Shown: one piece after another, positions 1-64,000 of the stretch
How the letters are laid out: each line of letters opens with the position of its first letter
Numbering within the stretch: the stretch's first letter is position 1
Assembly (NCBI GenBank): GCA_964489065.1
Contig: CAZAXH010000009.1
Location: forward strand, 7,616 to 71,615
Direction: 5' to 3'
Origin: an uncultured Planctomycetales bacterium
GTDB taxonomy: Bacteria; Omnitrophota; Gorgyraeia; Zapsychrales; JANLHA01
DNA length: 64,000 nt
Made by a program: the position numbers and the translations under genes
Notes under the pieces: generated by a model
What the model was told of the DNA's origin: nothing
Database searches by the model: none
What the model saw: the letters and a program-made list of their open reading frames with translations, nothing else

Positions 1-1090
1 GCGGACTTTTGGCCGTTGAAACATGGTCCAGTTTTTCCGGATAAAAATGTTCAACAAATTTCACCCATCCCGGGGAACACGATGTAAACTGCGGCAACTT
101 AACAGACGCATCCTTGTCCACCAAGACTTTTTTCAGGCGCAAAAGGAGCTCGGTCCCTTCCTCCATAATCGTAAGGTCGGCCGTGAAATTCGTGTCAAAG
201 ACCTTATCAAATCCCATGCGCTTGAGGGCGGTATTAAGTTTTCTGGTTACCGAAGTCCCGGCGGGAAGGCCGAATTCTTCCCCGATGGCCGCCCGGGGAG
301 CGGGCGCCGTCTGGATAATGACGTGCTTATCCGGATCGTCTATCGCTTCCCAGACTTTTTCTACATCGGTCTTCTCACGCAACGCCCCGGTCGGACAGCG
401 GTTAATACATTGGCCGCAGTTGATGCATATGACCTCTTTCATTGGCTTATCGAGGTACGTGGCGATCTTGGTCTCGGCACCTCTGTGCACAGATTCCAGG
501 ACACCGACTTCCTGCAAATCAATGCACGTGCGGACACAGCGTTTGCAAAGAATGCACTTGTCCATATCACGCACAACGGAATAACTCGAATCATCTATGC
601 GGTACCGGGGCTGGGTGGCGTGCCCGAATTTATACTCCTCAACGCCATATTCATCCGCCAAATCCTGCAATTCGCAGTTCCCGTTCTTTTTACAGGTATA
701 ACACTCTCCATAATGGTTCTTTAATAAAAGATGAATAATGTTTTTACGCGCTCTTCGAACCCGGGGAGAATAGGTCCGGACTTTTATCGAGTTGAAAATG
801 GGATAGCTACAGGCCGCCTGCAGGGTCCGCTGGCCTTCGACCTCCACGACACAAACGCGGCAGACGCCGGCCAGACACAGGTCATCGTGATGACACAGTG
901 TGGGTATTCTTATATTCACCTTTTTCGCAGCCTGGAGGATCGTGGCCCCGACAGGGACGGTCACCTCAATATCATCAATGACGACTTTTATGGTCCCGCC
1001 GATCGCTGTTTCATCTATAGCGCCAATATCCCGGGAACGCTGGCTGATGGGCGCTCTTGATGTTTCTTTTGAAAATGGTTCTTTATCCAT
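1..1090 (-). CDS. hydA: [FeFe]-hydrogenase catalytic subunit HydA, partial (N-terminal 363 aa; the C-terminus runs off the window start)
   Basis: Manual minus-strand translation from ATG at 1090 gives MDKEPFSKETSRAPISQ...IKVVIDDIEVTVPVGATILQAAKKVNIRIPTLCHHDDLCLAGVCRCVVEVEG, a 2Fe-2S ferredoxin-like N-domain. It continues through KCILCKRCVRTC and CINCGQCINRCPTGAL 4Fe-4S motifs, then VIIQTAPAPRAAIGEEFG and FTSCSPGWV, which aligns to the H-cluster L1 region of CpI-type HydA. The six-frame track shows only plus-strand antisense ORFs here. An RBS-like GGGGA lies 9 nt upstream of the ATG. Confidence 0.85.
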   Translation of the reverse strand, partial: MDKEPFSKETSRAPISQRSRDIGAIDETAIGGTIKVVIDDIEVTVPVGATILQAAKKVNIRIPTLCHHDDLCLAGVCRVCVVEVEGQRTLQAACSYPIFNSIKVRTYSPRVRRARKNIIHLLLKNHYGECYTCKKNGNCELQDLADEYGVEEYKFGHATQPRYRIDDSSYSVVRDMDKCILCKRCVRTCIDLQEVGVLESVHRGAETKIATYLDKPMKEVICINCGQCINRCPTGALREKTDVEKVWEAIDDPDKHVIIQTAPAPRAAIGEEFGLPAGTSVTRKLNTALKRMGFDKVFDTNFTADLTIMEEGTELLLRLKKVLVDKDASVKLPQFTSCSPGWVKFVEHFYPEKLDHVSTAKSP

Positions 1091-1111
1091 ATAAAATTCC
1101 CCTTTTCTGTT

Positions 1112-2287
1112 TTACTCTTTTATTGAGTAATCCTCTTTAAAAGTATCCATAACAGCCAGAAAAGCGTTAGGCGCGGATTGGCCCAGACCGCATTTTGAAG
1201 CGCATTGCATGGTTTCCGATAAGGAAAATAGATCTTTCAAATAATCGGCAGAACATTCCCCTTTTTTAACCTTCCTCACGCCATCTATAAGGACAGGAAT
1301 TCCCTCCCGGCAGGGAGTACATTGTCCGCAAGATTCCTCCTGAAAAAATTCCAGGAAGTTTTCGACAGTCTCGACCATGTTCCTGGTCTTATTAAAAATA
1401 ATAACAGATCCGCCGGTGGGGATGTCCTCAAAGGCGATCTTCCGGTTAAAATCCTTCTTCCCGACACACGTTCCCGAAGCCCCGCCTATTTGAACGGCTT
1501 TTGTTTCTTCGGCGCCGGCCAAATCCAGTATTTCCTTCACCGAGGTGCCAAAGGGGACTTCATAGACCCCGGGTTTTTTGCAATCACCCGAAACACTCAA
1601 TATTTTTGAACCGGACGACTTTTCCGTGCCTATTTTCTTAAACCAATCGGCTCCTTTCGCGATGATGTGAGGGATGACCGCCAGAGTTTCCACGTTATTA
1701 ACGACCGTAGGATAACCTAAAAATCCCGTATTCACCGGGAACGGCGGCCTGTTACGCGGCTCGCCCCTTTGTCCTTCCATAGACTCAATAAGCGCAGTTT
1801 CTTCACCGCAGACATACGCACCCGCGCCGATCTTAATTTCAATATCCAAGTTGAAATTTCCTTTTCCCTGTATTTTCTCTCCGAGATAACCATGTTTTCT
1901 CAAATCCGTGATTTGATCTTCCATGTCTTTTTTGAAACTTACATATTCCCCTCTTAAATATATATACGCCTTCCGGACCCCGATAGCGTATCCGGCAATG
2001 ATGATTCCCTCTAAAACTAAAGGGAGGTATTCTGTCAGCAAAATCCTGTCCTTGAACGTTCCGGGTTCCCCTTCATCGGCATTGCACACTATATATTTTT
2101 GCTCCGACTGGGCGGCCGCCGCGAGATTCCATTTTACTCCGGTCGGGAAACCTGCACCGCCCCGCCCCTTCAGGTTTGAGTCTCTTACTTCTTCGATGAC
2201 ATCCGTCCTTGACATTTTTAAGGCCTTATTTAAACCCTCCCAAGGATTAATGTCGCTAAAAATCACCGGGCCTTGTCTTTTACCCAT
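1112..2287 (-). CDS. NuoF-like NADH-binding flavoprotein subunit of the hydrogenase (HydB/HndC-type, 51 kDa family)
   Basis: The GRGGAGFPTGVKW FMN/NADH motif and C-terminal ESCGQCTPCREG 4Fe-4S motif are present. RBS AAGGAG lies 9 nt before the ATG. It sits 20 nt downstream of the hydC-like gene and 21 nt upstream of hydA. Confidence 0.9.
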   Translation of the reverse strand: MGKRQGPVIFSDINPWEGLNKALKMSRTDVIEEVRDSNLKGRGGAGFPTGVKWNLAAAAQSEQKYIVCNADEGEPGTFKDRILLTEYLPLVLEGIIIAGYAIGVRKAYIYLRGEYVSFKKDMEDQITDLRKHGYLGEKIQGKGNFNLDIEIKIGAGAYVCGEETALIESMEGQRGEPRNRPPFPVNTGFLGYPTVVNNVETLAVIPHIIAKGADWFKKIGTEKSSGSKILSVSGDCKKPGVYEVPFGTSVKEILDLAGAEETKAVQIGGASGTCVGKKDFNRKIAFEDIPTGGSVIIFNKTRNMVETVENFLEFFQEESCGQCTPCREGIPVLIDGVRKVKKGECSADYLKDLFSLSETMQCASKCGLGQSAPNAFLAVMDTFKEDYSIKE

Positions 2288-2306
2288 AGTTGAAGACTCC
2301 TTCTTC

Positions 2307-2786
2307 TTAAGCGTTTATCTGATTTAAAATATTCTTTATATCTTGCACGGCCACAGGGCCCAACAAGTTCCCGTCAACCATTATCGCCGGAGCTTTGTCG
2401 CACATCCCTATGCAACTGGTTTTCTCAAGGGTATATTTGCCGTCAGGGGTGGTTTCTCCACATTTGATACCCAGGACTTTTTCAAATGCCTGCACGATCT
2501 CATCGCTGCCTTTCATCTTACAGGGCTGACAGTTGCTGATACGGATAACATGCGCCCCCTTCTTCTTCGTGGAAAGGAAGGAGTAAAACGAAACCACGGA
2601 ATAAACTTCAACGGGGTGGAGATTAAATTCCTGGGCGAGCTTCTGCATATTTTCATCCGAAATGTATCCCTCCCTTTCCTGAATGTCTTGCAAAGCCTCC
2701 AAAAGGTAGGACCTCACATCATCGCAGATCACGATTTCTTTTCCGTTTTTCTTGATTATCTTCTTTAAAGAACAAAAAGGTTCCAT
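2307..2786 (-). CDS. NuoE-like thioredoxin-fold [2Fe-2S] subunit of the hydrogenase (HydC/HndA-type, 24 kDa family)
   Basis: 159 aa with CQPC...CIGMCDKAP cysteine pattern typical of NuoE/HydC. It is the first gene of the hydC-hydB-hydA arrangement. Confidence 0.8.
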   Translation of the reverse strand: MEPFCSLKKIIKKNGKEIVICDDVRSYLLEALQDIQEREGYISDENMQKLAQEFNLHPVEVYSVVSFYSFLSTKKKGAHVIRISNCQPCKMKGSDEIVQAFEKVLGIKCGETTPDGKYTLEKTSCIGMCDKAPAIMVDGNLLGPVAVQDIKNILNQINA

Positions 2787-2810
2787 AATAATTTCCCCCC
2801 TTCAGTAATT

Positions 2811-3179
2811 CTATTTTGCCAACGCTTCTTTGACTTTCTTCAATAACAAGTCCGGCGTGATAGGCTTTTCAATAAAATCCAGACACGGCAACATTTCGCT
2901 GCATTTATACTCGTAACCTGTTATTTTACTGACCCCGCTCAACATAAGTATTGGGATATCCGCGTTGGTTTTTTTTAATTTGTGCGCCAGCGATATACCG
3001 TCATCCGGGTTTTCCATCATAACATCAAGCAAAACTAAATTGAATTTCGTTTTACTGATCACCCGCTCCGCTTCAGCGACACAAGAAGCCTTTTGGACCT
3101 CGTATCCCTCCTGCAAAAGGACGGCTTCACAGGCCTGCAAAAAATCATTATCATCATCCACAATTAAAATTTTTGACAT
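2811..3179 (-). CDS. single-domain response regulator (CheY-like receiver)
   Basis: KILIVDDD...LVLLDVMM...ILMLSG receiver signature in 122 aa with no output domain. It lies 24 nt upstream of the hydC-like gene. Confidence 0.85.
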   Translation of the reverse strand: MSKILIVDDDNDFLQACEAVLLQEGYEVQKASCVAEAERVISKTKFNLVLLDVMMENPDDGISLAHKLKKTNADIPILMLSGVSKITGYEYKCSEMLPCLDFIEKPITPDLLLKKVKEALAK

Positions 3180-3194
3180 AGGATCCCCCGGTTA

Positions 3195-3401
3195 TTAAAT
3201 TGTTTTACGGTTACTAAAATTTAAGCGGGTCCGAGTTGCAAATTGCGGGTAGGGCTTCTTTGTGAATTTTTTTCTCTCAAGCGCCCACAGACACGAAAAG
3301 CCCGGGAGATGATCTTCCCGGGCTTTTCGTCTGACCATATATAAAGGAATTTTTAAATATTCCGCTACGTCTTTGACGGCAAGGATATGTTGGGGTAGCA
3401 T
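3195..3401 (-). CDS. small helix-turn-helix DNA-binding protein (excisionase/MerR-like HTH)
   Basis: ILAVKDVAEYLKIPLYMVRRKAREDHLPGF resembles the excisionase-family HTH. The start is taken at the internal ATG (MLPQH...) preceded by GAGAGG; the upstream 16 codons of the tracked ORF lack an RBS. Confidence 0.45.
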   Translation of the reverse strand: MLPQHILAVKDVAEYLKIPLYMVRRKAREDHLPGFSCLWALERKKFTKKPYPQFATRTRLNFSNRKTI

Positions 3402-3439
3402 GAGTCTACCTCTCAGGAAATAGTTCACAAATTTTAAAT

Positions 3440-3468
3440 ATTGTAACACCTCCTTCCCTGATTGCCAA
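3440..3468 (-). promoter_or_regulatory. sigma70-like promoter (TTGGCA-N17-TACAAT) reading into HTH - response regulator - hydC - hydB - hydA
   Basis: Minus-strand sequence TTGGCAatcagggaaggaggtgtTACAAT lies about 40 nt upstream of the HTH start codon in the 89-nt gap after the preceding gene. Confidence 0.35.
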
Positions 3469-3538
3469 CCCTTTTTTCCCTCTCCTTCCAGAAGTCCCCT
3501 TTTTTATCGAATCCGGGGGCTCTCGGTTGCCTGGCTTT

Positions 3539-3886
3539 TTATGGGATCTTAATATTCTTTGTTAAATTACCGCTGAGATTACAATATCCCTCAACAGAAA
3601 GAGTATCCCCTGCCTTGGCATCGGGGATAAGATAACTTACTGTCTGGGTCAGGTTGTTATCTTCTCGGCTGATCGTCTGGCCGAGGATTTCCTTCCCATT
3701 GAGACCGATATCCACCTTCTTAATATAGTGTTTTATGGGATCGCTGACATTATGATAAATAATCGCCGTCACTACCTTTGTAGTAGGGTCATAAGTTATT
3801 TTTATGTCAGACGGGGGGTGCGCGAAAGCCGAAGACATAAAAACCAAGCCAAAAAATAAGGTTAATATAACAATCTTTTTATGCAC
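3539..3886 (-). CDS. small secreted protein (signal peptide), unknown function
   Basis: N-terminal MHKKIVILTLFFGLVFMSSAFA signal peptide followed by a hydrophilic ~90-aa domain. Its start is 2 nt after the stop of the upstream membrane protein, suggesting co-transcription. Confidence 0.5.
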   Translation of the reverse strand: MHKKIVILTLFFGLVFMSSAFAHPPSDIKITYDPTTKVVTAIIYHNVSDPIKHYIKKVDIGLNGKEILGQTISREDNNLTQTVSYLIPDAKAGDTLSVEGYCNLSGNLTKNIKIP

Positions 3887-3887
3887 G

Positions 3888-4640
3888 CTAATCTCCCTTC
3901 TTTTTGTGTTTTAATCTATTCATCAAAGGCACAGTTACGTTGCCGATAAGCAAACCACAGAGTTCGACATCAAATCCCACCCCCATTCCCGTCAGGAGAA
4001 AAATACTCAAGGCCACAACGCTGCCAAATAAAATCTTTCCCCAATAAGTCACCGGCGTCGTTCTCGGTTCAATCAACATAATGAAAATAAAGAAATAACT
4101 GAAATAGCCAAATATAGACACAACATTCACGTGCTGAAGCCAAGCCTGAATGCCCCATAGACTTAAGGCAACCAAGAAATAACCGAGGAGCAATTCTATT
4201 TTGCGTATCTGATAAGTAAAATACAAACCCGCCGGGAGAAGAATGTGCCAACGGTATGTCCCCTGCCATTGGGTTGTCGCTGACAATATTAATATGGCCG
4301 AGAATACCCCTAAAGCGGCCGGGTTAAAAATATGCCTCTTTTGAATACGGAGGAATCTCTTGGAGACTATTGCCAACAGTGTCGCCCCGGAATATATATA
4401 CCAACGTTGACCGCCCCCCAACACGAATCCGATTATCAAACCTGTTATGACCGCACTCGATGGAAAAACGGGTTTCTCCCTCTGTATTAAACGTAAGCCG
4501 TATTCTATCCCAACAGCAGGAGCAACGCATAATAATAGCGACAGCAGCAAGCCGGCATCCTTGTCGGATATGCCAAGATATCCGGCAAAAACGATTAAAA
4601 AAATTATAATCTGAGTTTTTATCGACCTAAGCTTCAACAT
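3888..4640 (-). CDS. polytopic membrane protein, possibly a minimal NqrB/RnfD-family-like protein
   Basis: 250 aa with 6-7 predicted TM helices. It contains HIFNPAALG and YIYSGATLL; from memory, FNPAL-type and SGAT (covalent FMN threonine) motifs are conserved in NqrB/RnfD. The family assignment is tentative. Confidence 0.35.
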   Translation of the reverse strand: MLKLRSIKTQIIIFLIVFAGYLGISDKDAGLLLSLLLCVAPAVGIEYGLRLIQREKPVFPSSAVITGLIIGFVLGGGQRWYIYSGATLLAIVSKRFLRIQKRHIFNPAALGVFSAILILSATTQWQGTYRWHILLPAGLYFTYQIRKIELLLGYFLVALSLWGIQAWLQHVNVVSIFGYFSYFFIFIMLIEPRTTPVTYWGKILFGSVVALSIFLLTGMGVGFDVELCGLLIGNVTVPLMNRLKHKKKGD

Positions 4641-4662
4641 GAACTTGTCTTCTTTTCAAACG

Positions 4663-5112
4663 TCATTTCTTATCTGTTTCTTCCTGTGAAGCAGAATCAG
4701 GGGGCATAATATCAGGTTGCTCGGCGTCCATCTTCATGCCCCCTTGCATCATAGGACAATTTTTCATCATCTCTTCCATGAATTTTTTCATGGCCTCTGT
4801 ATCGATTTTTATCTCAACTTCCTTAACGAAATTCAAATCTTTGTCATATTTTATTAGCTTATTGCCCACTAAAACAATGACACCACCATCTTCGGTTGCG
4901 ACAATAGACTTTTGCATCATGGCTGGCATCATCATTCCACCCATAGGATGCATGCCCATTTTTTTCCCCTGCATCATCATCCCCTTGCCTTCCATCATAC
5001 TGTTTTTCATCATCCCTTTATCAGCCACTCTGCCAACATTCTCTTGAGCGTATGCAAAAGAACAAAACACCACTAACAAACCCATGGAAAGAACAGCAGA
5101 CATCTTTTTCAT
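4663..5112 (-). CDS. methionine-rich secreted protein (putative periplasmic Cu(I)/Ag(I)-binding protein)
   Basis: Signal peptide MKKMSAVLSMGLLVVFCSFAYA, then Met-rich tracts GMMKNSMMEGKGMMMQGKKMGMHPMGGMMMPAMMQ and FMEEMMKNCPMMQGGMKM flanking a ~50-aa core. Confidence 0.55.
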   Translation of the reverse strand: MKKMSAVLSMGLLVVFCSFAYAQENVGRVADKGMMKNSMMEGKGMMMQGKKMGMHPMGGMMMPAMMQKSIVATEDGGVIVLVGNKLIKYDKDLNFVKEVEIKIDTEAMKKFMEEMMKNCPMMQGGMKMDAEQPDIMPPDSASQEETDKK

Positions 5113-5127
5113 TTCACACCTCCAGTT

Positions 5128-5736
5128 TTACCCGAGTTTTTTCGCAATCTGGGCGATCCGCTTGCCCAGTTCATTCGCGATTTTTAGTTCCGTTGCATTC
5201 GGAGTTTTATCCGACATGGCGCCGACAACGGCTGTCGGGCCATACGGCGTACCTCCGCTTTCCGTCTCGGCTAATTCTTTTACGCTATACGGCACACCGA
5301 CGATAACGGCGCCATGGTGAAGTAACGTCACCATCATGGAAACAAGCGTGGTTTCCTGGCCTCCGTGCAAAGAAGCCGTGCAGCAGAAAACTCCCGCCGG
5401 CTTGCCGCTCAAAGCTCCTTTCCCCCATAAACCGCCTGTCTGATCCAAAAAATTCCTTAACTGTGCACACATATTCCCGAATCTGGTCGGCGATCCCAGA
5501 ATGATGCCGTCTATATTCTCCAGGTCTTCCAGCCGCGCGACAGGAACCTCTTTCTGCAGTTGTTTGGCTTTTTTAATGCGCTCATCCTCCATGACATTTT
5601 TGGGCAACAACTCCGGAACCGTACGGAAAACGGCTTCCCCCTCGCCTTCCCTGATCCCTTCACAAACCGACTTGGCCATCATGAACGTATTACCGTACAT
5701 ACTATAGTACAAAACAAGTATCTTGGGCTTCATCAC
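5128..5736 (-). CDS. wrbA: NAD(P)H:quinone oxidoreductase WrbA (flavodoxin-like)
   Basis: ILVLYYSMYGNT...GSPTRFGNMCAQLRNFLDQTGGLWGKGALSGKPAGVF...HHGAVIVGVPY...GGTPYGPT is near-collinear with E. coli WrbA. Confidence 0.9.
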   Translation of the reverse strand: MMKPKILVLYYSMYGNTFMMAKSVCEGIREGEGEAVFRTVPELLPKNVMEDERIKKAKQLQKEVPVARLEDLENIDGIILGSPTRFGNMCAQLRNFLDQTGGLWGKGALSGKPAGVFCCTASLHGGQETTLVSMMVTLLHHGAVIVGVPYSVKELAETESGGTPYGPTAVVGAMSDKTPNATELKIANELGKRIAQIAKKLG

Positions 5737-5807
5737 ACACCACCTCCCGTCCTAATTATTTTGAGCCCTTCAGGACTCGGTGAACTTTCCCGACGACTCC
5801 CCAGGAC

Positions 5808-5837
5808 AAAAAAGGCTACAGGATAAATCCTGTAGCC
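5808..5837 (-). terminator. rho-independent terminator downstream of the 42-aa Cys-rich ORF
   Basis: Minus-strand RNA: perfect 10-bp stem GGCUACAGGA / UCCUGUAGCC with a 4-nt loop followed by UUUUUU. It lies 15 nt after the ORF stop. Confidence 0.7.
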
Positions 5838-5852
5838 TCCCGCGACACGGCC

Positions 5853-5981
5853 TTATTTCACTTTTTTCATCGGTTTCCCGCAACAGTCTTTCGGCTTATC
5901 CGCCGTTGCGCCACAAGGCTCGCATTTATACTGGTCTTTCTTTTTGTCTTCTTTTTTCTTGTTCGATCCACAGCAACCCAT
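5853..5981 (-). CDS. 42-aa cysteine-rich micro-protein (MGCCGSNKKKEDKKKDQYKCEPCGATADKPKDCCGKPMKKVK)
   Basis: Not in the ORF track because it is under 60 aa. Strong RBS AAGGAGGTG lies 6 nt upstream of the ATG, and a textbook intrinsic terminator lies 15 nt downstream. It has 7 Cys in CC / CxxC / CC arrangement with a Lys-rich background. Confidence 0.6.
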   Translation of the reverse strand: MGCCGSNKKKEDKKKDQYKCEPCGATADKPKDCCGKPMKKVK

Positions 5982-6420
5982 GGAACTCACCTCCTTTTGC
6001 CTTTTTCTTAGTTTTTATTCACACCCTTAAGATATCCAGACAAAGCCCAACAACGGTGATCCTTCATGCGGGCGCCCTCCTCAAATTCATAAATTCATAT
6101 ATTAAGGCGAATACCCCTATGACCGTTTCCTATCATAGATCATAGAACCGCTCCTCCGCAATTTATTTCTTCGCAAGGGACAAAACAGGAAGCCCCCTCG
6201 CCCATGGGCATATGAAACATTAACAATTCGCTTCAAGGAATGATCTGACTTCTTAACATCCGTGCGAACATCCCCGAGCCAGAAGACTGTGTTAACCTCT
6301 CGCCTTCCCCCACAGATAGGCCCGGGGTCTTCTGCGCAGGCGGACAAACCCATAAACGTCTCCTACACCATCGGGAGGGACGGCCTGTTGAATCGGAGAA
6401 ATCTACGCAAAATTTTTATA

Positions 6421-6446
6421 TTGATTTGCCATTTTTGCGGTATAAT
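6421..6446 (+). promoter_or_regulatory. possible promoter for opgG (-10 TATAAT at 6441-6446)
   Basis: TTGATT...TATAAT with a short 14-nt spacer; an alternative -35 TTTATA is at 6414-6419. RBS AGGAGG at 6465-6470 lies 5 nt before the ATG at 6476. Weak evidence. Confidence 0.2.
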
Positions 6447-6475
6447 TCCTAAACTCGGTATTTTAGGAGGTCTTC

Positions 6476-8068
6476 ATGGCGGGTAAAAAACTGACTTCCC
6501 GTTTGGGAATTGGAATCTTTCTAAGAATCAACACGGTCCTTATTCCCGGAGCGTTCCTTCTGTTTTATGGCACCCTAACTGACGCAAAAGAGAAACCTGG
6601 CCGGTTTTTTAAAACCATTATTGGACAGGCCGAGCAATTGGCTCAAGAACCGTTTCAGGACCCCCTGGAGCACAAACTCCCCCCCTCACTGGATACCATG
6701 GGCTACAATCAATGGCGGGATATCCGGTTCAAACCAGAAACTGCTCTTTGGAAAGACAGCGAAACGCCTTTTCAAATTCAACTCTTTCATATGGGTTTTC
6801 TTTTTAAATGGCCTGTAAAGGTCAATATCATTGACCATAAAAGGACCCAGGCCGTGCCGTTTTCACCCAAATTGTTTAATTATGACAACAGCGAAATAAA
6901 GGAAGAGGACTTGCAGGGGCTTTCCTTCTCCGGTTTCCGCGTGCACTACCCGCTCAATAAACCCGATTACTGGGATGAAGTGGTTTCGTTTCTGGGTGCC
7001 AGTTATTTCCGGGGACTCCCGAAAGACCTGGTCTATGGAATTTCGGCACGCGGGCTGGCGGTCGATACAGGACTGCCCTCAGGCGAAGAGTTCCCTTATT
7101 TTAAAGAGTTTTGGATTAAACGCCCCCCCAAAGGCAAGGACACGCTCGTCATTTATGGCCTTCTGGACAGCCCGAGCGTGACCGGGGCCTATCAGTTCAC
7201 CTTACAGCCGGGATCAGAAACCAACATAACGGTCCATTGTGTGCTCTTCGCCCGCCACAGCATCGAAAAACTCTGTCTCGCGCCTCTCACCAGCATGTAT
7301 TATTTTGGGGAAAATCAACCCCAACCCGACCGCAAGGACTTTCGTCCCGAGGTGCATGATTCAGACGGCCTTTTGATCCAAACAGAATCCGGGGAATGGA
7401 CATGGCGGCCCTTCATTAATCCAAAACGGCTGCTCATTGACACGTTTAACGCGGACAACGCCTGCGGCTTTGCGCTGCTTCAACGCGACACAAATTTTGA
7501 TCATTACCAGGATTTGGAGACGCGTTCGGATTTACGGCCCAGCGTGTGGGTGCAACCGCTGAACAACTGGGGCAAAGGCCATGTTGAACTCCTGCAGATT
7601 CCAACCACCAACGAATATAACGACAATATCAACGCCTTCTGGGTGCCGGCCCAACCCTTGAAAGACGGAGAGCGCGCGGAATATGAATATGCCCTGCGCT
7701 GGTTTAAGGCCTCACCCTCATGGCCCCCGATAGGGTACGTCACGGACACGCGCATCGTCCAGGAAAAAGATAATGACGAGATAATGTTTTTGCTGGAATT
7801 TAACAACGGAGAATTGCCCTCCCTGCCTGATGATGCGGGACTGACAGCCCAGATTGATGTGGCCGGAGAGTATAATCTCCTCAATTACCAAATCATCAGA
7901 AACAAGGCCACGCAAGGCTGGCGCCTGGTCTTCCGGCTCCACCGGGGGCAAAGGGATCCTCTCAAAGATATGATTCCAAGCCAAAGGCCAACGCTTAATC
8001 TTCGCGCCGTCTTAATGAAAGGCACCGCCCCGGTGTCGGAAACGTGGGACTATTCCTTCCTCCCCTGA
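6476..8068 (+). CDS. opgG: periplasmic glucan biosynthesis protein OpgG/MdoG
   Basis: 530 aa with an N-terminal signal/anchor. Length and conserved blocks (FRG...YFRGLPKD, WVPAQPL, beta-sandwich glucan-binding fold) are typical of MdoG, and it directly precedes an MdoH-like gene. Confidence 0.8.
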   Translation: MAGKKLTSRLGIGIFLRINTVLIPGAFLLFYGTLTDAKEKPGRFFKTIIGQAEQLAQEPFQDPLEHKLPPSLDTMGYNQWRDIRFKPETALWKDSETPFQIQLFHMGFLFKWPVKVNIIDHKRTQAVPFSPKLFNYDNSEIKEEDLQGLSFSGFRVHYPLNKPDYWDEVVSFLGASYFRGLPKDLVYGISARGLAVDTGLPSGEEFPYFKEFWIKRPPKGKDTLVIYGLLDSPSVTGAYQFTLQPGSETNITVHCVLFARHSIEKLCLAPLTSMYYFGENQPQPDRKDFRPEVHDSDGLLIQTESGEWTWRPFINPKRLLIDTFNADNACGFALLQRDTNFDHYQDLETRSDLRPSVWVQPLNNWGKGHVELLQIPTTNEYNDNINAFWVPAQPLKDGERAEYEYALRWFKASPSWPPIGYVTDTRIVQEKDNDEIMFLLEFNNGELPSLPDDAGLTAQIDVAGEYNLLNYQIIRNKATQGWRLVFRLHRGQRDPLKDMIPSQRPTLNLRAVLMKGTAPVSETWDYSFLP

Positions 8069-8081
8069 AACGCGACAACGC

Positions 8082-10541
8082 ATGCGCGACTTCACAAACC
8101 GTGAAGACAGGTCTAAACTCATGAATCAACAAACAAATTCAAAAAACAAATTCGATCCGATGCCTGAAGTTCTCCGCCGGGTGCAGGGATACCTGCGTGC
8201 ACTCCGTTTGCCGGAAATCCTGGTTTCCCGCTACGCAAAAGAAATCATCCAACGCTTAAGCCCGCTCCCGGGGAATCCCGACCCTACAGACCTTCTGAAC
8301 CAGGCGATCAATGAAGTCGTCGCCCTCACCCAACGGGAAAATCTCAGCGCCAAAGCCCAAATTGATGCCCTCGCCCTCAGCAACCCCATGCCGCCTCTCC
8401 ACCGTGTTTCCATGGCCTTTCGCCGCACGATTACGCCCGCCCGAAAAGGAGCTTCACCCTGGAAACGTTCCCGTCTCTTACGCCGGACGGTATTGTTTTC
8501 CATGACCGGGCTTTCCGTAGGGATAGCAGGGTACCTCCTGTTCACAATCCTGCTCCCTCAAGGGATAAGCCGGATCGAACTCGTCATCTTCGCTGTCTCA
8601 ACGATATTATTTAGTTGGATCGCGCTGAATTTCTGGACAGTAACATTCGGTTTTATCTCACTCATCCGGGGCGGCGATAAAATAGGCCCGCGCTTCCCCA
8701 TAGAAGACGGGGCAGCTACACTCCCCCAGAATGTCCGTGCCGCCCTTGTTATGCCTATCCATAATGAAAACGTATCCCGGATCTTCGCCAGCCTGCAGGC
8801 CATCTATGAATCCCTAACCAAAGCCGGACAATTAAAACCTTTCGATTTCTTCATCCTGAGCGACACCACGGAACCCTCAAAACAAGTGGAAGAAAAAATA
8901 AACTGGATGGAATTTTGCCACCGGGTAGACGGATTCGGAAGAATTTTCTACCGTCGCCGGAGGAACCGCATCCACAAAAAAAGCGGGAATATCGCCGACT
9001 TTTGCCGACGCTGGGGGCGTTCTTACAAATATATAATTACTTTAGACGCAGACAGTTTGTTAAGCGGGACGGCCGTCCTGCAGATGGTTCAGGCGATGGA
9101 ACAGCGGCCCGACATCGGCATCCTGCAAACAGCGCCCAAAGGCATGAATCAAAAAACACTGTTCTCCCGCATCAACCAGTTTACAAGCCACGTATACAGC
9201 CCCCTCGCGATGGCAGGAATGCAATTCTGTCAGCTAGACGATGCTAGCTACTGGGGACATAACGCCATCATCCGCCTTGAACCGTTTATTAAATTTTGCG
9301 CCCTGCCGGGGCTCAAAGGTCACACCCCCTTCGGAGGAGAAATTTTAAGCCACGATTTTGTGGAAAGCGCGCTGATGCGCCGGTCCGGTTACGGCGTATG
9401 GCTGACTGACCAACTGGCCGATAGTTATGAGGAATTGCCGCCCAATCTGCTGACAGAGTTCGAACGCGATATACGCTGGTGCCGCGGGAATCTGCAGCAT
9501 TTAAGGATTCTGAAGCTCCCCGGATTTTCCTTCGGGCACAGGATTCTTTTCATCTTAGGCAACATGTTTTACTTCTCATCCTTTTTCTGGTTTTTGTCTT
9601 TGCTCCTTATCACGGCTTACGCTGTTATCGACGCGTTCCACACGCCCGTGTATTTTACCGACCAACCCAGTCTTTTCCCATACTGGCCCGAACAAAAATG
9701 GAACCTGTCGATATGGCTCCTGGGAATGACGACCGTGTTTCTTTTCCTTCCTAAAATTTTTAGCATTCTCTGGTTAATCATTTCCCGCCAGGAACTGCGC
9801 TTGTTCGGCGGATTCATAAGACTGATGTTCAGCGTCCTGCTGGAAACGTTATTTTCCGTGTTTCTCGCTCCCATCCGCATGTTGTCCCACACATGGTTTA
9901 TCATTCTCACCTTGCGCGGGAGAAAAATAGACTGGAAACACCAAAACAGATATGAAAAAAAGATCGGGGTATTCACCTCCCTCAAAGCTCACTGGCCGGG
10001 GCTTTTGGTTGGGCTCGCGTTGGCGGTCATGACCTACGCGGTCAATCCTTCCTTGTTCTTATGGTTATTAACTATCGTGATTCCGCTTGTGGTAGCGGCC
10101 CCCCTGTCTCTCTTCTTGAGTTATGAAGAAAGCGGGAGCCTTTTCAGGAAATGGGGTCTTTTTCTCGTGCCCACGGAAACCGAGCCCCCGGTGGAACTCA
10201 AACGCCTTAACCAATTGGCAGATTCGGCGGCGCGGTCGTCAGCCATCACCAACCCCGAAAGGGACGATTTTCTCTCTGCGATAGCGGATCCTTTGATACA
10301 TACTTTATGCGTCAAACTGCTACGGCCCAAGACACCGACCCCTGTCCGCCAACGTGAACGCGAGCGCATCAAGAAACAAATTCTGGGAAGCCGTCATCCC
10401 GAAAAAATCACTGCCAAAGATGCGGATATGATCTTGAATGATCCCCTGCTTCTCGAAGATCTGCACAACACTCTCTGGCGAACGCCGGACAAACAACTTG
10501 CTCAAGGATGGCTGAAGTACTGGGGATCAGACCTCGTGTAA
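8082..10541 (+). CDS. opgH: glucan biosynthesis glucosyltransferase OpgH/MdoH (GT2 with multiple TM helices)
   Basis: 819 aa. GT2 core (YIITLDADSLL, QTAPKG, QLDDASYWGHNAIIR) is flanked by N- and C-terminal TM helices, the MdoH architecture. The true start may be the internal ATG at about 8112. Confidence 0.8.
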   Translation: MRDFTNREDRSKLMNQQTNSKNKFDPMPEVLRRVQGYLRALRLPEILVSRYAKEIIQRLSPLPGNPDPTDLLNQAINEVVALTQRENLSAKAQIDALALSNPMPPLHRVSMAFRRTITPARKGASPWKRSRLLRRTVLFSMTGLSVGIAGYLLFTILLPQGISRIELVIFAVSTILFSWIALNFWTVTFGFISLIRGGDKIGPRFPIEDGAATLPQNVRAALVMPIHNENVSRIFASLQAIYESLTKAGQLKPFDFFILSDTTEPSKQVEEKINWMEFCHRVDGFGRIFYRRRRNRIHKKSGNIADFCRRWGRSYKYIITLDADSLLSGTAVLQMVQAMEQRPDIGILQTAPKGMNQKTLFSRINQFTSHVYSPLAMAGMQFCQLDDASYWGHNAIIRLEPFIKFCALPGLKGHTPFGGEILSHDFVESALMRRSGYGVWLTDQLADSYEELPPNLLTEFERDIRWCRGNLQHLRILKLPGFSFGHRILFILGNMFYFSSFFWFLSLLLITAYAVIDAFHTPVYFTDQPSLFPYWPEQKWNLSIWLLGMTTVFLFLPKIFSILWLIISRQELRLFGGFIRLMFSVLLETLFSVFLAPIRMLSHTWFIILTLRGRKIDWKHQNRYEKKIGVFTSLKAHWPGLLVGLALAVMTYAVNPSLFLWLLTIVIPLVVAAPLSLFLSYEESGSLFRKWGLFLVPTETEPPVELKRLNQLADSAARSSAITNPERDDFLSAIADPLIHTLCVKLLRPKTPTPVRQRERERIKKQILGSRHPEKITAKDADMILNDPLLLEDLHNTLWRTPDKQLAQGWLKYWGSDLV

Positions 10542-10649
10542 CCGGCCTGCCGCCCACCCAGCGCTGTTTTACAACCTACTTAATATCAAGAATTTACAAT
10601 AACTATCCAGCGTTTCCCGATCTAAAAAAATAAAACTTTATTACCCCTT

Positions 10650-12782
10650 CTAACGCCGGTTTTTAAACCGGATACCTTCTCCAGAGACATCTTCCCTTTC
10701 CCCATCATAAACATCATCCGGCTTAGCTACTCGCCGGTCAAGCTGCTCGGCCTGACGCACCAAATCCAGAAATTCCTGCCGGTATCCATAGGCGTCCTGG
10801 CCCAAAGACTCCTTACCTTGCTGAATCACCTGCTGGTAAGAGGCCTGCCCTTTGTACTGGGAATCCCGCAAGAGAAGGCCAAATTCCGCAACCGCGGCGG
10901 CAAACTGAAAATCTCCTCTCGGAACCGCCGCAACTTCATCAGCCGAAATCGCCTGCTGAATCAGCCGGCTTGTGTTTCCATCCAGCTCTTTATACCGCAG
11001 CTTGACCGTCATCATGTCCGCGCTGTCTACCGGCTGCGTCTTCTGATAAACCAACGCATCCACCCCGGGGAAAGACTCCTGCGAACCCGCCGGAACAATT
11101 TCGTACAGGGCCGTCACCGTGTGCCCGGCGCCCAACTCCCCGGCATCTTTGGTATCGTCATTAAAATCCTCCTTGGCCAGGATACGGTTCTCATACCCGA
11201 TCAGCCGGTAGGCCTTCACTTGTCCGGGGTTAAACTCCACCTGAATCTTTACGTCCTTGGCAATGGTAAACAGCGTGGACCCCAGTTCATGGACAAGCAC
11301 TTTTTGGGCTTCCTTTTCGGTATCGATATAGTAATAATTGCCATTGCCTTTGTCAGCCAGCTGCTCCATCTTGGAGTCTTTGTAATTACCCATCCCAAAG
11401 CCTAGAACTGTCAAGAAAATACCGTCTTGGCGTTTCTCTTCTATCATCCGGACAAGCTCGGCGTTGCTGCTGACCCCGACGTTAAAATCGCCGTCGGTCG
11501 CCAAAATCACCCGGTTATTGCCTCCTTGAATATAATTCTTCCGGGCGATCTCGTAAGCGAGTTGAATGCCCGCCCCGCCCGCCGTCGACCCGCCGGCTTG
11601 CAGGCGGTCAAGAGCGGAAAGGATTTCCCCTTTATGGCTCCCGGGGGTGGAATCCAGAACCATGCCGGCCGCGCCGGCATAAACCACGATCGCAACCCGC
11701 TCATCCTGGCCCAACTGCCGGACCAGCATCTTAAACGATGATTTTAACAACGGCAGTTTATTCGGATGGTCCATAGACCCCGACACATCCACCAGAAACA
11801 CAAGGTTGCTGGGCGGCAGTTGGGCGGAATCATAGGTCTTGCCCTGCAGCCCGATCCCGACCAGTTGATGAGCAGCATTCCACGGGCAGGCCGCGCCCTT
11901 AATCGTAATCGAGAACGGGACCTCTCCTGGAGGCTGAGGATAATCGTAGGAAAAATAATTCACCATTTCTTCAATACGCACCGCGTCCGCCGGAGGGAAC
12001 TGCCGTTTGGTTAAAAACCGGCGGATATTGCTGTAAGAGGCCGTATCCACGTCAATGGAAAATGTCGACAAAGGATTTTCCGTAACCGTGAGGAAAGGAT
12101 TCTCATAAATACGATCATATTCTTCGGTATGAAAATCCGGATTATACCGCCAAGATTCCTCCGGGGGCGCGTCCTCTTTTTTATCCTCACCCCAGAATTC
12201 TTCCTGTTCAGACAGCCTCATCCCCGCTGCGCTGGACGGCAAGCTCTCCCCGGGGGCCCCGGAAACCCTACTCCCGTCCGCCGCACTCATGTTGTAATCG
12301 GTATCCAGATAATATGGCTCATACTGCTGAGACTTGCTTAGAGCCAGCTGTTGGGGCTGGCCCGTATACGACCGCACCGATGTGTTCCCTGGGCTATACT
12401 GGTCTCCGATATCATCAGTCGCACTCCGGATACGGCCCTGAATGCTGCGCTGTGCATACGTCTGCAAAGCAATAAGACCGGCAATCAACATAACCGCCAC
12501 CCCGCCGCCGATACTAGCTTTATAAAATGGACTCCATTTCATCTCCGATCCCTCCTTCATCCCTCTGGCAATAGCGCTCACGATCTCCCGCTCCATGTCG
12601 CCGGACAAATCCTCTTCAGGCAGCACATTCAGCACCTGCTTGAGCTTCAATAATTCTTTATAGTAAGCGGCCCCGGACGCGGATTCTTGCAGCAACGTCT
12701 CCACCTCAGCCCTTTCCTGCGCGCTGACTTCGCCATCTATATATCGGGATATTAATTCTTTTAACCGTTCTTGATCGTTCAT
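10650..12782 (-). CDS. anti-sigma factor fused to a periplasmic von Willebrand factor A (vWA, YfbK-like) domain
   Basis: N-terminal anti-sigma domain (LISRYIDGEVSAQERAEVETLL), one TM helix (IGGGVAVMLIAGLIAL), then a vWA MIDAS (VFLVDVSGSMD...VVYAGAAG...LATDGDFNVG) and a C-terminal beta domain. Its start overlaps the ECF sigma stop (ATGA). Confidence 0.75.
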   Translation of the reverse strand: MNDQERLKELISRYIDGEVSAQERAEVETLLQESASGAAYYKELLKLKQVLNVLPEEDLSGDMEREIVSAIARGMKEGSEMKWSPFYKASIGGGVAVMLIAGLIALQTYAQRSIQGRIRSATDDIGDQYSPGNTSVRSYTGQPQQLALSKSQQYEPYYLDTDYNMSAADGSRVSGAPGESLPSSAAGMRLSEQEEFWGEDKKEDAPPEESWRYNPDFHTEEYDRIYENPFLTVTENPLSTFSIDVDTASYSNIRRFLTKRQFPPADAVRIEEMVNYFSYDYPQPPGEVPFSITIKGAACPWNAAHQLVGIGLQGKTYDSAQLPPSNLVFLVDVSGSMDHPNKLPLLKSSFKMLVRQLGQDERVAIVVYAGAAGMVLDSTPGSHKGEILSALDRLQAGGSTAGGAGIQLAYEIARKNYIQGGNNRVILATDGDFNVGVSSNAELVRMIEEKRQDGIFLTVLGFGMGNYKDSKMEQLADKGNGNYYYIDTEKEAQKVLVHELGSTLFTIAKDVKIQVEFNPGQVKAYRLIGYENRILAKEDFNDDTKDAGELGAGHTVTALYEIVPAGSQESFPGVDALVYQKTQPVDSADMMTVKLRYKELDGNTSRLIQQAISADEVAAVPRGDFQFAAAVAEFGLLLRDSQYKGQASYQQVIQQGKESLGQDAYGYRQEFLDLVRQAEQLDRRVAKPDDVYDGEREDVSGEGIRFKNRR

Positions 12783-13360
12783 ATTCGCTCCTCCTTTACG
12801 AAGGGAGCCAATTGTACTCTTAACTGCTCCTTGGCCCGGAAAATCAAAATCTTCACTTTTGCCAAGGAGCAGTTAAGAATCACGCTGATTTGTTCGTAAC
12901 TCATCCCATGGTATTGCCGCAGAACCATCGCCTCCTTGTACTCAAAAGGAAGCGTGTCCAGTGCCTTAAGCACCAGAACACTTAACTCCCTTTCCGCCAG
13001 CTCCTCCCGGGACAGTTCCCGGCCATCTGGGGGATCCCATTCCTGAAAGCCGTCCTGCCTGGTCGGGCCGTGCCAAAAAGGGGTTAAATATTTTCGCTTA
13101 CGCATCCGGCTGACGCTTTTATTACGCGCCACCGTGTATATCCAGGTTGAAAACCGTATGTTTTTTTCCGGATCATAGGTACAATCGGTCATAAGAGTCA
13201 TAAAAACATCCCCGGTCACTTCTTCCGCATCGGCCCGGTTACCCAATAAGCGCAGGCAAAAGTTGAAAAGACGGGTTTTATATCGCACATAAATCATACG
13301 AATGGCCTCGCTGTCACCGGAAATATACTCGGTTAGAATCTGTTCGTCGGTCTTTTCCAT
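12779..13360 (-). CDS. ECF (RpoE-like) RNA polymerase sigma factor
   Basis: 193 aa with sigma-70 region 2 (VFMTLMTDCTYDPEKNIRFSTWIYTVARNKSVSRMRK) and region 4 (YKEAMVLRQYHGMSYEQISVILNCSLAKVKILIFRAKEQL). It is translationally coupled to the downstream anti-sigma gene. Confidence 0.85.
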   Translation of the reverse strand: MEKTDEQILTEYISGDSEAIRMIYVRYKTRLFNFCLRLLGNRADAEEVTGDVFMTLMTDCTYDPEKNIRFSTWIYTVARNKSVSRMRKRKYLTPFWHGPTRQDGFQEWDPPDGRELSREELAERELSVLVLKALDTLPFEYKEAMVLRQYHGMSYEQISVILNCSLAKVKILIFRAKEQLRVQLAPFVKEERI

Positions 13361-13675
13361 GGGCTGGTTGAACCTCTCATTCCATTATTCGCAGACATCA
13401 AGGGAAAGTTACAAAAAAACTCCGGCCAAACGAAACGCATTATTCCTCTCTATGAGCCGTCTGCCGAAAAACCCGAAGTTTGCTACTCGGAAGCCTAAAG
13501 GGCCCAAGAACATCGACGAAGAAATTTGGGCCATGCCTGTGGCCGGGGCAAAAAGAGACTTTTTCAGCAGACTGTTCGTTGCATTAACGGTTGGGTTGGT
13601 GTCGCCATATGGGTTGAATCGTTTGCGGGAGGCAGGGATATTCCTCCTCCCGAGGACCTATCGAGGATCGCATCA

Positions 13676-14809
13676 TCAGGCGGTCTTTCGGCGAAGGAAA
13701 GCCCCTGCCAAACCTATTCCCAAAAGCAATACCGTTCCAGGTTCCGGCACCGCATGAGTATAGGCCTCATCCAGGAGAGGAGAAAAGCTTGGCTTGTTAT
13801 TATTTCCGCTGAACGTAAGCTGCAAGATTTCAGAATTATTAATATCAAGCCGGAATATCTGATGAAAATAATCCTCATCTTCGGCTAAAAAAACCATATA
13901 CTTTTGATCCGGGGACCAGTCCAGACTCCCGCCTATCCGCATAAAGTCGGAAACCCGCGTTAAGTTGGCCCCCGTTGAGTCCATGAGATAGATCGCCTGC
14001 AACATCACATCCGTCGACTCGTGGCCGGAAACAAACGCGATCTTAGACCCGTCGGGTGACCACTGAAGACTCCAGGGGTAAAAATCATCTCCGACGCCGA
14101 GAAGCAACCGGGCGTTACTGCCGTCGTCATCAATGGCCCATATTCCTTCTTGGACATAGATCAGTTGTGTCCCCGTGGGCGACCAGTCAAATTCCCTTCC
14201 TGCGCCGGGCAATTCAACTTTATCTGTCCCGTCTATATCGATCATCACAACTTTGCCCGGTGTTTCAGGAGAACTAAATGTGTAAGCGGCGATCCGGTTG
14301 CCGCCCGGTGACCATTGCGGGTAAGCCGGGCCATTGGCCAGGTTTTCAATCTTCGAGAGATTTGTGCCGTCCCGACGAATCGTATACAAATCAGCCCCTG
14401 CCCCTGGACTCGACACACTCCCGCGCATGACGAGACTCTGGCCATCCGGGGACCAGTCGGCCTCATAATACTCCTTATTGGGATCATGGGTCACGTTGAA
14501 TTCATTGCTCCCGTCATATCTCATTGTGTAAATGTCCCCTCTCCCGGCGCCGCTTCGGCTCGAGTAAAAGGCGAGAGACATCCCATCCGGGGACCAAATC
14601 GGATCGCCGTCAAAGAAGCCATTATTCGTCAGACGCCGAAGGTTAGAACCATCGTTATTCATGACATAGATTTCATATTGGGAATCCGAGTCCATGCCCA
14701 AAACAGGCTTCCTGATAAATGAAATCAGAGCCTCAGCATTGCCTTGGGAAAGAATCAAAGTGAAAATAAAAAAACAACACGAAACAATAGCCGGCCTGAT
14801 CATTCTCAT
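13676..14809 (-). CDS. TolB-like beta-propeller (PD40/WD40-like repeats) protein with C-terminal PEP-CTERM sorting signal
   Basis: Repeated DxxPxWSPDG blades. The C-terminus is VPEPGTVLLLGIGLAGAFLRRKTA (PEP motif, TM helix, basic tail). The start is taken at MRMIRPAIVSCCFFIF (signal peptide); the tracked ORF extends 25 codons further upstream. Confidence 0.7.
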   Translation of the reverse strand: MRMIRPAIVSCCFFIFTLILSQGNAEALISFIRKPVLGMDSDSQYEIYVMNNDGSNLRRLTNNGFFDGDPIWSPDGMSLAFYSSRSGAGRGDIYTMRYDGSNEFNVTHDPNKEYYEADWSPDGQSLVMRGSVSSPGAGADLYTIRRDGTNLSKIENLANGPAYPQWSPGGNRIAAYTFSSPETPGKVVMIDIDGTDKVELPGAGREFDWSPTGTQLIYVQEGIWAIDDDGSNARLLLGVGDDFYPWSLQWSPDGSKIAFVSGHESTDVMLQAIYLMDSTGANLTRVSDFMRIGGSLDWSPDQKYMVFLAEDEDYFHQIFRLDINNSEILQLTFSGNNNKPSFSPLLDEAYTHAVPEPGTVLLLGIGLAGAFLRRKTA

Positions 14810-15032
14810 TCCTCTCAAAGACATATCTGCGCTCCTTTTCTTATCATGCATATCTGATAATTTTAAAATCCCGCGGCACCACAAATTTCAAACACCGGCA
14901 TGAACATGCAGGCTTAATGTCCCATACTCTTTCAATGATTTGCTGAGAAATATTATACTACAAGGCGGTGGACATTTACCGCCATAAAAAACATTCCTAA
15001 TTCTTAAGGATATGACACATCGGGCATCTCCC

Positions 15033-16067
15033 TTAAGACACCCCTGTTTTAATCAAAACTGCCGACAAAAAACTTTCCTTCATCAAACCGCTCCCGCGGA
15101 AATCAACATCCTGGCTCAGCCGCTTCACCTCAAGAATCTTTCGTTCAGACTTCCCGGCCGCCCCACAAGCCCATTCTTCCAGCTTGGCATGGGGAATCGA
15201 ACTTAAATTCGTCGAGACAAAAAGCATGCCCTCCCGGCCCAACACGCGGAACGCCTTCTCAATTAACACGGGCATATCCTTCTTGACGCTGAAGACCTTT
15301 GCTTCAAACCGCGAAAACGATGGGGGGTCGAGAATAACGATATCGAAACAATTGTTCCGTTTGGCGGTCCTTTCTAAATAACGGATAACGTCTTCCCGGA
15401 CAAATTCGCCCCGGGCCTCCGGCAATCGATTCAGGCGATAATTCTCTTTCCCCTTTTGTAAAAATTTAGAACTGATATCCACATTGATCACGCGGGAAGC
15501 GCCGGATTTCCGGCCATACATACCGAAAGAACACGTGTACGCAAAACAGTTTAAAACCGCGCGTCCCCGGCTGCAGGATGCCACGAGGCTCCGGTTCCTG
15601 CGCATATCCATGAACAGCCCCTGATGAAGATGATCATTCAAATCCACATGAAAAAGCAAACCGTTCTCTTCAATGATCGTCTTAGAATCCTCTTTATCGA
15701 TAAGCACCTCAATGGCGATACGGGACGCGTCACGCGCTGAATGCTCCTTGAACACAAGATATAAAACTTCAAAATGTTCGCACAAGATTTCAAGGATCGT
15801 TTTTTGATACCTCTGCCAGCGGGCATCCAGCATATAAACCACGAAATGTTTATTAAAACGATCAATGATCAGCCCCTTCAGGCCGTCTCCCTGACTATTA
15901 ACCAAACGCATGGCGTTCGTGTTCAAGGCCAGGGACTCGCGGTAATGGAACGCGCGTGTCAGATGACGTTTAATATCTTGGGAAGAACAAACGCGGAAGG
16001 CGCAAGCCTTCTGATGATTTCCTGCTCTCCCTCCGGGCTCGTTCTTTTGTTTATATCCTGTCATCAA
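15033..16067 (-). CDS. class I SAM-dependent RNA methyltransferase (RlmI/YccW-like)
   Basis: Central VLNCFAYTCSFG...VINVD...DIVILDPPSF Rossmann-fold methyltransferase motifs. Start codon uncertain. Confidence 0.6.
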   Translation of the reverse strand: MMTGYKQKNEPGGRAGNHQKACAFRVCSSQDIKRHLTRAFHYRESLALNTNAMRLVNSQGDGLKGLIIDRFNKHFVVYMLDARWQRYQKTILEILCEHFEVLYLVFKEHSARDASRIAIEVLIDKEDSKTIIEENGLLFHVDLNDHLHQGLFMDMRRNRSLVASCSRGRAVLNCFAYTCSFGMYGRKSGASRVINVDISSKFLQKGKENYRLNRLPEARGEFVREDVIRYLERTAKRNNCFDIVILDPPSFSRFEAKVFSVKKDMPVLIEKAFRVLGREGMLFVSTNLSSIPHAKLEEWACGAAGKSERKILEVKRLSQDVDFRGSGLMKESFLSAVLIKTGVS

Positions 16068-16278
16068 AACATTCCTTTATAACACCAGAGGCCTCTTGCC
16101 CCCCGGCTTGAAGGCCCGGCCATACGGAAATTCCGCTCCGACGGTTTCCAACGCCACGCTAACCTCCGGGCAAAAGCCAAAAAAAACCCGCCATAAGTCG
16201 GCGACTCACAACGGGTTCATGTCATAACGGGCGACAGGATCAGTTTAAATTTCTTGAGCGGCCGTTCCCTGTCCCCTT

Positions 16279-16704
16279 TTAGCGTTTCATCCTTAAAGCA
16301 TCACGGATTTCAGTTAATAATATTTCTTCTTTTGACGGCGCAGGCGGGGCGGCAGGAGCGGTTTTTTCTTTATTTTTCAATGTATTCATAGCCTTAACCA
16401 TGATAAAAATCGCAAAAGCCAGGATAATAAAATCAACCGTTGTCTGCAAAAATTGGCCGTAGTTAAGCGTAACGGCTTCTTTTAAAACATCCCCTGTCAC
16501 CGCATCTAATTGGGCTGATTTTAAGGGGATTTTTAAATCCGTAAAATTAACTCCGCCCAATAAAAGTCCAATGGGGGGCATAATAACATCATTCACCATC
16601 GATGAAACTATTTTCCCAAACGCGCCACCGATGATAATACCAACGGCCATGTCCACAACGTTGCCCTTCATGGCAAACTCTTTAAACTCTTTTACAAAAT
16701 TCAT
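16279..16704 (-). CDS. mscL: large-conductance mechanosensitive channel MscL
   Basis: [51 protein letters not shown]... is near-collinear with E. coli MscL over 141 aa. Confidence 0.95.
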
Positions 16705-16859
16705 TTTCCCCTCCTTTTTAACGTCCCTGTTTTTGTGAAACCCAATGGCTCTGACAAAAACACAATCCCTGCCTTTATCCCAACTTGTTAAGTGTTTTAT
16801 AATACCATGATTTCATATTATTATCGAAATATTAAACTTTTACAACCAGCAAAAGAACA

Positions 16860-16892
16860 TCCTGCAAAGGAACTGGCCCCTCACCTTTGCAG
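16860..16892 (-). terminator. possible intrinsic terminator after the TPR/ankyrin gene
   Basis: Perfect 10-bp inverted repeat CCTGCAAAGG / CCTTTGCAGG with a 13-nt loop, 35 nt downstream of the stop. It is followed on the minus-strand RNA by a U-rich AUGUUCUUUUG tract. Confidence 0.35.
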
Positions 16893-16926
16893 GGCATCCC
16901 AAAGGCAGTCCCGGCGATTCAGAAAT

Positions 16927-19635
16927 TTATTTATCCTGCAAATCCCCCAACAACTGCTTACGCCTTCGCACAAGATCTTCTTCCTGACTTGATATCGCTT
17001 CAACAGAATGCCTGCGTTGCAGATCACTCATACGGTCTTTATTGGAATGGATTATGGTTTTTTGCATATCGGCGGATGTCTTTCGAAGAGAATATATCTG
17101 ATCCTGAACCTGATTCCACCTCGATTGAACCATGACTTTTTGCATATCGTTCATTTTTGACATTCTTTCTTGTGCCCGCAATTCCTGCGTTTTTCTTTTT
17201 GAAAGGGAATTCGAATGTTTTTGTTGAACCTTTTCTTCGTTCTCTTGAAATTGGGGGACAAAACATACCATTAAAATGGCTCCAAACATCAATAACAGTC
17301 CCACATTATATTTTTGGACCAAACTTTCATTCGGCGTTTGGCGGAACTTATTTGAAATTGTTTCGCCCAGCTTCTCAAAAAAGATACTCCGCAAAAATTT
17401 GAAAACCGTAACAGCCCGGCCAAGGCCCCAGGAAAAAACATAACCTGTCACGATTAACAAGATAACCTGCTCTCCCCATATTATCTGCTGGGCCCTCGAA
17501 TGAACAAGAAGCTGCCAAATTTCCTTATATATTCCGGCATTTTCCCCCTTCGTGACCAGTTTTTCCCGAAACAGCCATGGCCAATGTATCCAACTGACAG
17601 TGGCACCCTTCTCAAGCAATAGTTTCACGGTCGCTGGATGCCTTAACCGGATGGCTAATCCTAGCGGGGTTTCGATATCACGCGAAAAAATCGCGCCCCA
17701 AGATGTTAATCCCCTCTTAGCCCTGACATTGACATCAGCCCCCTTTTCTATCAAAACTTTCATCATATTTAAATCTTCCTCGCGAGGGGAATACGTTGAT
17801 AACACATGTAAAACCGTGGCTCCGGTTCTGTTTTTATTTTTGAAATTCGCGTTGGCCCCTTTATCAAGTAAAATTTCTACCGTTTCCTTATCCTTGCCAA
17901 AAATAGCGGCCTGGAATAAAACAGCCTCCCCGTTCGGGGCAACCGTGTTGGGGTCCGCGCCTTTTTCAAGCAATAACTTCACGACCGCAAAATTGCCATC
18001 ACGCGCCGCCTGGTTCAAAGCCGTTTCCCCGGAAGAATCAACCGCCTTGATATCGGCCCCATGGTCAAGCAACAACTTCACCACATCAGGATAAACAACG
18101 TTATCCAAAACCATGTCGGGGGCATTCACCTCCGCCCCCTTTTCAAGTAAAAACTGAACCACATCGTAATGGTCATTTTGCGCCGCCAAGGATAAAGCGG
18201 TTTGCCCATTTTTTGTCTTATAGTCTTTCTCGGCCCCGGCATCAAGCAACAACCTCACGATATCAAGGTGTCCCTTCTGCGCCGCTAAAACGAGTGGGGT
18301 TGCTCCCGCAGTGTTCATACTTTCCACAGACGGGTCGCCGCCCTGGACAGTTTTAGCGCAAAGAATTTCGCCCCCACAAGTTGTTATATCCACCTCTGCG
18401 CCGCTCGCAAGCAATAGTTTTACGATGTCAGCATGACCGTAAAAAGACGCCCTCGTTAAAGCTGTCCAGCCATTAGAAACACGCACGTTCACGGATACCC
18501 CTTCTTCTAAAAGCCTCTCAACCTCTGATAAATCACCTTTAGCAGCAGAGGCCGCGAAGAGATTATAGCGGGCATCGCGAAAGTCCGGGCTAAGCGCAAC
18601 AGTTTCTTTATACTCCCCCATGGCCTCATCCCACATTTCCTCACGCTCATACATGCGCCCCAGGGATTCGCGGGCCGAAACAAAATCGGGATCAATATCA
18701 ACGGCTTTTTTATACTCGGCTCTGGCTTCATCCCACATTTCCTCACGCTCATACATGCGCCCCAGGGCCTCGCGCGCCAAAACAAAATTGGGATCAATGG
18801 CAAGGGCTTTCTTATATTCGGCTATTGCCGCATCCCACATCCCTTTATGCTCATAAACACCCCCCAGGGCCTCATACCCCAGAACAAAATCGGGATCAAT
18901 ATCAACGGCTTTTTTATACTCGGCTATCGCCGCATCCCACATCCCTTTACGCTCATAAACTCCCCCCAGGGATTCGCGGGCCAAAACAAAATTGGGATCA
19001 ACATCAATAGCTTTTTTATACTCGGCTATTGCCGCATCCCACATCCCTTTACGCTCATAAACATCCCCCAGGGCCTCACGGGCCAAAACAAATTTAAAAT
19101 CAATATCAATGGCTTTTTTATATTCGGCTATTGCTGCATCCCACATCCCTTTATGCCCATAAGCACGCCCGAGGGTCTCGTGGGCCAAGACAAACTCGAA
19201 ATTCAGAGCACTGACTTTTTTACTTTCAGCTATAAATTCACCCCACATTTCTTTACGCTTATAATCATCCCTTTGGGTTCTGTATTCCAAAGCAATCTGG
19301 GAAGTAACGGCAAGAGCTTTTTCACATTCAAGAATCGCATCATCCCACATCCCTTTGGTCAAATGAGCCATGCCGGTGAACAAATGAACACCAACCTCTT
19401 TCTTAACTCTTTGCAGCATGACATCCTCTATTAATTTTATCCCACTTCTTGCCGGGTAATAAAAGCGGTCGGCTGTCAAGGCCCCCCGAAATTCTCTATA
19501 AGCCTCCCGGAATTTTTCTTGACTGCCATAGCCGACTCCCCTTTTAAAATGCTCCTCAGGCATTTGAGAATAGGACATATCCACCATCAGAAACAGAATG
19601 ATTAAACCTAACCCCAACGTTCTTTTAATTCTCAC
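16927..19635 (-). CDS. large secreted/membrane-anchored repeat protein: signal peptide, ~9 TPR repeats, ~8 ankyrin repeats, TM helix, C-terminal coiled coil
   Basis: N-terminal MRIKRTLGLGLIILFLMVDMSYSQ (GTG start). Repeated 34-aa units (WDAAIAEYKKAIDIDPNFVLARE(A/S)LGxVYERKGM) are TPR-like. Ankyrin units follow (GWTALTRASFYGHADIVKLLLASGAEVD, GATPLVLAAQKGHLDIVRLLLDAGAE and others). A hydrophobic helix and a Q/E/K-rich C-terminal coiled coil complete the protein. Confidence 0.75.
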   Translation of the reverse strand: MRIKRTLGLGLIILFLMVDMSYSQMPEEHFKRGVGYGSQEKFREAYREFRGALTADRFYYPARSGIKLIEDVMLQRVKKEVGVHLFTGMAHLTKGMWDDAILECEKALAVTSQIALEYRTQRDDYKRKEMWGEFIAESKKVSALNFEFVLAHETLGRAYGHKGMWDAAIAEYKKAIDIDFKFVLAREALGDVYERKGMWDAAIAEYKKAIDVDPNFVLARESLGGVYERKGMWDAAIAEYKKAVDIDPDFVLGYEALGGVYEHKGMWDAAIAEYKKALAIDPNFVLAREALGRMYEREEMWDEARAEYKKAVDIDPDFVSARESLGRMYEREEMWDEAMGEYKETVALSPDFRDARYNLFAASAAKGDLSEVERLLEEGVSVNVRVSNGWTALTRASFYGHADIVKLLLASGAEVDITTCGGEILCAKTVQGGDPSVESMNTAGATPLVLAAQKGHLDIVRLLLDAGAEKDYKTKNGQTALSLAAQNDHYDVVQFLLEKGAEVNAPDMVLDNVVYPDVVKLLLDHGADIKAVDSSGETALNQAARDGNFAVVKLLLEKGADPNTVAPNGEAVLFQAAIFGKDKETVEILLDKGANANFKNKNRTGATVLHVLSTYSPREEDLNMMKVLIEKGADVNVRAKRGLTSWGAIFSRDIETPLGLAIRLRHPATVKLLLEKGATVSWIHWPWLFREKLVTKGENAGIYKEIWQLLVHSRAQQIIWGEQVILLIVTGYVFSWGLGRAVTVFKFLRSIFFEKLGETISNKFRQTPNESLVQKYNVGLLLMFGAILMVCFVPQFQENEEKVQQKHSNSLSKRKTQELRAQERMSKMNDMQKVMVQSRWNQVQDQIYSLRKTSADMQKTIIHSNKDRMSDLQRRHSVEAISSQEEDLVRRRKQLLGDLQDK
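18590..19300. repeat. about seven near-identical 102-bp tandem DNA repeats encoding the TPR units
   Basis: Recurring ...ATCCCACATCCCTTTACGCTCATAAAC(A/T)CCCCCCAGGG(C/A)(C/T)TC(G/A)CGGGCCAAAACAAAATTGGGATCAA(T/C)ATCAA(C/T)GGCTTTTTTATACTCGGCTATTGCCGC... is visible by eye across lines 18601-19320. Confidence 0.8.
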
Positions 19636-19931
19636 AATTTTGCCTCCAAAACTACGGCCCTCGAATAACTTGCCCGCCCTTATGACCTTGCCGAATTAAA
19701 AAATTTTCAGCGACATACCGGATGAAATAATATTGACCTGCCCCTCAAGAGAATACCCGGGATGACTATAGATTTATGGTAGCAGAAAGGGATAGCCACT
19801 GGCAAGACAAAGATAGAAAGCAGAAGGGACGGGGAGAAAAAATCCTGCCAGGGGAAGGGCTTCAGCGGGTTATTACGAAGACCGTCAGGTCAAACAAATC
19901 AAAACCATTTTTACTAACAGGGAACAAATCG

Positions 19932-21017
19932 TTACTCACCCCCTGCGAACTCTTTATTAATCTGTTCTGCTAATACAGTTGCCATGGAAAGATTGCCGGA
20001 TGCGGAAAAATGATGATAAGGAGAATCTTTAACATACAATTTATAAAACTCTTCGGGATTATCTCGCTTTAATTGAATGAGTGCCGGGACATGATTAACA
20101 ATTCTCAACCTTGGCAAACGCACCTGAATTTTCTTAATTATATGTTCTATAAATCCTTTCTCTACCTCATCCACCTTAATTCCGGCGGTAATAAATACTA
20201 TAATTCGCGGCGTTTCCCTATTTCCGGCTAACTTTTCTAATAAAAGTTCCACAATTTTAGGCACGTCTCCTGCATTCTTCAAATAACGAAAATCTTCATT
20301 CTGCGTGCCTGCCCACCAATAAGAAGGGAAAAAGCGGCTCATAATTTTATGGAATAAATAACTATATCCGAAAAATTGCCTAAACCAATCCAACCTTGTG
20401 CCTTGTATAAATGGAACAGGCTGATTTTGAACAACTAATAAACCGTTTTTGAGTAAAAAGTAGGGTTTGGGAACGCCGTGTCTTACATATTGGACACACC
20501 GTTCCAGATCATCATATACGAAGCTGAGGACAACAATATCCGGTTTATATTTAGGTATTAACCCTTCCGCACGTAAAACAATTTGGTCGAATCCAAAACT
20601 CGAAACACCTGCATTCAAAACTTCATAGTTGGTCAAAAGCTCAAGTTGAGCCGGCCATGTTTCATTATCAGCGACTTCATCTCCAAACGCATAGGAATCT
20701 CCCACGATAAGAATTCTTAGCTTCTTATCTAAAGGCTTCTGATGCCCGTTCGAACGAATACCGTCGTCCAACGTTGAGACCGTGGCGCCCCATTTTTCTA
20801 TGGAAACGTTCGACCTTGGGACCCAGCCTAACAGGGGATCATAAGCATACAATCCTCTGAAATGATGCTCGACAAGATTACCGCCTTTTTCAGTAATTAA
20901 ATTTCTAAAACCCGCCCTGTAATCTCTTACAATCAATTCGCCCGCAAGGAGAGAAATGGATACACTTGTTAAAACCAAAATTGCTCTTAAAACAGTTTCG
21001 TTTTTCTGCACTTTCAC
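19932..21017 (-). CDS. SGNH/GDSL-family hydrolase or acyltransferase-like protein with N-terminal membrane anchor
   Basis: N-terminal TM (AILVLTSVSISLLAG), then ILIVGDSYAFGDEV (GDS(x) block I) and a later DxxH-like region. The architecture resembles AlgX/AlgJ-type polysaccharide O-acetylation proteins. Confidence 0.55.
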   Translation of the reverse strand: MKVQKNETVLRAILVLTSVSISLLAGELIVRDYRAGFRNLITEKGGNLVEHHFRGLYAYDPLLGWVPRSNVSIEKWGATVSTLDDGIRSNGHQKPLDKKLRILIVGDSYAFGDEVADNETWPAQLELLTNYEVLNAGVSSFGFDQIVLRAEGLIPKYKPDIVVLSFVYDDLERCVQYVRHGVPKPYFLLKNGLLVVQNQPVPFIQGTRLDWFRQFFGYSYLFHKIMSRFFPSYWWAGTQNEDFRYLKNAGDVPKIVELLLEKLAGNRETPRIIVFITAGIKVDEVEKGFIEHIIKKIQVRLPRLRIVNHVPALIQLKRDNPEEFYKLYVKDSPYHHFSASGNLSMATVLAEQINKEFAGGE

Positions 21018-21542
21018 CCGCTCCGTTCAGAATTTAGACGCACGTTAATTTTTGATGCAAGACCTCCCGCTTTCTTCCATTAATCCACGTTACAATCTCT
21101 TCGCTCATCCCGGAATTTCTTAATTTTCTCTGTAATCAATTTTATTTCTGACATAGATACCTCCGCATATCGCTTCCCGGTTGCCACAATGTCCTGTTGA
21201 TACTTCAACTCAACCGCCTCGTTCACTTACCAACCGCATAATCCTCTCAAACGCATCCTGCCGGATATTGCGGATAAAGTAATCGGTCCCAACCTCTTTT
21301 TCTATCGATACTGGCCCTTTGGCGTCTTGATGGCCAAAGGATATACTGACGCAAACTCTTTATAACTGTGTAAAATGGGAATTCCCACCAATATGTCCTA
21401 GGCTTAACATCATCATATTTCTGCAAAAATCTCGTAAAATTAGCCATTTCCGAAGAGTTAAAAGCATTTTCTCCCTCTGATAATGAAAAACCCCATGCTC
21501 TTGTGGCTCGCAAGAGCCTCGGTTCGCATGAGGGTAACATAA

Positions 21543-21620
21543 TGGGGTGGGTGACCGGATTTGAACCGGCGACCTTCTGAGCCACAGTCAGACGCTCTAA
21601 CCAACTGAGCTACACCCACC
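21543..21620 (-). tRNA. tRNA-His (anticodon GTG), with the extra 5' G(-1) and encoded CCA
   Basis: Minus strand reads G-GTGGGTG-TA-GCTC-AGTTGGTTA-GAGC-G-TCTGA-CTGTGGC-TCAGA-AGGTC-GCCGG-TTCAAAT-CCGGT-CACCCAC-C-CCA. The 7-bp acceptor stem is complementary, the anticodon loop is CT-GTG-GC, and the G-1 opposite discriminator C is the tRNA-His hallmark. Confidence 0.85.
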
Positions 21621-21737
21621 ACGAGATATCGTAATAAAAATTGCCGCATTCTAAAGCGGTTTTTCTTCGGGAAGGAATTTTTATTTTAGCAGAATTCCTT
21701 TAATCGGCAAGCATTTATTATCCGGCCGGGAACTCCC

Positions 21738-22718
21738 TCACTGGGACGACGGAACATCCGAGGGGAACAGGTCTTTCACCTCGAGATTACCGCTAAAGCT
21801 CATTTTATCGAATTGAATATCGTTCATCTGCGTCTTAATTTCAAAATCAACGAGGAGCTCCAGCCCGGACGACCGCAACGACCCCATAACCATATCACTC
21901 AAAGAAACGGCATCAACGGGTTTGTGTTCGAGGTTTTGCCCCAGCAGTCCTAAATTCATTTTCCCGTTTATTGTCATGTCATTATTCACCGACTTCACCT
22001 GGGCCGTCACCCCTTCTTCCCCTGCTCGTTGCAGAATCGTCACCTGGGCGTCCATATTAAGCGCCGGATAATCAAGCCACCCCCACAAACGCACCAAATT
22101 TTCGGAAAACGGCAGCCGGGAACTCACCAGCCGGCCTTTCAGATCAAACCGCATTTTCTGGTCACCGGGAGGATAGGTGACATTGGCGGCCTTGAGTTCC
22201 ATCTCCCGGATCTCAAATTGAAAAGGACGCTCGGACTTGGCCCGCTGATATAAAAAATGGCCGTTATGCAGCAATAAATTTCTCACCCAGATACGCCAGG
22301 CAGGAGACACCCGGCTGAACACAGGCGCCGGGGACAAACCTGCCTGCCCGGGAGAAAATCCGGACATATTCTGTGTCCCGACAGGGGCAGACACCTTCTC
22401 CCCCGAGAGGTAATAAATAACGGCATCTTGGAGGATAACGTCCGAAAGGACAATCTGGGGAGAGGACGAAAAAAGGAATCCCATATTAAAGGAAACATGC
22501 TTGGCAGAAAAAACTTTGGGGATAATAAGATCATCCACCTGCAGTCGTAACGGCCAGCTGAGGTGGATCCGTTCAATCGTCACGGGCTTATTAAACAGTT
22601 TGGAAAACCGCTCTTCCGCCAGAGGCTTGCCCCGGGCATGGATAAAAAAAATCAGTCCAAGGCAGGAGATCAGAAAGACCGCAAAAAAAACCGTAAAAAA
22701 AATCCGTAAAAAGCGCAT
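21738..22718 (-). CDS. hypothetical membrane-anchored protein
   Basis: 326 aa with an N-terminal TM (IFFTVFFAVFLISCLGLIFFI) and no recognisable catalytic motif. It is flanked by tRNA-Arg upstream and tRNA-His downstream on the same strand. Confidence 0.5.
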   Translation of the reverse strand: MRFLRIFFTVFFAVFLISCLGLIFFIHARGKPLAEERFSKLFNKPVTIERIHLSWPLRLQVDDLIIPKVFSAKHVSFNMGFLFSSSPQIVLSDVILQDAVIYYLSGEKVSAPVGTQNMSGFSPGQAGLSPAPVFSRVSPAWRIWVRNLLLHNGHFLYQRAKSERPFQFEIREMELKAANVTYPPGDQKMRFDLKGRLVSSRLPFSENLVRLWGWLDYPALNMDAQVTILQRAGEEGVTAQVKSVNNDMTINGKMNLGLLGQNLEHKPVDAVSLSDMVMGSLRSSGLELLVDFEIKTQMNDIQFDKMSFSGNLEVKDLFPSDVPSSQ

Positions 22719-22756
22719 GGGCTTTCCTAATATTTCTGCCTGCGGGCATAAAAATA

Positions 22757-22830
22757 CGACCCCGGCACGACTCGAACGTGCGACCCTCTGCTTAGAAGGC
22801 AGATGCTCTATCCACCTGAGCTACGGGGCC
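22757..22830 (-). tRNA. tRNA-Arg (anticodon TCT); CCA not encoded
   Basis: Minus strand reads GGCCCCG-TA-GCTC-AGGTGGATA-GAGC-A-TCTGC-CTTCTAA-GCAGA-GGGTC-GCACG-TTCGAGT-CGTGC-CGGGGTC-G. Anticodon loop is CT-TCT-AA; the acceptor stem pairs with one G-U. Confidence 0.8.
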
Positions 22831-23462
22831 TGAATCCCGATTTTTTTAAATTTCCCTGCCCCGGCCCGCGAAAACATTTCAGGCCGGAAACCGCTGGAAA
22901 AACTACAAATAAACGGTTTAGGAACAATAGATTGATTTATTATACCAGCGATTTTAAAATGTGCAATAGTTCCCTGCGGCGGATATCCCTAAAAAACCAC
23001 CTCCGTGTACGTTATTTGGCCCTTGCTAAAAAACATAAAAAAGAGCTGTTTTCTTTTTAATATCCGATCTGCAAGTGATATTCCCTCTGGGGGGCCATCC
23101 AGAAGGAAAAAAATCCGGATATTGAAAACAGCTCTTTAGGATGTGTATAACACAACCAGCACTCACACACGTTCAGGTTTACCTTATACTCCTGCTTCTC
23201 TGTATCCTGCCCTCCTCCCCTGCTTGTTGACTCGTTGCCAAAAAAAATGACCTCTCCCGATATGGAATAGGTCTGTACACGCTTAATCTCTTGTTTGGCG
23301 GTCAGGCTATCCTTTTTCAGGATCCTATGACTTTGCGTCCCCACCTTACGATGGGTTTGCCTTTTCATCAAGAACTTCTATTTCTACCAGAAGTATAAAA
23401 CATTCCAAACGCAAAAGTCAAATCGATTTCAGAAGGAGGAAAACATGTCGTCCGGCAAAGAG

Positions 23463-25145
23463 TTACGGTACTTGCTGGGTCAAGTCATACAAGTAGACCG
23501 CCGCGCCTTTCCCTTCATACGTTTTTAAACGTTCCCCCTGCCTGTCCAGGGAAAATAACAGGAAGTCCTTGGCAACGGGGTTCATGCTGGAAAAGAAAAA
23601 CCAAGCTCTCTGCCGGTTGGGGAGAGCCAGCGGCGTGTTGATAAAAATCTTTTGCGGCTGACCGATGGTGTCATTGCTTAACAGCTCCCGGAAAAACCCC
23701 GCCTCGTTAAACACATAGACCACATAGCGAAAAAGCGCGTAAGGCTGCGGCGGCTCCATCAAAAGGTGATCCAAAAACTGCCCGGCCACATAACCCTGCT
23801 TACGCTCTCCTCCGGCTGATACCGGTATGGCCGGCGACATAAAACGTTCACAACCGAAACGCTGGCTGTAATACCAGAACGGAAACTGGGCCTCGCTATT
23901 GAGGACCAGCGCGTCCCCTTCCCGGGCCTCCCCGGACAGGAAAGCGATCGCTTCCCGGTTACTCTGGCGGTCAAAACCCTCCCGAACAGACAGGCACGCC
24001 TGCCGTAAAGAAGGAGACAAAATCAGGGCCGGCAAAAGAACAGCGAAAACCCGGAATGGCGGTTTGAGAAAAGAATTGATGAATATGACACCCTCGGCCA
24101 AGATAATCAGAATCAGAGGGACCAGAAACAGGGTCAGGCGTCCGCCGAAAGGGTACACGTGAAGCGCCGTGGCCAGCAGCGTGAAGAGAAATGGAAAAAT
24201 AAGAACCCCGCACATCTTAATATCCTTCCGCGCCCAAGCCGCCGCCCCGCAAACAAACACCGCCATCGTAACCGCAGCGCTGCCCTGCCCCACGGGATCC
24301 ACGAAAAACGCGGACACCGACTCTTTCAACCAGCGAAGGCTGGCCACAGACCATAAAGGCCACGGCATAAAAGAATTCTTCCACATATTAAACAGCACCG
24401 CGTCCTGCGCCATGCCGGAGAAAGAAACCCGGTATAAAACCGCGAAGCTGACGGCCCAGAGCGCCCAGGACAGGCCCAAGCGCTTCAGCTCCCCCCATTG
24501 CCTCGTTATAATCACCGGGATTCCCTGACAAAAGGCGACCGCGGCCAGAATAAACACCGACGGATTCGACGCCCACACACAGGCAGCGCCCGCGGCGCCC
24601 ATCCCGGCGGCCCGGCGCCACGTTAAAGACCCGGACGGGAACGGCACCGCCATTAAAACCAACAGGATTGTCGCCAGGACATCCATGGAATACGGCTTCA
24701 ATTCCGCCGCATAATAAATCAACGAAGAGCTGAACACAAACAAGGCCAAAGCCAGACTCCGGGCCGCCGGCGCGCAGATTCTTTGCACCAGCACATAAAA
24801 CGCGAACACTCCGGCGATACCGGCGCAGAACGGCCAGAACCGCAAAACGAGTTCCTGGTTCCCGAACCAGGACACCATCGTTTTTTCCAGGAACATAAAA
24901 AGATAAGGTTGTTGCGCGGAATTATCGGCTAAAGGGATACGCCGCAGGATTTCCAGCCAGGAACGGTTCACAACCAGCACGGCGGTCACGGTTTCATCCA
25001 GCCAGAAAGACCTGTTTCCGAAATAATGAACCGTCCGCAAGACAACACCAACGGTCATAAGACATACAGCGAAGAAACTCGAAGAAACAAAATCCCCTGT
25101 CTTCTTTATGATCTGCGGAATTTTCGAACCAGGCACAGGGATCAT
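23463..25145 (-). CDS. polytopic membrane protein, probable GT-C fold glycosyltransferase (ArnT/PMT-like)
   Basis: 560 aa with about 12 TM helices. The N-terminal first-loop region carries an acidic DE motif (RSFWLDETVTAVLV), the pattern typical of GT39/GT83-like lipid-linked sugar transferases. Confidence 0.4.
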   Translation of the reverse strand: MIPVPGSKIPQIIKKTGDFVSSSFFAVCLMTVGVVLRTVHYFGNRSFWLDETVTAVLVVNRSWLEILRRIPLADNSAQQPYLFMFLEKTMVSWFGNQELVLRFWPFCAGIAGVFAFYVLVQRICAPAARSLALALFVFSSSLIYYAAELKPYSMDVLATILLVLMAVPFPSGSLTWRRAAGMGAAGAACVWASNPSVFILAAVAFCQGIPVIITRQWGELKRLGLSWALWAVSFAVLYRVSFSGMAQDAVLFNMWKNSFMPWPLWSVASLRWLKESVSAFFVDPVGQGSAAVTMAVFVCGAAAWARKDIKMCGVLIFPFLFTLLATALHVYPFGGRLTLFLVPLILIILAEGVIFINSFLKPPFRVFAVLLPALILSPSLRQACLSVREGFDRQSNREAIAFLSGEAREGDALVLNSEAQFPFWYYSQRFGCERFMSPAIPVSAGGERKQGYVAGQFLDHLLMEPPQPYALFRYVVYVFNEAGFFRELLSNDTIGQPQKIFINTPLALPNRQRAWFFFSSMNPVAKDFLLFSLDRQGERLKTYEGKGAAVYLYDLTQQVP

Positions 25146-25175
25146 AGCACGCCAGCGTCGGGAGAGAAAGTGGCT

Positions 25176-25403
25176 TCAGGAGTTTGGGACAGGTTCATGG
25201 GCTTTACGGCCATAGACGCGTTCATAAGCCCGGCAAAATGGGCAAATCCGGTTTTCAATGGTCTTAACGAACCAAAAACTGAACCCTTTTTGTGTTTTCC
25301 TCGCGTTTTGGCATACCGGGCATTCCACGCACTTTTGCGCCATTTGACGATCCCGTTCGGTGATGGGCTGGTTTGAAGACATCTCGCCCTCCTTGTCTAT
25401 CAT
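25176..25403 (-). CDS. small zinc-ribbon protein (CxxC...CxxC)
   Basis: CVECPVCQ ...(26 aa)... CPFCRAYE in under 75 aa. Start codon uncertain. Confidence 0.35.
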   Translation of the reverse strand: MIDKEGEMSSNQPITERDRQMAQKCVECPVCQNARKTQKGFSFWFVKTIENRICPFCRAYERVYGRKAHEPVPNS

Positions 25404-25442
25404 GTTATGCGCCTGCGCCTCTTTTCAGCCTCCCAAAAAAGG

Positions 25443-25865
25443 TCAACTGCCCTCAACAGGAGACGGGTTCCCATGCAGGCGGCGATTAATGGATTTTCTG
25501 ATCTCGCTCAGGAGTTTTTGGGGATGAAGCGGCTTGGCAAAAATCCGGTACAGGCGGCCGTCCACATCTACGGTTTCATCTCCCTTATCCTGCTCAACCC
25601 CCATGGTCACCGTTATAAAAAAAACAGGGATCGCGCTCGTTAAAGAATCCCGCCGGAGCGCCCGTACCACATCCATGCCGCCGATATCCGGCAGCATGAC
25701 ATCCAGCAGAATAAGGTCTGGCAGTTCTTCCCGGGCTTTTACAATCCCTTCCTGGCCGTTGAAAGCCCCGATCACACTTTTCCCGGCGTTCTCGCACCAC
25801 TTTTGCAGCAAACGGACCGTGTTAGGATCATCATCAACAACAAGAATTTTGGAAGAGTTCCTCAT
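25443..25865 (-). CDS. single-domain response regulator (receiver only)
   Basis: KILVVDDDPNTVRLL...LILLDVMLPDIGGMDV...IPVFFITV receiver signature in 140 aa. Confidence 0.8.
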   Translation of the reverse strand: MRNSSKILVVDDDPNTVRLLQKWCENAGKSVIGAFNGQEGIVKAREELPDLILLDVMLPDIGGMDVVRALRRDSLTSAIPVFFITVTMGVEQDKGDETVDVDGRLYRIFAKPLHPQKLLSEIRKSINRRLHGNPSPVEGS

Positions 25866-25871
25866 CTCAAG

Positions 25872-26030
25872 TTAAAAAAGAGTGTAAATAAACGGGGCCA
25901 CCGCCGAACTCTCCGCAAAAATGATCAGCAGGCTCAACAGACCCAAAATAATAACGATAGGGGCCAGCCAATACCGTTTGCGGACACGAAGAAACATCCA
26001 TAATTCTTTCAGGATCGTAATTTTCGACAT
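25872..26030 (-). CDS. SxtK-like small membrane protein (DUF5989-type), 52 aa
   Basis: Manual translation gives MSKITILKELWMFLRVRKRYWLAPIVIILGLLSLLIIFAESSAVAPFIYTLF. The ...LRVRKRxWLxPI...SAVAPFIYTLF pattern is the one I recall for the small proteins encoded after sxtJ and NodU-type carbamoyltransferases. It is under 60 aa, so absent from the ORF track. Confidence 0.55.
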   Translation of the reverse strand: MSKITILKELWMFLRVRKRYWLAPIVIILGLLSLLIIFAESSAVAPFIYTLF

Positions 26031-26042
26031 AAACAAACCTCG

Positions 26043-26441
26043 CTAAAATTGTCTCTTATAATCTTCCTGGGTCGTCGGTTCTGCAGGACGCCGGCTCCAG
26101 TAACTTTTCCTGCCCGGATACATCGCCCGGTCTAAGGGGTCTTTACGCAACAGGCGCAACACACAGCCCACCGGGCCAAACACGACATAAAACATCACGG
26201 TCAAAATCAGCGTGGACACAACCGCACCGATCAACCGGACCCCGGCCATCCAGTACCGGTAAACCCCCTTCAGCCGGTCAGGGGCCAGCCAGGTCAGCCA
26301 CCCCAAAAACGCGGCCGCTAAAAATAACACGCCCTGCTGCAGCCCGAACCCGTGTCTGTACCCCCAGCGCAGGCCCGCCACCGACAGGATGACCGCCAAC
26401 CCGTAACCGAACACCAGAAGTTTTTTCCGTTCCTGCTCCAT
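26043..26441 (-). CDS. SxtJ-like small membrane protein
   Basis: 132 aa with 3-4 TM helices, positioned between the carbamoyltransferase and the SxtK-like gene, the arrangement seen in sxtI-sxtJ-sxtK-type triads. Confidence 0.45.
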   Translation of the reverse strand: MEQERKKLLVFGYGLAVILSVAGLRWGYRHGFGLQQGVLFLAAAFLGWLTWLAPDRLKGVYRYWMAGVRLIGAVVSTLILTVMFYVVFGPVGCVLRLLRKDPLDRAMYPGRKSYWSRRPAEPTTQEDYKRQF

Positions 26442-26447
26442 TGTATT

Positions 26448-28310
26448 TTAATCTAAAATTCGCGAAATGTCTTCTTTTTGATATTTATCTTTATCCGGCT
26501 GATCTTCTTTCTTCAGCAAAAAATGCCCCAGGACCAAATTATCCATGTTTGTGCACATAAAACAGCGATAAGCGTCTTCCAGCGAACAGACAATCGGTTC
26601 CCCCCGGATATTAAAGGATGTGTTAATAATCACCGCGCAGCCGGTCAGGCGCTCAAACTCCCGGATAATGGCGTAAAAGACCGGGTTCGTTTCCGGAGAC
26701 ACCGTCTGGATCCGCGCGGAATAATCCACATGCGTGACCGCCGGGATATCCGACCGCAACACTTTGAGCTTTTGTATCCCCGCGCAATCACAATGCCGGC
26801 TGTCCGCTTTCACCTTGCTCTCCTGGACGTCCGCTACCAGCAGCATATACGGGCTCTTCCCGTCCAGTTGAAAATATTCCCGCGCCTTTTCCTCCAGCAC
26901 GCTCGGCGCGAACGGCCGGAACGACTCCCGGAATTTAATTTTCAAATTCAACAGTTCCTGCATGCGGGGGGACCGGGCGTCGGCGATAATGCTGCGGGCA
27001 CCCAAAGCGCGCGGGCCGAATTCCATCCGTCCGGAAAAAAGCCCCGCCACGCGCTGGTCGGCGACCAAAGCGGCCACCCGGCCGGGCAAGGCGTCCAGGC
27101 TGACGTCCTCATAGGGGATATGCCGCGCCTCCAGGAACTCCCGGATCTGCCCATCGTTGAACTCCGGGCCGAGAAACGACCCCTTCTGTGCGTCATGCGT
27201 TTCATCCGTAACCCGGGGGTTATCCAGGATCTGATACCAGACGAACAAAGCCGCGCCCAGCGCGCCGCCCGCGTCCCCGGCCGCCGGCTGAATCCAGACC
27301 TCTTTAAACGGCGTTTCCCTGAGCAAACGGCCATTACCCACGCAGTTCAGGGCCACGCCTCCGGCGAGGCACAGGGACTCACACCCGGTTTCCTTATGAA
27401 CATGCCGGGCCATTTTCAGCATAATTTCTTCCGTGACCTCCTGAATGGAGCGGGCGCAGTCCATGTCCCGCTGGGTGATTTCCGATTCCGGCCTGCGCGG
27501 AGGGCCGCCGAACAGCCGGTGAAAACGGCTGTTTGTCATGGTCAAACCGGCGCCGTAATTAAAGTAATCCATATTCAGCCGGAAAGAGCCGTCGTCTTTG
27601 ATATCAATCAGCTCCCGCCGGATTATCTCGGCATATTTTGGCTCGCCGTACGGGGCCAAACCCATGAGTTTATATTCCCCGGAATTCACCCGGAACCCGG
27701 CGTAATATGTGAAAGCCGAATACAACAACCCCAGCGAATGAGGGAAACGGATCTCCGCATCAAGTCTAATGCGCGCGCCGTCCCCCCTTCCGTAACTGGC
27801 CGTGGCCCATTCGCCCACCCCGTCCATCGTGAGGATCGCCGCCCTGCGGTAGGGCGACGGGAAAAAAGCCGCGGCGGCGTGGGATTCGTGGTGTTCGGGA
27901 AAAAAAATATCCCCCGCAAACCCGAGTTCCTGCCGGAGATAGTCTTTCATAAAAAGCTTCTGTTTAAGCCACAGCGGCATGGCTTTCAGAAACGAGCGGA
28001 TCCCCCAAGGCGCGTATGTCAGGTAAGTCATCAGAATGCGCTCGAATTTAACAAACGGTTTCTCGTAGAATGCAAGGCACGAAAGGTTTTTCACCGTGAT
28101 TCCGGCTTCCGCCAGGCAGAACCGGACGGCATGGGACGGGAAAGAAAAATCATGTTTCCTGCGGGTAAAACGCTCTTCCTGGGCCGCGGCGATAATTTCA
28201 CCGTTCTTCACCAGGCAAGCGGCGCTGTCGTGATAAAAAGCGGAAATACCCAAAATAAAAACATCTTTTTCTGCAGGCATATCGACTAAAATAACAAGGC
28301 CAGAATCCAA
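26448..28310 (-). CDS. NodU/CmcH-family carbamoyltransferase
   Basis: 620 aa. N-terminal ILGISAFYHDSAACLVKNGEIIAAAQEERFTRRKHDFSFP is the ASKHA-like start of the NodU/CmcH family. YRDM-like C-domain motifs appear later. Confidence 0.8.
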   Translation of the reverse strand: MDSGLVILVDMPAEKDVFILGISAFYHDSAACLVKNGEIIAAAQEERFTRRKHDFSFPSHAVRFCLAEAGITVKNLSCLAFYEKPFVKFERILMTYLTYAPWGIRSFLKAMPLWLKQKLFMKDYLRQELGFAGDIFFPEHHESHAAAAFFPSPYRRAAILTMDGVGEWATASYGRGDGARIRLDAEIRFPHSLGLLYSAFTYYAGFRVNSGEYKLMGLAPYGEPKYAEIIRRELIDIKDDGSFRLNMDYFNYGAGLTMTNSRFHRLFGGPPRRPESEITQRDMDCARSIQEVTEEIMLKMARHVHKETGCESLCLAGGVALNCVGNGRLLRETPFKEVWIQPAAGDAGGALGAALFVWYQILDNPRVTDETHDAQKGSFLGPEFNDGQIREFLEARHIPYEDVSLDALPGRVAALVADQRVAGLFSGRMEFGPRALGARSIIADARSPRMQELLNLKIKFRESFRPFAPSVLEEKAREYFQLDGKSPYMLLVADVQESKVKADSRHCDCAGIQKLKVLRSDIPAVTHVDYSARIQTVSPETNPVFYAIIREFERLTGCAVIINTSFNIRGEPIVCSLEDAYRCFMCTNMDNLVLGHFLLKKEDQPDKDKYQKEDISRILD

Positions 28311-28313
28311 CGT

Positions 28314-29882
28314 TCAGATGGATTGAAGTTCGGACATCTCTTTTAAAACCGTCATGGACGGGCTGTCTTCGCTCTCCAAAAGGCGCCTTTTTAACGGAGT
28401 CGCCAACATCCGTAAAATATGGGCCTTTGTTTCCGCGCCGAATCGGCTTTCAATCATTTGCAGATACTCCGGCCGGCTGTGATAACGGACGAAGGCTTCG
28501 TCCCGGAACCGCAAGACGTCCCGGGCGGGAACGTGTTTCGTCGGCATCGGGCAGCATTCGTACCCGTAAAGAGAATATCCCGTCCAGGTTTCCGGCTCTT
28601 CAATATAATCATATAATTTCGTCCCCGGATAAGGGAACACCGGATACATATTGACCCACTCAAAATTATACCGCAATAGAAACGCGTACGTGCGCTGCAT
28701 GGACGCGATATCCTCTTCCCAGAGCCCGAACATCACGTCCGCGCAGATATTCACGCCTTCGTCCTGCGTCATGCGGATGACCTGGTCGACATCGGGCGTT
28801 CGGCAGCCTTTTTCCGCCTGCAGGAGAATTTCGTTCGTCGCTGATTCAAACCCGTAAGAAATCCAGTTCAAACCCACTTCCTTCAGGCGGCGCAGGAGCC
28901 GGCGGTTGATCGTGTCAACCCGGGAATAGGCCCACATGTTAAGGTCGTATTTCTTCGCTTCCAGCTTATCGCAGAATTCCTCAATCCGTTTGGGCTTCAC
29001 CACAAAAAGCTCATCCAGGATTTTGATATGCCTCACACCGTAGCGTTCAACCAAAAGGCTGATCTCGTTGACCACGCTGTCCACGCTGCGGAACCGCTGG
29101 GTCCGCTTCCCGAACAGATTATTGATGCAACAAAAATTACATTTAAACGGGCAGCCAAAACTCGTCCAGATAATCGCATACGGGGAACGGGTGAACACGT
29201 CCCCGAAACAGTGCCAATTGTGCGCCCGGTACCGCGCCGGGTTCATGGTTTTCCAGTCCACGGTCGGAAGGACATCCAGGTCTTTCACTAAAGGGGCCTC
29301 TGCGGTCTGAATATAGATTTCCTCCCCTCCGCAGTCTTCGTGATAAGCCAGCCCGGGGATATCCGCCAGGGATCCCCCGCTGTGAAGGACATGATATAAA
29401 TTGACAATGGTCTCATACCCTTCGCCCCGGACAACAAAATCCGCACCGGTTTCTTTAAGCGAACGCTCCGGCAAAACCGTGGGGTGCGGCCCCCAAATAA
29501 ACATTTTAACTCCCGCCAACTCTCCTCTACGGCTGCGGACCTTCTTAAAAAATTCCACAATCCCCGCCATCGTCATTGTGGAGGAAGAAGGGTTCGCTCC
29601 CGTGCTGATGACTCCGAACAACAGGGGCTTTTCCGAAGCCACGCGGTCGATCAGTTCGTCCATCGAAATCTGATCCACGTCCGACTCAATCATGCAGCAG
29701 TCAATCTCTTTGGCTTTTACGTAAGCCACCAGAAGCCCCATCTGGATATTCGGGGCCACGGCCGAAAATTCGTCCGCGGTCGTGGAATACAACTGTTTTT
29801 TGCAATTCACCGTGGCCAGGATAATTTTATCACGCACATCCGCCCCCATTTTTGCCTTATTATAACCCAACAAACGTGACAC
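28314..29882 (-). CDS. B12-binding (class B) radical SAM enzyme
   Basis: N-terminal cobalamin-binding Rossmann domain, then radical SAM core with TSFGCPFKCNFCC (CxxxCxxC). Confidence 0.75.
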   Translation of the reverse strand: MSRLLGYNKAKMGADVRDKIILATVNCKKQLYSTTADEFSAVAPNIQMGLLVAYVKAKEIDCCMIESDVDQISMDELIDRVASEKPLLFGVISTGANPSSSTMTMAGIVEFFKKVRSRRGELAGVKMFIWGPHPTVLPERSLKETGADFVVRGEGYETIVNLYHVLHSGGSLADIPGLAYHEDCGGEEIYIQTAEAPLVKDLDVLPTVDWKTMNPARYRAHNWHCFGDVFTRSPYAIIWTSFGCPFKCNFCCINNLFGKRTQRFRSVDSVVNEISLLVERYGVRHIKILDELFVVKPKRIEEFCDKLEAKKYDLNMWAYSRVDTINRRLLRRLKEVGLNWISYGFESATNEILLQAEKGCRTPDVDQVIRMTQDEGVNICADVMFGLWEEDIASMQRTYAFLLRYNFEWVNMYPVFPYPGTKLYDYIEEPETWTGYSLYGYECCPMPTKHVPARDVLRFRDEAFVRYHSRPEYLQMIESRFGAETKAHILRMLATPLKRRLLESEDSPSMTVLKEMSELQSI

Positions 29883-29925
29883 GCCTTACGATAAAATATT
29901 TTTTTAATAGAACCAGATTCACCCC

Positions 29926-30894
29926 TCACGCCCGGACAGGATGGGCCTTATACCAGGCGATCGTTTTACGGATGCCTTCCTGAATGCCGGTCCCGGGGCT
30001 AAAGCCGATCAACTGCCGGGCCAGCCCAATATCAACAAGCCGGACAGGGATCATGCTCGGCTTAGCCGGGTCAAAAACAAGACGGGCGTTACGGAACCCG
30101 TCACACGCCAGCATCATGTTCAGCAGTTCTTTAACGCTGTGTCCCTCGCCCGAACCGATGTTCATCGCGCAATAGGAATCCATTTTCTCCATGGCGGCCA
30201 GCATCGCTTCCACAAAGTCCTGCACATAAATCAGATCTCGGACATCTTCCCCCGTCCCCCAGACTTCCAGGGGGTCATGCCGCTCCACCACCCGGCGGAC
30301 AAGGGCGGCGAACACATGAGACGTTTCAAAATAAAAATCATCATACTCCCCGTAAATGTTCGTCGGCCGCAAGACAATCGTCACCAGGGATGGATACAGC
30401 TTCTGGGAGTACATTCGACAAAGAATTTCCGTGTAACGCTTCATCCATCCCACGCCGAAATATTTCTCATAGGGCTCCCCCAGAAACATCTCCTCTTCCC
30501 GGACGGGCCTGTCCCCTGTCACAGGATACCCGGTCGAACTGCTGAGCCACAAAAATTTTTTCACCCCAGCTGTGTACGCCGCCTCCAGCAGCCGGGCGTT
30601 CATCACAATATTGGGGGTCACATGAACCAACGGGGTTTTGGAAATCACCGCCGCGCCGGACGTGCTGGCTGCGCAATGGAACACATAATCTATGTCCCGG
30701 ACCACTTGCTGGCAGTCTTCCTGACGGGTCAGGTCACCGGGGACATAATCAATCCGGACATCCTTGATCACGGGTGGACGATGATGCACAACGGCCCGGA
30801 TGCGGGCCCCTGTCCCCAGAAGCTTCAAAAGAAGATTACTGCCGACAAACCCGGTCGCGCCCGTCACCAAAACATTTTTATCCTTAAAAAACAT
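29926..30894 (-). CDS. NAD-dependent sugar-nucleotide epimerase/dehydratase (extended SDR)
   Basis: VLVTGATGFVGSNLLLKLL Rossmann motif at the N-terminus, 322 aa. Confidence 0.75.
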   Translation of the reverse strand: MFFKDKNVLVTGATGFVGSNLLLKLLGTGARIRAVVHHRPPVIKDVRIDYVPGDLTRQEDCQQVVRDIDYVFHCAASTSGAAVISKTPLVHVTPNIVMNARLLEAAYTAGVKKFLWLSSSTGYPVTGDRPVREEEMFLGEPYEKYFGVGWMKRYTEILCRMYSQKLYPSLVTIVLRPTNIYGEYDDFYFETSHVFAALVRRVVERHDPLEVWGTGEDVRDLIYVQDFVEAMLAAMEKMDSYCAMNIGSGEGHSVKELLNMMLACDGFRNARLVFDPAKPSMIPVRLVDIGLARQLIGFSPGTGIQEGIRKTIAWYKAHPVRA

Positions 30895-30895
30895 G

Positions 30896-31621
30896 CTACG
30901 CTGTTCTCCGGAAAAATTCTGTAAAAATCATGCCCAGCTCGCTGACCCCGTTTTTAAGCGGATGCATTTTACGCACACCGCCGATGCGCGGGGGCTCATC
31001 ACCGGGGATTTCCCCTATCCGTACTTTCTTTCTGGCCGCCCTCGCCAGGATTTGTGTCCCCCAGGACACCACTTCCGCGCTCACACCCAATTTCTTGACG
31101 ATATCCCGCCGGTACGCCCGGTACATGACAAGAGCGTCGGTGATGCGCAATCCGAAACAAAAATTGATGAGCCGGGTAAACATCCAGTTTCCGAATGCGG
31201 TCACGAAATCGTCGTCCTCGCTCCGGGCGCCATCGCGATAACGGGACACGATGACAATATCATAGCCTTCTTTCATCTTGGCGATCAGTTCGGGTATCTT
31301 TTCCGGGATAGAGTTCCCGTCAGGGCTGAACACGATTACAATATCCCCTGTCGCCCGGTTCAGCGCCTCCAGAAACGCCGCTCCCGCGCCTTTCCTTTCC
31401 TGCACAAAAACGTTGTAACCGTGCTCCCGCGCGTACTCAAGGGTGCCGTCCACCGATCCGCCGTCCACGATCAAAAGCTGGTCAACCCATTCCGGTTTAA
31501 TCCGCGGCATAATAACTTTCATACCGTCGATCTCATTGAGGCTGAAAACAATCAGCGTGACGGTTTCGGCCCGGAGGGGCCCTGCTAGGCCCTTTTTTTT
31601 ATCCTGGCTTTCTTTTTTCAT
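30896..31621 (-). CDS. family 2 glycosyltransferase (DPM1/polyprenyl-phosphate sugar synthase-like)
   Basis: VIMPRIKPEW...LIVDGGSVDGT...IVIVFSPDGN...VSRYRDG GT-A motifs in 241 aa. Confidence 0.7.
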   Translation of the reverse strand: MKKESQDKKKGLAGPLRAETVTLIVFSLNEIDGMKVIMPRIKPEWVDQLLIVDGGSVDGTLEYAREHGYNVFVQERKGAGAAFLEALNRATGDIVIVFSPDGNSIPEKIPELIAKMKEGYDIVIVSRYRDGARSEDDDFVTAFGNWMFTRLINFCFGLRITDALVMYRAYRRDIVKKLGVSAEVVSWGTQILARAARKKVRIGEIPGDEPPRIGGVRKMHPLKNGVSELGMIFTEFFRRTA

Positions 31622-31693
31622 AAATATTCTCTAAAAATTATCTACCACGGGAACCTGCGGCTTACGTATCAAGAAAGGGGCAACAAACCGTCC

Positions 31694-32479
31694 TCAGATC
31701 ATGCTTTTGCCTTGCCCGCCGTCAACCGGGATTGACGCGCCGTTCAGCAGGCTGGCGGGCCCAGAACAGACAAACGTCACCACGGAGGCCACTTCTTCCG
31801 GCGTGCCAAAGCGGCCCAGAGGCAGCTCGCGCTGAATAAAATCTTCCGTCTCCCGGGTCCTCTCCTTTTGTTCTTTCTCCCATCCCGTCCCAGGGATCAT
31901 GATGGCCCCGGGCGCAATGCTGTTAAAAGTGATCCCGTCCTGCGCCAACGAACAATTTTTCGCCATCGCTTTCATGAAGCTTGTCTGCGCGCTTTTCGCC
32001 ATACAAAACCACGGCCTCCCGCCGGATTCCCGCCCGTAAATAGAGGTGATCGTGACCACGCGTCCCCATTTCTGTTTGCGCATGAAAGGGATCGCCATCC
32101 GGGTCAAACGGATGGCAGACACGACATTTTTCTCGTAAACCTCCCTCCAGACGGACTCCTCGGTCTCTTCATAAATCTCCCGGCCCCAGCGCCCGCCTCC
32201 TCCGACATTGTTGACCAGGATATGAACCGTTCCCCAGCGCTGGGTCACGGCGTCCATGAACCGGGCGAGGTCCTCCTGGTGTGTGACGTCCGCCTGCTGG
32301 CACAAAAAATCCGCCTGGCTCTCTTTCAGTTCCCTTTCCATAGCCGTGACGCGCTCTGGAGTGCGGGAACACACGGCCACCCGGCACCCTTCCCCGGACA
32401 AAGACAAGGCGATCGCCCGGCCAATCCCGTGCGTCCCTCCGGATATAACGGCAACTTTATCTTTTAACTGCAGGTCCAT
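31694..32479 (-). CDS. short-chain dehydrogenase/reductase (FabG-like)
   Basis: KVAVISGGTHGIGRAIALSL...NNVG; catalytic YxxxK region present. Confidence 0.75.
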   Translation of the reverse strand: MDLQLKDKVAVISGGTHGIGRAIALSLSGEGCRVAVCSRTPERVTAMERELKESQADFLCQQADVTHQEDLARFMDAVTQRWGTVHILVNNVGGGGRWGREIYEETEESVWREVYEKNVVSAIRLTRMAIPFMRKQKWGRVVTITSIYGRESGGRPWFCMAKSAQTSFMKAMAKNCSLAQDGITFNSIAPGAIMIPGTGWEKEQKERTRETEDFIQRELPLGRFGTPEEVASVVTFVCSGPASLLNGASIPVDGGQGKSMI

Positions 32480-32500
32480 TTTTCTCCCGTTCCTTCTGAA

Positions 32501-33469
32501 TCACGTGTTTCTCGTCCAGGCTAATATTCTTTCCGCCACGCTCCGCGCGTCCATCTGATAATGCCGATGAATGTGCTCCCGACCGCAGAATTCACGGCAG
32601 TCCCCGTCCGGCCAGGCCATCCTAAAAAAAGGAACCCGGCATCCCGCATCCGCGCACACTTCGATTAAAGAAGTCCCCAGCCCGCCAATCCGGGAGTTCT
32701 CTTCCAAAGACACAATCCGGGGAGAATGAAGCATTACGTCCAGCAAGGCCTGTTCATTCAGCGGCTTGAGGCGGTAAACATCAAAAACGCCGACGGAAAG
32801 CCCGACACGGGATAAAATTTCCTTCGCCGCGATGGCCTGGTGAACCATAAGGCCGGTCGCCAGGATCGAAAGGTCTTTTCCCGCCCGGAGCTGCGCGAGC
32901 CCCTCCCGAAAACCTCCGGCGGCTTCTTCATAAAGCACCGGCAGGCAGCCTTTCTCCAGCCGGATATACACCGGGCCCAGGTGTTCATACGCAAGGCGAA
33001 CACTCGCCTGGGTCAGGAGCGCGTCAGAAGGGTTGTAAATCGTCATGCCCGGTAACGTCCGCATCACCGCGATATCATGCAGAGCGTGGTGCGTCGGCCC
33101 GTCCCCGCCGTACATAACCCCGGCGCCGATCCCCACCACTTTGACCGGGAGGTTCATGCAGCAAAGGTCGATTTTAATCTGCTCAAGGCAGCGCAAAGTC
33201 ACAAACGGCACGATGCTGTAAATAAAAACCGTCTTGCCGGCCATCGCCAGCCCGGCAGCGACACTCACCATATTTTGCTCGGCGACGCCGACGTTAAAAT
33301 ACTGCTTTGGAAAATCCTGTTTAAACCGCTGAAGGCTGAACGCCCCCATATCCGCGGTCATAAAAATCACGTTTCGATCCTCGCCGGCCAAGCGGTACAG
33401 CTCGTCAAAAAATGCGTCCCGGACATCCACCCCGGCCGAAATTTTATTTTCAAGCCCTTTCGTCAACAT
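32501..33469 (-). CDS. transketolase, C-terminal (pyrimidine-binding) subunit of a split transketolase
   Basis: 322 aa with the Pyr domain and transketolase C-domain. It overlaps the N-terminal subunit gene by 7 nt. Confidence 0.8.
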   Translation of the reverse strand: MLTKGLENKISAGVDVRDAFFDELYRLAGEDRNVIFMTADMGAFSLQRFKQDFPKQYFNVGVAEQNMVSVAAGLAMAGKTVFIYSIVPFVTLRCLEQIKIDLCCMNLPVKVVGIGAGVMYGGDGPTHHALHDIAVMRTLPGMTIYNPSDALLTQASVRLAYEHLGPVYIRLEKGCLPVLYEEAAGGFREGLAQLRAGKDLSILATGLMVHQAIAAKEILSRVGLSVGVFDVYRLKPLNEQALLDVMLHSPRIVSLEENSRIGGLGTSLIEVCADAGCRVPFFRMAWPDGDCREFCGREHIHRHYQMDARSVAERILAWTRNT

Positions 33470-34299
33470 GACATCCCCTTTAACGCGTCAAACGCCCGCG
33501 CCGCCTGTTCCCCCTTCGGCACGCCGTGGTGCCATTCCAGACAACTCTCCATAAAAGGGACGCCTTTACCTTTAACGGTTTTGGCGATAATCATCAAGGG
33601 CCTTACGGACGTTCGTTCCCTGTTCCCCGTCAAAGCAGACAATAAAGAGTTAAAGTTATGTCCATCGACCTCGCTGACGTCCCACCCGAAGGCCTTCCAT
33701 TTTTCAGCCAAAGGGTCAAGCGCCGTACAATCTTCCAACCTGGCCGTGACACACATACCGTTATTATCCACGACCGCAATAAGGTTCCGGAGTTGATGCT
33801 GGGCGGCGAACATGGCAGATTCCCAGACCGCCCCTTCACAACATTCCCCGTCCCCCATAAGGACAAATGTCAGATAATCCGCGCCATCCAGCCGCGCCGC
33901 CAACGCCAGTCCGCAACCGACCCCCAGTCCGTGCCCCAGAGAACCGGTGTCCGCCTCTATCCCGGGAATGGAACGGTCCGGATGCCCACCCAGGATACAG
34001 CCGGGCTGCTGGTATCGCATCAGTTCCGTTTGCGGGAAAAAACCCTGATCAGCGAGAATACAATAAAGCGCTTCGCAGGAATGCCCCTTGCTTAAAATAA
34101 ACCGGTCCCGGCCGGGCCAATCCGGCTGATGAGGGTTAAGCCGCAACACCCCGCCGTAATAAAGCGCGACCAAAATATCCGTGCAGGAAAACGCCCCGCC
34201 GATGTGGCCTTTGCCGGCGCGCGCAATCATCTCAAGCGTCTGAATCCGGACATCCATGGCTTTTCGGGACAAGAATAAAATAGTGCTATCCGTCGGCAT
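33463..34299 (-). CDS. transketolase, N-terminal (ThDP-binding) subunit of a split transketolase
   Basis: GHIGGAFSCTDILVALYYG and GDGECCEGAVWESAMFAAQHQLRNLIAVVDNNG (the GDG...NN ThDP motif). Confidence 0.8.
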   Translation of the reverse strand: MPTDSTILFLSRKAMDVRIQTLEMIARAGKGHIGGAFSCTDILVALYYGGVLRLNPHQPDWPGRDRFILSKGHSCEALYCILADQGFFPQTELMRYQQPGCILGGHPDRSIPGIEADTGSLGHGLGVGCGLALAARLDGADYLTFVLMGDGECCEGAVWESAMFAAQHQLRNLIAVVDNNGMCVTARLEDCTALDPLAEKWKAFGWDVSEVDGHNFNSLLSALTGNRERTSVRPLMIIAKTVKGKGVPFMESCLEWHHGVPKGEQAARAFDALKGMSC

Positions 34300-35815
34300 G
34301 CTCGTGCTTTCTCTTAAAAGAAATTTTTATATTCCGTAAAATCCGGGCCAGCACGCCTTCCAACTTCGTGGTCGTTCTTCCATGAAAGGCGTTGCACGCC
34401 AGACGCCATACCCGCCGGGGATGGGTTAAAAGCATCAGACTGTAGAAATGGCTTAGCAGCGCGAATCTCATCACGCTCAATGTGCGCGGGCCGAAATGCT
34501 CCGACCAGGACACGGCTTTGCTGAGGTCGGCGTAGCCGAATAAGTTCAGAAAATAATCATCGGATAATATCAATTTCTTCCGCCGCAAAAAATCATTGAA
34601 CAATTCCGAGCCGGGGTAAGGGATAAACGGAAACACATTGAGCTCCTGTAACCCCGTCAACGCCAAACGCGACACCATCCGGAACGTTTGGAAAAAAGCC
34701 TTCCAGCCTTCCTGGGGTAACCCGATAATGATGTTCGTACTCAAGTTCATCCCCACCTCAAGGCCATCCCGAATCAGTTGAAACATCTTTTCCGGATCGA
34801 TCTTCTTACGGACGCTTTCTAAAACATCCCGGGAGCCCGATTCCATGGCAAAGTCCAGATCCCGGCAACCGGCCTGCCGCATCCGTTCCAGCACAAAACG
34901 GTCAACCGCCTCGGTGCGCAGCGTGGGCAGCTGCCAAGTCACCCTGATTTTACGCTGTATTATTTCCTCACACAAGCCTATTATATTTTCTTTTTTGATG
35001 ACAGCCGTCAAATCGGAAAACACAAAATTGTCCGCATGATATTCCTTTATACAATGCTCCATCTCATCCACGATGTCCCGCGCGTTCCGGGGGACCCACG
35101 GACGGCCCCACATATGCGTGTTGGAACAAAAGGTACATTGGTAGGGACAGCCGCGCGTGGCCAGGATCGGGATCGTCCGCCCTCTCCGGATATGATAGGT
35201 ATACCCACGGGATAAATAATTCTCCAAAGGCACCAGGTCCCATGCCGGCCAGGGCAGGGCATCAATATCATGGATCCTCGGCGCGCGGGGTGTCTGGCGA
35301 AGCGCTCCCCCTTGAGGAAGGCGGATGACCAGACCGGCAACTTCGGTAAGAGGCGTCTTTTGTTGGAGCGCCTGTAAAAATTGTTCCGCCACCCTTTCCC
35401 CTTCGCCCACGACGCAAATATCCAAAGCCGGGCAATCCTTGAGGCAATACTCGGGCAGCGCGCTCACGTGTTCCCCACCGGCAAAAAACACGCTTCCGGG
35501 GTGCCACTCCCGCACCTGGCCTATCAATTCCCGATGGAAAGGCCAATCCTGGGAAAACATGCAGGTAAAACCAAATACATCCGAAGGTTTAAGCCGGGTA
35601 CGCAGCGCAGAAACGGGCATTCCGTGCCGGATAAAGGATCCCCGGACGATCTCGGCCCGGGAAATATCTTCCCCGCACATGTCAACGATGTCTACGTCAT
35701 GGCCGGCCATGCGCAAGGCAGCCCCGAGATAAACAACGCCTAAATAAGGGACAAGTTGCGCGCCCATGAACCCCCGGCTGCTGTAAGCAGGGGGACGGAT
35801 AAGGGTTACTTTCAT
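34286..35815 (-). CDS. B12-binding (class B) radical SAM enzyme
   Basis: N-terminal B12-binding domain (MKVTLIRPPAY...DIVDM), then ATRGCPYQCTFCSN CxxxCxxC. Confidence 0.75.
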   Translation of the reverse strand: MKVTLIRPPAYSSRGFMGAQLVPYLGVVYLGAALRMAGHDVDIVDMCGEDISRAEIVRGSFIRHGMPVSALRTRLKPSDVFGFTCMFSQDWPFHRELIGQVREWHPGSVFFAGGEHVSALPEYCLKDCPALDICVVGEGERVAEQFLQALQQKTPLTEVAGLVIRLPQGGALRQTPRAPRIHDIDALPWPAWDLVPLENYLSRGYTYHIRRGRTIPILATRGCPYQCTFCSNTHMWGRPWVPRNARDIVDEMEHCIKEYHADNFVFSDLTAVIKKENIIGLCEEIIQRKIRVTWQLPTLRTEAVDRFVLERMRQAGCRDLDFAMESGSRDVLESVRKKIDPEKMFQLIRDGLEVGMNLSTNIIIGLPQEGWKAFFQTFRMVSRLALTGLQELNVFPFIPYPGSELFNDFLRRKKLILSDDYFLNLFGYADLSKAVSWSEHFGPRTLSVMRFALLSHFYSLMLLTHPRRVWRLACNAFHGRTTTKLEGVLARILRNIKISFKRKHEHADG

Positions 35816-35822
35816 AGTGACG

Positions 35823-36860
35823 TCATGTTTTTAAATCTTCCGTGCTACAACAGCTGGTTCCTTTATTTTTCTTGTAAATCGGATGGGCCCACATGCTGGA
35901 GATGAGGTAACGAAGGCCTTTGTCCTTCACATTTCCGAAGGAATGCGGGAACGTGACGCAGAGCTGAATATCACCGTAAGGAGAGATATTAAGTATCCGC
36001 CCTCTTAACGCCTGGCACACCTTGGTTTTGCCCTTTACGGAATACGCTCCTTCAATAAACGCGAACGAAGGGTCCATATTTTCTATCACCAGCCTCTTTT
36101 CCGACTCCGACAGCTCTATCTCTTTCTTCTTGACCCATTCTCCCGAGATGATCGGGAATAATATCCTGATGCCCGCGGCCCGGAGTGATTTCGAAAATTG
36201 AATAACCGCGGTCAAAGCGCTGTCATCACGGGGGGTCGCGAAACTTTTAATCCTCCTCCGGGTGACGTATGTGGACACAATACAGGGGATGTTCTCCTCA
36301 TGGCAGCCCCGCACCGCCTCCACCGCCCGGCGGTACACCCCCGGCAGGCCGCGCAGGCAGTCATGCTCCTTTTCCTCCACGCTGTCCAGGCTGACATTAA
36401 TGCAACTGATCCCCGCGTCTTTAAGATTTTTGATCATCGGACGGCTCAAAAACCAGGCGTTGGTCGTCAAAGAGATATACAGCCCCAAACTTTCCCCGTA
36501 GCGGACCAGCTCAACGATGTCTTTGCGCAAAAGCGGCTCCCCTCCGAAATAATCCACCTTGGGGATTCCCATCGCAACAGCCTCCTCCAGGATTTTTTTG
36601 ATCTCTTCGGTCTTTAATTCCCGATTCAAGTCAGCGTCGCTGAAATAATTGGATACCGAACAATGCTTGCAGCAGCAGTTACACCGGTACGTCACGGACA
36701 ACTCGATAAGCCAGGGAATTTTTCGGCGGAATATTTGTGTTAAAACCCAGTACCGGGACATCACGTACGCTTTCCGGGGTGTCATGCGGCTTAAGCCAAC
36801 CCGGGCGTAGAGCCGCATCATCCCGAGGAAACGTTTAAAATCTTTCCATAAACTTTTCAT
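35823..36860 (-). CDS. radical SAM enzyme with C-terminal SPASM/twitch-type auxiliary cluster domain
   Basis: VTYRCNCCCKHC (CxxxCxxC), GGEPLL, and a C-terminal Cys cluster (CQALRGRILNISPYGDIQLCVTFPH...GTSCCS). The start is taken at ATG (MKSLWKD) with GAGGGA 7 nt upstream; the track start is an upstream TTG. Confidence 0.7.
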   Translation of the reverse strand: MKSLWKDFKRFLGMMRLYARVGLSRMTPRKAYVMSRYWVLTQIFRRKIPWLIELSVTYRCNCCCKHCSVSNYFSDADLNRELKTEEIKKILEEAVAMGIPKVDYFGGEPLLRKDIVELVRYGESLGLYISLTTNAWFLSRPMIKNLKDAGISCINVSLDSVEEKEHDCLRGLPGVYRRAVEAVRGCHEENIPCIVSTYVTRRRIKSFATPRDDSALTAVIQFSKSLRAAGIRILFPIISGEWVKKKEIELSESEKRLVIENMDPSFAFIEGAYSVKGKTKVCQALRGRILNISPYGDIQLCVTFPHSFGNVKDKGLRYLISSMWAHPIYKKNKGTSCCSTEDLKT

Positions 36861-36926
36861 GTTAAATCCCTCATGATAACGACGTCGATTCAAGGATATA
36901 TATAAGCTCCCATGATTTGCCCGTGT

Positions 36927-36992
36927 TCAAGCGAGCCCTATTTCTCCGCAAAAAACTGTGGTGTCGGGCTCTAATTCACTCTGGCAACCCAT
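36927..36992 (-). CDS. candidate 21-aa peptide (MGCQSELEPDTTVFCGEIGLA) immediately upstream of a SPASM radical SAM gene; speculative
   Basis: ATG with AAGGGG 5 nt upstream. It lies on the same strand in the 177-nt gap between the PHP gene stop and the radical SAM start. It is a short ORF only, with no homology claim. Confidence 0.15.
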   Translation of the reverse strand: MGCQSELEPDTTVFCGEIGLA

Positions 36993-37037
36993 GGGAGCCC
37001 CTTGTGAATCCACCTCCCCATCCTATACAATTCCCGC

Positions 37038-37937
37038 TCACAGGCAATCTTTACCGACAAAAAAGGCTCCTCTATCGGGTTCCAGGAAAACCTTGTTTTC
37101 TTCTTCATAACGGCTGATATCATCCCTCGCGTGCAGGCGCCGCGTCGCGCAGTCCCAGCACAGATAGTGCCCGTTACAGCAGGCCACGCGCGCCACCTCG
37201 ATCTTGCCGCACTCGCTACAACGAAATCTTTTCTTAAAAACCCGAACCCGCATCGATTTGCCACACACCAGGCACAACGTAGCATGAAGAGCACACGGTT
37301 CCAGGTCTCGGTATTTCAAAAAATTCTTCATGATAAACTTAAACGGCAAAGGGAGCGGTTTTCCGGAAACCCTGGTCCGGCCCCTCCGGATCGCGTCCAG
37401 GATTTCCTCCGGGCGATCGGCCAGGACTTCCGTGTACCCCTGTCCGATAAACGACGCGTCCGTTGTGTCCGTTCCCCCGACATGAGCCAAAGGCAGCCCC
37501 CGCGCCAGGTAACGGGCCAGCAGGTTATAAACGCCCACGGAACCAAGCGCCGCGTTGTAAACCTCCACCGCGTCAAAAGGCAGACGACGGATTCTCCCAC
37601 CCAATCCAAGATGCAAATACGGGTGAACCGCGACCGCGAGCCCCCCCTGGGCATGGATTTGAGCGAGGGTCTCTTCCACACTCAGGAAGTCCTGAATCTT
37701 CCTTTTTATCCCCAAGGCGATCACGTGCCCGGCTGCCGTCCATATTTCCTGCCCAACAAGGATGACAAATTCCGGGAGCTTTTCCTGCAGCCAAACGGCG
37801 TGCGTGACGTTAAAAAAATTCGTGACTGCGAGCCCGTCCATGCCGCTCCGCCGCAGGCTCTCTTTGAGCTGAAACTCGTTCATAAACGTACGGCCGAACG
37901 ATTGGGTGTGTGTATGCAAATCGAGTTTAAAAGACAT
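37038..37937 (-). CDS. PHP-domain metal-dependent phosphoesterase with C-terminal zinc-ribbon
   Basis: N-terminal LDLHTHTQSF...GLAVTNF (PHP motif I/II). C-terminal CLVCGKS...CSECGK...CCNGHYLCWDC Cys cluster. Confidence 0.65.
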   Translation of the reverse strand: MSFKLDLHTHTQSFGRTFMNEFQLKESLRRSGMDGLAVTNFFNVTHAVWLQEKLPEFVILVGQEIWTAAGHVIALGIKRKIQDFLSVEETLAQIHAQGGLAVAVHPYLHLGLGGRIRRLPFDAVEVYNAALGSVGVYNLLARYLARGLPLAHVGGTDTTDASFIGQGYTEVLADRPEEILDAIRRGRTRVSGKPLPLPFKFIMKNFLKYRDLEPCALHATLCLVCGKSMRVRVFKKRFRCSECGKIEVARVACCNGHYLCWDCATRRLHARDDISRYEEENKVFLEPDRGAFFVGKDCL

Positions 37938-39043
37938 TAATCCTCTTTCTCCCGGGGATCCGCCTTACGGCTCCGCCAGGCAATCTGCGCCATTTCCCAA
38001 AAAATTTTCGGATAAGACCGAGGCGAAAGCATGAGCGTGTTGGACATGGGCAGGCCCCAGTGACAGGTACAGTCCTCCCTCTTCATCCTCCGACGGAACT
38101 GTTTCATCTCCTCCGAAGCAAGGATTTGTTTCAGGTCATAGCCGTTAGACCTCAACTGCCCGACGGGCTCCCACAAGGGTTCGCACGGGAACACGGTTCC
38201 GGTCTCGTTGATGACAACGACCGCCCGGCCCGCCCGGCAGATTTTATGCATATCTTTGCGTTCCAAAATATCCTTCAGCAAATCATTCTTGGCGGCCCGC
38301 AACGCCATGGTGAAAATGGAATGAACATCCGTCACCCGGCGGGCTCGGGCCCGCGACCGCAGCCGCCCGCAAAAACGGAAATACTTCTCCCAGCCAAAAC
38401 GCATCGCCTCGGCGTTACAGACGCTCCCGTGGGCGACAGAAAAAACGACCCGGTCGAATTCGGGAAAATCATTCCGGAGGATTTCAAACAGCGGCTCCAT
38501 GTGGTCCTGGTTATAGGCGGAATAGACCACACACGCCTTCAAGCGGAAATTCCGGTACCGTTTTCTTAACGGCACCAGCATCCGGTATGTCTCCCGCACC
38601 TTCTTAAACCCATCTTTAAGGCCACGGATTTCATCATGAATCTCCGGCGGGCCATCAATGGAAAGCTGTGTGTCCACGATCATATTCGGACAGGCCCGCG
38701 CAATTTTTTCAATCTGGGACGCCACCCGGTCCGGGAAAAAGGCGTTGGTCGGCAGATCAACGACGGCCGGAGAACAATGACGGTATAAAATTTCAACAAT
38801 ATGGTACAAGTCCGGCCGGAGGAACGGTTCCCCTCCGGAGATCCCCAGCACGTTGATCAAAGGGATCCTGCGGGCAATCTTTTCATATTCGTCAAGAGTC
38901 AGTTCATCTTTAGCGGCGTTGCTGTCCATGTTCTCTCTGTAAAAACACATTTTGCACGCCGCGTTGCAGCGGGCCGTGACAAAAAAGATCATGTAAGAAG
39001 GCCAGCGGCCGGTTTTTAAAAGACGGGTCAACAGAGACGGCAT
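37937..39043 (-). CDS. radical SAM enzyme (SPASM/twitch-type C-terminal domain)
   Basis: FFVTARCNAACKMCFY (CxxxCxxC), GISGGEPFL, and a C-terminal FPCEP...CTCHWG Cys cluster. Its stop overlaps the PHP start. Confidence 0.7.
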   Translation of the reverse strand: MPSLLTRLLKTGRWPSYMIFFVTARCNAACKMCFYRENMDSNAAKDELTLDEYEKIARRIPLINVLGISGGEPFLRPDLYHIVEILYRHCSPAVVDLPTNAFFPDRVASQIEKIARACPNMIVDTQLSIDGPPEIHDEIRGLKDGFKKVRETYRMLVPLRKRYRNFRLKACVVYSAYNQDHMEPLFEILRNDFPEFDRVVFSVAHGSVCNAEAMRFGWEKYFRFCGRLRSRARARRVTDVHSIFTMALRAAKNDLLKDILERKDMHKICRAGRAVVVINETGTVFPCEPLWEPVGQLRSNGYDLKQILASEEMKQFRRRMKREDCTCHWGLPMSNTLMLSPRSYPKIFWEMAQIAWRSRKADPREKED

Positions 39044-39044
39044 G

Positions 39045-39863
39045 TCATTTCTCCTTCGGAACCGCCCGGTAAGCCGCAGTCTTCAAGAAGAAACGGATCG
39101 GGAGCAGCCGGGCCACGAAAGCTTTGGCGGCATTGGGCCAGTCGGTCAGGACCCGGACCTTGTTTTCCGTTAAGCCTTTTAACCCGATCCGGGCGACATC
39201 CTTGGGGTCGGACGCGCTATGCCAGTGCTGCACTGCCCCGCCGGTCGCCCGGGATAAAAACCGGCTATGCGTCCGGCCGGGGTAAAGCCCGGTGACATGG
39301 ACGCCGTGCGGCAGCATTTCCTGGTGCAGGGCGTCGGTCAGCCCGATGATAAAATGTTTCGTCGCCGCGTACACGGCCGAGCCGGGGATCGTGTAAAACG
39401 AAACGACCGACCCGACGTTTAAGACCCCGGTTCCGGAACGACCTTTCATCACAGGCAAAAAACTCCGGCACAGGAGGACCACGGCGTCTATATTGACCTT
39501 TAACATGGACAGCCCGGTTTCCTCCGGCATGGAAATAAAGTCCCCCATATATCCGAATCCGGCGTTATTGATGAGAATATCCACCTGATGGCGGCTCTGG
39601 ACGGCCCGGCACATCTCGCGGACTTTCTGTTCCTCTCCCAAATCAAAACAACAGGTCTCCATAACCGTCTGCCGCGCCGGCTGGTCCAGTTCGGATTTCA
39701 GGGACGACAGCGCCTCCTGACTGCGTCCGCAAAGAATCAAACGGCTGCCGCAGGCCGCCAGAATGCAGGCCATCTCCCTCCCGATCCCCGCTGTCGCACC
39801 GGTCAAGAGCACTGTTTTACCCCTGTACCATTCTTTCCAGTTATGGTTTTGAGTTCGAGCCAT
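39045..39863 (-). CDS. short-chain dehydrogenase/reductase
   Basis: KTVLLTGATAGIGREMA...NNAG...YAATKHF (TGxxxGIG, NNAG, YxxxK). RBS AAGGAGAA lies 5 nt before the ATG. Confidence 0.8.
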   Translation of the reverse strand: MARTQNHNWKEWYRGKTVLLTGATAGIGREMACILAACGSRLILCGRSQEALSSLKSELDQPARQTVMETCCFDLGEEQKVREMCRAVQSRHQVDILINNAGFGYMGDFISMPEETGLSMLKVNIDAVVLLCRSFLPVMKGRSGTGVLNVGSVVSFYTIPGSAVYAATKHFIIGLTDALHQEMLPHGVHVTGLYPGRTHSRFLSRATGGAVQHWHSASDPKDVARIGLKGLTENKVRVLTDWPNAAKAFVARLLPIRFFLKTAAYRAVPKEK

Positions 39864-40158
39864 TGTGTTCTCCTTGAATTTTCCTCTTTCCCCATTCCTT
39901 GTTAAAACCGTTGCGTTACCCTTTTATTCGAAAACCCGCCTGGCCGCCATTATTCCGTTGCCCGGAGAAAGGAGACAAAACGCGGGGTCCGGGCAGCAAC
40001 GCCGTCCCAACAAAGTCATTCCACAAAATTCCCCGGTAAACCCGAATCGATATAAAAAAATCCCGCTCCTTCCCGATTTCCCGAATAAGCGGCTCAAGAA
40101 AAAAACAGGCCATAATACAAAAGACCAGCGACAGGAATAAAATTTTAAACAAGGTTGA

Positions 40159-41100
40159 TTAGGACAACCCCTTCTTCTTGCGATAGTGCATAATAAAAAG
40201 CATCAAATCTTGATTCAGATGAAGACGCAACTCTTCCTCATAATATTTTTTTGGCCTAAGGCCTTTTTCCCGCATTAAAGTCATAATGGCAGAATCCCGG
40301 GCGGCATTCTGCCCGTGACCCAACCCCTGCCAGCAGAGACTCCGGTAAGAATAGGCTTCCAAGTTTTCTGGATCCGCCAAAATGGTTTGGCTGAAATACT
40401 TCACCGCCTCAACGTATTCCTTATTTAAATGATGAATCAATCCGGCATAATACAGAAAGCCCGGACTCCGGGGATAATTTTCCAACCCCATCATCACCAC
40501 TCGCTTCGCGAAGGGATACTGGCCAAGCTGATAATAACTTTTGACTAACGCAAAGACAAGCCGTTCTTCATCATACCGGGCCCGGGAAATCACCCTCTGC
40601 AAAAGCTGGGACAGGACCGCATCCCCGTTGGTATTCAATTTCCCCTCCGCGGCCATGATCGTGGGCATCAATTCCGTCATCAGGCGAAGGCTGTGGTTAA
40701 GACTTTTAATGGCTTCGGCATACCGGCCCTGCTCATACAAAATCATGCCCTGATCCCAGTATAAAGAATAATTAAAAGGATCCGCCTGAATCGCGCGAGC
40801 ATAAGACGACAAAGCCCCGGCATAATTTTCCTGATAATAGTAACAAAACCCCAGGGAGCCGTGCAAAAGGCCGCTTTCCGGGGATAAATGCGTTAGCCAG
40901 GAATAATAATGAACCGCCAGCCGGAACATCCGGGAGTCATAATCCGCCTTTCGGGTTTCAAACTTCATCAAATACGGCTCAACTATGTTCTTTTCGTAGT
41001 TGATACAATTGATCAAAAACTGCTCCTGGTCGACAGACATCGCCGCCAGCAATATACCCCCCAGGCAGGGGACAATCATACGCTGATAGAATATCCTCAT
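40159..41100 (-). CDS. TPR-repeat protein
   Basis: Multiple 34-aa W-LG-Y-A-F-P type helical repeats (AIQADPFNYSLYWDQGMILYEQGRYAEA and others) in 313 aa. Confidence 0.6.
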   Translation of the reverse strand: MRIFYQRMIVPCLGGILLAAMSVDQEQFLINCINYEKNIVEPYLMKFETRKADYDSRMFRLAVHYYSWLTHLSPESGLLHGSLGFCYYYQENYAGALSSYARAIQADPFNYSLYWDQGMILYEQGRYAEAIKSLNHSLRLMTELMPTIMAAEGKLNTNGDAVLSQLLQRVISRARYDEERLVFALVKSYYQLGQYPFAKRVVMMGLENYPRSPGFLYYAGLIHHLNKEYVEAVKYFSQTILADPENLEAYSYRSLCWQGLGHGQNAARDSAIMTLMREKGLRPKKYYEEELRLHLNQDLMLFIMHYRKKKGLS

Positions 41101-41159
41101 GGTTTTTATTATATAAAACCTGCTTAATTCCTGGTTTCACGCGAGAGGGCCTAAAACCT

Positions 41160-42233
41160 TTAAATGAAATTCACATGATCATCGTTGAGATCAAGATAAT
41201 CATTGATCAGCTTATTCCTCTGGTCAAAAACACAATGATGGCGGCATTCTGACGCGGCGTCGAATGTCTGGAACCGTTTGCGCGCAGCTTCACTGAACCA
41301 TATCTCCTTAAACCGCTGCGTGTTCAGGTCACCGAGTTCTCCGCCGGGCGTATAAGCTTTGTCATGGCACAGGTAAACGTTCGCGTCCGCCGCCACCACG
41401 GTCACGATTTGCTGGATGGGACAGCGGCTGTACCCGCGCCGACATAACGTGTTCATTTCAAAATCATGTTCGTATTTGTTGATGACTTTAAAACTTCCGT
41501 CCTCCAGCTCATCTTGGGCTCTCTGAATATCACGGATGACCTGTGCCTTAAAAGGCTCGTGCACAGTGTCCAGATTATCAGCCACCATGGCCGTCACTTT
41601 AATATGGTTCGCGCCCAGGTCCTTAACCAGCCGGGCCATTGCGGTTACCTGCCCGGCGTTAACCGGCGTCACCACAAAATTGACCCCCAGCTCACACTTT
41701 GGATTCTTAATCCGGGAAAAATTTCTGATGTTGTCACAAATCTCATGGAAGCAGGATGCGGGAATACCCCGGATCTTGGCGTAAAGCGACGCCTCACAGC
41801 TGTCCATCGAGATCCGAACCCATTTCGCCTGAGCCAGGACACAGGCACTCTGGTCTTTCAGGAGTTGTCCATTGGTGATGACCGACAGGTCTACGCCACC
41901 ATCCAGCAGCATGGCCATGGCCTCGTTGATGCGCGGGTACAACAAGGGCTCCCCGCCGCCGCTGAACGTGATCGCCTTGACTCCCATCTGAAGGATATCT
42001 TCCACCAGGGCCATCATAATCTCATACGGGAGTTTGTCCTGATAATTAAAACGTGTACGCAGCTTGAGGTCCTGGTCATGATAACTGCAGTACGAGCAGT
42101 GGTGATTACACGCGTTAATGGGTTTAATGCGCATATAGACCGGCGGCGTGACCATGTTATTGCGGATCGCTTCCAGCTTTTCGGCATGCCGGAAAATTTT
42201 CAGATAACTGTATGGGCTGATTTTCTGACTCAT
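41160..42233 (-). CDS. radical SAM enzyme with SPASM-type C-terminal domain
   Basis: INACNHHCSYCSY (CxxxCxxC), FSGGGEPLL, and a C-terminal CRRGYSRCP...YLCHDKAY...CRHHC Cys pattern. Confidence 0.7.
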   Translation of the reverse strand: MSQKISPYSYLKIFRHAEKLEAIRNNMVTPPVYMRIKPINACNHHCSYCSYHDQDLKLRTRFNYQDKLPYEIMMALVEDILQMGVKAITFSGGGEPLLYPRINEAMAMLLDGGVDLSVITNGQLLKDQSACVLAQAKWVRISMDSCEASLYAKIRGIPASCFHEICDNIRNFSRIKNPKCELGVNFVVTPVNAGQVTAMARLVKDLGANHIKVTAMVADNLDTVHEPFKAQVIRDIQRAQDELEDGSFKVINKYEHDFEMNTLCRRGYSRCPIQQIVTVVAADANVYLCHDKAYTPGGELGDLNTQRFKEIWFSEAARKRFQTFDAASECRHHCVFDQRNKLINDYLDLNDDHVNFI

Positions 42234-42377
42234 AGGAAGACCTCTTGTGACCCGTTGCGCTGTGTCACCCCGAGTTTATCCGGGAGCCCCCTTCTTGTCA
42301 ATGTTTGTTTACCAAGGGCTGAATAAAAAACGCCTCCGGGGCTGATCAGCTGAATTCGATTCCCCTGATTTTTGTTC

Positions 42378-44516
42378 TCATTTTCTCCGCCGCAGGGCAA
42401 CCAGGTATTTCCCTGTCACGACCGGCGTATAATGCTTGCGCAGATACTGCACGACTAAATACAAATCCGGATAGTGCGTGTAATAAATGGCCGGGAGCCC
42501 CCCCGCGAACAATTTCTTCTCGATAAAAACAAGCGGCGGCTTCTCTTCGTCAAGCTGACGTAAAACTTTCTGCAGGCGCTCCAAGGTAATGAGATCCGTC
42601 CCGCCGAAATCCAGCTGATCCATGGCCCGGGGCGTAATCAGCCGGAAATAATAAAAAAACGGCTTGCGGTCAGCCTGGATCAGGGTGGCCGTATCCCAGG
42701 CGCTGATCAGGCAGACTTTGTCATCAGGGCCGGTCATCCGGCGGATCAGGTCAACGTCTTTAGGCGAGATAAAATGCGCCTTTTGCGCCGCGGCAAAGGT
42801 TTCTCGCCGCTCGCTATAAGAAATCCCGGATATGTTCCATAACCGGGGATAATTGATAAACCCCTGATCCGTGACCATGAGCAGGGTCCAGACAAGCAGG
42901 CCGCCGGCCGCGATCACCCGCCGCCGGGGCGGTGGCAACAGGGACAGGGCCACATAAAACCAATACCCCGACACCATGACAAAAGGCACGATAACCGCGT
43001 AAAAGCTCGTCGGCCCCGAACGGCAGACATAATAATGATACACCCCCAGCCCGTAGACACTCCAGACGACAGCCAAAATGTTGCGCGGATGCGCGGCCCG
43101 CAGGAAAACCAGAACGGCCACAAAAGCACAGGTCAGGATATACACCAAAGGCACCAGCAGGCCGAGAAAGAAGTTAAAAAACTGCCGGTCCTGTAATGCG
43201 GTGCTGATCGGCAAAGGCCCGAACCCGCCGGTAAAGAGACGAATCATCTCTCCCGTGTTCTGCCAGAATTCGGGCTGGAACGCCTGCTTCCCGATTAATA
43301 AATACAGGCCGGACGCCAAGACAAGCCACGGGACAAAAATAAGACTCAGTCCGAACATCCATGCCGCGCGGGAGGGGAACAGCCTTTCCCGGCACGCTGG
43401 GACAAGCATGGTCAGGAAAAGATACGCGTAGAATGCAAGCAGCAGGTATAACCCGGTATCGCTGAGATAACACAAAGCCACGCCGGAAAACAGCGCCGCG
43501 GCGGCAAGAAATTTTTTGCCGCCGGTTTGAACATGCCGGACCAGCATCAGAAAAAAGATGCTGTCCCAGAAATAGCGGATGATCGTCGCGCTGGGGGTCT
43601 GCCATATAAAATGCTGCGGCCCGTGCGAAAATAAATGCAGCTTGAGCATGACCAAGACCGCTCCAAATGCCAAAAGGGGATTCCGGAACCACAGGCAAAG
43701 CGCCCCGTAACTGATCGCGAAATACACAACAGCCACCCCCATCAAAACACCCAGGACCGAAGTATACTCAAACCCGCCGCAGGCCCGCGCCAAGATGGCC
43801 AGCACCGCCGGCATGCCCACCCCGTAAGCGCTGATCGTGTCCACGTTTAAAACATTGCCCTTCAGAAAAGCCCAACCCGGCGACATAACAAAAGAGTCCA
43901 GGTGGATGTAATTATCCGTGATGCACGTTAACGCCACGTCCGGCGGGACATACACAATAAGGAAAATTATCGACACGGCCAGGGCATGCCCCCAAACGCG
44001 GAAGGCCGGAGAGATACGGCCAAGCATTCGCTCCATTCCCCCGCAGGAAAAGCTCCGCTTGCAGAAAGGCCAGCAGACTTTAATCCCGATACAACACAGC
44101 AATACAAGAATAAAGAAAACCTGCAGAAAACGGACCGGTCCGTACACCGTCAGTTTGAAGGCGAACAGCAACAGGACAGCCAGCAGCGCGGTTTCCGTGC
44201 AAGCGTAACGGCGCAGAGATGAGCCCAGGTCTCCAGAAGACAATTTCCGGCGGAACAGGAACACCCCCGCCGCTTGAAGGCCGAGCACAGCCAAGACAAA
44301 CATCCGGTAAAAAAACATTTCCCGCTCCGGGGAAAAAAGGTTTTTATACGGGCCCAAAACCGTGAAAGTGGCGTCCTCAGGCACCGGGACAAAATGGAAA
44401 GCGAACGTGAGCAGCGCCAGCGCCTGACATCCCAGCGCAACCGCGATCATGGTAATATAAAAAACATTCCTGATCTGCGGCGTGCACTGCTTCTTTATGT
44501 CGTCTTTAAAAAGCAT
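42378..44516 (-). CDS. large polytopic membrane protein (about 15 TM) with C-terminal soluble domain; possible glycan polymerase/GT-C-like
   Basis: 712 aa, hydrophobic throughout except the last ~170 aa. No diagnostic motif recognised. Confidence 0.4.
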   Translation of the reverse strand: MLFKDDIKKQCTPQIRNVFYITMIAVALGCQALALLTFAFHFVPVPEDATFTVLGPYKNLFSPEREMFFYRMFVLAVLGLQAAGVFLFRRKLSSGDLGSSLRRYACTETALLAVLLLFAFKLTVYGPVRFLQVFFILVLLCCIGIKVCWPFCKRSFSCGGMERMLGRISPAFRVWGHALAVSIIFLIVYVPPDVALTCITDNYIHLDSFVMSPGWAFLKGNVLNVDTISAYGVGMPAVLAILARACGGFEYTSVLGVLMGVAVVYFAISYGALCLWFRNPLLAFGAVLVMLKLHLFSHGPQHFIWQTPSATIIRYFWDSIFFLMLVRHVQTGGKKFLAAAALFSGVALCYLSDTGLYLLLAFYAYLFLTMLVPACRERLFPSRAAWMFGLSLIFVPWLVLASGLYLLIGKQAFQPEFWQNTGEMIRLFTGGFGPLPISTALQDRQFFNFFLGLLVPLVYILTCAFVAVLVFLRAAHPRNILAVVWSVYGLGVYHYYVCRSGPTSFYAVIVPFVMVSGYWFYVALSLLPPPRRRVIAAGGLLVWTLLMVTDQGFINYPRLWNISGISYSERRETFAAAQKAHFISPKDVDLIRRMTGPDDKVCLISAWDTATLIQADRKPFFYYFRLITPRAMDQLDFGGTDLITLERLQKVLRQLDEEKPPLVFIEKKLFAGGLPAIYYTHYPDLYLVVQYLRKHYTPVVTGKYLVALRRRK

Positions 44517-44657
44517 TTCGTTTCGTTCTATTAAAAATTTTTCCGCTTTTTGTTCTTATTATATTTTTCATGTCTTTTTATGACCGGAAGTTAAGAAAGA
44601 AACCTGAATGGCTTCTTTCTTTTAATTTTCATTAACTCAAACCTACATTCCTTCCTG

Positions 44658-46880
44658 TCAACACATCTCTTCCCGGCACGACATAAAAACAAGACCGATA
44701 AAAAACCCCCAAAAAACAACCAAAACAAGAAACAAACTCCCCTGCCCCAGCGGCGGATGAAACTCAAAACGCACGTCATTGTTTCCGGCCAGGAGCCATA
44801 TCCCCTTAAAGGCGTAATTGCTGCGGAACACCCGGACGCGGACGCCGTTGACATACGCCCTCCACCAGGGATGATAACTGTCGTTATACACAAGAAATTT
44901 ATCTTTGCCAAACGCCGTCGTGAGCCGGATCCTGTCGGAGCCAAATCCCGTCACCCGGAAACTTTCCGACCCGCTTGTTACGGCCCGCGCGGGAGCGACT
45001 TCCTCAGGTCGCTCCCACCCGCGGACATCCTGCATAGTGTCGGTCATGATCACGGCGCGATTGCGCAAACCCGAAAGATCATCCCCCAGACGGTTAAAAT
45101 CGGTTTGTGCCTCCGTAGCGGCATACACATGGTCATACAAAACGAATTTGTACCGGGCATAAGAGTGCAGCCGTTCTCCCACCCGTTGGAAAAGCTTCTT
45201 GCTCCAGACCGTCGGATAACCGTACAGAGAGGAAGAATAGCCCGGGGCGTCTTTCTGTTCGATCATGTGCCTGTAAAATGTCTGATAAAAACCATGGTCA
45301 TCCAGGGATGATCCCGTTCCCTTGTTTCCCAAAGGGCGCAAAAAAACAAAGTTCGGGGAGCTCGGCCTGTCCTCCCGGCTCTGTTCCGCAACAGGGGCCT
45401 CCACCCGGCGGGCGCTGTCCATATACTGGGAATAAACCGTAACAGGCTGCAAAAGCGAAAGACACGCCACGAGCCCGCAGGCCAGGCCAGGACGGTTTTT
45501 GAACAGTCCCCAACCCCAAGCAATCATAAAAAACAAACTGGCGGCAACCGTCATAAGGCCAACACCCCCTCCCTCCGGCAACCGGAACAGGAACATCCCG
45601 CAGCAGAGATGCACAAAAAGAATCCATGCCCATGTCCATTTCTTAACTTTAGAAAACGCCCCTTCCTCGACAAAGAAACTCCGGACCTGCGCCAGTGTCC
45701 AGAGGATATACGCCGCCAATAAAAAAGGAAGAAATAAAAAAACATTACGGAACAGATTAAAACCCGGAACGACCTTGAATAAAACACCATAAACAAAAAC
45801 GGTATCCGGGATGCAAATCAAAAAAAGCAAAAAAGTAATCAGAAAAAGGGCTAAAACTTTTTTCTGCCCCCGGGTTGCCAGGGACGCCAAAGAAAGAATA
45901 TGGGTAACCAGCGGCACGTAAAAAATCCTCTGATTAAAGAAATCAAATCCCAGGAAGGCGGCGCAGCCCTGGATATAAAGAAACAGCCGGGGGACACTGA
46001 ACAACAGGAATATATTAAAAAAGGAGAAATCCCGCGCGAATTCAACGAGGGGGACTCCTGACCCTTTCACGTCGGTGAAAGAAAGTGCTGTCGCCCGCAC
46101 CTGCGCGGTCAGGCCGTCCCGGAAAAACAGCCATGTTGTGACCGGGCCCCAGGCCGCTATCGCAAGCCCGGCTAACCCGACGACACCCAGCCCTTTATGA
46201 CGCCGGATAAACGTCATCATCCGGGACGCCCGAGGGAAAACCTCGCGCGGATATATCAACCCTATAATCAGGACCACCAATGCCATGACGGTCAAAAAAT
46301 AAAAAGGAATATATGTGGTCATGATGATCATCAGGGCAAAGACGGAGCCCAGGAAAGACTTCGGGGACCATGTTTTAAGCCAATCCGACACAAAGAAAAA
46401 AAACCAGACCGCCGGGACAAAAATGAGGATATAGGTCAACTGGACAAACAGCGTCATCCCGAGGGAAGAAAACATAAGGAAAACAAAAGCGCAGTAAGCC
46501 AGGCAGGAGTCCCCCAACACGCTTTTCGCAAGATGGTAAAAGCCGAGCAGTCCGACCCCCCAGTAGAAAACAACCGTCGCGACAAAGGCATGATACGTCC
46601 CCCAGCCCAAATGACTTAACAGCAAAACAAGAAACCAGACCGGGTTAAACTCCCCCGCCTGATGAACATGCCCCATCCCCGACAGCAAATAAGGATTCCA
46701 GGACGGAAAAACGCCGGAAGCCAGATGGTCCAAATAATACTTAACGACCGCATAAATAGCAAACGTATCCTCGCTTAAAAACGTTTTATTCAGGATAAAA
46801 TCACGGACCAGAAACAGCCACCCGCTAAAAGGCAAAATAAATTTCAAGAAAACACAATAACGGGATGATGACAATGTCAT
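44658..46880 (-). CDS. large polytopic membrane protein, YfhO-like/GT-C-superfamily candidate
   Basis: 740 aa with about 13 TM helices followed by a ~230-aa C-terminal extracytoplasmic domain. The architecture resembles YfhO-type glycosylation proteins. Low-specificity call. Confidence 0.35.
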   Translation of the reverse strand: MTLSSSRYCVFLKFILPFSGWLFLVRDFILNKTFLSEDTFAIYAVVKYYLDHLASGVFPSWNPYLLSGMGHVHQAGEFNPVWFLVLLLSHLGWGTYHAFVATVVFYWGVGLLGFYHLAKSVLGDSCLAYCAFVFLMFSSLGMTLFVQLTYILIFVPAVWFFFFVSDWLKTWSPKSFLGSVFALMIIMTTYIPFYFLTVMALVVLIIGLIYPREVFPRASRMMTFIRRHKGLGVVGLAGLAIAAWGPVTTWLFFRDGLTAQVRATALSFTDVKGSGVPLVEFARDFSFFNIFLLFSVPRLFLYIQGCAAFLGFDFFNQRIFYVPLVTHILSLASLATRGQKKVLALFLITFLLFLICIPDTVFVYGVLFKVVPGFNLFRNVFLFLPFLLAAYILWTLAQVRSFFVEEGAFSKVKKWTWAWILFVHLCCGMFLFRLPEGGGVGLMTVAASLFFMIAWGWGLFKNRPGLACGLVACLSLLQPVTVYSQYMDSARRVEAPVAEQSREDRPSSPNFVFLRPLGNKGTGSSLDDHGFYQTFYRHMIEQKDAPGYSSSLYGYPTVWSKKLFQRVGERLHSYARYKFVLYDHVYAATEAQTDFNRLGDDLSGLRNRAVIMTDTMQDVRGWERPEEVAPARAVTSGSESFRVTGFGSDRIRLTTAFGKDKFLVYNDSYHPWWRAYVNGVRVRVFRSNYAFKGIWLLAGNNDVRFEFHPPLGQGSLFLVLVVFWGFFIGLVFMSCREEMC

Positions 46881-46909
46881 ACCACACCCTCACGGGAACA
46901 AAAGCAAGG

Positions 46910-47485
46910 TTAAATTTTCTGCGTGCACCGGGAAATCACCCGGGCCAAAGCATCCGCAACCATAAAAAAACTCGGGCGGTTGGTGACCCGATATTTTCCC
47001 CCGCACACCGTAATACTGCGCGCAGCCAGCAACCGGGCGATGCGGCGGTTCAGGATGACGCGGTTATTATACCGCTCATAAAGCTCACCCAGGGTTAATC
47101 CCTGCGGATACCGCCGGTATAATTCCCTGATCAACCTTAAGCGGATTGAAGATTCGTACGGGCCGAAAACACACAAGACATAAAGAAAACTTAACAACGC
47201 ATAAATACCCCAAGACAGCAAAAGCAAAAGCGCGTGATAGGCCCACGTTTGGAAAAACATATTTCCCGAGAAGACCACAAACAAGCCCGCGTTCACAAAG
47301 CTGCCCAAGATAAAAAGCGCCATAATCCATTTCAGCACGCCTCCTTCGCTAATAAAACGGAACCAAACGAACTGAATCACCAAAAAAACGGTAAAACTGA
47401 TAAAAGCCGTCAGGCAAATTGTGATATCAGGATTCATGAATACGCCCCCCTTTTTCAGTTTCTTATCCGCCCCACCCACGGCCAT
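46910..47485 (-). CDS. small membrane protein with C-terminal winged-helix-like domain (paralog 1)
   Basis: Four N-terminal TM helices, then GLTLGELYERYNNRVILNRRIARLLAARSITVCGGKYRVTNR, a wHTH-like segment. Confidence 0.4.
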   Translation of the reverse strand: MAVGGADKKLKKGGVFMNPDITICLTAFISFTVFLVIQFVWFRFISEGGVLKWIMALFILGSFVNAGLFVVFSGNMFFQTWAYHALLLLLSWGIYALLSFLYVLCVFGPYESSIRLRLIRELYRRYPQGLTLGELYERYNNRVILNRRIARLLAARSITVCGGKYRVTNRPSFFMVADALARVISRCTQKI

Positions 47486-47969
47486 TCAGTTTTTGATACA
47501 ATTCCAGACAGCGGGCAAGGCGCGCGCCCCTGCCGGTTAAAATAAAGCAGCCGTTTTCTTCCCGGATATACCCGGTCTTCAAAAGGTCCTCCAGACGGGG
47601 ACGGATTAAGCGGTCATTATCCAGAACCTGGGACAGCTCTTCAAACGTAAGCAAACCCCGTTCCCGTAGTAAAACCGTCAACAGCCGTGAAGGACTTTCC
47701 ACTTGCGTGCCAAAATAAAAAATCAGATAGACAGGGACCAGCAAGACATACAGAAGAATCGCGCTCATCCCTAAAGGGGCGACGGCAACCCCGCCCGAGA
47801 GAGGAGCCGTAGGAACATCCACCCGCAGCACCAGAGCTATCAATCCGGCCGCGGCTATACCCAAAAATGATTTGATATGCAGGCAGACCCGCTTCTGCGC
47901 CCGGCACCAGATCCAATGAACCAAGATCGCCCCTAAAAAAACCAGCAAACTCTCACTTACAACCGCCAT
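47463..47969 (-). CDS. small membrane protein with C-terminal winged-helix-like domain (paralog 2)
   Basis: Same architecture as the neighbouring gene: TM helices, then LTFEELSQVLDNDRLIRPRLEDLLKTGYIREENGCFILTGRG. It overlaps its paralog by 23 nt. Confidence 0.4.
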   Translation of the reverse strand: MAVVSESLLVFLGAILVHWIWCRAQKRVCLHIKSFLGIAAAGLIALVLRVDVPTAPLSGGVAVAPLGMSAILLYVLLVPVYLIFYFGTQVESPSRLLTVLLRERGLLTFEELSQVLDNDRLIRPRLEDLLKTGYIREENGCFILTGRGARLARCLELYQKLNGRGWGG

Positions 47970-47989
47970 AATCGCGTTCTATCCTTTGT

Positions 47990-48712
47990 TCAGGGAATAA
48001 ACCAATAATAATCCCCTTGATACCCCGCCTCCGCGAAAAACTGTTTCCATTCTTCCACGTGCATATACGTCTGTGCGGTCAGATTCCAAGCATCCATACG
48101 CCGCTGGTCCTCTTCATTCCGGTAGGCATCCACGGTAATGAAAGCATACCGCCGGGACACGCGCTGAATTTCCTGCAGGGCTTTCCGGCAGGCCTCCCGT
48201 TCAAGATTGTGAATCGTGTTGATGGAGATGACAAGGTCGAATGAGGCGTCCGGGAAAGGCAACTCCCGAGCGTCGGCTTTCCGTAAAAACGGTTTTACTT
48301 CCGCCTTCGCGTTTTCCAAAGCATAATCCGAAATATCGACACCGGCGACCACGATTCCCGGGATCAACGTCATGAAATCATACAGCATAAAACCTTTACC
48401 GCACCCGATGTCCAGAATACGGGTTCCGGACGCAATCCCATACTGCTCCTGAAAAGCAGGGACCACCGGCTGCCAGAAACGGGGCTGATAGCTGTAACCG
48501 CCGTAACCGTATCGCCGGTCGCCGTCAAAGAAATCCCGGCCAAAAAGACGGGCGATCTTTTTCTCCTCCTCCGTCTTGGTACGCAGGCGTTCGTTTAAGT
48601 CCCGACGTGTCTGCGGATAGCGGGCTAATAAATTAATCTCTCCCATAAATATAGAAACCACGGATCTAGAAAAATTATTTCGAGCCGCACCGGATATTGG
48701 CCGTGCCCTCAT
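47990..48712 (-). CDS. class I SAM-dependent methyltransferase
   Basis: ILDIGCGKGFMLYDF (motif I), later DLVISINTIHNL. Start uncertain (alternative ATG at 48646). Confidence 0.7.
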   Translation of the reverse strand: MRARPISGAARNNFSRSVVSIFMGEINLLARYPQTRRDLNERLRTKTEEEKKIARLFGRDFFDGDRRYGYGGYSYQPRFWQPVVPAFQEQYGIASGTRILDIGCGKGFMLYDFMTLIPGIVVAGVDISDYALENAKAEVKPFLRKADARELPFPDASFDLVISINTIHNLEREACRKALQEIQRVSRRYAFITVDAYRNEEDQRRMDAWNLTAQTYMHVEEWKQFFAEAGYQGDYYWFIP

Positions 48713-49499
48713 CCTGTTTGCCCGCCGGAAACCCGCAGCATCGCATCACGTCCGCGGACCGGTGTAAGGCAGCGGAACTGATCCTTATCGGCTTTTTATT
48801 AAACTCCAGGTTATGGCTCAGTTTGATTTCCCTGACCAGTTTAAAAAACGTGGACACCACGTCCAGGAAACTTTTCAGCCCCAGGGACGAACTCCCTTCC
48901 ACCCCCGTCTGCATATATCCAGGGATCTCATGAAACGTGCACCCGGAGCGCAGGCATTTAATGGTCAATTCGGCGACGATGCTGAAGCGTTTCGACCGGA
49001 TACGGAAGCCGCGGATCTTGTCGGTTGGATAAATGCACGGGCTGTTAATATACTGGATAAAAACGTTAAACACGCACATATACACCAGCCCGTACAGGGC
49101 GGAGATCACGTTGCGCAGGCGGCCGCGGTCTTCCTTATTGATGAAATAAGCCAGAATTAAATCCGCTTTATCGTAATTCCTAAACAGGCTCGTGATCAGG
49201 TCCGGCGCCATGTCGTTATCTCCAGGCACGATCATGAATTTAGGGTACCGCGCCTGGGCCAGGGCGTCTTTAATGCACACCCCCAAGCCCGAATTCTCCG
49301 CATGGTGAATCCCTCGCACGCAGGGAAATTCTTTTTCCAATTCCGTGATAATCTGCCCCGTGCGGTCGCGGCTCCCATCATTGACGATAATAATCTCGAT
49401 CGTGAGCGCCCCCGCCGCTTCGGCGGACCGCACGATGTTCTTCACCGTTTCACGGAGAAGATCCTCCTCGTTATAAGCCGGTACGACAACCGATATCAT
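48675..49499 (-). CDS. family 2 glycosyltransferase
   Basis: MISVVVPAYNEEDLL...IIIVNDGSRDRT...MIVPGDND (GT-A DxD). Confidence 0.8.
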   Translation of the reverse strand: MISVVVPAYNEEDLLRETVKNIVRSAEAAGALTIEIIIVNDGSRDRTGQIITELEKEFPCVRGIHHAENSGLGVCIKDALAQARYPKFMIVPGDNDMAPDLITSLFRNYDKADLILAYFINKEDRGRLRNVISALYGLVYMCVFNVFIQYINSPCIYPTDKIRGFRIRSKRFSIVAELTIKCLRSGCTFHEIPGYMQTGVEGSSSLGLKSFLDVVSTFFKLVREIKLSHNLEFNKKPIRISSAALHRSADVMRCCGFPAGKQDEGTANIRCGSK

Positions 49500-51255
49500 C
49501 CGACACCCCCATAATTTGCCGCAGTTCTTCCGCCGGGAGTTTGGGATCGAGATCCTCCAACCCGGCCCCGAACTTCAGCATGGGAACAATTTTCTGGTCT
49601 TTGACAATCTCCGCCACGCAAAGCACGGGCCCGGGCGTTTTGAAAATTCGCTCGAGCGCGGGCTTTATGTCCGCGTGGTCTTTAATATTCACGTACGGCA
49701 GGTTAAAACCGGCGGCGATAGCCTGAAAATCCGGGAAATACAAACCGCTGGCCTCATCAACCGCCGTATAACGGGAGTTCAGCCATGTGTCAATGGTCTG
49801 CCGTTGAATCCCGTGCCCCTGGTTAAACATGATAAAAATCTTAACCGGCAAATCGTAGCGCCGCACCGTGCCCAGTTCTTCCAGGCTCATCATAATACCC
49901 CCGTCGCCGGTGACGCACGCCACCTCGCCTCCGCCCGCGCACGCCGCCCCCACGCTCGCCGGCAGCGCATAGCCCATCGGCGTGTGGTTCCAGGCGGAGA
50001 TGATCCGCTGCTGCGGCTTCACCCGGAACGTCTGCATGGTCCAGGCGAGATTGGCGCCGGTATCCGCGACGACCACGCTCCCTTCCGGCAGCGCCGCGGA
50101 CAACTCGTTAATAAACACAACGCCGTCCACCCGTTCCTGTCTCTGATAACGCTCCGGCGTGCAGACCGGATAGGTCTTTTGCCAGGTTTTGATATGCTCC
50201 CGCCACGGGGAGAAAGGATCGCCGGAACCCGGCGCCGGACGGGCGTCTGCCAAAGCGGCAAAAAAGTCACGCAGATCCGCTTCAATGGCCAGGTCAAGAC
50301 ACAATTCATCCGGGGTGAATTTCATCAATTCTTCCCGGTCAATATCAACCATCACTTTTTTCGCGCCGGGAGCGAAAAGAGACGGCTTCCCTCCCGTGAT
50401 CATCTGGCACAACCGGGTGCCCAGGGCGATGACGAGATCAGCGTTCTGCACGGCAAAATTTCCCGCCCGGGGCCCGCACACGCCCAGGCCGCCCATGTTA
50501 AGCGGATGATCCACCGGCACGATATCCTTCCCCCCCCAGGTCAACAGAACCGGTAAGCCGAAATTCTCCAAAAACCGCACGGCCTGCCCTGCCGTCCGGG
50601 AGATCGACACCCCAGCGCCCATAATGACGATCGGCCGCCGGGATTCCCGCAACAGAGCCAGGAGTTCATCCGCCGGCCCCCGCAGGTCCGCAGCCCCGGC
50701 ACCGGGAGGGACAAAAGCCTTCAAAGTGTCCGGCGCAATATCGGCCCGCTGCAGGTCGTCCGGGATATCCAATAGCACCGGGCCCGGCCGTCCCTCCTGG
50801 GCCAGGAAAGCCGCTTTTTCCAATTCGTAACGGATATCCTCCGGCCGCCGCACCTGCACGACGTATTTCGTGATGGATTTAAAAACGGCCACCACGTCGG
50901 TTTCCTGAAAGCCTTTCTGGCGCAGGGCCGCGCTTTTTTTGATGCGGAACGTGGCGACCTGGCCGCAAATAAAAATCACGGGGATCGAATCAAAGAACGC
51001 GTTGGCCACGCTAGTCGTCAGGTTCGTCGCGCCGGGGCCGCTTGTCACCATGGCCACCCCCGGGCACCGGGCGATACGGGCGTACCCGTCGGCCGCCGCG
51101 CCCGCCCCCTGCTCATGCTGGGTGCACACAACCCGCAAAGACGGATGCCGGGCGGCCGAATCGACCGAATGAATGATCGCCCCGCCGGAAACAAGGAACA
51201 CGTGCGTGATCCCCTGCCGGGCCAGAAAATCCGCCACATAATCGGAAAGCTTCAC
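49471..51255 (-). CDS. thiamine-diphosphate enzyme of the acetolactate-synthase (IlvB) superfamily
   Basis: VKLSDYVADFLARQGITHVFLVSGGA... N-terminal Pyr domain and C-terminal GDGGIMMSLEELGTVRRYDLPVKIFIMFNQGHG ThDP motif. The start is assigned to GTG at 51255, whose GTGA overlaps the stop of the upstream methyltransferase. The tracked ORF extends 83 codons further, wholly inside that gene. Confidence 0.75.
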   Translation of the reverse strand: MKLSDYVADFLARQGITHVFLVSGGAIIHSVDSAARHPSLRVVCTQHEQGAGAAADGYARIARCPGVAMVTSGPGATNLTTSVANAFFDSIPVIFICGQVATFRIKKSAALRQKGFQETDVVAVFKSITKYVVQVRRPEDIRYELEKAAFLAQEGRPGPVLLDIPDDLQRADIAPDTLKAFVPPGAGAADLRGPADELLALLRESRRPIVIMGAGVSISRTAGQAVRFLENFGLPVLLTWGGKDIVPVDHPLNMGGLGVCGPRAGNFAVQNADLVIALGTRLCQMITGGKPSLFAPGAKKVMVDIDREELMKFTPDELCLDLAIEADLRDFFAALADARPAPGSGDPFSPWREHIKTWQKTYPVCTPERYQRQERVDGVVFINELSAALPEGSVVVADTGANLAWTMQTFRVKPQQRIISAWNHTPMGYALPASVGAACAGGGEVACVTGDGGIMMSLEELGTVRRYDLPVKIFIMFNQGHGIQRQTIDTWLNSRYTAVDEASGLYFPDFQAIAAGFNLPYVNIKDHADIKPALERIFKTPGPVLCVAEIVKDQKIVPMLKFGAGLEDLDPKLPAEELRQIMGVSDDIGCRTGL

Positions 51256-51947
51256 GGGCTTTTCCTCTCTTTCAGGCCGACCCCCATGCCGAAAATATAA
51301 TGCGCCATCGGCCCATAGCCGGTGTGCAGGACCTCGTCGTTCATCCCGAACATAAAAACATTGCGGAAATATTTTTCCATAAGCCCGCGCAAGGTCTTCT
51401 GGCTCATCAAATTGATATGCTGAATTTTGCTGCGGTACGTGGCGTACCGGTTGGCGGTGATATTCGGCGTACCGATCAGACACACGCCGTCGGGGGTCAG
51501 GCACCGCGCCTGGTTTTCCATAAACGCCCGGTTTAAATGCGGGTCCAGATGCTCGATCACGTCGATGGAATAAACGCCGTCAAACCTTTCCTCCGGAACC
51601 TGCCGGCAGATGTCCATCTGGCGGAAAACCACGTTCTTGATCTTTTTAAGCCGCTGCCGGTTCCCCCGGATAAGCCGCGCCACCGGATCGACCCCAACCA
51701 CGCGGGGCACCTGCTGGGCCACAATCGGGATGCCCATGCCGTCGCCGCAGCCCACTTCCAGAACGGCTTTTTTCCCCTCCAGCATTTTAGCGCAAAATTT
51801 ATACCGCGCCAAGACAAAGCCCAGGTGTTTAGGGTCGTGAAGCAGGCTGTAGGATGACCACGGCCCCAGTTTCAGGGACGGGATAAACTGATGATCCGTT
51901 CCCAGTTTAAGCGCTTCAGCTTGCGAAAGTGTCTTATTTTTTTTCAT
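51252..51947 (-). CDS. class I SAM-dependent methyltransferase
   Basis: VLEVGCGDGMGIPIV (motif I), VYSIDVIEHL (motif II/III region). Confidence 0.75.
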   Translation of the reverse strand: MKKNKTLSQAEALKLGTDHQFIPSLKLGPWSSYSLLHDPKHLGFVLARYKFCAKMLEGKKAVLEVGCGDGMGIPIVAQQVPRVVGVDPVARLIRGNRQRLKKIKNVVFRQMDICRQVPEERFDGVYSIDVIEHLDPHLNRAFMENQARCLTPDGVCLIGTPNITANRYATYRSKIQHINLMSQKTLRGLMEKYFRNVFMFGMNDEVLHTGYGPMAHYIFGMGVGLKERKSP

Positions 51948-52836
51948 GGCACCTTTTCTTTCTCGTTAAGAATTCATGCGACCCGCGCGTCTCCAAAGAG
52001 CTCTCCGGCAAACTCCCGTGCCGCCGCAATTTATAAAGATGCGGATTCTGTGCAAGCCGCTTCATAAGCTCCCGGCCCCCGTCGGCTTTCCAGGGATCAT
52101 GGACAACGGAAAAATTACGTCCCGAGGCCACGGTCTTCCCGGCCCGGATAAAGCGTTCGATGCAGTCATAAATATCCTGGTACGGCGTGCCGTCTTCCGT
52201 TTTCAAATACCGCACGGTCGCGCGGTATTTGTCCTTCGGGACATGCGGGTCATTTAAAACAGCCTGGTGAATCTTCGTCCTGGTCCATCCCGGCCCGACG
52301 ATGAACACATTCATATCCTGGTTTTCGGCATCCAGATATTCGCACATCTTGATGAGCATCAATTTGGACACCGTGTAAGCGGAAAAATTCCTGACCGGCT
52401 TGTTCACCCCTCCTCCGGCGAAGAAAACCACGTGCGTCCGGACGCGGGCCTTTCTCAAAGGATATAATGCGTGCAGCGCCCGCAGCTGCGCCAGGGCGTT
52501 GACTTCGACGGACTCTCTCCATCGCCCGAAGTCAGCCGCGAAAAACGCCTGGACCGGACAGGGGTCGCCCGCGCAGGAGATAAAAATATCCCACGGCGCC
52601 TTGAGCCCTTGATACCGCTTCAGGCAGCGTGACAGGCTGGCGGGTTTGGCGATGTCACAGCGGAGCATTTCACAATTCGGATACGCAGAAAGAGCGCTGA
52701 CCCCGGAAGAAGGCGTGCGGTATGTTCCGATCACCCGGTAGCCTTTTTTCAGATATTGCCCGGCGATGAATAAGCCGATGTCACTACTAGCCGCCAACAT
52801 AAAAACGGTTTTAGAACATTTCCCCACGGATCCCAT
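51934..52836 (-). CDS. short-chain dehydrogenase/reductase
   Basis: KTVFMLAASSDIGLFIAGQYLKKGYRVIGTYRT (TGxxxGIG-like), YTVSKLM (YxxxK). Start taken at the ATG giving MGSVGKCSKTVF. Confidence 0.65.
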   Translation of the reverse strand: MGSVGKCSKTVFMLAASSDIGLFIAGQYLKKGYRVIGTYRTPSSGVSALSAYPNCEMLRCDIAKPASLSRCLKRYQGLKAPWDIFISCAGDPCPVQAFFAADFGRWRESVEVNALAQLRALHALYPLRKARVRTHVVFFAGGGVNKPVRNFSAYTVSKLMLIKMCEYLDAENQDMNVFIVGPGWTRTKIHQAVLNDPHVPKDKYRATVRYLKTEDGTPYQDIYDCIERFIRAGKTVASGRNFSVVHDPWKADGGRELMKRLAQNPHLYKLRRHGSLPESSLETRGSHEFLTRKKRCHEKK

Positions 52837-52916
52837 CCTCCGGCACCGGGCTTCCTGACGCCTCTCCACCGCAAACTTCTCCTATTATTATATGAGCACG
52901 GCTCCCAGCTCCAACA

Positions 52917-53951
52917 TCAATACGGCCCCAAAAACGGTGCATCTTCCTTAATCTGTTTCTTATTGTAAAAAATATCCCGGGCCAGGAGCTCCAGCGCGAT
53001 TTCAATAATCGTATGGCAGGACGGGTAAAAACAGTCTTCCAACGGTTTGGAAACCGGGCAGGGGCTGAACGCCCAGCCCACGCGCTTCACCGGCGCTTTC
53101 AGCGCCGGGAACGCCCGGTCCGCAACCAGCGCCGCCACCTCAGCGGAAAATCCGCAGGGCAGCCAGTCATTATCGACGCACATCAGCCGGCCGGTTTTCC
53201 GCACGGACGCGCAGATGGTTTCCCCGTCAACCGGCTGCAGGCACACCGGATCAATGACTTCGATCTCGATGCCCTGGCCGGATAAAATTTCCGCCGCCTT
53301 CAGCGCTTCCGAAACCATGAGCGAGGTGGCCACGACCGTCAGATCCCGCCCCTCCCGATGCACGCGTGCTTTCCCGAAAGGAACCTCATAGGGGTCTTCC
53401 GGTACCGGACCTTCCGCATCGTACAGGGCCCGGGACTCAAAAACCAGGACCGGACCGTCTGTCCTCAGCCCCCGCAAAATAAGCCCCTTTACCAAATAGG
53501 GAGAACTCGGGACAACCACGTGCAGGCCGGGATAATGCGCGCAAAGCGCCTGGATGTTCTGGGAATGCGTGACGCCCTGGCCCCAGCCTTTTCCCACAAT
53601 CGCCCGGACCAGACAAGGGACGGAGCTTTTCCCGGCATACACGTATTTCCACTTCGCCGCATTATTAAGCAGCTGATCCAAAGCCAGAAACATAAAATCA
53701 TGCCGGGCATGCACCAGAACCGGCCTTTTCCCGTTCAAAGCGGCCCCCAGCATGATCCCCGTCAGAGCGTTCTCGCTGGCGGGCGTGTCAAAAACCCTCT
53801 CGGGGCCGAACTTCAAAAAAGCGGCGTGGGTTGTTCCGAATATCCCCTTGTAATCATCCACGCCGAGCCCGAAAATAAACACATCCGGGTCCCGGAGCAT
53901 CCCCTGAACCAAGGCCTCGCTGATCGCCTCTTTATATGTTAACGTTCGCAT
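52917..53951 (-). CDS. 2-oxoacid/acetoin dehydrogenase E1 component beta subunit-like (transketolase-like Pyr and C domains)
   Basis: MRTLTYKEAISEAL...FGLGVDD...FDTPASENALTGIMLGAALNGKRPV is collinear with E1-beta. RBS GGGAGAA lies 4 nt upstream. Confidence 0.8.
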   Translation of the reverse strand: MRTLTYKEAISEALVQGMLRDPDVFIFGLGVDDYKGIFGTTHAAFLKFGPERVFDTPASENALTGIMLGAALNGKRPVLVHARHDFMFLALDQLLNNAAKWKYVYAGKSSVPCLVRAIVGKGWGQGVTHSQNIQALCAHYPGLHVVVPSSPYLVKGLILRGLRTDGPVLVFESRALYDAEGPVPEDPYEVPFGKARVHREGRDLTVVATSLMVSEALKAAEILSGQGIEIEVIDPVCLQPVDGETICASVRKTGRLMCVDNDWLPCGFSAEVAALVADRAFPALKAPVKRVGWAFSPCPVSKPLEDCFYPSCHTIIEIALELLARDIFYNKKQIKEDAPFLGPY

Positions 53952-53967
53952 CCGTTCTCCCGGAGTT

Positions 53968-54924
53968 TCAATAAATATTCTGCGGCAGGTCTTCCGCCGC
54001 CGGCCAATCACTCTTGAGCGCGGCCGCATACGCCGCGTCCGCTTGCGCCTGGAAGTCCCGGCGCAAAAGCGCGACGTCCTCAGGCGTTAAGACCCCCTGA
54101 TCCCCCAAATACCTCTCCATCCGTTTTAAAGGGCAGCGTTTCATCCAGGACTCCACCTCTTCCCGGCTCCGGTAACCCCGGTCATAATCATACAGCGGAC
54201 CGACATGCTCGCGGATACGGTAGGTCAGGCATTCCACAAAGACCGGGCCTGATCCCTGCCGCACGCCGGGGATCAGGTCCGAAACCGTTTCATAAATACC
54301 GGCAGCGTCATTCCCGTCAATTTGAAACGCAGGCAGTTCCGGGGTACGCACCCGCTCATATATCGGCGAAGGCGGCTGCCGCGCACTTAACGGAGAATGA
54401 GTGGAATACGTATTGTTCTCGCAAATAAACAATACCGGCAGCTTCTTCAACACCGCGAAATTCACACTCTCGGCAAAAACCCCCTCCTCAACTGCCGCGT
54501 CACCGAACAGGGCCACCGCAACCCCGTCCTTCCGGTCCATAACAAAAGACATGGCCGCGCCCACCGCCACCGGAATCATCGATCCGAGGATCGGAGATGC
54601 GAACACGTGTCTGTCCACGCAGGACAGATGCGCGGACCCGGCCCGGCCCCGGCTGGTGCCGGCCACCCGGCCGCAAAGCTCCGCGAAAAAAGCCTCCAGG
54701 TCTCCACCCCGGGCCAGGTAAGCGGCATGGCAACGGTGAGAAACAAAAACCTGATCGTCGGAACGCAGGGCCTGACAGACAGCGGCGGCCACGGCCTCCT
54801 GCCCGATAGAAAGGTGGGTCGGCGTACGCATCGTCTGGTCGGCATAAACCTCGGTGATTTTTTCTTCCGCCGTTCGGATGCGCAGCATGGACATATAAAT
54901 CTGTTTTAAAACGGAGTCGCTCAT
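53968..54924 (-). CDS. 2-oxoacid/acetoin dehydrogenase E1 component alpha subunit-like (ThDP-binding)
   Basis: YMSMLRIRTAEEKI..., then FGDAAVEEGVFAESVNFAVLKKLPVLFICENNTYS (GDG-type ThDP motif ...NN). Confidence 0.8.
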   Translation of the reverse strand: MSDSVLKQIYMSMLRIRTAEEKITEVYADQTMRTPTHLSIGQEAVAAAVCQALRSDDQVFVSHRCHAAYLARGGDLEAFFAELCGRVAGTSRGRAGSAHLSCVDRHVFASPILGSMIPVAVGAAMSFVMDRKDGVAVALFGDAAVEEGVFAESVNFAVLKKLPVLFICENNTYSTHSPLSARQPPSPIYERVRTPELPAFQIDGNDAAGIYETVSDLIPGVRQGSGPVFVECLTYRIREHVGPLYDYDRGYRSREEVESWMKRCPLKRMERYLGDQGVLTPEDVALLRRDFQAQADAAYAAALKSDWPAAEDLPQNIY

Positions 54925-55913
54925 TTCAAGGATAACGCCTGCATCGTGCGTATGTTGTAATAACGGTTGTCCTCCATTGAACGGGGGATAAGCCCTTTTT
55001 CAAAGGCCTGCTTCAAATCGGCGCACGCCCGCTCGATACTGTGCCGCGGGGCGAACCCCAGTTCGGATAAAATTTTCTTCGACGAAATCCGATACGAACG
55101 ATTATCATCCGTAGGAACACGCTCAATCTCGACCCGGTCGTTACCAACGGTGTTCTTGACGATCTCTGCGATTTCATTCACGGTATGGTTCTGATAGCCC
55201 GCGTTATAGATTTTTCCGGCAATCTCCTTGGCAGGGCACTCCAAAACGCGGACATAAAGATCGGTGATGTCTTCCATATGGATGTTCGGCCGCTGCTGCT
55301 CTCCGCCAAAAACCTTGATCCGTCCGGTATTGACCGCATGGTTCGTCAGGATATTCACGGTCAAATCCAGTCTTAACCGGGGTGAAAAACCGCAGACAGT
55401 CGCCGGCCTTAAAATAAGCGCCGTGAAATCCTTGTCCTGTTCTTTGAGCAAGACCTCTTCACAGAGGGCCTTATACCGGGAATAATCGGTCAACGGATAC
55501 AGCGGGAGGTCTTCCGTGACCTCCGGTTCCTCTTTGATGCCGTACACACTTGAACTCGAAGCAAAAATAAAACGCCGGACGCGGGCCTCTTTGGCGATTC
55601 TGACAAGAGGCAAAAATGCGTCGTAATTCACCGATTTGCCCAGCGCCGGATTAAGCTCATAACTCGGATCGTTTGAAATACAGGCGAGGTGAATCACGGC
55701 GTCCATTCCAGGCATTTCACGCTCAAGAAGAGCCCGGTCACGGATATCGCCTTTGACCTGAGTCAAACCCGGATGCCCTTCCACAGCGCGCAGGACGTCT
55801 TCCCCGTAAATATACCAATCAAGGACTTTAACGTGATACCCGCCCGCCAGGAGCTTGGGGACAAGCACCGCTCCGACATACCCTGCCCCACCCGTCACTA
55901 AAATATTTTTCAT
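54921..55913 (-). CDS. NAD-dependent sugar-nucleotide epimerase/dehydratase (extended SDR)
   Basis: MKNILVTGGAGYVGAVLVPKLL and YSRYKAL (YxxxK). The ATG at 55913 overlaps the TGA of the upstream GT9 gene (ATGA). The 125-codon upstream extension in the track is rejected. Confidence 0.8.
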   Translation of the reverse strand: MKNILVTGGAGYVGAVLVPKLLAGGYHVKVLDWYIYGEDVLRAVEGHPGLTQVKGDIRDRALLEREMPGMDAVIHLACISNDPSYELNPALGKSVNYDAFLPLVRIAKEARVRRFIFASSSSVYGIKEEPEVTEDLPLYPLTDYSRYKALCEEVLLKEQDKDFTALILRPATVCGFSPRLRLDLTVNILTNHAVNTGRIKVFGGEQQRPNIHMEDITDLYVRVLECPAKEIAGKIYNAGYQNHTVNEIAEIVKNTVGNDRVEIERVPTDDNRSYRISSKKILSELGFAPRHSIERACADLKQAFEKGLIPRSMEDNRYYNIRTMQALSLK

Positions 55914-56839
55914 GATAAAAGCCTTTCGCAAATAGCGGCCACCTTGGCCGGGGAGATATCCTCCATGCAGAAACGGCTGTTTTGACAGTATGGAAGATAA
56001 CACGGGCGGAGAGGACAATCCAGCGGGGACGCGACCACGGTCACGTTCCCGACGCCCTGCATGCGCCGGTGATGCGTGGGGCCGTACAAAGAAACAACCT
56101 GTTTCCCGAGGGCCTGGCCGAGGGCCTGCCCCAGCGAATCCGACGTAACCACCAGACGGCACTGCCCGATCCATTCCGTGTAACGCCTCAAATCCCGGTG
56201 TCCCTTCTGCCAGGACACCCGGTATTTTTTTCCCAGCAAACGCTCCAGCTTTTTCCAGTGTTTTTCCGGCCAAGCCTTTGTCGGCCACTTTATCCCCACC
56301 GCATAATTAAATCCCACGTCGTACCGTATCGATCCAGGAGAGGCGATGGAAAGCACCGGGCCTTGCCCCTCCCATTTTTCATCGACTGTTTCCGCGAGTA
56401 TCTCCAGAAAAGACTTATCAATATGCCGATGATTCTCCTGCCCGGCCAAAAGATATTGGTCTGTCCGGCGGTGCGTCGCAATGGCATGGGCCCGGTCATC
56501 AAAATAAAAACCGTACTTCTTTTTGGCCTTGACCTGGCTTAAGAAAGCACATATCCCGGCATCTTTTTCCAGGTTAATGAGGAGATCGTACTTTTTCTGC
56601 GCGATGGTGTTCAACGCCCGGGGTCCGAAAAGCAGCAGATCTTTAATATACGGGTTCCCGGCCAATAACCACCGGGCTTCCCAGGACGTCACCCACGTCA
56701 CTTCATCTTCCTTATAAAAATGCAAAAGAGCCGTGCACATCAGGACATCGCCCAGGCTGACCGTAATCGAAATCCCCCGATCAAGCAACTCGGAAAATCC
56801 GGTCTTGATCACCAGAATTTTTCTGTTACGCTTTTTCAT
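55910..56839 (-). CDS. family 9 glycosyltransferase (heptosyltransferase-like)
   Basis: KILVIKTGFSELLDRGISITVSLGDVLMCTALL... and a C-terminal GQCRLVVTSDSLGQALGQALGKQVVSLYGPT are typical of GT9 (RfaF/RfaC-like). Start taken at MKKRNRK. Confidence 0.65.
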   Translation of the reverse strand: MKKRNRKILVIKTGFSELLDRGISITVSLGDVLMCTALLHFYKEDEVTWVTSWEARWLLAGNPYIKDLLLFGPRALNTIAQKKYDLLINLEKDAGICAFLSQVKAKKKYGFYFDDRAHAIATHRRTDQYLLAGQENHRHIDKSFLEILAETVDEKWEGQGPVLSIASPGSIRYDVGFNYAVGIKWPTKAWPEKHWKKLERLLGKKYRVSWQKGHRDLRRYTEWIGQCRLVVTSDSLGQALGQALGKQVVSLYGPTHHRRMQGVGNVTVVASPLDCPLRPCYLPYCQNSRFCMEDISPAKVAAICERLLS

Positions 56840-57743
56840 CAAACCGGATATCCACCGATGTATAACCAAATTGCTGCAGGTGATTGGTCTTGACCTTGAT
56901 ATCACAAGGGCTGCAAAGGCCATAAAAAGAACAAGGGCGATACTTCTGCTCCAGGCGCAGCGTTTCATCCCGGATGTTTCCCAAGGCGAGATGCGAACGG
57001 CCCGCGTACAAATCCGCATGGCATTTATAAATATTCCCATCCGGGCCTATCGGGAAGACCGTGTTCCGGCACCAGACTTTGTCCCGCGACACACCTTTTC
57101 CCAGACAAGCGTCAGGATATTTATATTCGCCGTACATCTTCCCGTCATGTTCTCCCAGAAAAATTTTTGTGCGGAACTCAACGCCTTCAGCGCGCGCCTC
57201 CGCCCTCACCGCTTCAATCAGTTCCGGGTAGGCCGGGTGACTAATATGATAAAGGCCTATACTCAAACCGCATTCTTCCTGAAGTTCCTTAATACGCCGG
57301 ATCAGGACCCGGAAATCGTTCTGCCCCCGGTGAAAACTCACCCGAATAGTCGGATAAGGGGCCACCCGATGATTCCACGCCAGCGATTCCAAAGCTTTAA
57401 ACCGCTCCACCGTAACATGAGATGGCAGCGCAGTCAAAATATCCACTTTATGCCGGATATTTTCCAACAACTCCCATATCCCGGGATAAAGAAACGGCTC
57501 CCCCCCCTGCAACGTTATCGGCACGCCTTCCGGAAGATGAAAGCGGTTCAGCCCCTGAATCCAGGAAAAGGGATCCAGCTCAACACCTCCCGGGCGGTTG
57601 ATAAACGGCTCGTTAATATTCGTCACACAATAGGGGCATTTCAAAAAACAACGGTTTGTCAAATAAACCCCCACGTAATCTGTCTGAAGCGGAACAGGGA
57701 TTCTGATGTCAGATACTATTGGGTTACTTAATGGCACTATCAT
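56826..57743 (-). CDS. radical SAM enzyme with C-terminal Cys-rich (SPASM/twitch-like) region
   Basis: YLTNRCFLKCPYC (CxxxCxxC), LQGGEPFL, and C-terminal CRNTVFPIGPDGNIYKC...CSFYGLCSPC. Start uncertain (ATG 57743 versus GTG 57815). Confidence 0.65.
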   Translation of the reverse strand: MIVPLSNPIVSDIRIPVPLQTDYVGVYLTNRCFLKCPYCVTNINEPFINRPGGVELDPFSWIQGLNRFHLPEGVPITLQGGEPFLYPGIWELLENIRHKVDILTALPSHVTVERFKALESLAWNHRVAPYPTIRVSFHRGQNDFRVLIRRIKELQEECGLSIGLYHISHPAYPELIEAVRAEARAEGVEFRTKIFLGEHDGKMYGEYKYPDACLGKGVSRDKVWCRNTVFPIGPDGNIYKCHADLYAGRSHLALGNIRDETLRLEQKYRPCSFYGLCSPCDIKVKTNHLQQFGYTSVDIRFDEKA

Positions 57744-57991
57744 TATGAATCCAGATTGTTTTATTGGAACATTTTTCTCTGTTAACCGATTTTTAAGGCA
57801 AGGGCACAAACACACTCATTAGGACGAAATTTATTATATAGAAGAAAAAGAGCCAAAGCAATAAAGGAAAAGGGTATTTAACGCTAAAGTAAATATCTAC
57901 AGCCTTATGGCTACAGTTTTATACTGCAGGGACAAAAAAACGGCCGGGGGCAAAGTCCCCGGCCGCTAAAGCGAATCAAAAATCCTGTCTT

Positions 57992-59953
57992 TTACTGCCG
58001 CTGTTTGATAAGCACCTTAAGTTCCTGCTGGCGCTTCTGGTATTCCTCAATACGCTGATTCAATATCTCTTCTTCTTGCCTGTAAAAATCCAGAAGCCGT
58101 TTGCCAAAATCCTCTTTCTCTTTATCCAACTGCTCTTTTAATTTCTTATTCTCCCGCTCCTGTTCATTCGCTAAAGATTCCAGATCGGTTTGCTCTTTCT
58201 GCAGGCTCAAGAATTCTTCCTTAAGATTGTCGTTCAATTCCTTGAGTTCATCCATGCGACCCTGTTTGGTGTCTTTTTCCTGTTCCATCGTGGCGATCTG
58301 TTCGGTTACCTGCCGATTCTCATCCTGTTGCTGCTTAAAAAGGGTCTCTAAATTAGCATAATCCGCCTTGGCTTGTTCAAACTCTTTGATCAGGCCCTGC
58401 AATTTTTTGTTCTCTTCTTCCTGGGCTTTGGACATGCTTTCCAACTCTACTTTTTCCTGCTGAAGATAAGAATACTCCCCTTTTAACATTTTGTTCAAAT
58501 TTTTAAGTTCATCCATCTTGGCCTGTTTTTCATTTCTTTCTTTCTCCAAGACCCCCAGCTCTTCTTTAACTCTTTTATTTTCAGCCTCTTGTTGAATAAA
58601 CAACTTCTCCAGACCGTCATATTCTTTTTTAACTTTATCAAACTCTTTGATCATTTTCTGGAGTTTTTGATTTTCTTCTTCCTGGGCCTTGGCCATGGTT
58701 TCCAGTTCTCCCTGTTCTTTATGCAGGGAATCATATTCTTCCTTCAACATTTTATTAACTTCTTTAAGCTCTCCCATACGCCCTTCTTTTTCGTTCTTTT
58801 CTTTCTCGAGTTCAGACAACTGCTGTTGCAAACGTTTATTATCCGCCTGCTGCTGCTCATACAGGACCTCCATTTCGTCATAGTCTGCCTGGGCGCTCTC
58901 AAATTCCTTGATCAGTTTCTTTAACTTCCGGCTTTCTTCCTCCTGCGCTTTGGTTAAAGACTCCAGTTCCACATTCTCCTGAGTTAAACTATCATACTCC
59001 TGTTTCAGCATTTTATTGCTTTCCGTCAACTCTTCGGTCCGCTTTTGTTTTTCCGTTCTCTCGGCTTCCAAAACTCCCAACTTCTCAGACAAGGCCGCCG
59101 TTTCCTTCTGCTGCTCCTGAAAAAGGGCCTCCATCTGGTTATAATCCGCCTGGACTTTTTCAAATTCAGCGATCAACCGCTCATAACGCTGCTTTTCATC
59201 TTCTTTATTTTTCGCCAAAGTTTCTATTTCCACATTCTCGCTCTGCAGGCTCTCATACTGTTCCTTAAGCTGCTTGTTAATCGCCGTCAATTCATCCACC
59301 CGCGCCTGCGTTTTAGTTTTCTCCGCATCCATTTCTTCCGTCTTTTTGCGGAGGTCTTCATTTTCCGCCTGCTGGCTTTGATAAAGAGTTCCCAGCTCTT
59401 TATAATCTTTCTCCGCCTGGTCATATTGTTTGACCAATTCAAGATTAGTCTCTTCTAACTGGGTGTTCTTTTCTTCCTGGACACGGTTTTCCTCTTCCTG
59501 TCGGACAATCTGCTCCCGCAGCAGGTCGTTTTCCTGCTGCTGCTGAACAAACATATCCTGCAGTTCATCATATTCATCCTGGCGTTTCCTGAAATCAACC
59601 AAGATCTGCTTATTCAAATGTTTTAATTCAATGATCTTTTTCTTTAACTCGTCATTCACCTGCTCCTGGCTTTTCAGCTTATCCTGCAAGACTTCATACT
59701 CCTCTTTCAACATCTGCTTGCTCTTCTTTAACTTCTGATTCTCCTCCGCCTGTTTCTTGTTTTCTTCGCTTCTCTTTTCATTATATTCCTGATGCACATG
59801 ACTATACGGCCGCAACTGCCACTCATACAGGCCCGCCTCCTGCGCCTCCTCCTTTTCCTGCCCCAAAAGGATTTCCGCCCCTCCCAACGAAAAAACCGCG
59901 ATAACCACAAAAATAATCATTGCTTTTAGCTGCCGTAAGGTGATTTTTTGCAT
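57992..59953 (-). CDS. secreted/anchored repetitive coiled-coil protein
   Basis: Start at ATG (MQKITLRQLKAMIIFVVIAVFSLGG) with GAGGAG 6 nt upstream. The remaining ~620 aa is E/K/Q-rich heptad-like sequence with ~87-aa periodic repeats (LKEEYDSL.KEQ.ELE..AKAQEEEN.KL...IKEFE.A.ADY..LE.L). Confidence 0.65.
   Translation of the reverse strand: MQKITLRQLKAMIIFVVIAVFSLGGAEILLGQEKEEAQEAGLYEWQLRPYSHVHQEYNEKRSEENKKQAEENQKLKKSKQMLKEEYEVLQDKLKSQEQVNDELKKKIIELKHLNKQILVDFRKRQDEYDELQDMFVQQQQENDLLREQIVRQEEENRVQEEKNTQLEETNLELVKQYDQAEKDYKELGTLYQSQQAENEDLRKKTEEMDAEKTKTQARVDELTAINKQLKEQYESLQSENVEIETLAKNKEDEKQRYERLIAEFEKVQADYNQMEALFQEQQKETAALSEKLGVLEAERTEKQKRTEELTESNKMLKQEYDSLTQENVELESLTKAQEEESRKLKKLIKEFESAQADYDEMEVLYEQQQADNKRLQQQLSELEKEKNEKEGRMGELKEVNKMLKEEYDSLHKEQGELETMAKAQEEENQKLQKMIKEFDKVKKEYDGLEKLFIQQEAENKRVKEELGVLEKERNEKQAKMDELKNLNKMLKGEYSYLQQEKVELESMSKAQEEENKKLQGLIKEFEQAKADYANLETLFKQQQDENRQVTEQIATMEQEKDTKQGRMDELKELNDNLKEEFLSLQKEQTDLESLANEQERENKKLKEQLDKEKEDFGKRLLDFYRQEEEILNQRIEEYQKRQQELKVLIKQRQ
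58050..59700. repeat. approximately 260-bp tandem repeats inside the coiled-coil gene
   Basis: Recurring DNA and protein blocks (e.g. GAATACTC.CCTTTTAACATTTTGTT.AA.TTTTTAAG.TCATCCAT..GGCC) are visible across lines 58200-59500. Confidence 0.55.
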
Positions 59954-60105
59954 GTATTTCTCCTCAAGTTGGTAATTATATATAATACTAATATTCAATA
60001 AAAACGGGGGTATTGTCAAGAGGACACACCAGGACGACCTAGGACAAGGGAAAGACGAAAAAACAAGCCCTCGCAGGCTTTGTAAAACTTAAGAATAATT
60101 ATCTT

Positions 60106-60133
60106 CTTTACAAAACAGCGAATGAGCCGATAA
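60106..60133 (+). promoter_or_regulatory. sigma70-like promoter TTTACA-N16-GATAAT upstream of the only plus-strand gene in this region
   Basis: tctTTTACAaaacagcgaatgagccGATAATatat lies about 50 nt upstream of the ATG at 60186. Confidence 0.3.
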
Positions 60134-60185
60134 TATATAACTATCTGAAAAATTTTGAATTTAAGAGAATCTATTTTTGAAAATA

Positions 60186-60794
60186 ATGCGGGTTTCGACC
60201 TACCAAACTATTATTAATACTATAGAAAACGACCCGGCGACCTTTGAATGGCTCAATTACTTTATCTGGCAACCGCGGGTTAGACCTGTGTGGCAGCAAA
60301 AACCCGAGCTCCAGGCCCTGACGGCTCCCCTAAAAAGAACCGAAGCTCTTGAAATAATTCATAAAATATTAATTTTAGTTTTACTGGGAGGATATATTGC
60401 GCATCATCTTCCTGTTTTTCTCATGACAATCCTTCTGTTCGGCGGCTCGCTTATCATAAACCAACGGGCTAAAAAGCAGATCATTGTTAGAATCGGAGCC
60501 GCTTTGCTGAAAGAAGAATTTGAGGAGCATTTTTTTGAAAAAAAAACCTTGTATCACCTGACAGAAATTTTAAGCAAAAAATATCACACGTTGTCCCTGC
60601 CCGATTCCATTTTCTTTACCGAGAACATTTTAAGGGCCCTTTTAATCAGTTTGTTTTTGCTGTTTATTTCGCCCTTTTCCCCCAATAACATATTCGATGG
60701 TCTGTTGTCTTTCGGGCTGCTTTTTCTTGCGGGCCGGTGGGTTTTGACCAATCGCCATATTTACCGCGTCTCCAGAATCCTGCAGGCTGTTTAA
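60186..60794 (+). CDS. hypothetical membrane protein
   Basis: ATG start (MRVSTYQ...) and two hydrophobic segments (ILILVLLGGYIAHHLPVFLMTILLFGGSLII; LLISLFLLFISPF...LLSFGLLFLAG). No recognisable domain. Confidence 0.4.
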   Translation: MRVSTYQTIINTIENDPATFEWLNYFIWQPRVRPVWQQKPELQALTAPLKRTEALEIIHKILILVLLGGYIAHHLPVFLMTILLFGGSLIINQRAKKQIIVRIGAALLKEEFEEHFFEKKTLYHLTEILSKKYHTLSLPDSIFFTENILRALLISLFLLFISPFSPNNIFDGLLSFGLLFLAGRWVLTNRHIYRVSRILQAV

Positions 60795-60936
60795 TACACA
60801 ACGCTGTTCATAGTCAGCATTTTAACGATACTACGGCCGCCAGCATATGAGGGACAACCATCCCTGGATGAGGGCCCGCCTGAAACCGGCCTGGCCGTTT
60901 CAAACGGCGATAAACGTAGTCCTTGGCGGGCGCGAT

Positions 60937-62877
60937 TCAAGGCGACACAAAACCGGGGCTCAGCACCGTCCAAAAAATTTTCAAAATCAGAAAAACGGCT
61001 ATCATCAAAAGCCAGCCGTTTTGAGACGTTGTGAAAAAGAAAAATATTTTCACAAAGGGGTATACCGTCTTCAGGATAACATAGTTCATCCGGCGCGGCT
61101 GTAAAAGCAACTGGAAGGTCGTATACCGCTTCCAGTTCGCGTTCATGACCCGCCCTTCGGACAGCATATCCTGATAAAGAAGCGTTCCCGGGAGGGGTGT
61201 GACAATGCTGAGGACAGTCCACGACGGAAAAATGGACAGGCAAAACCGCCATAAGGCCGGGATGTCCCGAAGACGGTCGGAATCGAATCCGAACATAAAG
61301 TGTCCTTTCACGCTGATGCCCGCTTTTTTGATTTTTCGCGTGTATTCAAGATAGCGGTCCGCCATCTTCAGTTTGCCCCCTTGTTTTTTCTCGGCGGAGC
61401 TCGGGGCAATTTCATACCCGACCAAAAGCCCTATACAGCCGCTGGCTCTGGCCAGCCGCAAGCAATCCTCATGCGCGGCGATATCAAGGCTGCTGCTCCC
61501 GGTCCAGATAATTTTTAAAGGGACCAACGCTTCAAACAGCTCCCTGGCATACGCCGGGTCGGAAAAAATATTACTGTCTATAAAACGGAAACACCAGTGC
61601 CGGGGCCGGAGTTTTTTTATAAGCTCAACGACTTCCGGTACCGGTTTTTGCCTCATCCGGCCCTCATAAATATTGTAAACCGAACAAAAATGACAATGGA
61701 ATTTGCACCCGCGGGTGGTTTCCATATACGCCATGACCTCGTGCGCAGGGGCGCGCACAAGGTATTGATGCACCTGATTATAATGGTTTTCGGAAGGGAT
61801 GCCATGATACACGGGTTTAAGTCCGCCGGCCGCATAATCAGCCAGGACTTCCGCCCACACGCCTTCCACTTCGCCCACCACCACGCTGTCACAAAACGCC
61901 AACGCCTCCTCAGGCAGACTGGTCACATGCGGCCCCCCCATGACAACCCGGGCTCCCTGTCTCCGGAATTCCTTGGCGATTTTATAAGCCTCAAAACTAT
62001 TGCACGTGTAGCATGTTATTGCGACCAGCACACCCGGTTTGTAATAACGTTTACGCCAAAGAATCCGGGAGAAAGTTCTGACCGCATACGCCGACGGGGT
62101 GAGCGCCTTGATAACCGTAAAAACCGGCGGATGAGATCTTAAAACAAGCGAGGCCAAGCTCTCCCATATTGTTCCTCCTCCCAAAGGATTAACGAGGAAC
62201 AATTCTGGCCGGGCAGAATAAAAATCCCTGATAGCCGGCAGGCCGTCTAAAATAAATTTTGTAATGAGGATAAAAAGAAGGACATAGAGATACTTGGAGA
62301 TAAAAACCGCCAGCAGGGCTCCCTCCTTGACCGGGGAAGACGATTGCAAAAACAAGACAGCCGTCTGGGCCGCAAAAACCAGGACAATCGGCCCCATGGC
62401 CCTGACCGGGAATGTTCCGGAGCGCCAATAAAAACCGGATTGAGCATGATATTTTTTGTGGAGGATTATCCCGCTCAGGAAAAAAAGCAAGGGCAGATCC
62501 AGACAGGCCCCCAACAGCGCCAGTTGCGCGGTCTGATCCAAAAAATACACGAAAAAAAGGAGCCCAACTTTCAAGACATGCATCAGCATCGTCAGAAGCC
62601 AGAAATCCCGGACATTCCTCCAGAAGTCATGAATTGTGACGCTGTATTTCTCTCCGGACAATAATTCGGCTAAGGTTCCGCAGGCCCCGCTGCCAATAAC
62701 CAGTTTGCCGATATAACACAAAACCGCCAGGAAAAACTTCTGTGATGCCACAATCCCGGGAGGGATATATGCCGTGACAACGGCTTCGTCAAAAAAAAAC
62801 AACAGGAAAACCGGAGAAATATAAGTGTGGAGCAGTTGAACCGCCGAAGTCAATGAGGGAGGGCCTTTTTTCATCAA
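60937..62877 (-). CDS. fusion protein: N-terminal polytopic membrane domain (~270 aa) plus B12-binding domain plus radical SAM domain
   Basis: About 6 TM helices in the first 270 aa, then VLVAITCYTCNSFEAYKIAKEFRRQGARVVMGGPHVT (B12-binding Rossmann), then ETTRGCKFHCHFCSV (CxxxCxxC). Confidence 0.7.
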   Translation of the reverse strand: MMKKGPPSLTSAVQLLHTYISPVFLLFFFDEAVVTAYIPPGIVASQKFFLAVLCYIGKLVIGSGACGTLAELLSGEKYSVTIHDFWRNVRDFWLLTMLMHVLKVGLLFFVYFLDQTAQLALLGACLDLPLLFFLSGIILHKKYHAQSGFYWRSGTFPVRAMGPIVLVFAAQTAVLFLQSSSPVKEGALLAVFISKYLYVLLFILITKFILDGLPAIRDFYSARPELFLVNPLGGGTIWESLASLVLRSHPPVFTVIKALTPSAYAVRTFSRILWRKRYYKPGVLVAITCYTCNSFEAYKIAKEFRRQGARVVMGGPHVTSLPEEALAFCDSVVVGEVEGVWAEVLADYAAGGLKPVYHGIPSENHYNQVHQYLVRAPAHEVMAYMETTRGCKFHCHFCSVYNIYEGRMRQKPVPEVVELIKKLRPRHWCFRFIDSNIFSDPAYARELFEALVPLKIIWTGSSSLDIAAHEDCLRLARASGCIGLLVGYEIAPSSAEKKQGGKLKMADRYLEYTRKIKKAGISVKGHFMFGFDSDRLRDIPALWRFCLSIFPSWTVLSIVTPLPGTLLYQDMLSEGRVMNANWKRYTTFQLLLQPRRMNYVILKTVYPFVKIFFFFTTSQNGWLLMIAVFLILKIFWTVLSPGFVSP

Positions 62878-62946
62878 TCAGTTTTTCACCCGAATGGAAG
62901 TCCCCCGGGAAAGCCATAGGGCGTCACCCCCAATTTTTTGTAACCG

Positions 62947-63327
62947 TTAAGACTTTCCTGTGAGTAATTCCTGAATTTTACGCAACAGCTCTTTCTGATC
63001 AAACGGTTTGGTCATATAAACATCCGCTTTAACCGCCCGTCCGATATCCTTGTCGTAATCCCGGTTTCGGGCCGTCAACAAAAGGATAGGAATCCTATAA
63101 TATTTTTCATCCGTTTTCAACTGTGCGCACACGCTGGAGCCCTGAATATCCGGCAGCATCATGTCAAGGACAATGCAATGCGGCATACACGTTTTGGCTA
63201 ACCGCAAGGCCTCTGCGCCGTTATAAGCGCATATCACGTCATACCCTGCCCGCACCAGCCTGGCCTGGATCAATTCAACGATATCGGGCTCATCGTCAAC
63301 CACAAGGATCTTTTTCTTAACCATCAA
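62947..63327 (-). CDS. single-domain response regulator (receiver only)
   Basis: KILVVDDEPDIVELI...CIVLDMMLPDIQG...IPILLLTA in 126 aa. Confidence 0.85.
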   Translation of the reverse strand: MMVKKKILVVDDEPDIVELIQARLVRAGYDVICAYNGAEALRLAKTCMPHCIVLDMMLPDIQGSSVCAQLKTDEKYYRIPILLLTARNRDYDKDIGRAVKADVYMTKPFDQKELLRKIQELLTGKS

Positions 63328-63380
63328 ACCTTCTTTATGGGGTGCGGCGGGGCATCAAATCTCCGCGGTCCTTCTCGATG

Positions 63381-63998
63381 TTAAGGGCGGGCACCGCTGT
63401 TTTGCCCTGTATAATCGTATTCTATCTCCAGATTCCCTTCCCCGGCGTAAATCTGTCTCTTATACATGAAACCATCCTGATAAAAGTCAACCTGGCGCAA
63501 GACCCCCTGTTTGTAATATTTGCACTCCCCACTCAACTGATTTTGCAGATAACTTTCTTCTGCGAGGATCTTCCCGTCCGGCTCATAAATGCTCTTGGTC
63601 CCTGTCAGCAAACCGTTGTCCAAAGTGTATGTCTCTTTCAGTTTACCGCTTTTGTAAAACACCTGCACGGTTCCGGTCGATTTGCCCTCGACCCAGGAAG
63701 AGACTCGAGACACTTCCCCGCTTGGATAATACTCCCGGTAAACCCCGTCTTTCTTTCCCTGTTTATATTCCTGTTCGGAAAAAAGCGTGCCGTTATCATA
63801 TATTTTAATAAGGCCCTGCAAATCGCCTTCCGCGTACTGCCCCTCTTCCAGAAGTTCCCCCTTAGGGTTCAATTTCTTATAAGGCCCTTGCGGCAGACCA
63901 TTTTTATAAACATATTCTTTGCTTATGGTTCCAACCTCAAAAAAAGTCTGGTTAAGCCCGTCCGGCCGGCCGTTTTTATACTGCACTCTGCTTTCCAC
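63381..63998 (-). CDS. MORN-repeat protein (YwqK-like); may continue beyond the window end
   Basis: Repeated YKNGLPQGPYKKLNPKGELLEEGQYAEGDLQG...YKQGKKDGVYREYYPSGEV... units. The ATG is at 63998, only 2 nt from the window edge, so the true N-terminus is not assured. Confidence 0.6.
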   Translation of the reverse strand: MESRVQYKNGRPDGLNQTFFEVGTISKEYVYKNGLPQGPYKKLNPKGELLEEGQYAEGDLQGLIKIYDNGTLFSEQEYKQGKKDGVYREYYPSGEVSRVSSWVEGKSTGTVQVFYKSGKLKETYTLDNGLLTGTKSIYEPDGKILAEESYLQNQLSGECKYYKQGVLRQVDFYQDGFMYKRQIYAGEGNLEIEYDYTGQNSGARP

Positions 63999-64000
63999 CT

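Follow-up and report, generated by a model that had tools for sequence, protein, structure and literature searches.

Two described schemes bear on the locus considered here. For acyl-branched sugars, a ThDP enzyme is found beside a reductase, as in the pairs YerE/YerF and AviB1/AviB2 (PMC9306805, PMC4753412). In a second, established scheme, a GT2 glycosyltransferase and a YfhO GT-C act via a C55-P-sugar (PMC7389260). The present locus is chromosomal, a ~34-kb chain of ~33 same-strand genes from an uncultivated Candidatus Omnitrophota bacterium, and it lies in a stretch of 64,000 nucleotides (the window). To our knowledge, its enzyme mix is combined by no characterised pathway.

Gene chain and boundaries

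The block comprises the following features, given in the direction of transcription:

57939..57967, minus: intrinsic-terminator-like hairpin, 11-bp stem with 9 G-C pairs, then a T run
57829..57888, minus: conserved 60-nt block directly upstream of the first gene (identity to L001, L002)
56826..57815, minus: rSAM_f, radical SAM, first gene of the distal cassette (PF04055, 30.6 bits)
55910..57040, minus: GT9-family glycosyltransferase (PF01075, 44.2 bits, cut-off 22)
54921..55913, minus: Epim_b, extended SDR, GalE-like sugar-nucleotide epimerase/dehydratase (PF01370, 128 bits)
53968..54924, minus: E1 alpha-like ThDP subunit (PF00676, 179 bits)
52917..54029, minus: E1 beta-like ThDP subunit (Transket_pyr and Transketolase_C domains)
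51934..52869, minus: SDR_c, classical SDR directly downstream of the E1 pair (adh_short, 61 bits)
51252..51947, minus: MT_b, SAM-dependent methyltransferase (Methyltransf_23, 74 bits)
49471..51255, minus: ALS-like ThDP enzyme (TPP_enzyme_N, M and C domains)
48675..49499, minus: GT2_b glycosyltransferase (PF00535, 81.7 bits)
47990..48712, minus: MT_a, SAM-dependent methyltransferase (Methyltransf_11, 71.7 bits)
47463..47969, minus: hyp168, small membrane protein with soluble C-terminal part (3-4 predicted TM helices)
46910..47485, minus: hyp191, small membrane protein (3 predicted TM helices), conserved in L070/L071
44658..46880, minus: Mem740, predicted YfhO-type GT-C glycosyltransferase (12 predicted TM helices)
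42378..44516, minus: Mem712, predicted GT-C-fold membrane protein (11 predicted TM helices)
41160..42233, minus: rSAM_e, radical SAM/SPASM (PF04055 66 bits, SPASM 33.8 bits)
40159..41100, minus: TPR protein, last gene of the swappable cassette (TPR families)
39045..39863, minus: SDR_b, classical SDR, first gene of the conserved core (adh_short, 146 bits)
37937..39043, minus: rSAM_d, radical SAM/SPASM, core marker (PF04055 and SPASM)
37038..37937, minus: PHP/CehA-like metallohydrolase, candidate phosphoesterase (PHP_C, 31 bits)
35823..36893, minus: rSAM_c, radical SAM (PF04055, 78.5 bits)
34286..35815, minus: B12rSAM_b, B12-binding radical SAM (B12-binding and Radical_SAM domains)
33463..34299, minus: split transketolase, N-terminal ThDP-binding chain (Transketolase_N, 155.7 bits)
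32501..33469, minus: split transketolase, C-terminal chain (Transket_pyr and Transketolase_C domains)
31694..32479, minus: SDR_a, classical SDR directly after the transketolase (adh_short_C2, 161.7 bits)
30896..31621, minus: GT2_a, short GT2, candidate polyprenyl-phosphate sugar transferase
29926..30894, minus: Epim_a, extended SDR, GDP-fucose-synthase-like (PF01370, 164 bits)
28314..29882, minus: B12rSAM_a, B12-binding radical SAM (Pfam domains)
26448..28310, minus: O-carbamoyltransferase, NodU/CmcH type (Carbam_trans_N 334.8 bits, Carbam_trans_C 234.9 bits)
26043..26441, minus: SxtJ-like small membrane protein (PF19588, 30.7 bits, cut-off 24.4)
25872..26036, minus: SxtK-like DUF5989 small membrane protein, 54 aa (PF19451, 82.8 bits, cut-off 27)
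25443..25865, minus: stand-alone response-regulator receiver domain (PF00072, 63.8 bits)
25176..25403, minus: putative 75-aa cysteine-rich ORF (CxxCxxC ... CxxC), from the ORF listing and translation
23463..25145, minus: 560-aa polytopic membrane protein, candidate GT-C that closes the block (7 or more TM helices predicted)

An unbroken run of 31 minus-strand ORFs with family support extends between the receiver gene and the radical SAM gene ending at 57815, both included; downstream of the receiver gene come the 75-aa ORF, whose zinc-finger matches are all sub-threshold, and the 560-aa membrane protein. The co-directional chain described in an earlier note on this DNA holds up: of the 31 junctions, 22 overlap or leave fewer than 30 nt, and all four overlaps named there are present (-7 at 33463-33469, -1 at 37937, -4 at 51252-51255, and -4 at 55910-55913). 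However, nearly all genes between 10.6 and 64 kb of the window lie on the minus strand (GC skew is negative throughout), and the shared orientation does not set the block apart. Furthermore, gaps of 141-295 nt with promoter-like sites occur inside the block, so that a single transcript can at most be inferred; a promoter-like site at 42301-42273 lies upstream of rSAM_e.

Both boundaries are independently supported. Upstream, the strong terminator-like hairpin (57967-57939) follows a coiled-coil gene within a stretch 92.6% identical to L001 and marks the 5' boundary. The 60-nt block after it is 95% identical to L001 3324-3383 and 85% identical to L002, the genes that follow differ, and a TATAAT hexamer is visible in it; it is likely to be a promoter or leader common to different cassette variants. 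Downstream, a promoter-like site (23421-23392) and a riboswitch match (23370-23293) lie beyond the last gene.

Conserved core and exchangeable cassette

In L070 and L071, the genes of the distal module and those that open the core keep their order, with 48-90% amino-acid identity, and L075 retains the stretch from Mem712 inward together with the start of the core. With its gene order kept in these three other contigs, the block is conserved and did not come together by chance. In L002 the core is colinear at 82-91%, and Elusimicrobia UBA5214, Ca. Saelkia tenebricola, and seven metagenome contigs keep most of it in the same order; rSAM_d orthologues, a narrow group, are 57-89% identical and lie in colinear loci. 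The co-location elsewhere on which the earlier note had made its proposal depend is therefore found, for distal and early-core genes in L070, L071, and L075 and for the core in L002.

The same comparisons do not sustain the claim that one super-operon serves one pathway. In the closest relatives, positions 39882-57828 (17.9 kb) are exactly replaced by 5.8 kb; L001 DNA is 92-95% identical on both sides, its replacement encodes other YfhO-type genes, and identity with L001/L002 picks up again at 39881. In addition, the trio of B12 radical SAM enzyme, short GT2, and epimerase also occurs alone in other phyla, where relatives of GT2_a, 53-70% identical, adjoin B12rSAM_a. Judged by sequence, the block is thus a mosaic in which a conserved core (~26-39.9 kb) adjoins a swappable 17.9-kb cassette. 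Within the cassette, the TPR protein is 52-71% identical in L070/L071 and only 30-34% identical to the TPR gene of L001/L002. hyp168, which is 61-69% identical in L070/L071, found no match in family searches, and hyp191 is weakly similar to it (phmmer, E 0.004).

Candidate tailoring enzymes

Pfam agrees with the earlier note on six radical SAM enzymes, two of them B12-binding; CX3CX2C is present in 6/6, at residue 56 in rSAM_f, which has a counterpart at the end of L070. None reaches the cut-off of a named NCBIfam family (best, 146-165 bits against cut-offs of 480-577), and the housekeeping assignment that had been named as fatal to the proposal was not obtained. For three of the enzymes, the closest solved structures are sugar-modifying, which argues for a sugar pathway; these include BlsE, a cytosylglucuronate decarboxylase, for rSAM_c (61.6 bits) and AprD4 for B12rSAM_b (62 bits). 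The B12rSAM_a family is large (1523 relatives at E<=1e-20), with relatives in the glycan loci L072-L074, L076, and L077. However, peptide maturation is another typical setting for SPASM and B12 radical SAM enzymes, which counts against a sugar. A seventh B12 radical SAM gene, membrane-anchored, lies just outside the block at 60937-62877.

The expected ThDP enzymes (split transketolase, E1 alpha/beta pair, ALS-like enzyme) and five SDRs, two extended and three classical, are likewise confirmed by Pfam, and every ThDP enzyme has an SDR at a distance of one gene or less; SDR_c is a candidate side-chain ketoreductase. The C-terminal transketolase chain matches the solved split transketolase 6yaj at 173 bits. 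Scores against curated models stay under cut-off for the E1 alpha-like gene (PDH E1 alpha, 257 bits, cut-off 394), the ALS-like enzyme (acetolactate synthase, 373 bits, cut-off 538), Epim_a (GDP-L-fucose synthase, 152.6 bits, cut-off 500), and Epim_b (GalE, 113 bits, under its cut-off). The E1 beta-like subunit is 76-88% identical in L070/L071, and its true start is probably internal, given that 62 nt of the listed ORF are shared with the E1 alpha gene.

Agreement extends to two GT2, one GT9, two methyltransferases, the PHP hydrolase, and the carbamoyltransferase with its SxtJ/SxtK-like partners, for which Pfam finds both enzyme domains, and SxtJ and DUF5989 exceed their cut-offs. The GT9 protein, 75-84% identical in L070/L071, scores only 22-30 bits against heptosyltransferase I/II/III equivalogs (cut-offs 135-185), and its listed start is probably too far upstream, given a 215-nt overlap with rSAM_f. 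The PHP/CehA-like hydrolase scores 71 bits to the CehA/McbA domain (cut-off 80). An aminoglycoside or cyclitol product, also suggested by the earlier note, finds no support, as Pfam domain content gives the block no sugar-phosphate cyclase, inosose synthase, aminotransferase, or resistance/export gene.

Proposed membrane transfer and pathway

The best matches of GT2_a are AglJ (98.5 bits), Dol-P hexose transferase (81), and ArnC (51), all under cut-offs, and its closest solved structures are ArnC and DPMS; it thus resembles polyprenyl-phosphate (Dol-P/Und-P) hexose transferases. Three GT-C-like proteins had been claimed, and predicted models favour two. For Mem740 (pLDDT 86), the top 25 PDB matches are GT-C enzymes in 25/25 cases, and PF09586 occurs in 14/26 of the proteins listed in its homologue search. 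For Mem712, a very rare family (8 relatives among 5.8 billion proteins), the top 32 are all GT-C, with STT3/AglB/PglB and DPY19 first. In these models both have GT-C folds, although their TM-scores against GT-C structures lie between 0.3 and 0.48, and the Mem712 model (pLDDT 66.6) is of moderate confidence only; both points count against envelope glycosylation. The 560-aa protein, with an FWLDET motif after TM1, stays a candidate; Pfam, NCBIfam, PDB, and profile comparison gave it no match.

Related loci carry further GT-C and sugar-nucleotide genes. In L073, L076, and L077, B12rSAM_a is followed by a gene for a YfhO-related protein (758-787 aa), and PMT_2 GT-C genes are present in L073 and L006. 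L073 and L077 have GHMP kinase, NTP transferase, and DegT aminotransferase, L012 has GHMP kinase together with NDP-hexose 4,6-dehydratase, and L003 has 4,6-dehydratase, GT1, an ABC transporter, and another split transketolase. Against this, family searches of the block itself detected no nucleotidyltransferase, sugar kinase, or clear 4,6-dehydratase, and no GtrA/ArnE/F-type or Wzx flippase.

On balance, we lean towards a cell-envelope glycosylation locus of at least three modules, in which a heavily tailored sugar is put on an envelope molecule via polyprenyl phosphate and GT-C enzymes; the best reading of the sugar is C-branched, C-methylated, and carbamoylated. In this model, a sugar nucleotide would first be tailored in the cytoplasm. 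The split transketolase, E1 pair, and ALS-like enzyme would each form C-C bonds or supply C2/C7 units, and the adjoining SDR would reduce the new keto group. B12-dependent radical SAM enzymes would methylate or otherwise modify unactivated carbons, SPASM/twitch-type enzymes would carry out oxidation, epimerisation, dehydration, or decarboxylation, and methyltransferases and the carbamoyltransferase would decorate hydroxyl groups. GT2_a would then load the sugar onto polyprenyl phosphate, and after flipping, Mem740, Mem712, and possibly the 560-aa protein would hand it over to an acceptor on the outer side of the cytoplasmic membrane, perhaps LPS, another polymer, or a surface protein. The order of steps, including the chemical order put forward in the earlier note, the substrates, tailoring on nucleotide rather than lipid carrier, and the acceptor are what we infer. 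Because no enzyme reaches a curated family cut-off, substrate assignments are superfamily-level similarities, which counts against the model. The sugar pathway ending in GT-C transfer that the earlier note had outlined nevertheless fits the GT-C folds, the GT2_a similarity, and the sugar-nucleotide genes of related loci.

GT2_a is without the membrane helices of ArnC and GtrB, which counts against envelope glycosylation. However, the cassette swap at 39882-57828 resembles surface-glycan loci and argues for an envelope glycan, and the pairing of GT2_a with YfhO-type Mem740 parallels the known GT2/YfhO scheme via C55-P-sugar (PMC7389260). Finally, the ALS-like enzyme is of the same architecture class as YerE, and the adjacency of ThDP enzymes and SDRs resembles the logic of YerE/YerF and AviB1/AviB2, which argues for a branched sugar.

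Gene content and limits of the block

An unbroken chain of minus-strand genes had been described in the earlier note, and the ORF map is indeed continuous from 57815 down to 23463. Pfam families were assigned to 26 of the 31 genes from the receiver gene through the last radical SAM gene, and they bear out the enzyme classes that had been read from the sequence: six radical SAM genes, two of them B12-binding; a split transketolase, an E1 alpha/beta pair and an ALS-like ThDP enzyme; two extended and three classical SDRs; two GT2 genes and one GT9 gene; two methyltransferases; a PHP-type enzyme, in this case a PHP_C/CehA-like hydrolase; and a carbamoyltransferase gene, after which SxtJ and a DUF5989 ORF come next. 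This gene content is established, and all enzyme assignments stand at the superfamily level. The listed starts of the GT9 and E1 beta genes probably lie too far upstream.

Radical SAM, ThDP and DUF5989 genes of the block, as detected by Pfam
28314-29882 and 34286-35815, minus strand: radical SAM with B12-binding domain
37937-39043 and 41160-42233, minus strand: radical SAM, SPASM domain detected
35823-36893 and 56826-57815, minus strand: radical SAM, core domain only
33463-34299 and 32501-33469, minus strand: split transketolase
53968-54924 and 52917-54029, minus strand: E1 alpha/beta pair
49471-51255, minus strand: ALS-like ThDP enzyme
25872-26036, minus strand: DUF5989 (SxtK-like), 54-aa ORF

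The tight spacing of the genes also holds; 22 of 31 junctions overlap or are shorter than 30 nt, and the four overlaps specified in the earlier note are exact. The common orientation is by itself no evidence for an operon, because minus-strand genes run from 10.6 to 64 kb, well past the block, with a negative GC skew throughout. Gaps of 141-295 nt within the block carry promoter-like sites (42301-42273, 39978-39949 and 39905-39878), and a terminator/promoter scan of the block found no strong terminator inside it. An Rfam search found neither a riboswitch nor any other Rfam family within the block.

At the upstream edge, the strongest terminator-like hairpin of the region (57967-57939; an 11-bp stem with 9 G-C pairs, and a T run) comes after a gene ending at 57992 that encodes a 675-aa coiled-coil protein. 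This gene (57992-60019, minus strand), which the terminator parts from the block, is low in GC (0.42), with strong GC and AT skew and internal DNA repeats at about 58140-59175; its product has one N-terminal membrane helix and a long coiled-coil (SMC-like) similarity, and is 85-94% conserved in the closest relatives. At the downstream edge, a 10-of-12 promoter-like site (23421-23392) is located past the end, at 23463, of a gene for a 560-aa membrane protein, and a match to the c-di-GMP-I-GGC riboswitch is present at 23370-23293 on the minus strand, its 59.4 bits barely exceeding the gathering score of 59 (E 2e-13, local search). A new transcription unit is therefore indicated there. No convincing ORF was seen after the riboswitch match, the next features being a tRNA (22757-22830) and a DUF748-like gene (21738-22718).

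The genes of the block have a third-codon-position GC of 0.53-0.74, as against 0.36-0.59 in several flanking genes (0.36 in a GDSL-like gene at 19932-21017), a contrast that might stem from expression level or from the block having a different origin. Other envelope-related loci of the window lie at 6476-10541 (plus strand) and at 10650-13360, 13676-14884 and 16927-19635 (minus strand). They encode a periplasmic glucan pair resembling MdoG/MdoH, an ECF sigma factor along with a VWA/YfbK protein, a protein that has PD40 repeats and a PEP-CTERM sorting signal, and a TPR-ankyrin protein of 902 aa.

A conserved core and a swappable cassette

Related loci were obtained by scans seeded with the radical SAM gene rSAM_d and by look-ups of homologues of Mem740 and Mem712, two large membrane proteins of the block. 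They establish both the conservation of the block and its modular structure: the genes sit together in other genomes, so the claim of a joint locus is not refuted on this count. The closest relatives, L001 and L002, are labelled as Candidatus Omnitrophota MAGs; by core identity the closest loci are L001/L004 and L002/L005 (82-96% amino-acid identity). The breakpoints of the cassette that distinguishes L001 are exact, as determined by DNA alignment with the window.

The window aligned with the Omnitrophota locus L001
60856-57934: 92.6% identical DNA
57888-57829: 95% identical, the 60 nt directly upstream of the first gene
57828-39882: 17.9 kb and 16 genes (the distal cassette, rSAM_f to TPR); L001 has instead 5.8 kb with a different TPR protein and YfhO-type proteins
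39881-34156: 92.3% identical DNA (core, beginning with SDR_b)

A conserved leader and a conserved core that flank a swappable cassette form a pattern typical of surface-glycan loci. The cassette and the first core genes are found together, with the gene order of the window and 48-90% amino-acid identity, on a 592-kb contig (L070) and a 3.36-Mb contig (L071). There the order GT9 - Epim_b - E1a - E1b - SDR_c - MT_b - ThDP - GT2_b - MT_a continues as hyp168 - hyp191 - Mem740 - Mem712 - rSAM_e - TPR - SDR_b - rSAM_d - PHP and onward; an rSAM_f orthologue ahead of GT9 was seen only at the end of L070. A further contig, L075, is a mosaic, with genes for an FAD oxidase, an SDR, an asparagine synthase and a GMC oxidoreductase between its two GT-C genes. 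A narrower core (SDR_b - rSAM_d - PHP - rSAM_c - B12rSAM_b - TK_N - TK_C - SDR_a - GT2_a - Epim_a, where TK_N and TK_C are the split transketolase) is colinear in Elusimicrobia UBA5214 (L003; 51-67% identity), in Ca. Saelkia tenebricola (L073; 48-69% identity) and in the metagenome contigs L006, L008, L009, L010, L012 and L014, and some of these loci have additional tandem radical SAM genes.

Two further proteins were noted in the relatives. In L070 (16884-18494), L071 (16770-18380) and L075 (14507-16081), a gene between TPR and SDR_b encodes a conserved protein of 524-536 aa that matches nothing in Pfam significantly. The window has a 295-nt gap at that place with no remnant of the gene, and the idea that the gene is a displaced copy of the window's 560-aa protein was rejected, the two proteins being unrelated. 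Amid five or six tandem radical SAM genes, L006 (13655-16564) and L008 (6245-9328) encode proteins of 969-1027 aa that are close homologues of each other and have no Pfam match.

This modularity bears on the most serious of the rival explanations, in which the block would be several independent envelope-sugar pathways side by side, each module with its own modification and delivery. Candidate modules would be the distal cassette with GT2_b and the GT-C pair, the transketolase/radical SAM core, and a trio of B12rSAM_a, GT2_a and an epimerase together with the carbamoyltransferase. Indeed, L001, L002, L004 and L005 keep the core and lack the whole distal cassette, L077 is without PHP, rSAM_c and B12rSAM_b, and the trio (B12rSAM_a, a short GT2_a that is 53-70% identical, and an extended SDR) stands alone amid O-antigen-like/heptose genes in two places: L072, from Magnetofaba australis, where GT2_a is 63% identical, and L074, from a deltaproteobacterial MAG, which has SIS/HAD genes. 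The presence of a pair of GT2 genes and of two or three GT-C candidates, as well as the promoter-like sites inside the block at 42301-42273 and 39978-39878, could be read in the same way. However, in all loci that have it, the distal cassette lies directly upstream of the core and in the same orientation; the same 60-nt upstream block stands ahead of both cassette variants, which fits a single promoter for cassette and core; and no strong terminator intervenes. Independent pathways are thus considered unlikely, though they deserve a hearing.

Radical SAM and ThDP enzymes

By the earlier note, the idea would fail if the radical SAM genes belonged to housekeeping families (RlmN, MiaB or BioB, for instance). 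In a comparison that also took in MoaA and others, no gene reached any NCBIfam cut-off, the highest scores being 146-165 bits versus cut-offs of 480-577; MiaB/RimO-type models gave at most 45 bits (cut-off 251) and MoaA at most 97 (cut-off 284). Each of the window's seven radical SAM proteins has the CX3CX2C motif intact. Among solved structures, AprD4 comes nearest to B12rSAM_a and B12rSAM_b, and BlsE to rSAM_c. Both are sugar-modifying enzymes; these matches are weak (57-62 bits) and span mainly the radical SAM core. The B12rSAM_a family is large, with 1523 relatives at E<=1e-20, whereas the rSAM_d orthologue group is narrow: two full-length representatives precede a drop in score from 461 to 255 bits. 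Many rSAM_d paralogues (~30-39% identity) have about 620-790 aa, the radical SAM part being fused behind an N-terminal domain of ~340 aa.

The seventh protein, a B12-binding radical SAM protein of 646 aa, is encoded outside the block (60937-62877, minus strand). Its approximately six predicted N-terminal membrane helices are unusual for this class; the gene adjoins a second stand-alone receiver domain (62947-63327, minus strand), and a homologue that is 49% identical is found in L001 and L002 at the matching upstream position.

Sub-threshold NCBIfam matches also prompted hopanoid, ladderane-lipid, phosphonate and haem-type readings, which were rejected because the scores lie far under the cut-offs and the partner genes are absent. 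More generally, it could be proposed that the target of the locus is a membrane lipid, hopanoid-like or with some other polar head group, rather than a glycan. B12rSAM_a reaches 146 bits on the HpnJ model and the same on BchE, weak matches to HpnH, HpnR and lipid B12 radical SAM models are seen for other radical SAM genes, and the epimerases weakly match HpnA, but all of this falls far below cut-offs of 225-650 bits. Furthermore, the window has no gene for a squalene-hopene cyclase or a lipid synthase, and the neighbours in related loci are sugar-nucleotide genes. A lipid product is consequently given very little credence.

Each of the three ThDP systems (ALS-like, E1 alpha/beta and split transketolase) lies within one gene of an SDR, so that a ThDP carboligase is found beside a candidate side-chain reductase, as in YerE/YerF- or AviB1/B2-type systems. 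The C-terminal chain of the split transketolase matches the solved split transketolase 6yaj with 173 bits. In the literature, no record was found of a split transketolase as a sugar-branching enzyme. It might, rather than form a branch, provide the sedoheptulose 7-phosphate from which a heptose is made; this role would be in keeping with GT9, with the GHMP kinase and NTP transferase of relatives, and with the SIS/HAD genes of L074.

Pfam and NCBIfam searches of the block ORFs found no nucleotidyltransferase or clear 4,6-dehydratase. Epim_a is GDP-fucose-synthase-like (152.6 bits, under the cut-off), and Epim_a and Epim_b reach only 83-88 bits on the dTDP-glucose 4,6-dehydratase model, versus a cut-off of 365. 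Such genes do occur in relatives: L073 and L077 have a GHMP kinase, an NTP transferase and a DegT aminotransferase; L012 has a GHMP kinase, an NDP-hexose 4,6-dehydratase and a GT1; and L003 has a 4,6-dehydratase, a second split transketolase, a GT1 and an ABC transporter. The E1 pair of L012, like that of L014, is beside an NDP-hexose 4,6-dehydratase and epimerases.

Transfer enzymes, the proposed pathway and known systems

GT2_a shows a sequence affinity to polyprenyl-phosphate sugar transferases. Its best NCBIfam scores, all below cut-off, are to AglJ (98.5 bits; cut-off 325), a haloarchaeal Dol-P hexose transferase (81; 375) and ArnC (51; 529), and its nearest solved structures are ArnC, DPMS and the GtrB-like sll0501. 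All of these are polyprenyl-phosphate sugar synthases. GT2_a itself, a candidate for such an enzyme, is short, with no membrane helices predicted.

Three large membrane proteins had been called GT-C-like in the earlier note, and for two of these, Mem740 and Mem712, GT-C folds are recovered in predicted models. Mem740 is YfhO-type (PF09586 in 14 of the 26 proteins listed in its homologue search), and for its model (pLDDT 86, pTM 0.88) all of the top 25 PDB matches are GT-C enzymes, including EmbB, STT3, AftD, ArnT, AglB, PglB, DPY19, AftA, ALG9 and Pmt4. The model of Mem712 is weaker (pLDDT 66.6), yet its top 32 PDB matches are likewise all GT-C, with oligosaccharyltransferases and DPY19 leading; this family, with eight relatives among 5.8 billion proteins, would be structurally closest to oligosaccharyltransferases. 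For both, TM-scores to GT-C structures are only 0.3-0.48, and the GT-C calls derive from the predicted folds. By these models, a GT-C-fold transferase acting outside the membrane appears to be present in the block.

The 560-aa protein (23463-25145), with at least seven predicted TM helices and an FWLDET motif after TM1, has no match in Pfam, NCBIfam, the PDB or profile comparison. PDB sequence searches with it, Mem740 and Mem712 found nothing; Pfam at E<=5 gave no match for it or Mem712; and profile comparisons among the three revealed no mutual relationship. In the related loci L073, L076 and L077, YfhO-related proteins of 758-787 aa come directly after B12rSAM_a, and L073 and L006 have PMT_2-type GT-C genes.

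No flippase (small multi-span, GtrA/GtcA or ArnE/F type) was detected in the block by Pfam or NCBIfam. GT9 belongs to the wider GT9 family (PF01075, 44.2 bits versus a cut-off of 22); its identification as an LPS inner-core heptosyltransferase (WaaC/WaaF/WaaQ) was rejected at 22-30 bits against cut-offs of 135-185. Two adjacent genes, hyp191 (191 aa) and hyp168 (168 aa; 46910-47969 for the pair, minus strand), encode weakly similar proteins with 3-4 membrane helices each and faint winged-helix matches in their C-terminal parts. Both are conserved wherever the distal cassette was found, have no match among Pfam or NCBIfam families even at E<=5, and are not GtrA-like.

The predicted fold of Mem712 raises the question of a peptide or protein substrate, since its best structural matches (STT3, PglB, AglB, DPY19) glycosylate proteins. 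SPASM and B12 radical SAM enzymes are a hallmark of RiPP maturation, and many NCBIfam peptide-maturase models are matched, albeit far below their cut-offs; the radical SAM enzymes could then mature a RiPP or modify a protein that the sugar genes subsequently glycosylate. A putative cysteine-rich 75-aa ORF (25176-25403, minus strand; CVECPVC ... CPFC) is located between the receiver and 560-aa genes, with gaps of 30 and 39 nt. It has no family match; a zinc-ribbon protein is one possibility, and a peptide substrate a less likely one. However, no precursor gene is found beside the radical SAM genes, nor any leader peptidase or peptide exporter in the block, and in every related locus genes for transketolase, SDR, GT2 and epimerase lie in among those for the radical SAM enzymes. 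The intergenic gaps of the block also yielded no convincing small precursor ORF. The chances of this explanation seem slight, although the 75-aa ORF and the oligosaccharyltransferase-like fold predicted for Mem712 keep a protein-glycosylation variant alive.

The carbamoyltransferase, SxtJ and DUF5989 genes are adjacent, with 6-nt junctions, and all score above the Pfam cut-offs (Carbam_trans_N 334.8, Carbam_trans_C 234.9, SxtJ 30.7 versus 24.4, DUF5989 82.8 bits versus 27). These three genes were seen together in the window only; the L002 locus stops inside the carbamoyltransferase gene, and in further relatives that place is taken by a YfhO-type gene. The SxtJ and SxtK families are named after saxitoxin genes, and the three families of SxtI/J/K adjoin in the window as they do there, but the other genes of the saxitoxin cluster are absent, and in the window the three genes close a putative sugar operon.

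Together with the B12/twitch-type radical SAM enzymes, SDRs and carbamoyltransferase, which are typical of aminoglycoside/nucleoside antibiotic pathways, and with AprD4 and BlsE among the nearest solved structures, these names would suit a cluster whose product is a diffusible secondary metabolite resembling an aminoglycoside, a cyclitol or a nucleoside. An aminoglycoside-like or cyclitol product had been suggested in the earlier note. That part of the proposal is not borne out, as a Pfam scan of the block ORFs found no sugar-phosphate cyclase, inosose synthase, aminotransferase, exporter or resistance gene. Moreover, two predicted GT-C-fold enzymes and a candidate polyprenyl-phosphate-type GT2 point to transfer onto a macromolecule outside the membrane, the locus is fixed in its chromosomal position and contains a cassette that is swapped, and related loci lie amid O-antigen-like and heptose genes. 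A diffusible product is accordingly regarded as improbable.

Precedents exist for both halves of a different scheme. In the three-component CsbB/GtcA/YfhO system, which glycosylates teichoic acids via polyprenyl phosphate, a C55-P-sugar is made by a cytoplasmic GT2 and carried through the membrane by a small flippase, and a GT-C enzyme moves the sugar to an extracytoplasmic polymer (PMC7389260). In sugar loci, ThDP enzymes carry out acyl branching of NDP-4-keto sugars, after which the side chain is reduced, either with one ALS-like enzyme (YerE/YerF, ErwE/ErwF) or with a two-protein complex (AviB1/AviB2); YerE/YerF serve yersiniose in O-antigen, and AviB1/AviB2 and Pau11/Pau12 serve antibiotics (PMC9306805, PMC4753412). 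Given the GT2-YfhO and ThDP-branching precedents and the ThDP-SDR adjacency, the block most likely serves sugar tailoring, polyprenyl-phosphate loading and GT-C transfer. In this model, a sugar would be tailored by C-C bond formation and reduction, by radical steps (methylation, redox or rearrangement), and by O-methylation and O-carbamoylation of its hydroxyls. GT2_a would put the tailored sugar on polyprenyl phosphate, and the GT-C enzymes would pass it on outside the membrane. The substrates, the order of the steps, the stage of tailoring (nucleotide or lipid carrier) and the acceptor are features that we infer.

The overall logic, in which polyprenyl-phosphate/GT-C glycosylation is joined to a branched-sugar pathway, is already known. 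What is new is the attached enzyme set, in which six radical SAM enzymes are joined by three ThDP classes and by two GT-C families that have no Pfam model. No description of the cassette turned up in searches of the literature on Omnitrophota/Omnitrophica radical SAM enzymes, B12 radical SAM enzymes in O-antigen, and radical SAM with GT-C/YfhO. To our knowledge, there is hardly any record of B12-dependent or SPASM-type radical SAM enzymes in the synthesis of envelope glycans. A conserved cassette that unites such enzymes with ThDP carboligases of three types and with GT-C transferases would indicate sugar chemistry beyond known O-antigen, capsule and Arn-type pathways. Magnetofaba australis is a cultured magnetotactic bacterium, and the presence there of the widespread B12rSAM_a trio offers a practical way to test the chemistry. 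Omnitrophota are small, largely uncultivated cells, in which a strain-variable, cassette-swapping surface-sugar locus would bear on host/prey contact and phage recognition.

Among the closest known systems are the three-component polyprenyl-phosphate systems, to which GtrA/B/C (O-antigen) and ArnC/E/F/T (lipid A) also belong. As in CsbB/GtcA/YfhO, Gtr and Arn, one or more enzymes with a predicted GT-C fold, one of them YfhO-type, lie in the same putative operon as a cytoplasmic GT2 (GT2_a), which may be of the polyprenyl-phosphate type, and three related loci have a YfhO-type gene behind their GT2/epimerase/B12 radical SAM trio. Unlike those systems, the block has no GtrA/GtcA/ArnEF-type flippase that could be found, and its GT2_a is short and without membrane helices; they carry a plain or lightly modified sugar, whereas in the block as many as six radical SAM enzymes and three ThDP enzymes go with the transfer genes, in a presumably diderm host from an uncultivated phylum. 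The acyl-branched sugar pathways (YerE/YerF, ErwE/ErwF, AviB1/AviB2, Pau11/Pau12) resemble the block by class and placement, with ALS-like and two-subunit E1-like ThDP enzymes beside reductases. They differ in that the block unites three different ThDP systems, including a genuine split transketolase, and in that the window itself is without dehydratase/nucleotidyltransferase genes for an NDP-4-keto-6-deoxyhexose. AprD4, BlsE and GenK/BtrN-type enzymes represent radical SAM sugar tailoring in aminoglycoside/nucleoside pathways; the likeness consists in the weak AprD4 and BlsE matches, but the scaffold-forming genes of those pathways are all absent from the block.

Finally, a bolder version of the tailoring, loading and transfer model may be considered, which we hold to be rather doubtful. 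The radical SAM and B12 radical SAM enzymes would act on a sugar already on polyprenyl phosphate, the product would be an undescribed, multiply C-branched, C-methylated, carbamoylated higher-carbon sugar, and the two new GT-C families would deliver it to Omnitrophota surface proteins or LPS. Tailoring at the lipid stage would then resemble that of mycobacterial DprE1/E2, but with radical chemistry.

Follow-up and report, generated by a model that had tools for sequence, protein, structure and literature searches.

Three different ThDP-dependent enzymes that form carbon-carbon bonds are encoded in a cell-surface sugar gene cluster of an uncultivated Omnitrophota bacterium, in the core of a ~37-kb co-directional envelope-glycan island (~25.9–62.9 kb of the window, the whole 64-kb stretch of DNA that was analysed). 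Matching the span of 32501–54924 stated in the first-pass annotation, the three systems are a split transketolase (TK, 32501–34299), an ALS-like enzyme (49471–51255) and an E1 alpha/beta pair (52917–54924), all on the minus strand, as is every other gene described below. The island probably comprises two conserved sugar-tailoring modules in which these three systems supply the C-C bond-forming steps.

Organization and recurrence of the two modules

The three systems had been assigned to one operon, but we observe two separable conserved modules rather than a demonstrable single operon. The E1 pair and the ALS-like gene lie within a 13-gene run from 57743 to 44658 with gaps of at most 47 bp, and the split TK lies within a second run from 36893 to 26043 with gaps of at most 72 bp. 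These tight blocks are ~5 kb apart, separated by five to seven co-directional genes with wider gaps (141, 144, 59, 295 and 144 bp). A consensus scan returned promoter-like sites (11 vs 7.6 ± 2.6 expected) and terminator-like sites (18 vs 15.5 ± 4.2 expected) at background levels. The entire cluster is syntenic in two further Omnitrophota genomes at ~73–82% protein identity, and the arrangement is therefore not due to chance.

Module A (E1 alpha/beta, SDR, methyltransferase, YerE-like enzyme, GT2 and GT-C) has counterparts in Omnitrophota, Planctomycetes, environmental Chlamydiae, CPR bacteria and Woesearchaeota, which usually adjoin NDP-heptose genes. Counterparts of module B (split TK, radical-SAM enzymes, SDR and polyprenyl-phosphate GT2) are present in a further Omnitrophota genome and in Firestonebacteria. 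We counted co-occurrence across 53 ALS-family loci from at least ten phyla, all from metagenome-assembled genomes, 28 of them with full flanks. The E1 pair lies alongside the ALS-like gene in 31 of the 53 (21 of the 28 with full flanks), and two loci (L015 and L037) combine the ALS-like enzyme with TK and have no E1. The commonest neighbour is the oxidoreductase SDR_c, often directly adjacent (36/53 by blastp, 33/53 by family clustering), and the other partners are the methyltransferases MT_b (31–34/53) and MT_a (27/53), an NDP-sugar dehydratase/epimerase (28–29/53), a Zn-dependent alcohol dehydrogenase (24/53), a GT2 (23–24/53) and heptose-nucleotide genes (GmhA/HldE/GmhB or HddA/HddC; 21/53, and 18 of the 28 with full flanks).

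Divergence of the three ThDP systems from housekeeping enzymes

The E1 alpha subunit (53968–54924, 318 aa; PF00676, E 1.2e-52), an exact copy of which is present on a Logan contig, is a ThDP-binding protein of the stand-alone alpha-KADH2 type and scores 256.7 bits against TIGR03182, for which the cutoff is 393.85. The E1 beta subunit (52917–53951, 344 aa with the start taken from the L001 gene call; PF02779 and PF02780) likewise reaches 285 bits against a cutoff of 321 for NF006667, and ends in a family-specific ‘FLGPY’ tail that is shared by ~30 orthologues and by 46 of the 150 closest representatives. Its His129 corresponds to the catalytic His128 of 1w85_B. The pair had been described as lacking E2 and E3 partners, and this was borne out by six-frame phmmer searches (E ≤ 1e-3), which detected no AceF or Lpd homologue in either the 64-kb window or ~58 related loci.

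The ALS-like enzyme (49471–51255, 594 aa; PF02776, PF00205 and PF02775) sits in a longest open reading frame of 49471–51504, whose start we reassigned to a GTG at 51255 that has a ribosome-binding site and overlaps the stop codon of the methyltransferase gene ahead of it. The earlier suggestion that it is not a bona fide IlvB holds on several counts: it scores 371.8 bits against TIGR00118 (cutoff 538.35), it shares 32–34% identity with plasmid-borne IlvB/IlvG vs 55–64% within its own family across phyla and domains of life, the RFDDR motif of AHAS is replaced by RLCQM and the acceptor Trp by Thr, and phmmer found no IlvN/IlvH homologue in the window or the ~58 related loci. Nor are there amino-acid-biosynthesis neighbours anywhere in the window, as had also been claimed. 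The best solved relative is JanthE (8rph, 306 bits), with AHAS I only 12 bits behind at 294. JanthE is a ketone-accepting YerE-like enzyme, and its diagnostic features, a 6-aa insertion, the Thr-for-Trp exchange and an LEDLxPxxP tail (here LEDLDPKLP), are common to the ALS-like enzyme.

The split TK consists of an N-terminal ThDP/PP subunit (33463–34299, 278 aa; PF00456, E 1.9e-45), which among solved structures best matches the split-chain TK 6yak (247 bits), and a C-terminal Pyr and C subunit (32501–33469, 322 aa; PF02779 and PF02780) with a non-canonical acceptor site. In the phosphate site of the latter, His is replaced by Gly (GIGAG), Ser by Phe and Arg by Lys, whereas the first Arg and the Asp of the canonical site are retained. 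The phosphate-site His is absent family-wide, distant orthologues included. Orthologues of the N-subunit occupy the equivalent cluster position in four related loci (L059, L060, L062 and L063).

An ordinary PDH E1, AHAS and pentose-phosphate transketolase embedded by chance in a polysaccharide cluster would account for the top Pfam and NCBIfam matches, which are to PDH E1, acetolactate synthase and transketolase, and for the intact ThDP motifs and catalytic core residues. This explanation is barely tenable and already largely refuted, since every NCBIfam score falls under the equivalog cutoff, E2, E3 and IlvH are missing from the window and the ~58 related loci, the AHAS acceptor residues and the TK phosphate-site residues are gone, the identity to true IlvB is low, and the linkage to sugar genes is conserved across dozens of genomes. 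We therefore reject a housekeeping identity for all three systems.

Sugar genes of the modules and their cultured analogues

Module A opens with a radical-SAM protein (56826–57743), called in L001 and conserved in position with a weak PF04055 match, followed by a GT9-like protein of the heptosyltransferase fold (55910–56842; PF01075, E 1.9e-11) and, directly upstream of E1 alpha, an NDP-sugar SDR epimerase/dehydratase (Epim_b, 54921–55931; PF01370 and PF16363) that resembles GalE, RmlB and HldD at scores under their cutoffs. This order, through to E1 beta, is kept in Omnitrophota and Planctomycetales loci. Between the E1 pair and the ALS-like gene lie SDR_c (51934–52869; PF00106), which by analogy with YerF is a candidate side-chain ketoreductase, and a class I SAM methyltransferase (MT_a, 51252–51947; PF13489 and PF08241) translationally coupled to the ALS-like gene. 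Downstream of it are a GT2 glycosyltransferase (GT2_b, 48675–49499; PF00535), which in related loci is usually followed by GT-C, a second class I SAM methyltransferase (MT_b, 47990–48646; PF08241 and PF13649), and two small membrane proteins (46910–47969; 168 and 175 aa) with 3–4 TM segments each by hydropathy and a wHTH-like C-terminus (weak HTH_45 and HTH_20 matches), which several phyla retain between GT2 and GT-C. The block closes with a YfhO-like, lipid-carrier-dependent GT-C glycosyltransferase (44658–46880, 740 aa, ~12 hydrophobic segments). Its orthologues bear PF09586, and its AF2 model (pLDDT 86) has a predicted GT-C fold, with EmbB, Stt3, AglB, ArnT and PglB as the top Foldseek matches.

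Between the blocks we find a polytopic membrane protein (42378–44516, 712 aa, 11 hydrophobic segments) for which no Pfam match was found and which may be either another GT-C or a polymerase, a radical SAM/SPASM protein (41160–42233) and a TPR protein (40159–41100), the latter two assigned by Pfam; all three are syntenic in relatives. Module B begins with SDR_b, a radical SAM/SPASM protein, a PHP-family hydrolase, a radical-SAM protein and a B12-binding radical-SAM protein (34286–39863; Pfam and NCBIfam), in a gene order identical in L059, L060, L062 and L063. The TK is directly followed by SDR_a (31694–32479; PF13561), a homologue of which adjoins every TK pair seen, then by a polyprenyl-phosphate sugar transferase-like GT2 (GT2_a, 30896–31621; PF00535) with sub-cutoff NCBIfam matches to AglJ, dolichyl-phosphate hexose transferase and ArnC, and by a GDP-L-fucose-synthase-like epimerase/reductase (Epim_a, 29926–30894; PF01370, and NF047922 at 152.6 bits, below cutoff). 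The tail (25872–29882) encodes a B12-dependent radical-SAM enzyme, a carbamoyltransferase and an SxtJ-like protein, assigned by Pfam, and a small open reading frame for a DUF5989-like membrane peptide; L059 and L060 have the same set, with DUF5989 called in both.

Sugar-acting radical-SAM and B12-dependent radical-SAM enzymes such as GenK, AprD4 and BlsE are well established. It is nonetheless conceivable that the split TK and the five radical-SAM/B12 enzymes of module B form a separate adjoining pathway for lipid, cofactor or peptide modification, leaving only two ThDP systems as sugar enzymes: the radical-SAM matches are weak and diffuse and include lipid, cofactor and RiPP families (HpnJ/HpnR, BchE, ApyD, AhbD/NirJ and ladderane B12-rSAM), gaps of 141–295 bp separate the modules, and L062 has module B without module A. 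We regard this as very unlikely, as each of the genomes examined has an SDR, a Dol-P/Und-P-hexose-transferase-like GT2 and a GDP-fucose-synthase-like enzyme flanking its TK pair, the best cultured homologue of the TK C-subunit lies among a kinase, a NUDIX protein, an epimerase/dehydratase, a TylF-type sugar O-methyltransferase and glycosyltransferases, the weak matches also include the BlsE and AprD4 models, and no precursor peptide or lipid-synthesis gene is seen.

Assignment of all three systems to sugar tailoring is also consistent with cassettes on plasmids of cultured bacteria, each without E2 or E3 alongside. Solidesulfovibrio magneticus pDMC1 encodes GT2, radical SAM, NUDIX, kinase, E1 alpha, E1 beta, a fucose-synthase-like enzyme, DegT, nucleotidyltransferase, GT-C and SIS; A. 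lipoferum AZO_p6 has the E1 pair followed by DegT; and Azospirillum B510 has kinase, NUDIX, TK_N, TK_C, epimerase, AKR, a TylF-type O-methyltransferase and a glycosyltransferase. From these cassettes, TK and the E1 pair fill equivalent slots. The Azospirillum TK cassette is adjoined by a radical SAM/SPASM and TPR pair, as found between the blocks here.

The closest cultured homologue of E1 beta (52.6%), in S. griseofuscus, is not beside sugar genes and instead adjoins genes for a condensation-domain protein, an ACP, a PPTase and ketosynthases on pSGRIFU1, so the clade is not confined to sugar chemistry and at least part of it, tailed like the E1 beta here, feeds carrier-bound assembly. The ThDP enzymes here might accordingly build small non-sugar units (acyloins, hydroxy-ketones, or carrier-bound acyl or glycolyl groups) that later become O- or N-substituents of a glycan. 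The His that serves lipoamide acylation, and is needed for acyl transfer to a thiol, is retained in E1 beta, such that an acyl-transfer role is conceivable, and the Zn-dependent alcohol dehydrogenase and SDRs near module A could process free hydroxy-ketones. We find this rather unlikely: we detected no ACP, condensation, acyltransferase or lipoyl protein anywhere in the window, the ~58 related loci share the absence of E2, the constant companions of the module are NDP-sugar dehydratase/epimerases and heptose-nucleotide genes, and the ALS-like enzyme has the features of a ketone-accepting enzyme.

Proposed pathway

A 2025 review describes YerE-like (DC), E1 alpha/beta (alpha-KADH2) and split-TK enzymes as the three ThDP routes proposed for the C-branching of keto-sugars (PMC12247030), the grouping on which the first-pass annotation had relied. 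Together with PMC9306805, it provides chemical precedent for the action of all three enzyme types on keto-sugars. Its preference for sugar chemistry over central metabolism is supported by the missing E2, E3 and IlvH, the divergence from IlvB and the neighbouring NDP-sugar epimerase/dehydratases, GT2, GT9-like and GT-C proteins and methyltransferases. The two-carbon branch that it foresaw remains one option and is not the sole one, with aldehyde chain extension or a longer acyl donor as others; ErwE/MyGE provide a precedent for the longer donor (PMC9306805). For the E1/YerE-like module a heptose is a likelier scaffold than a 3,6-dideoxyhexose or cyclitol. We infer this scaffold sugar from the heptose-nucleotide genes of relatives, as neither a nucleotidyltransferase nor a heptose-precursor gene is present in the window itself.

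Most likely, the island carries out acyloin-type C-C additions to nucleotide-sugar carbonyls, followed by lipid-carrier-mediated envelope glycosylation, with substrates, product, regiochemistry, step order and final acceptor all proposed. In module A (57.7–44.7 kb), the SDR epimerase/dehydratase would generate a nucleotide-sugar carbonyl, for which relatives suggest ADP- or GDP-heptose. The stand-alone E1 pair would decarboxylate pyruvate to hydroxyethyl-ThDP and the YerE/JanthE-like enzyme would activate a 2-oxo acid, each delivering an acyl-anion equivalent to a sugar carbonyl, possibly of one and the same sugar, which would thereby gain a C-acyl branch or an extended chain. The adjacent SDR would then reduce the new ketone, following the logic of YerE/YerF, and the two methyltransferases would decorate the product. 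In module B (39.9–26.0 kb), the split TK, with its altered acceptor pocket, may move a two-carbon unit, glycolaldehyde, from a donor of the ketose or hydroxypyruvate type onto the carbonyl of a non-phosphorylated sugar; the neighbouring SDR would reduce the product, and the B12- and radical-SAM enzymes and the carbamoyltransferase would modify it further. In both modules a small GT2 would load the sugar onto polyprenyl phosphate, and after flipping, YfhO-like GT-C enzymes would pass it to an envelope acceptor. The presence together of three non-housekeeping ThDP enzymes suggests a surface sugar that is heavily modified and as yet undescribed.

A co-directional island in two tight gene runs

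Between about 25.4 and 62.9 kb of the window, the genes lie throughout on the minus strand, the sole exception being a small plus-strand ORF at 60177–60794. The first-pass annotation had placed three ThDP-dependent systems within this island, and Pfam models matched each of them there: a split transketolase (TK) with N and C subunits (TK_N, 33463–34299, and TK_C, 32501–33469), a three-domain ALS-like enzyme, and a pair of E1 subunits, alpha (53968–54924) and beta (52917–53951), all encoded on the minus strand. The ALS-like ORF as listed is overlong; the real start is a GTG at 51255, which has an RBS and overlaps the stop of the upstream methyltransferase gene, giving a protein of 594 aa (49471–51255), and a public contig carries an identical gene call.

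The same annotation had assigned all three systems to one operon. We observed one co-directional island; that it is transcribed as one operon is not established, as the genes form two tight runs with larger gaps between them. The first run, from 57743 to 44658, comprises 13 genes including the E1 pair and the ALS-like gene, with gaps of at most 47 bp and several overlaps, and the second, from 36893 to 26043, contains the split TK and has gaps of at most 72 bp. Seven co-directional genes lie between the runs, with gaps of 141, 144, 59, 295 and 144 bp. Scans for promoter and terminator consensus sequences over 36–46 kb returned counts at the level of the shuffle background and are therefore uninformative on operon structure.

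The genome nearest to the window is the Candidatus Omnitrophota chromosome OY759724.1, and TK proteins 96% identical to those of the window are named Omnitrophota by NCBI. The window also codes for MdoG/MdoH, an ECF sigma factor and a PEP-CTERM protein, consistent with a diderm bacterium. From a B12-radical-SAM gene (62.9 kb) to a response regulator gene (25.4 kb), the cluster is syntenic in two other Omnitrophota genomes, with protein identities of ~73–82%. Both relatives differ in carrying an extra 536-aa gene, without a Pfam match, between the TPR gene and the short-chain dehydrogenase gene SDR_b; the window lineage lacks this gene and has a 295-bp gap (39863–40159) in its place. One of the two relatives has additional copies of the B12-radical-SAM gene. 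Stand-alone response-regulator receiver proteins are encoded at both cluster ends (25443–25865 and 62947–63327, minus strand), the former with a counterpart at the same cluster end in both related genomes. A 675-aa protein (57992–60019, minus strand), which keeps its position in both of these genomes, has apparent internal repeats, and its region is low in GC (0.42) with a strongly negative AT skew; we rejected it as a third GT-C protein, as a single N-terminal transmembrane (TM) segment is followed by an E/K/Q/L-rich coiled-coil repeat. Elsewhere in the window, at 16927–19635 (minus strand), a 902-aa protein contains numerous TPR and ankyrin repeats. The latter are uncommon among free-living bacteria, and their presence would fit a host-associated lifestyle.

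Active sites and relatives of the carboligases

All five ThDP proteins score under the NCBIfam equivalog cutoffs. The ALS-like enzyme has the three-domain ThDP fold (PF02776, PF00205, PF02775) and, aligned to E. coli IlvI, conserves the HEQ and GDGG sequences, corresponding to the catalytic Glu and the GDG...NN features of acetohydroxyacid synthase (AHAS). It reaches 371.8 bits against TIGR00118 (cutoff 538.35) and likewise falls below the cutoffs of the remaining AHAS models. Its family is 55–64% identical across very distant phyla. We placed the enzyme by diagnostic residues and indels relative to E. coli IlvI and by HMMER alignments to PDB structures. Both the enzyme and its family have RLCQM in place of the RFDDR motif of IlvI, and Thr in place of the acceptor-specificity Trp of QWxD. 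From the established AHAS literature, we take the RFDDR Arg to bind the 2-ketoacid acceptor and the QWxD Trp to determine acceptor specificity. We ran phmmer with IlvH, AceF and Lpd of E. coli against six-frame ORFs of the window and ~58 related loci and found no IlvH homologue. The loss of these AHAS motifs, the missing IlvH homologue and an identity of just 32–34% to plasmid-borne IlvB/IlvG agree with the earlier proposal that this is not a canonical IlvB paired with an IlvN small subunit.

The best solved match of the ALS-like enzyme is JanthE (8rph), a YerE-like enzyme (PMC12188165, PMC12247030), although its lead over AHAS I is slight (306 vs 294 bits). The two enzymes share the loss of RFDDR and the Thr-for-Trp exchange, a 6-aa insertion before the GFQE motif that AHAS lacks, and the tail LEDLxPxxP at the C terminus, whereas the ALS-like enzyme retains the canonical GDG that is CDG in JanthE. 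More broadly, it resembles YerE/YerF (yersiniose A, Yersinia pseudotuberculosis), JanthE, ErwE and MyGE in being an AHAS-like ThDP enzyme of three domains that has no small subunit; an SDR reductase gene adjoins it in the manner of YerF, and the setting is a surface-glycan cluster, as for YerE-type enzymes (PMC9306805, PMC12247030). It differs from the YerE-like lyases in forming its own tightly conserved family, found in MAGs only, in its linkage to heptose-nucleotide genes rather than to the CDP-3,6-dideoxyhexose pathway of YerE, and in its usual pairing with E1 alpha/beta, which is undescribed for YerE systems. A phosphonopyruvate decarboxylase in a phosphonate pathway was excluded by the full three-domain architecture and by the lack of a PEP-mutase family among the ORFs scanned.

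The E1 subunits contain E1_dh and Transket_pyr/C domains, and their best solved relatives are pyruvate dehydrogenase (PDH) E1 subunits, yet both fall below the curated family cutoffs (256.7 bits vs 393.85 for alpha; 285.2 vs 321 for beta). The phmmer searches found no AceF (E2) or Lpd (E3) homologue in the window or the ~58 related loci, and no E2 or E3 gene lies beside the cultured E1 homologues of S. griseofuscus, A. lipoferum and S. magneticus, so that the suggested absence of E2/E3 partners was borne out across these neighborhoods. E1 beta keeps His129 (in GVTHSQ), the equivalent of catalytic His128 of the G. stearothermophilus protein, which does not discriminate between a role as the E1 of a complex and one in sugar branching. 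The C-terminal tail of E1 beta (52917–52990) reaches 20–30 residues past the canonical PDH E1 beta end, and every ALS-linked family member (loci L004–L056, L064, L065) ends in F-x-G-P-F/Y. In a search of 1.84 billion representatives (50%-cluster), the tail occurs in 46 of the best 150 hits, its carriers including alpha-beta fusion proteins of 660–710 aa, and the E1 beta homologues on Streptomyces and Azospirillum plasmids are also tailed. By gene context, the pair is comparable to the alpha-KADH2 pairs of aldgamycin (AlmDI/DII), avilamycin (AviB1/B2) and kibdelomycin (KbDH-alpha/beta), which are likewise stand-alone E1 alpha/beta pairs in a sugar-tailoring cluster beside an NDP-sugar SDR (PMC12247030). 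A DegT aminotransferase gene follows the E1 pair in cultured analogues, as in the transaminated kibdelomycin branch (PMC12247030). The known alpha-KADH2 examples belong to actinomycete antibiotic clusters, whereas those described here belong to envelope-glycan clusters of Omnitrophota, PVC and CPR bacteria and DPANN archaea.

The split TK has N, Pyr and C domains and the ThDP motif. For both subunits the best solved match is the split-chain TK of Carboxydothermus hydrogenoformans (PDB 6yak/6yaj; 247 and 173 bits), with which they share the fold and the conserved ThDP and donor-site residues. The two differ in the acceptor phosphate site, where the window TK has Gly for His, Phe for Ser and Lys for Arg. 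In the numbering of human TK, Arg318 is kept, and TK_C has Phe for Ser345, Gly for His416 and Lys for Arg474; the TK structural literature describes all four as residues that bind the sugar phosphate. Relative to the Carboxydothermus and human enzymes, TK_C retains the first Arg and the Asp, and the phosphate-site His is absent across the whole TK_C family, in its distant orthologues and in a relative from Azospirillum as well. On the basis of these changes and the conserved cluster position, we rejected a housekeeping TK. A parallel is offered by the split TKs of the miharamycin and amipurimycin pathways, two-gene TKs within sugar-modification clusters with a predicted acceptor other than a sugar phosphate (PMC12247030 section 2.3). 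All 13 split TKs predicted to hydroxyacetylate keto-sugars come from Streptomycetes, and none is characterised (PMC12247030). In contrast, the TK family described here occurs in Omnitrophota and Firestonebacteria, with a 42% identical relative in Azospirillum, and the genes on either side of the window TK encode radical-SAM/B12 enzymes and a polyprenyl-P GT2.

Conserved neighborhoods, cultured analogues and delivery genes

Module A (57.7–44.7 kb) contains the E1 pair, the ALS-like enzyme, the dehydrogenase SDR_c, the methyltransferases MT_a and MT_b, a GT2 and a GT-C gene, and module B (39.9–26.0 kb) contains the split TK and a set of radical-SAM genes. An ALS-family profile scan of 185,579 species-representative genomes yielded 53 loci, all in MAGs, from Omnitrophota, Planctomycetales, environmental Chlamydiae, Woesearchaeota, Gottesman- and Andersenbacteria, Verrucomicrobia, Nitrospirales, Acidobacteriota, Neomarinimicrobiota, Gammaproteobacteria and Rickettsiales. 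Genome-collection hits to the signature peptides [IV]TGGK[QTP]xLFA and SAWNH[TS]PM were likewise all MAGs (L004–L056), and that search recovered none from a cultured species. Neighbors were counted by BLAST of the window proteins and by de novo clustering of all ORFs in the 53 loci. The E1 pair lies near the ALS-like gene in 31 of the 53 loci (21 of the 28 with full 10-kb flanks), accompanied by SDR_c (33 to 36 loci depending on the method, 33 as tabulated), MT_b (31), an NDP-sugar dehydratase/epimerase (29), MT_a (27), a Zn-alcohol dehydrogenase (24) and a small GT2 (23). Heptose-nucleotide genes are present in 21/53 loci and in 18/28 with full flanks; they encode a GmhA-like SIS protein, an HldE-like kinase/adenylyltransferase, a GmhB-like phosphatase, or an HddA/HddC-like kinase/guanylyltransferase, and match Pfam/NCBIfam models at scores below the cutoffs. 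Together, these neighbors define module A across the loci. True TK_N matches occur in L015, L037, L047/L057 and L052 only, four ALS-family loci in which more distant split TKs adjoin the ALS-like gene, without the E1 pair in L015 and L037 and with it in L047/L057 and L052. The 24–26% identical TK_C matches in many loci were rejected as cross-hits to E1 beta.

Module B has the order SDR, radical-SAM/SPASM, PHP hydrolase, radical SAM, B12-radical-SAM, TK_N, TK_C, SDR, polyprenyl-P-type GT2, GDP-fucose-synthase-like, B12-radical-SAM, which is kept in another Omnitrophota genome and in one Firestonebacteria genome; in the latter (L063), a GHMP kinase gene and another E1 alpha/beta pair follow the module. 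The hydrolase amid the radical-SAM genes is a PHP/CehA-family metallohydrolase (37038–37937, minus strand), whose C-terminal residues 220–268 weakly match the model of the metal-binding double selenoprotein MbdU. At the cluster end (25872–28310, minus strand) lies a conserved trio of a NodU/CmcH-type carbamoyltransferase, an SxtJ-like membrane protein and a 54-aa DUF5989-like peptide, which suggests O-carbamoylation of the glycan. We found no description of modules A or B in the literature on split transketolases in sugar biosynthesis, YerE with heptose, or radical-SAM enzymes of Omnitrophota.

By tblastn, plasmids of cultured bacteria carry E1 beta relatives with 47–53% identity. On Solidesulfovibrio magneticus RS-1 pDMC1, the gene order is GT2, GT2, radical SAM, NUDIX, kinase, E1 alpha, E1 beta, fucose-synthase-like, DegT, epimerase, nucleotidyltransferase, lipid-carrier GT and SIS; on Azospirillum lipoferum AZO_p6, a DegT aminotransferase follows the E1 pair, with GT2, GT41 and sulfotransferase genes around. 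Among cultured bacteria, TK_C has its best relative (42%) on Azospirillum sp. B510 pAB510f, within a cassette of kinase, NUDIX, TK_N, TK_C, epimerase, aldo-keto reductase, TylF-type O-methyltransferase and GT. In these kinase-NUDIX cassettes, the B510 TK occupies the slot of the E1 pair in A. lipoferum and S. magneticus, suggesting that they are alternative C2-donor enzymes, and the two appear to be interchangeable or additive. On Streptomyces griseofuscus pSGRIFU1, the E1 pair is followed by a condensation-domain protein, an ACP and ketosynthases, a context that keeps alive the main alternative to sugar chemistry, namely that the ThDP enzymes make non-sugar substituents; we disfavor it, as the glycan loci are without carrier or acyltransferase genes.

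Genes that could deliver a modified sugar accompany both modules. The GT2 of module B resembles dolichyl-/undecaprenyl-phosphate hexose transferases such as AglJ and ArnC. In module A, a 740-aa protein (44658–46880, minus strand) has ~12 hydrophobic segments, and its orthologues contain the YfhO domain PF09586. Its AlphaFold (AF2) model is confident (pLDDT 86), and the top Foldseek matches are all GT-C proteins (EmbB, Stt3, AglB, ArnT, PglB), with modest scores (E-values 6e-4 to 1e-1, TM-scores 0.3–0.46), identifying it as a polytopic membrane protein with a GT-C fold. The neighboring 712-aa polytopic protein (42378–44516, minus strand) had no Pfam match at a relaxed threshold. Adjacent proteins of 175 and 168 aa (46910–47969, minus strand) each begin with 3–4 TM segments and end in a winged-helix-like region, with only marginal HTH_20 and HTH_45 matches at the relaxed threshold; the pair is kept between the GT2 and GT-C genes in Omnitrophota, Planctomycetales, Gottesmanbacteria and a gammaproteobacterial MAG, and may represent flippase or regulatory partners. 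The combination of a small polyprenyl-P-type GT2, small membrane proteins and a GT-C/YfhO-like transferase resembles ArnC/ArnT, GtrB/GtrV and CsbB/YfhO, but the donor pathway, which draws on ThDP carboligases as well as radical-SAM enzymes and a carbamoyltransferase, is unusually elaborate for such three-component systems, and the small membrane proteins differ from GtrA/EamA partners in their winged-helix-like domains.

A proposed route to branched surface sugars

YerE-like enzymes, alpha-KADH2-type E1 pairs and, putatively, split TKs add acyl-anion equivalents to keto-sugars (reviewed in PMC12247030), and the evidence on all three systems of the window fits this chemistry. In the route that we propose, acyl anions from presumed donors would be added to presumed sugar acceptors, as a branch or as a chain extension, and the E1 pair and the ALS-like enzyme may act on the same sugar. 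The products would then undergo side-chain reduction, followed by methylation or carbamoylation, and be loaded onto polyprenyl phosphate, from which the GT-C protein would attach them to a putative final acceptor in the envelope.

Our joint reading of the two modules, tentative as a whole and in our judgment a realistic possibility that stops short of probable, is that they make an undescribed class of heptose-derived surface sugars that are multiply C-branched or chain-extended, C/O-methylated and carbamoylated. Within this reading, horizontal transfer appears to have distributed the modules over lineages that are uncultivated and in many cases host-associated (Omnitrophota, Planctomycetes, environmental Chlamydiae, CPR bacteria and Woesearchaeota); one nucleotide sugar would be the substrate of both a YerE-type and an E1-type carboligase, the TK, its acceptor pocket remodelled, would open a third C2-donor route that is interchangeable, and the FxGP[F/Y] tail would mark a dedicated clade of stand-alone carboligases. 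Each enzyme type is already known; what is new is their combination, the setting in envelope-glycan loci of uncultivated non-actinomycetes, the heptose linkage, and the widely conserved pairing of E1 alpha/beta with a YerE-like enzyme.

C-branched sugars, like higher-carbon sugars, occur rarely and are often immunodominant. The ThDP carboligases that make them are also in demand as biocatalysts for the production of chiral tertiary alcohols (PMC12247030). The analysis provides signatures for recognizing these enzyme families, namely the JanthE-like indels of the ALS-like enzyme, the loss of the acceptor-site His in TK and the FxGP[F/Y] tail of E1 beta, and points to cultured surrogates of the cassettes in Solidesulfovibrio magneticus RS-1 pDMC1 and the Azospirillum plasmids. 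If the joint reading is true, these enzymes would be the first of the alpha-KADH2 and TK types to form sugar C–C bonds outside actinomycete antibiotic pathways. The locus suggests that all three proposed ThDP routes also occur outside actinomycetes, combined in one glycan island, and that E1 alpha/beta paired with a YerE-like enzyme forms a conserved module, widespread in lineages for which metagenomes are the only source.
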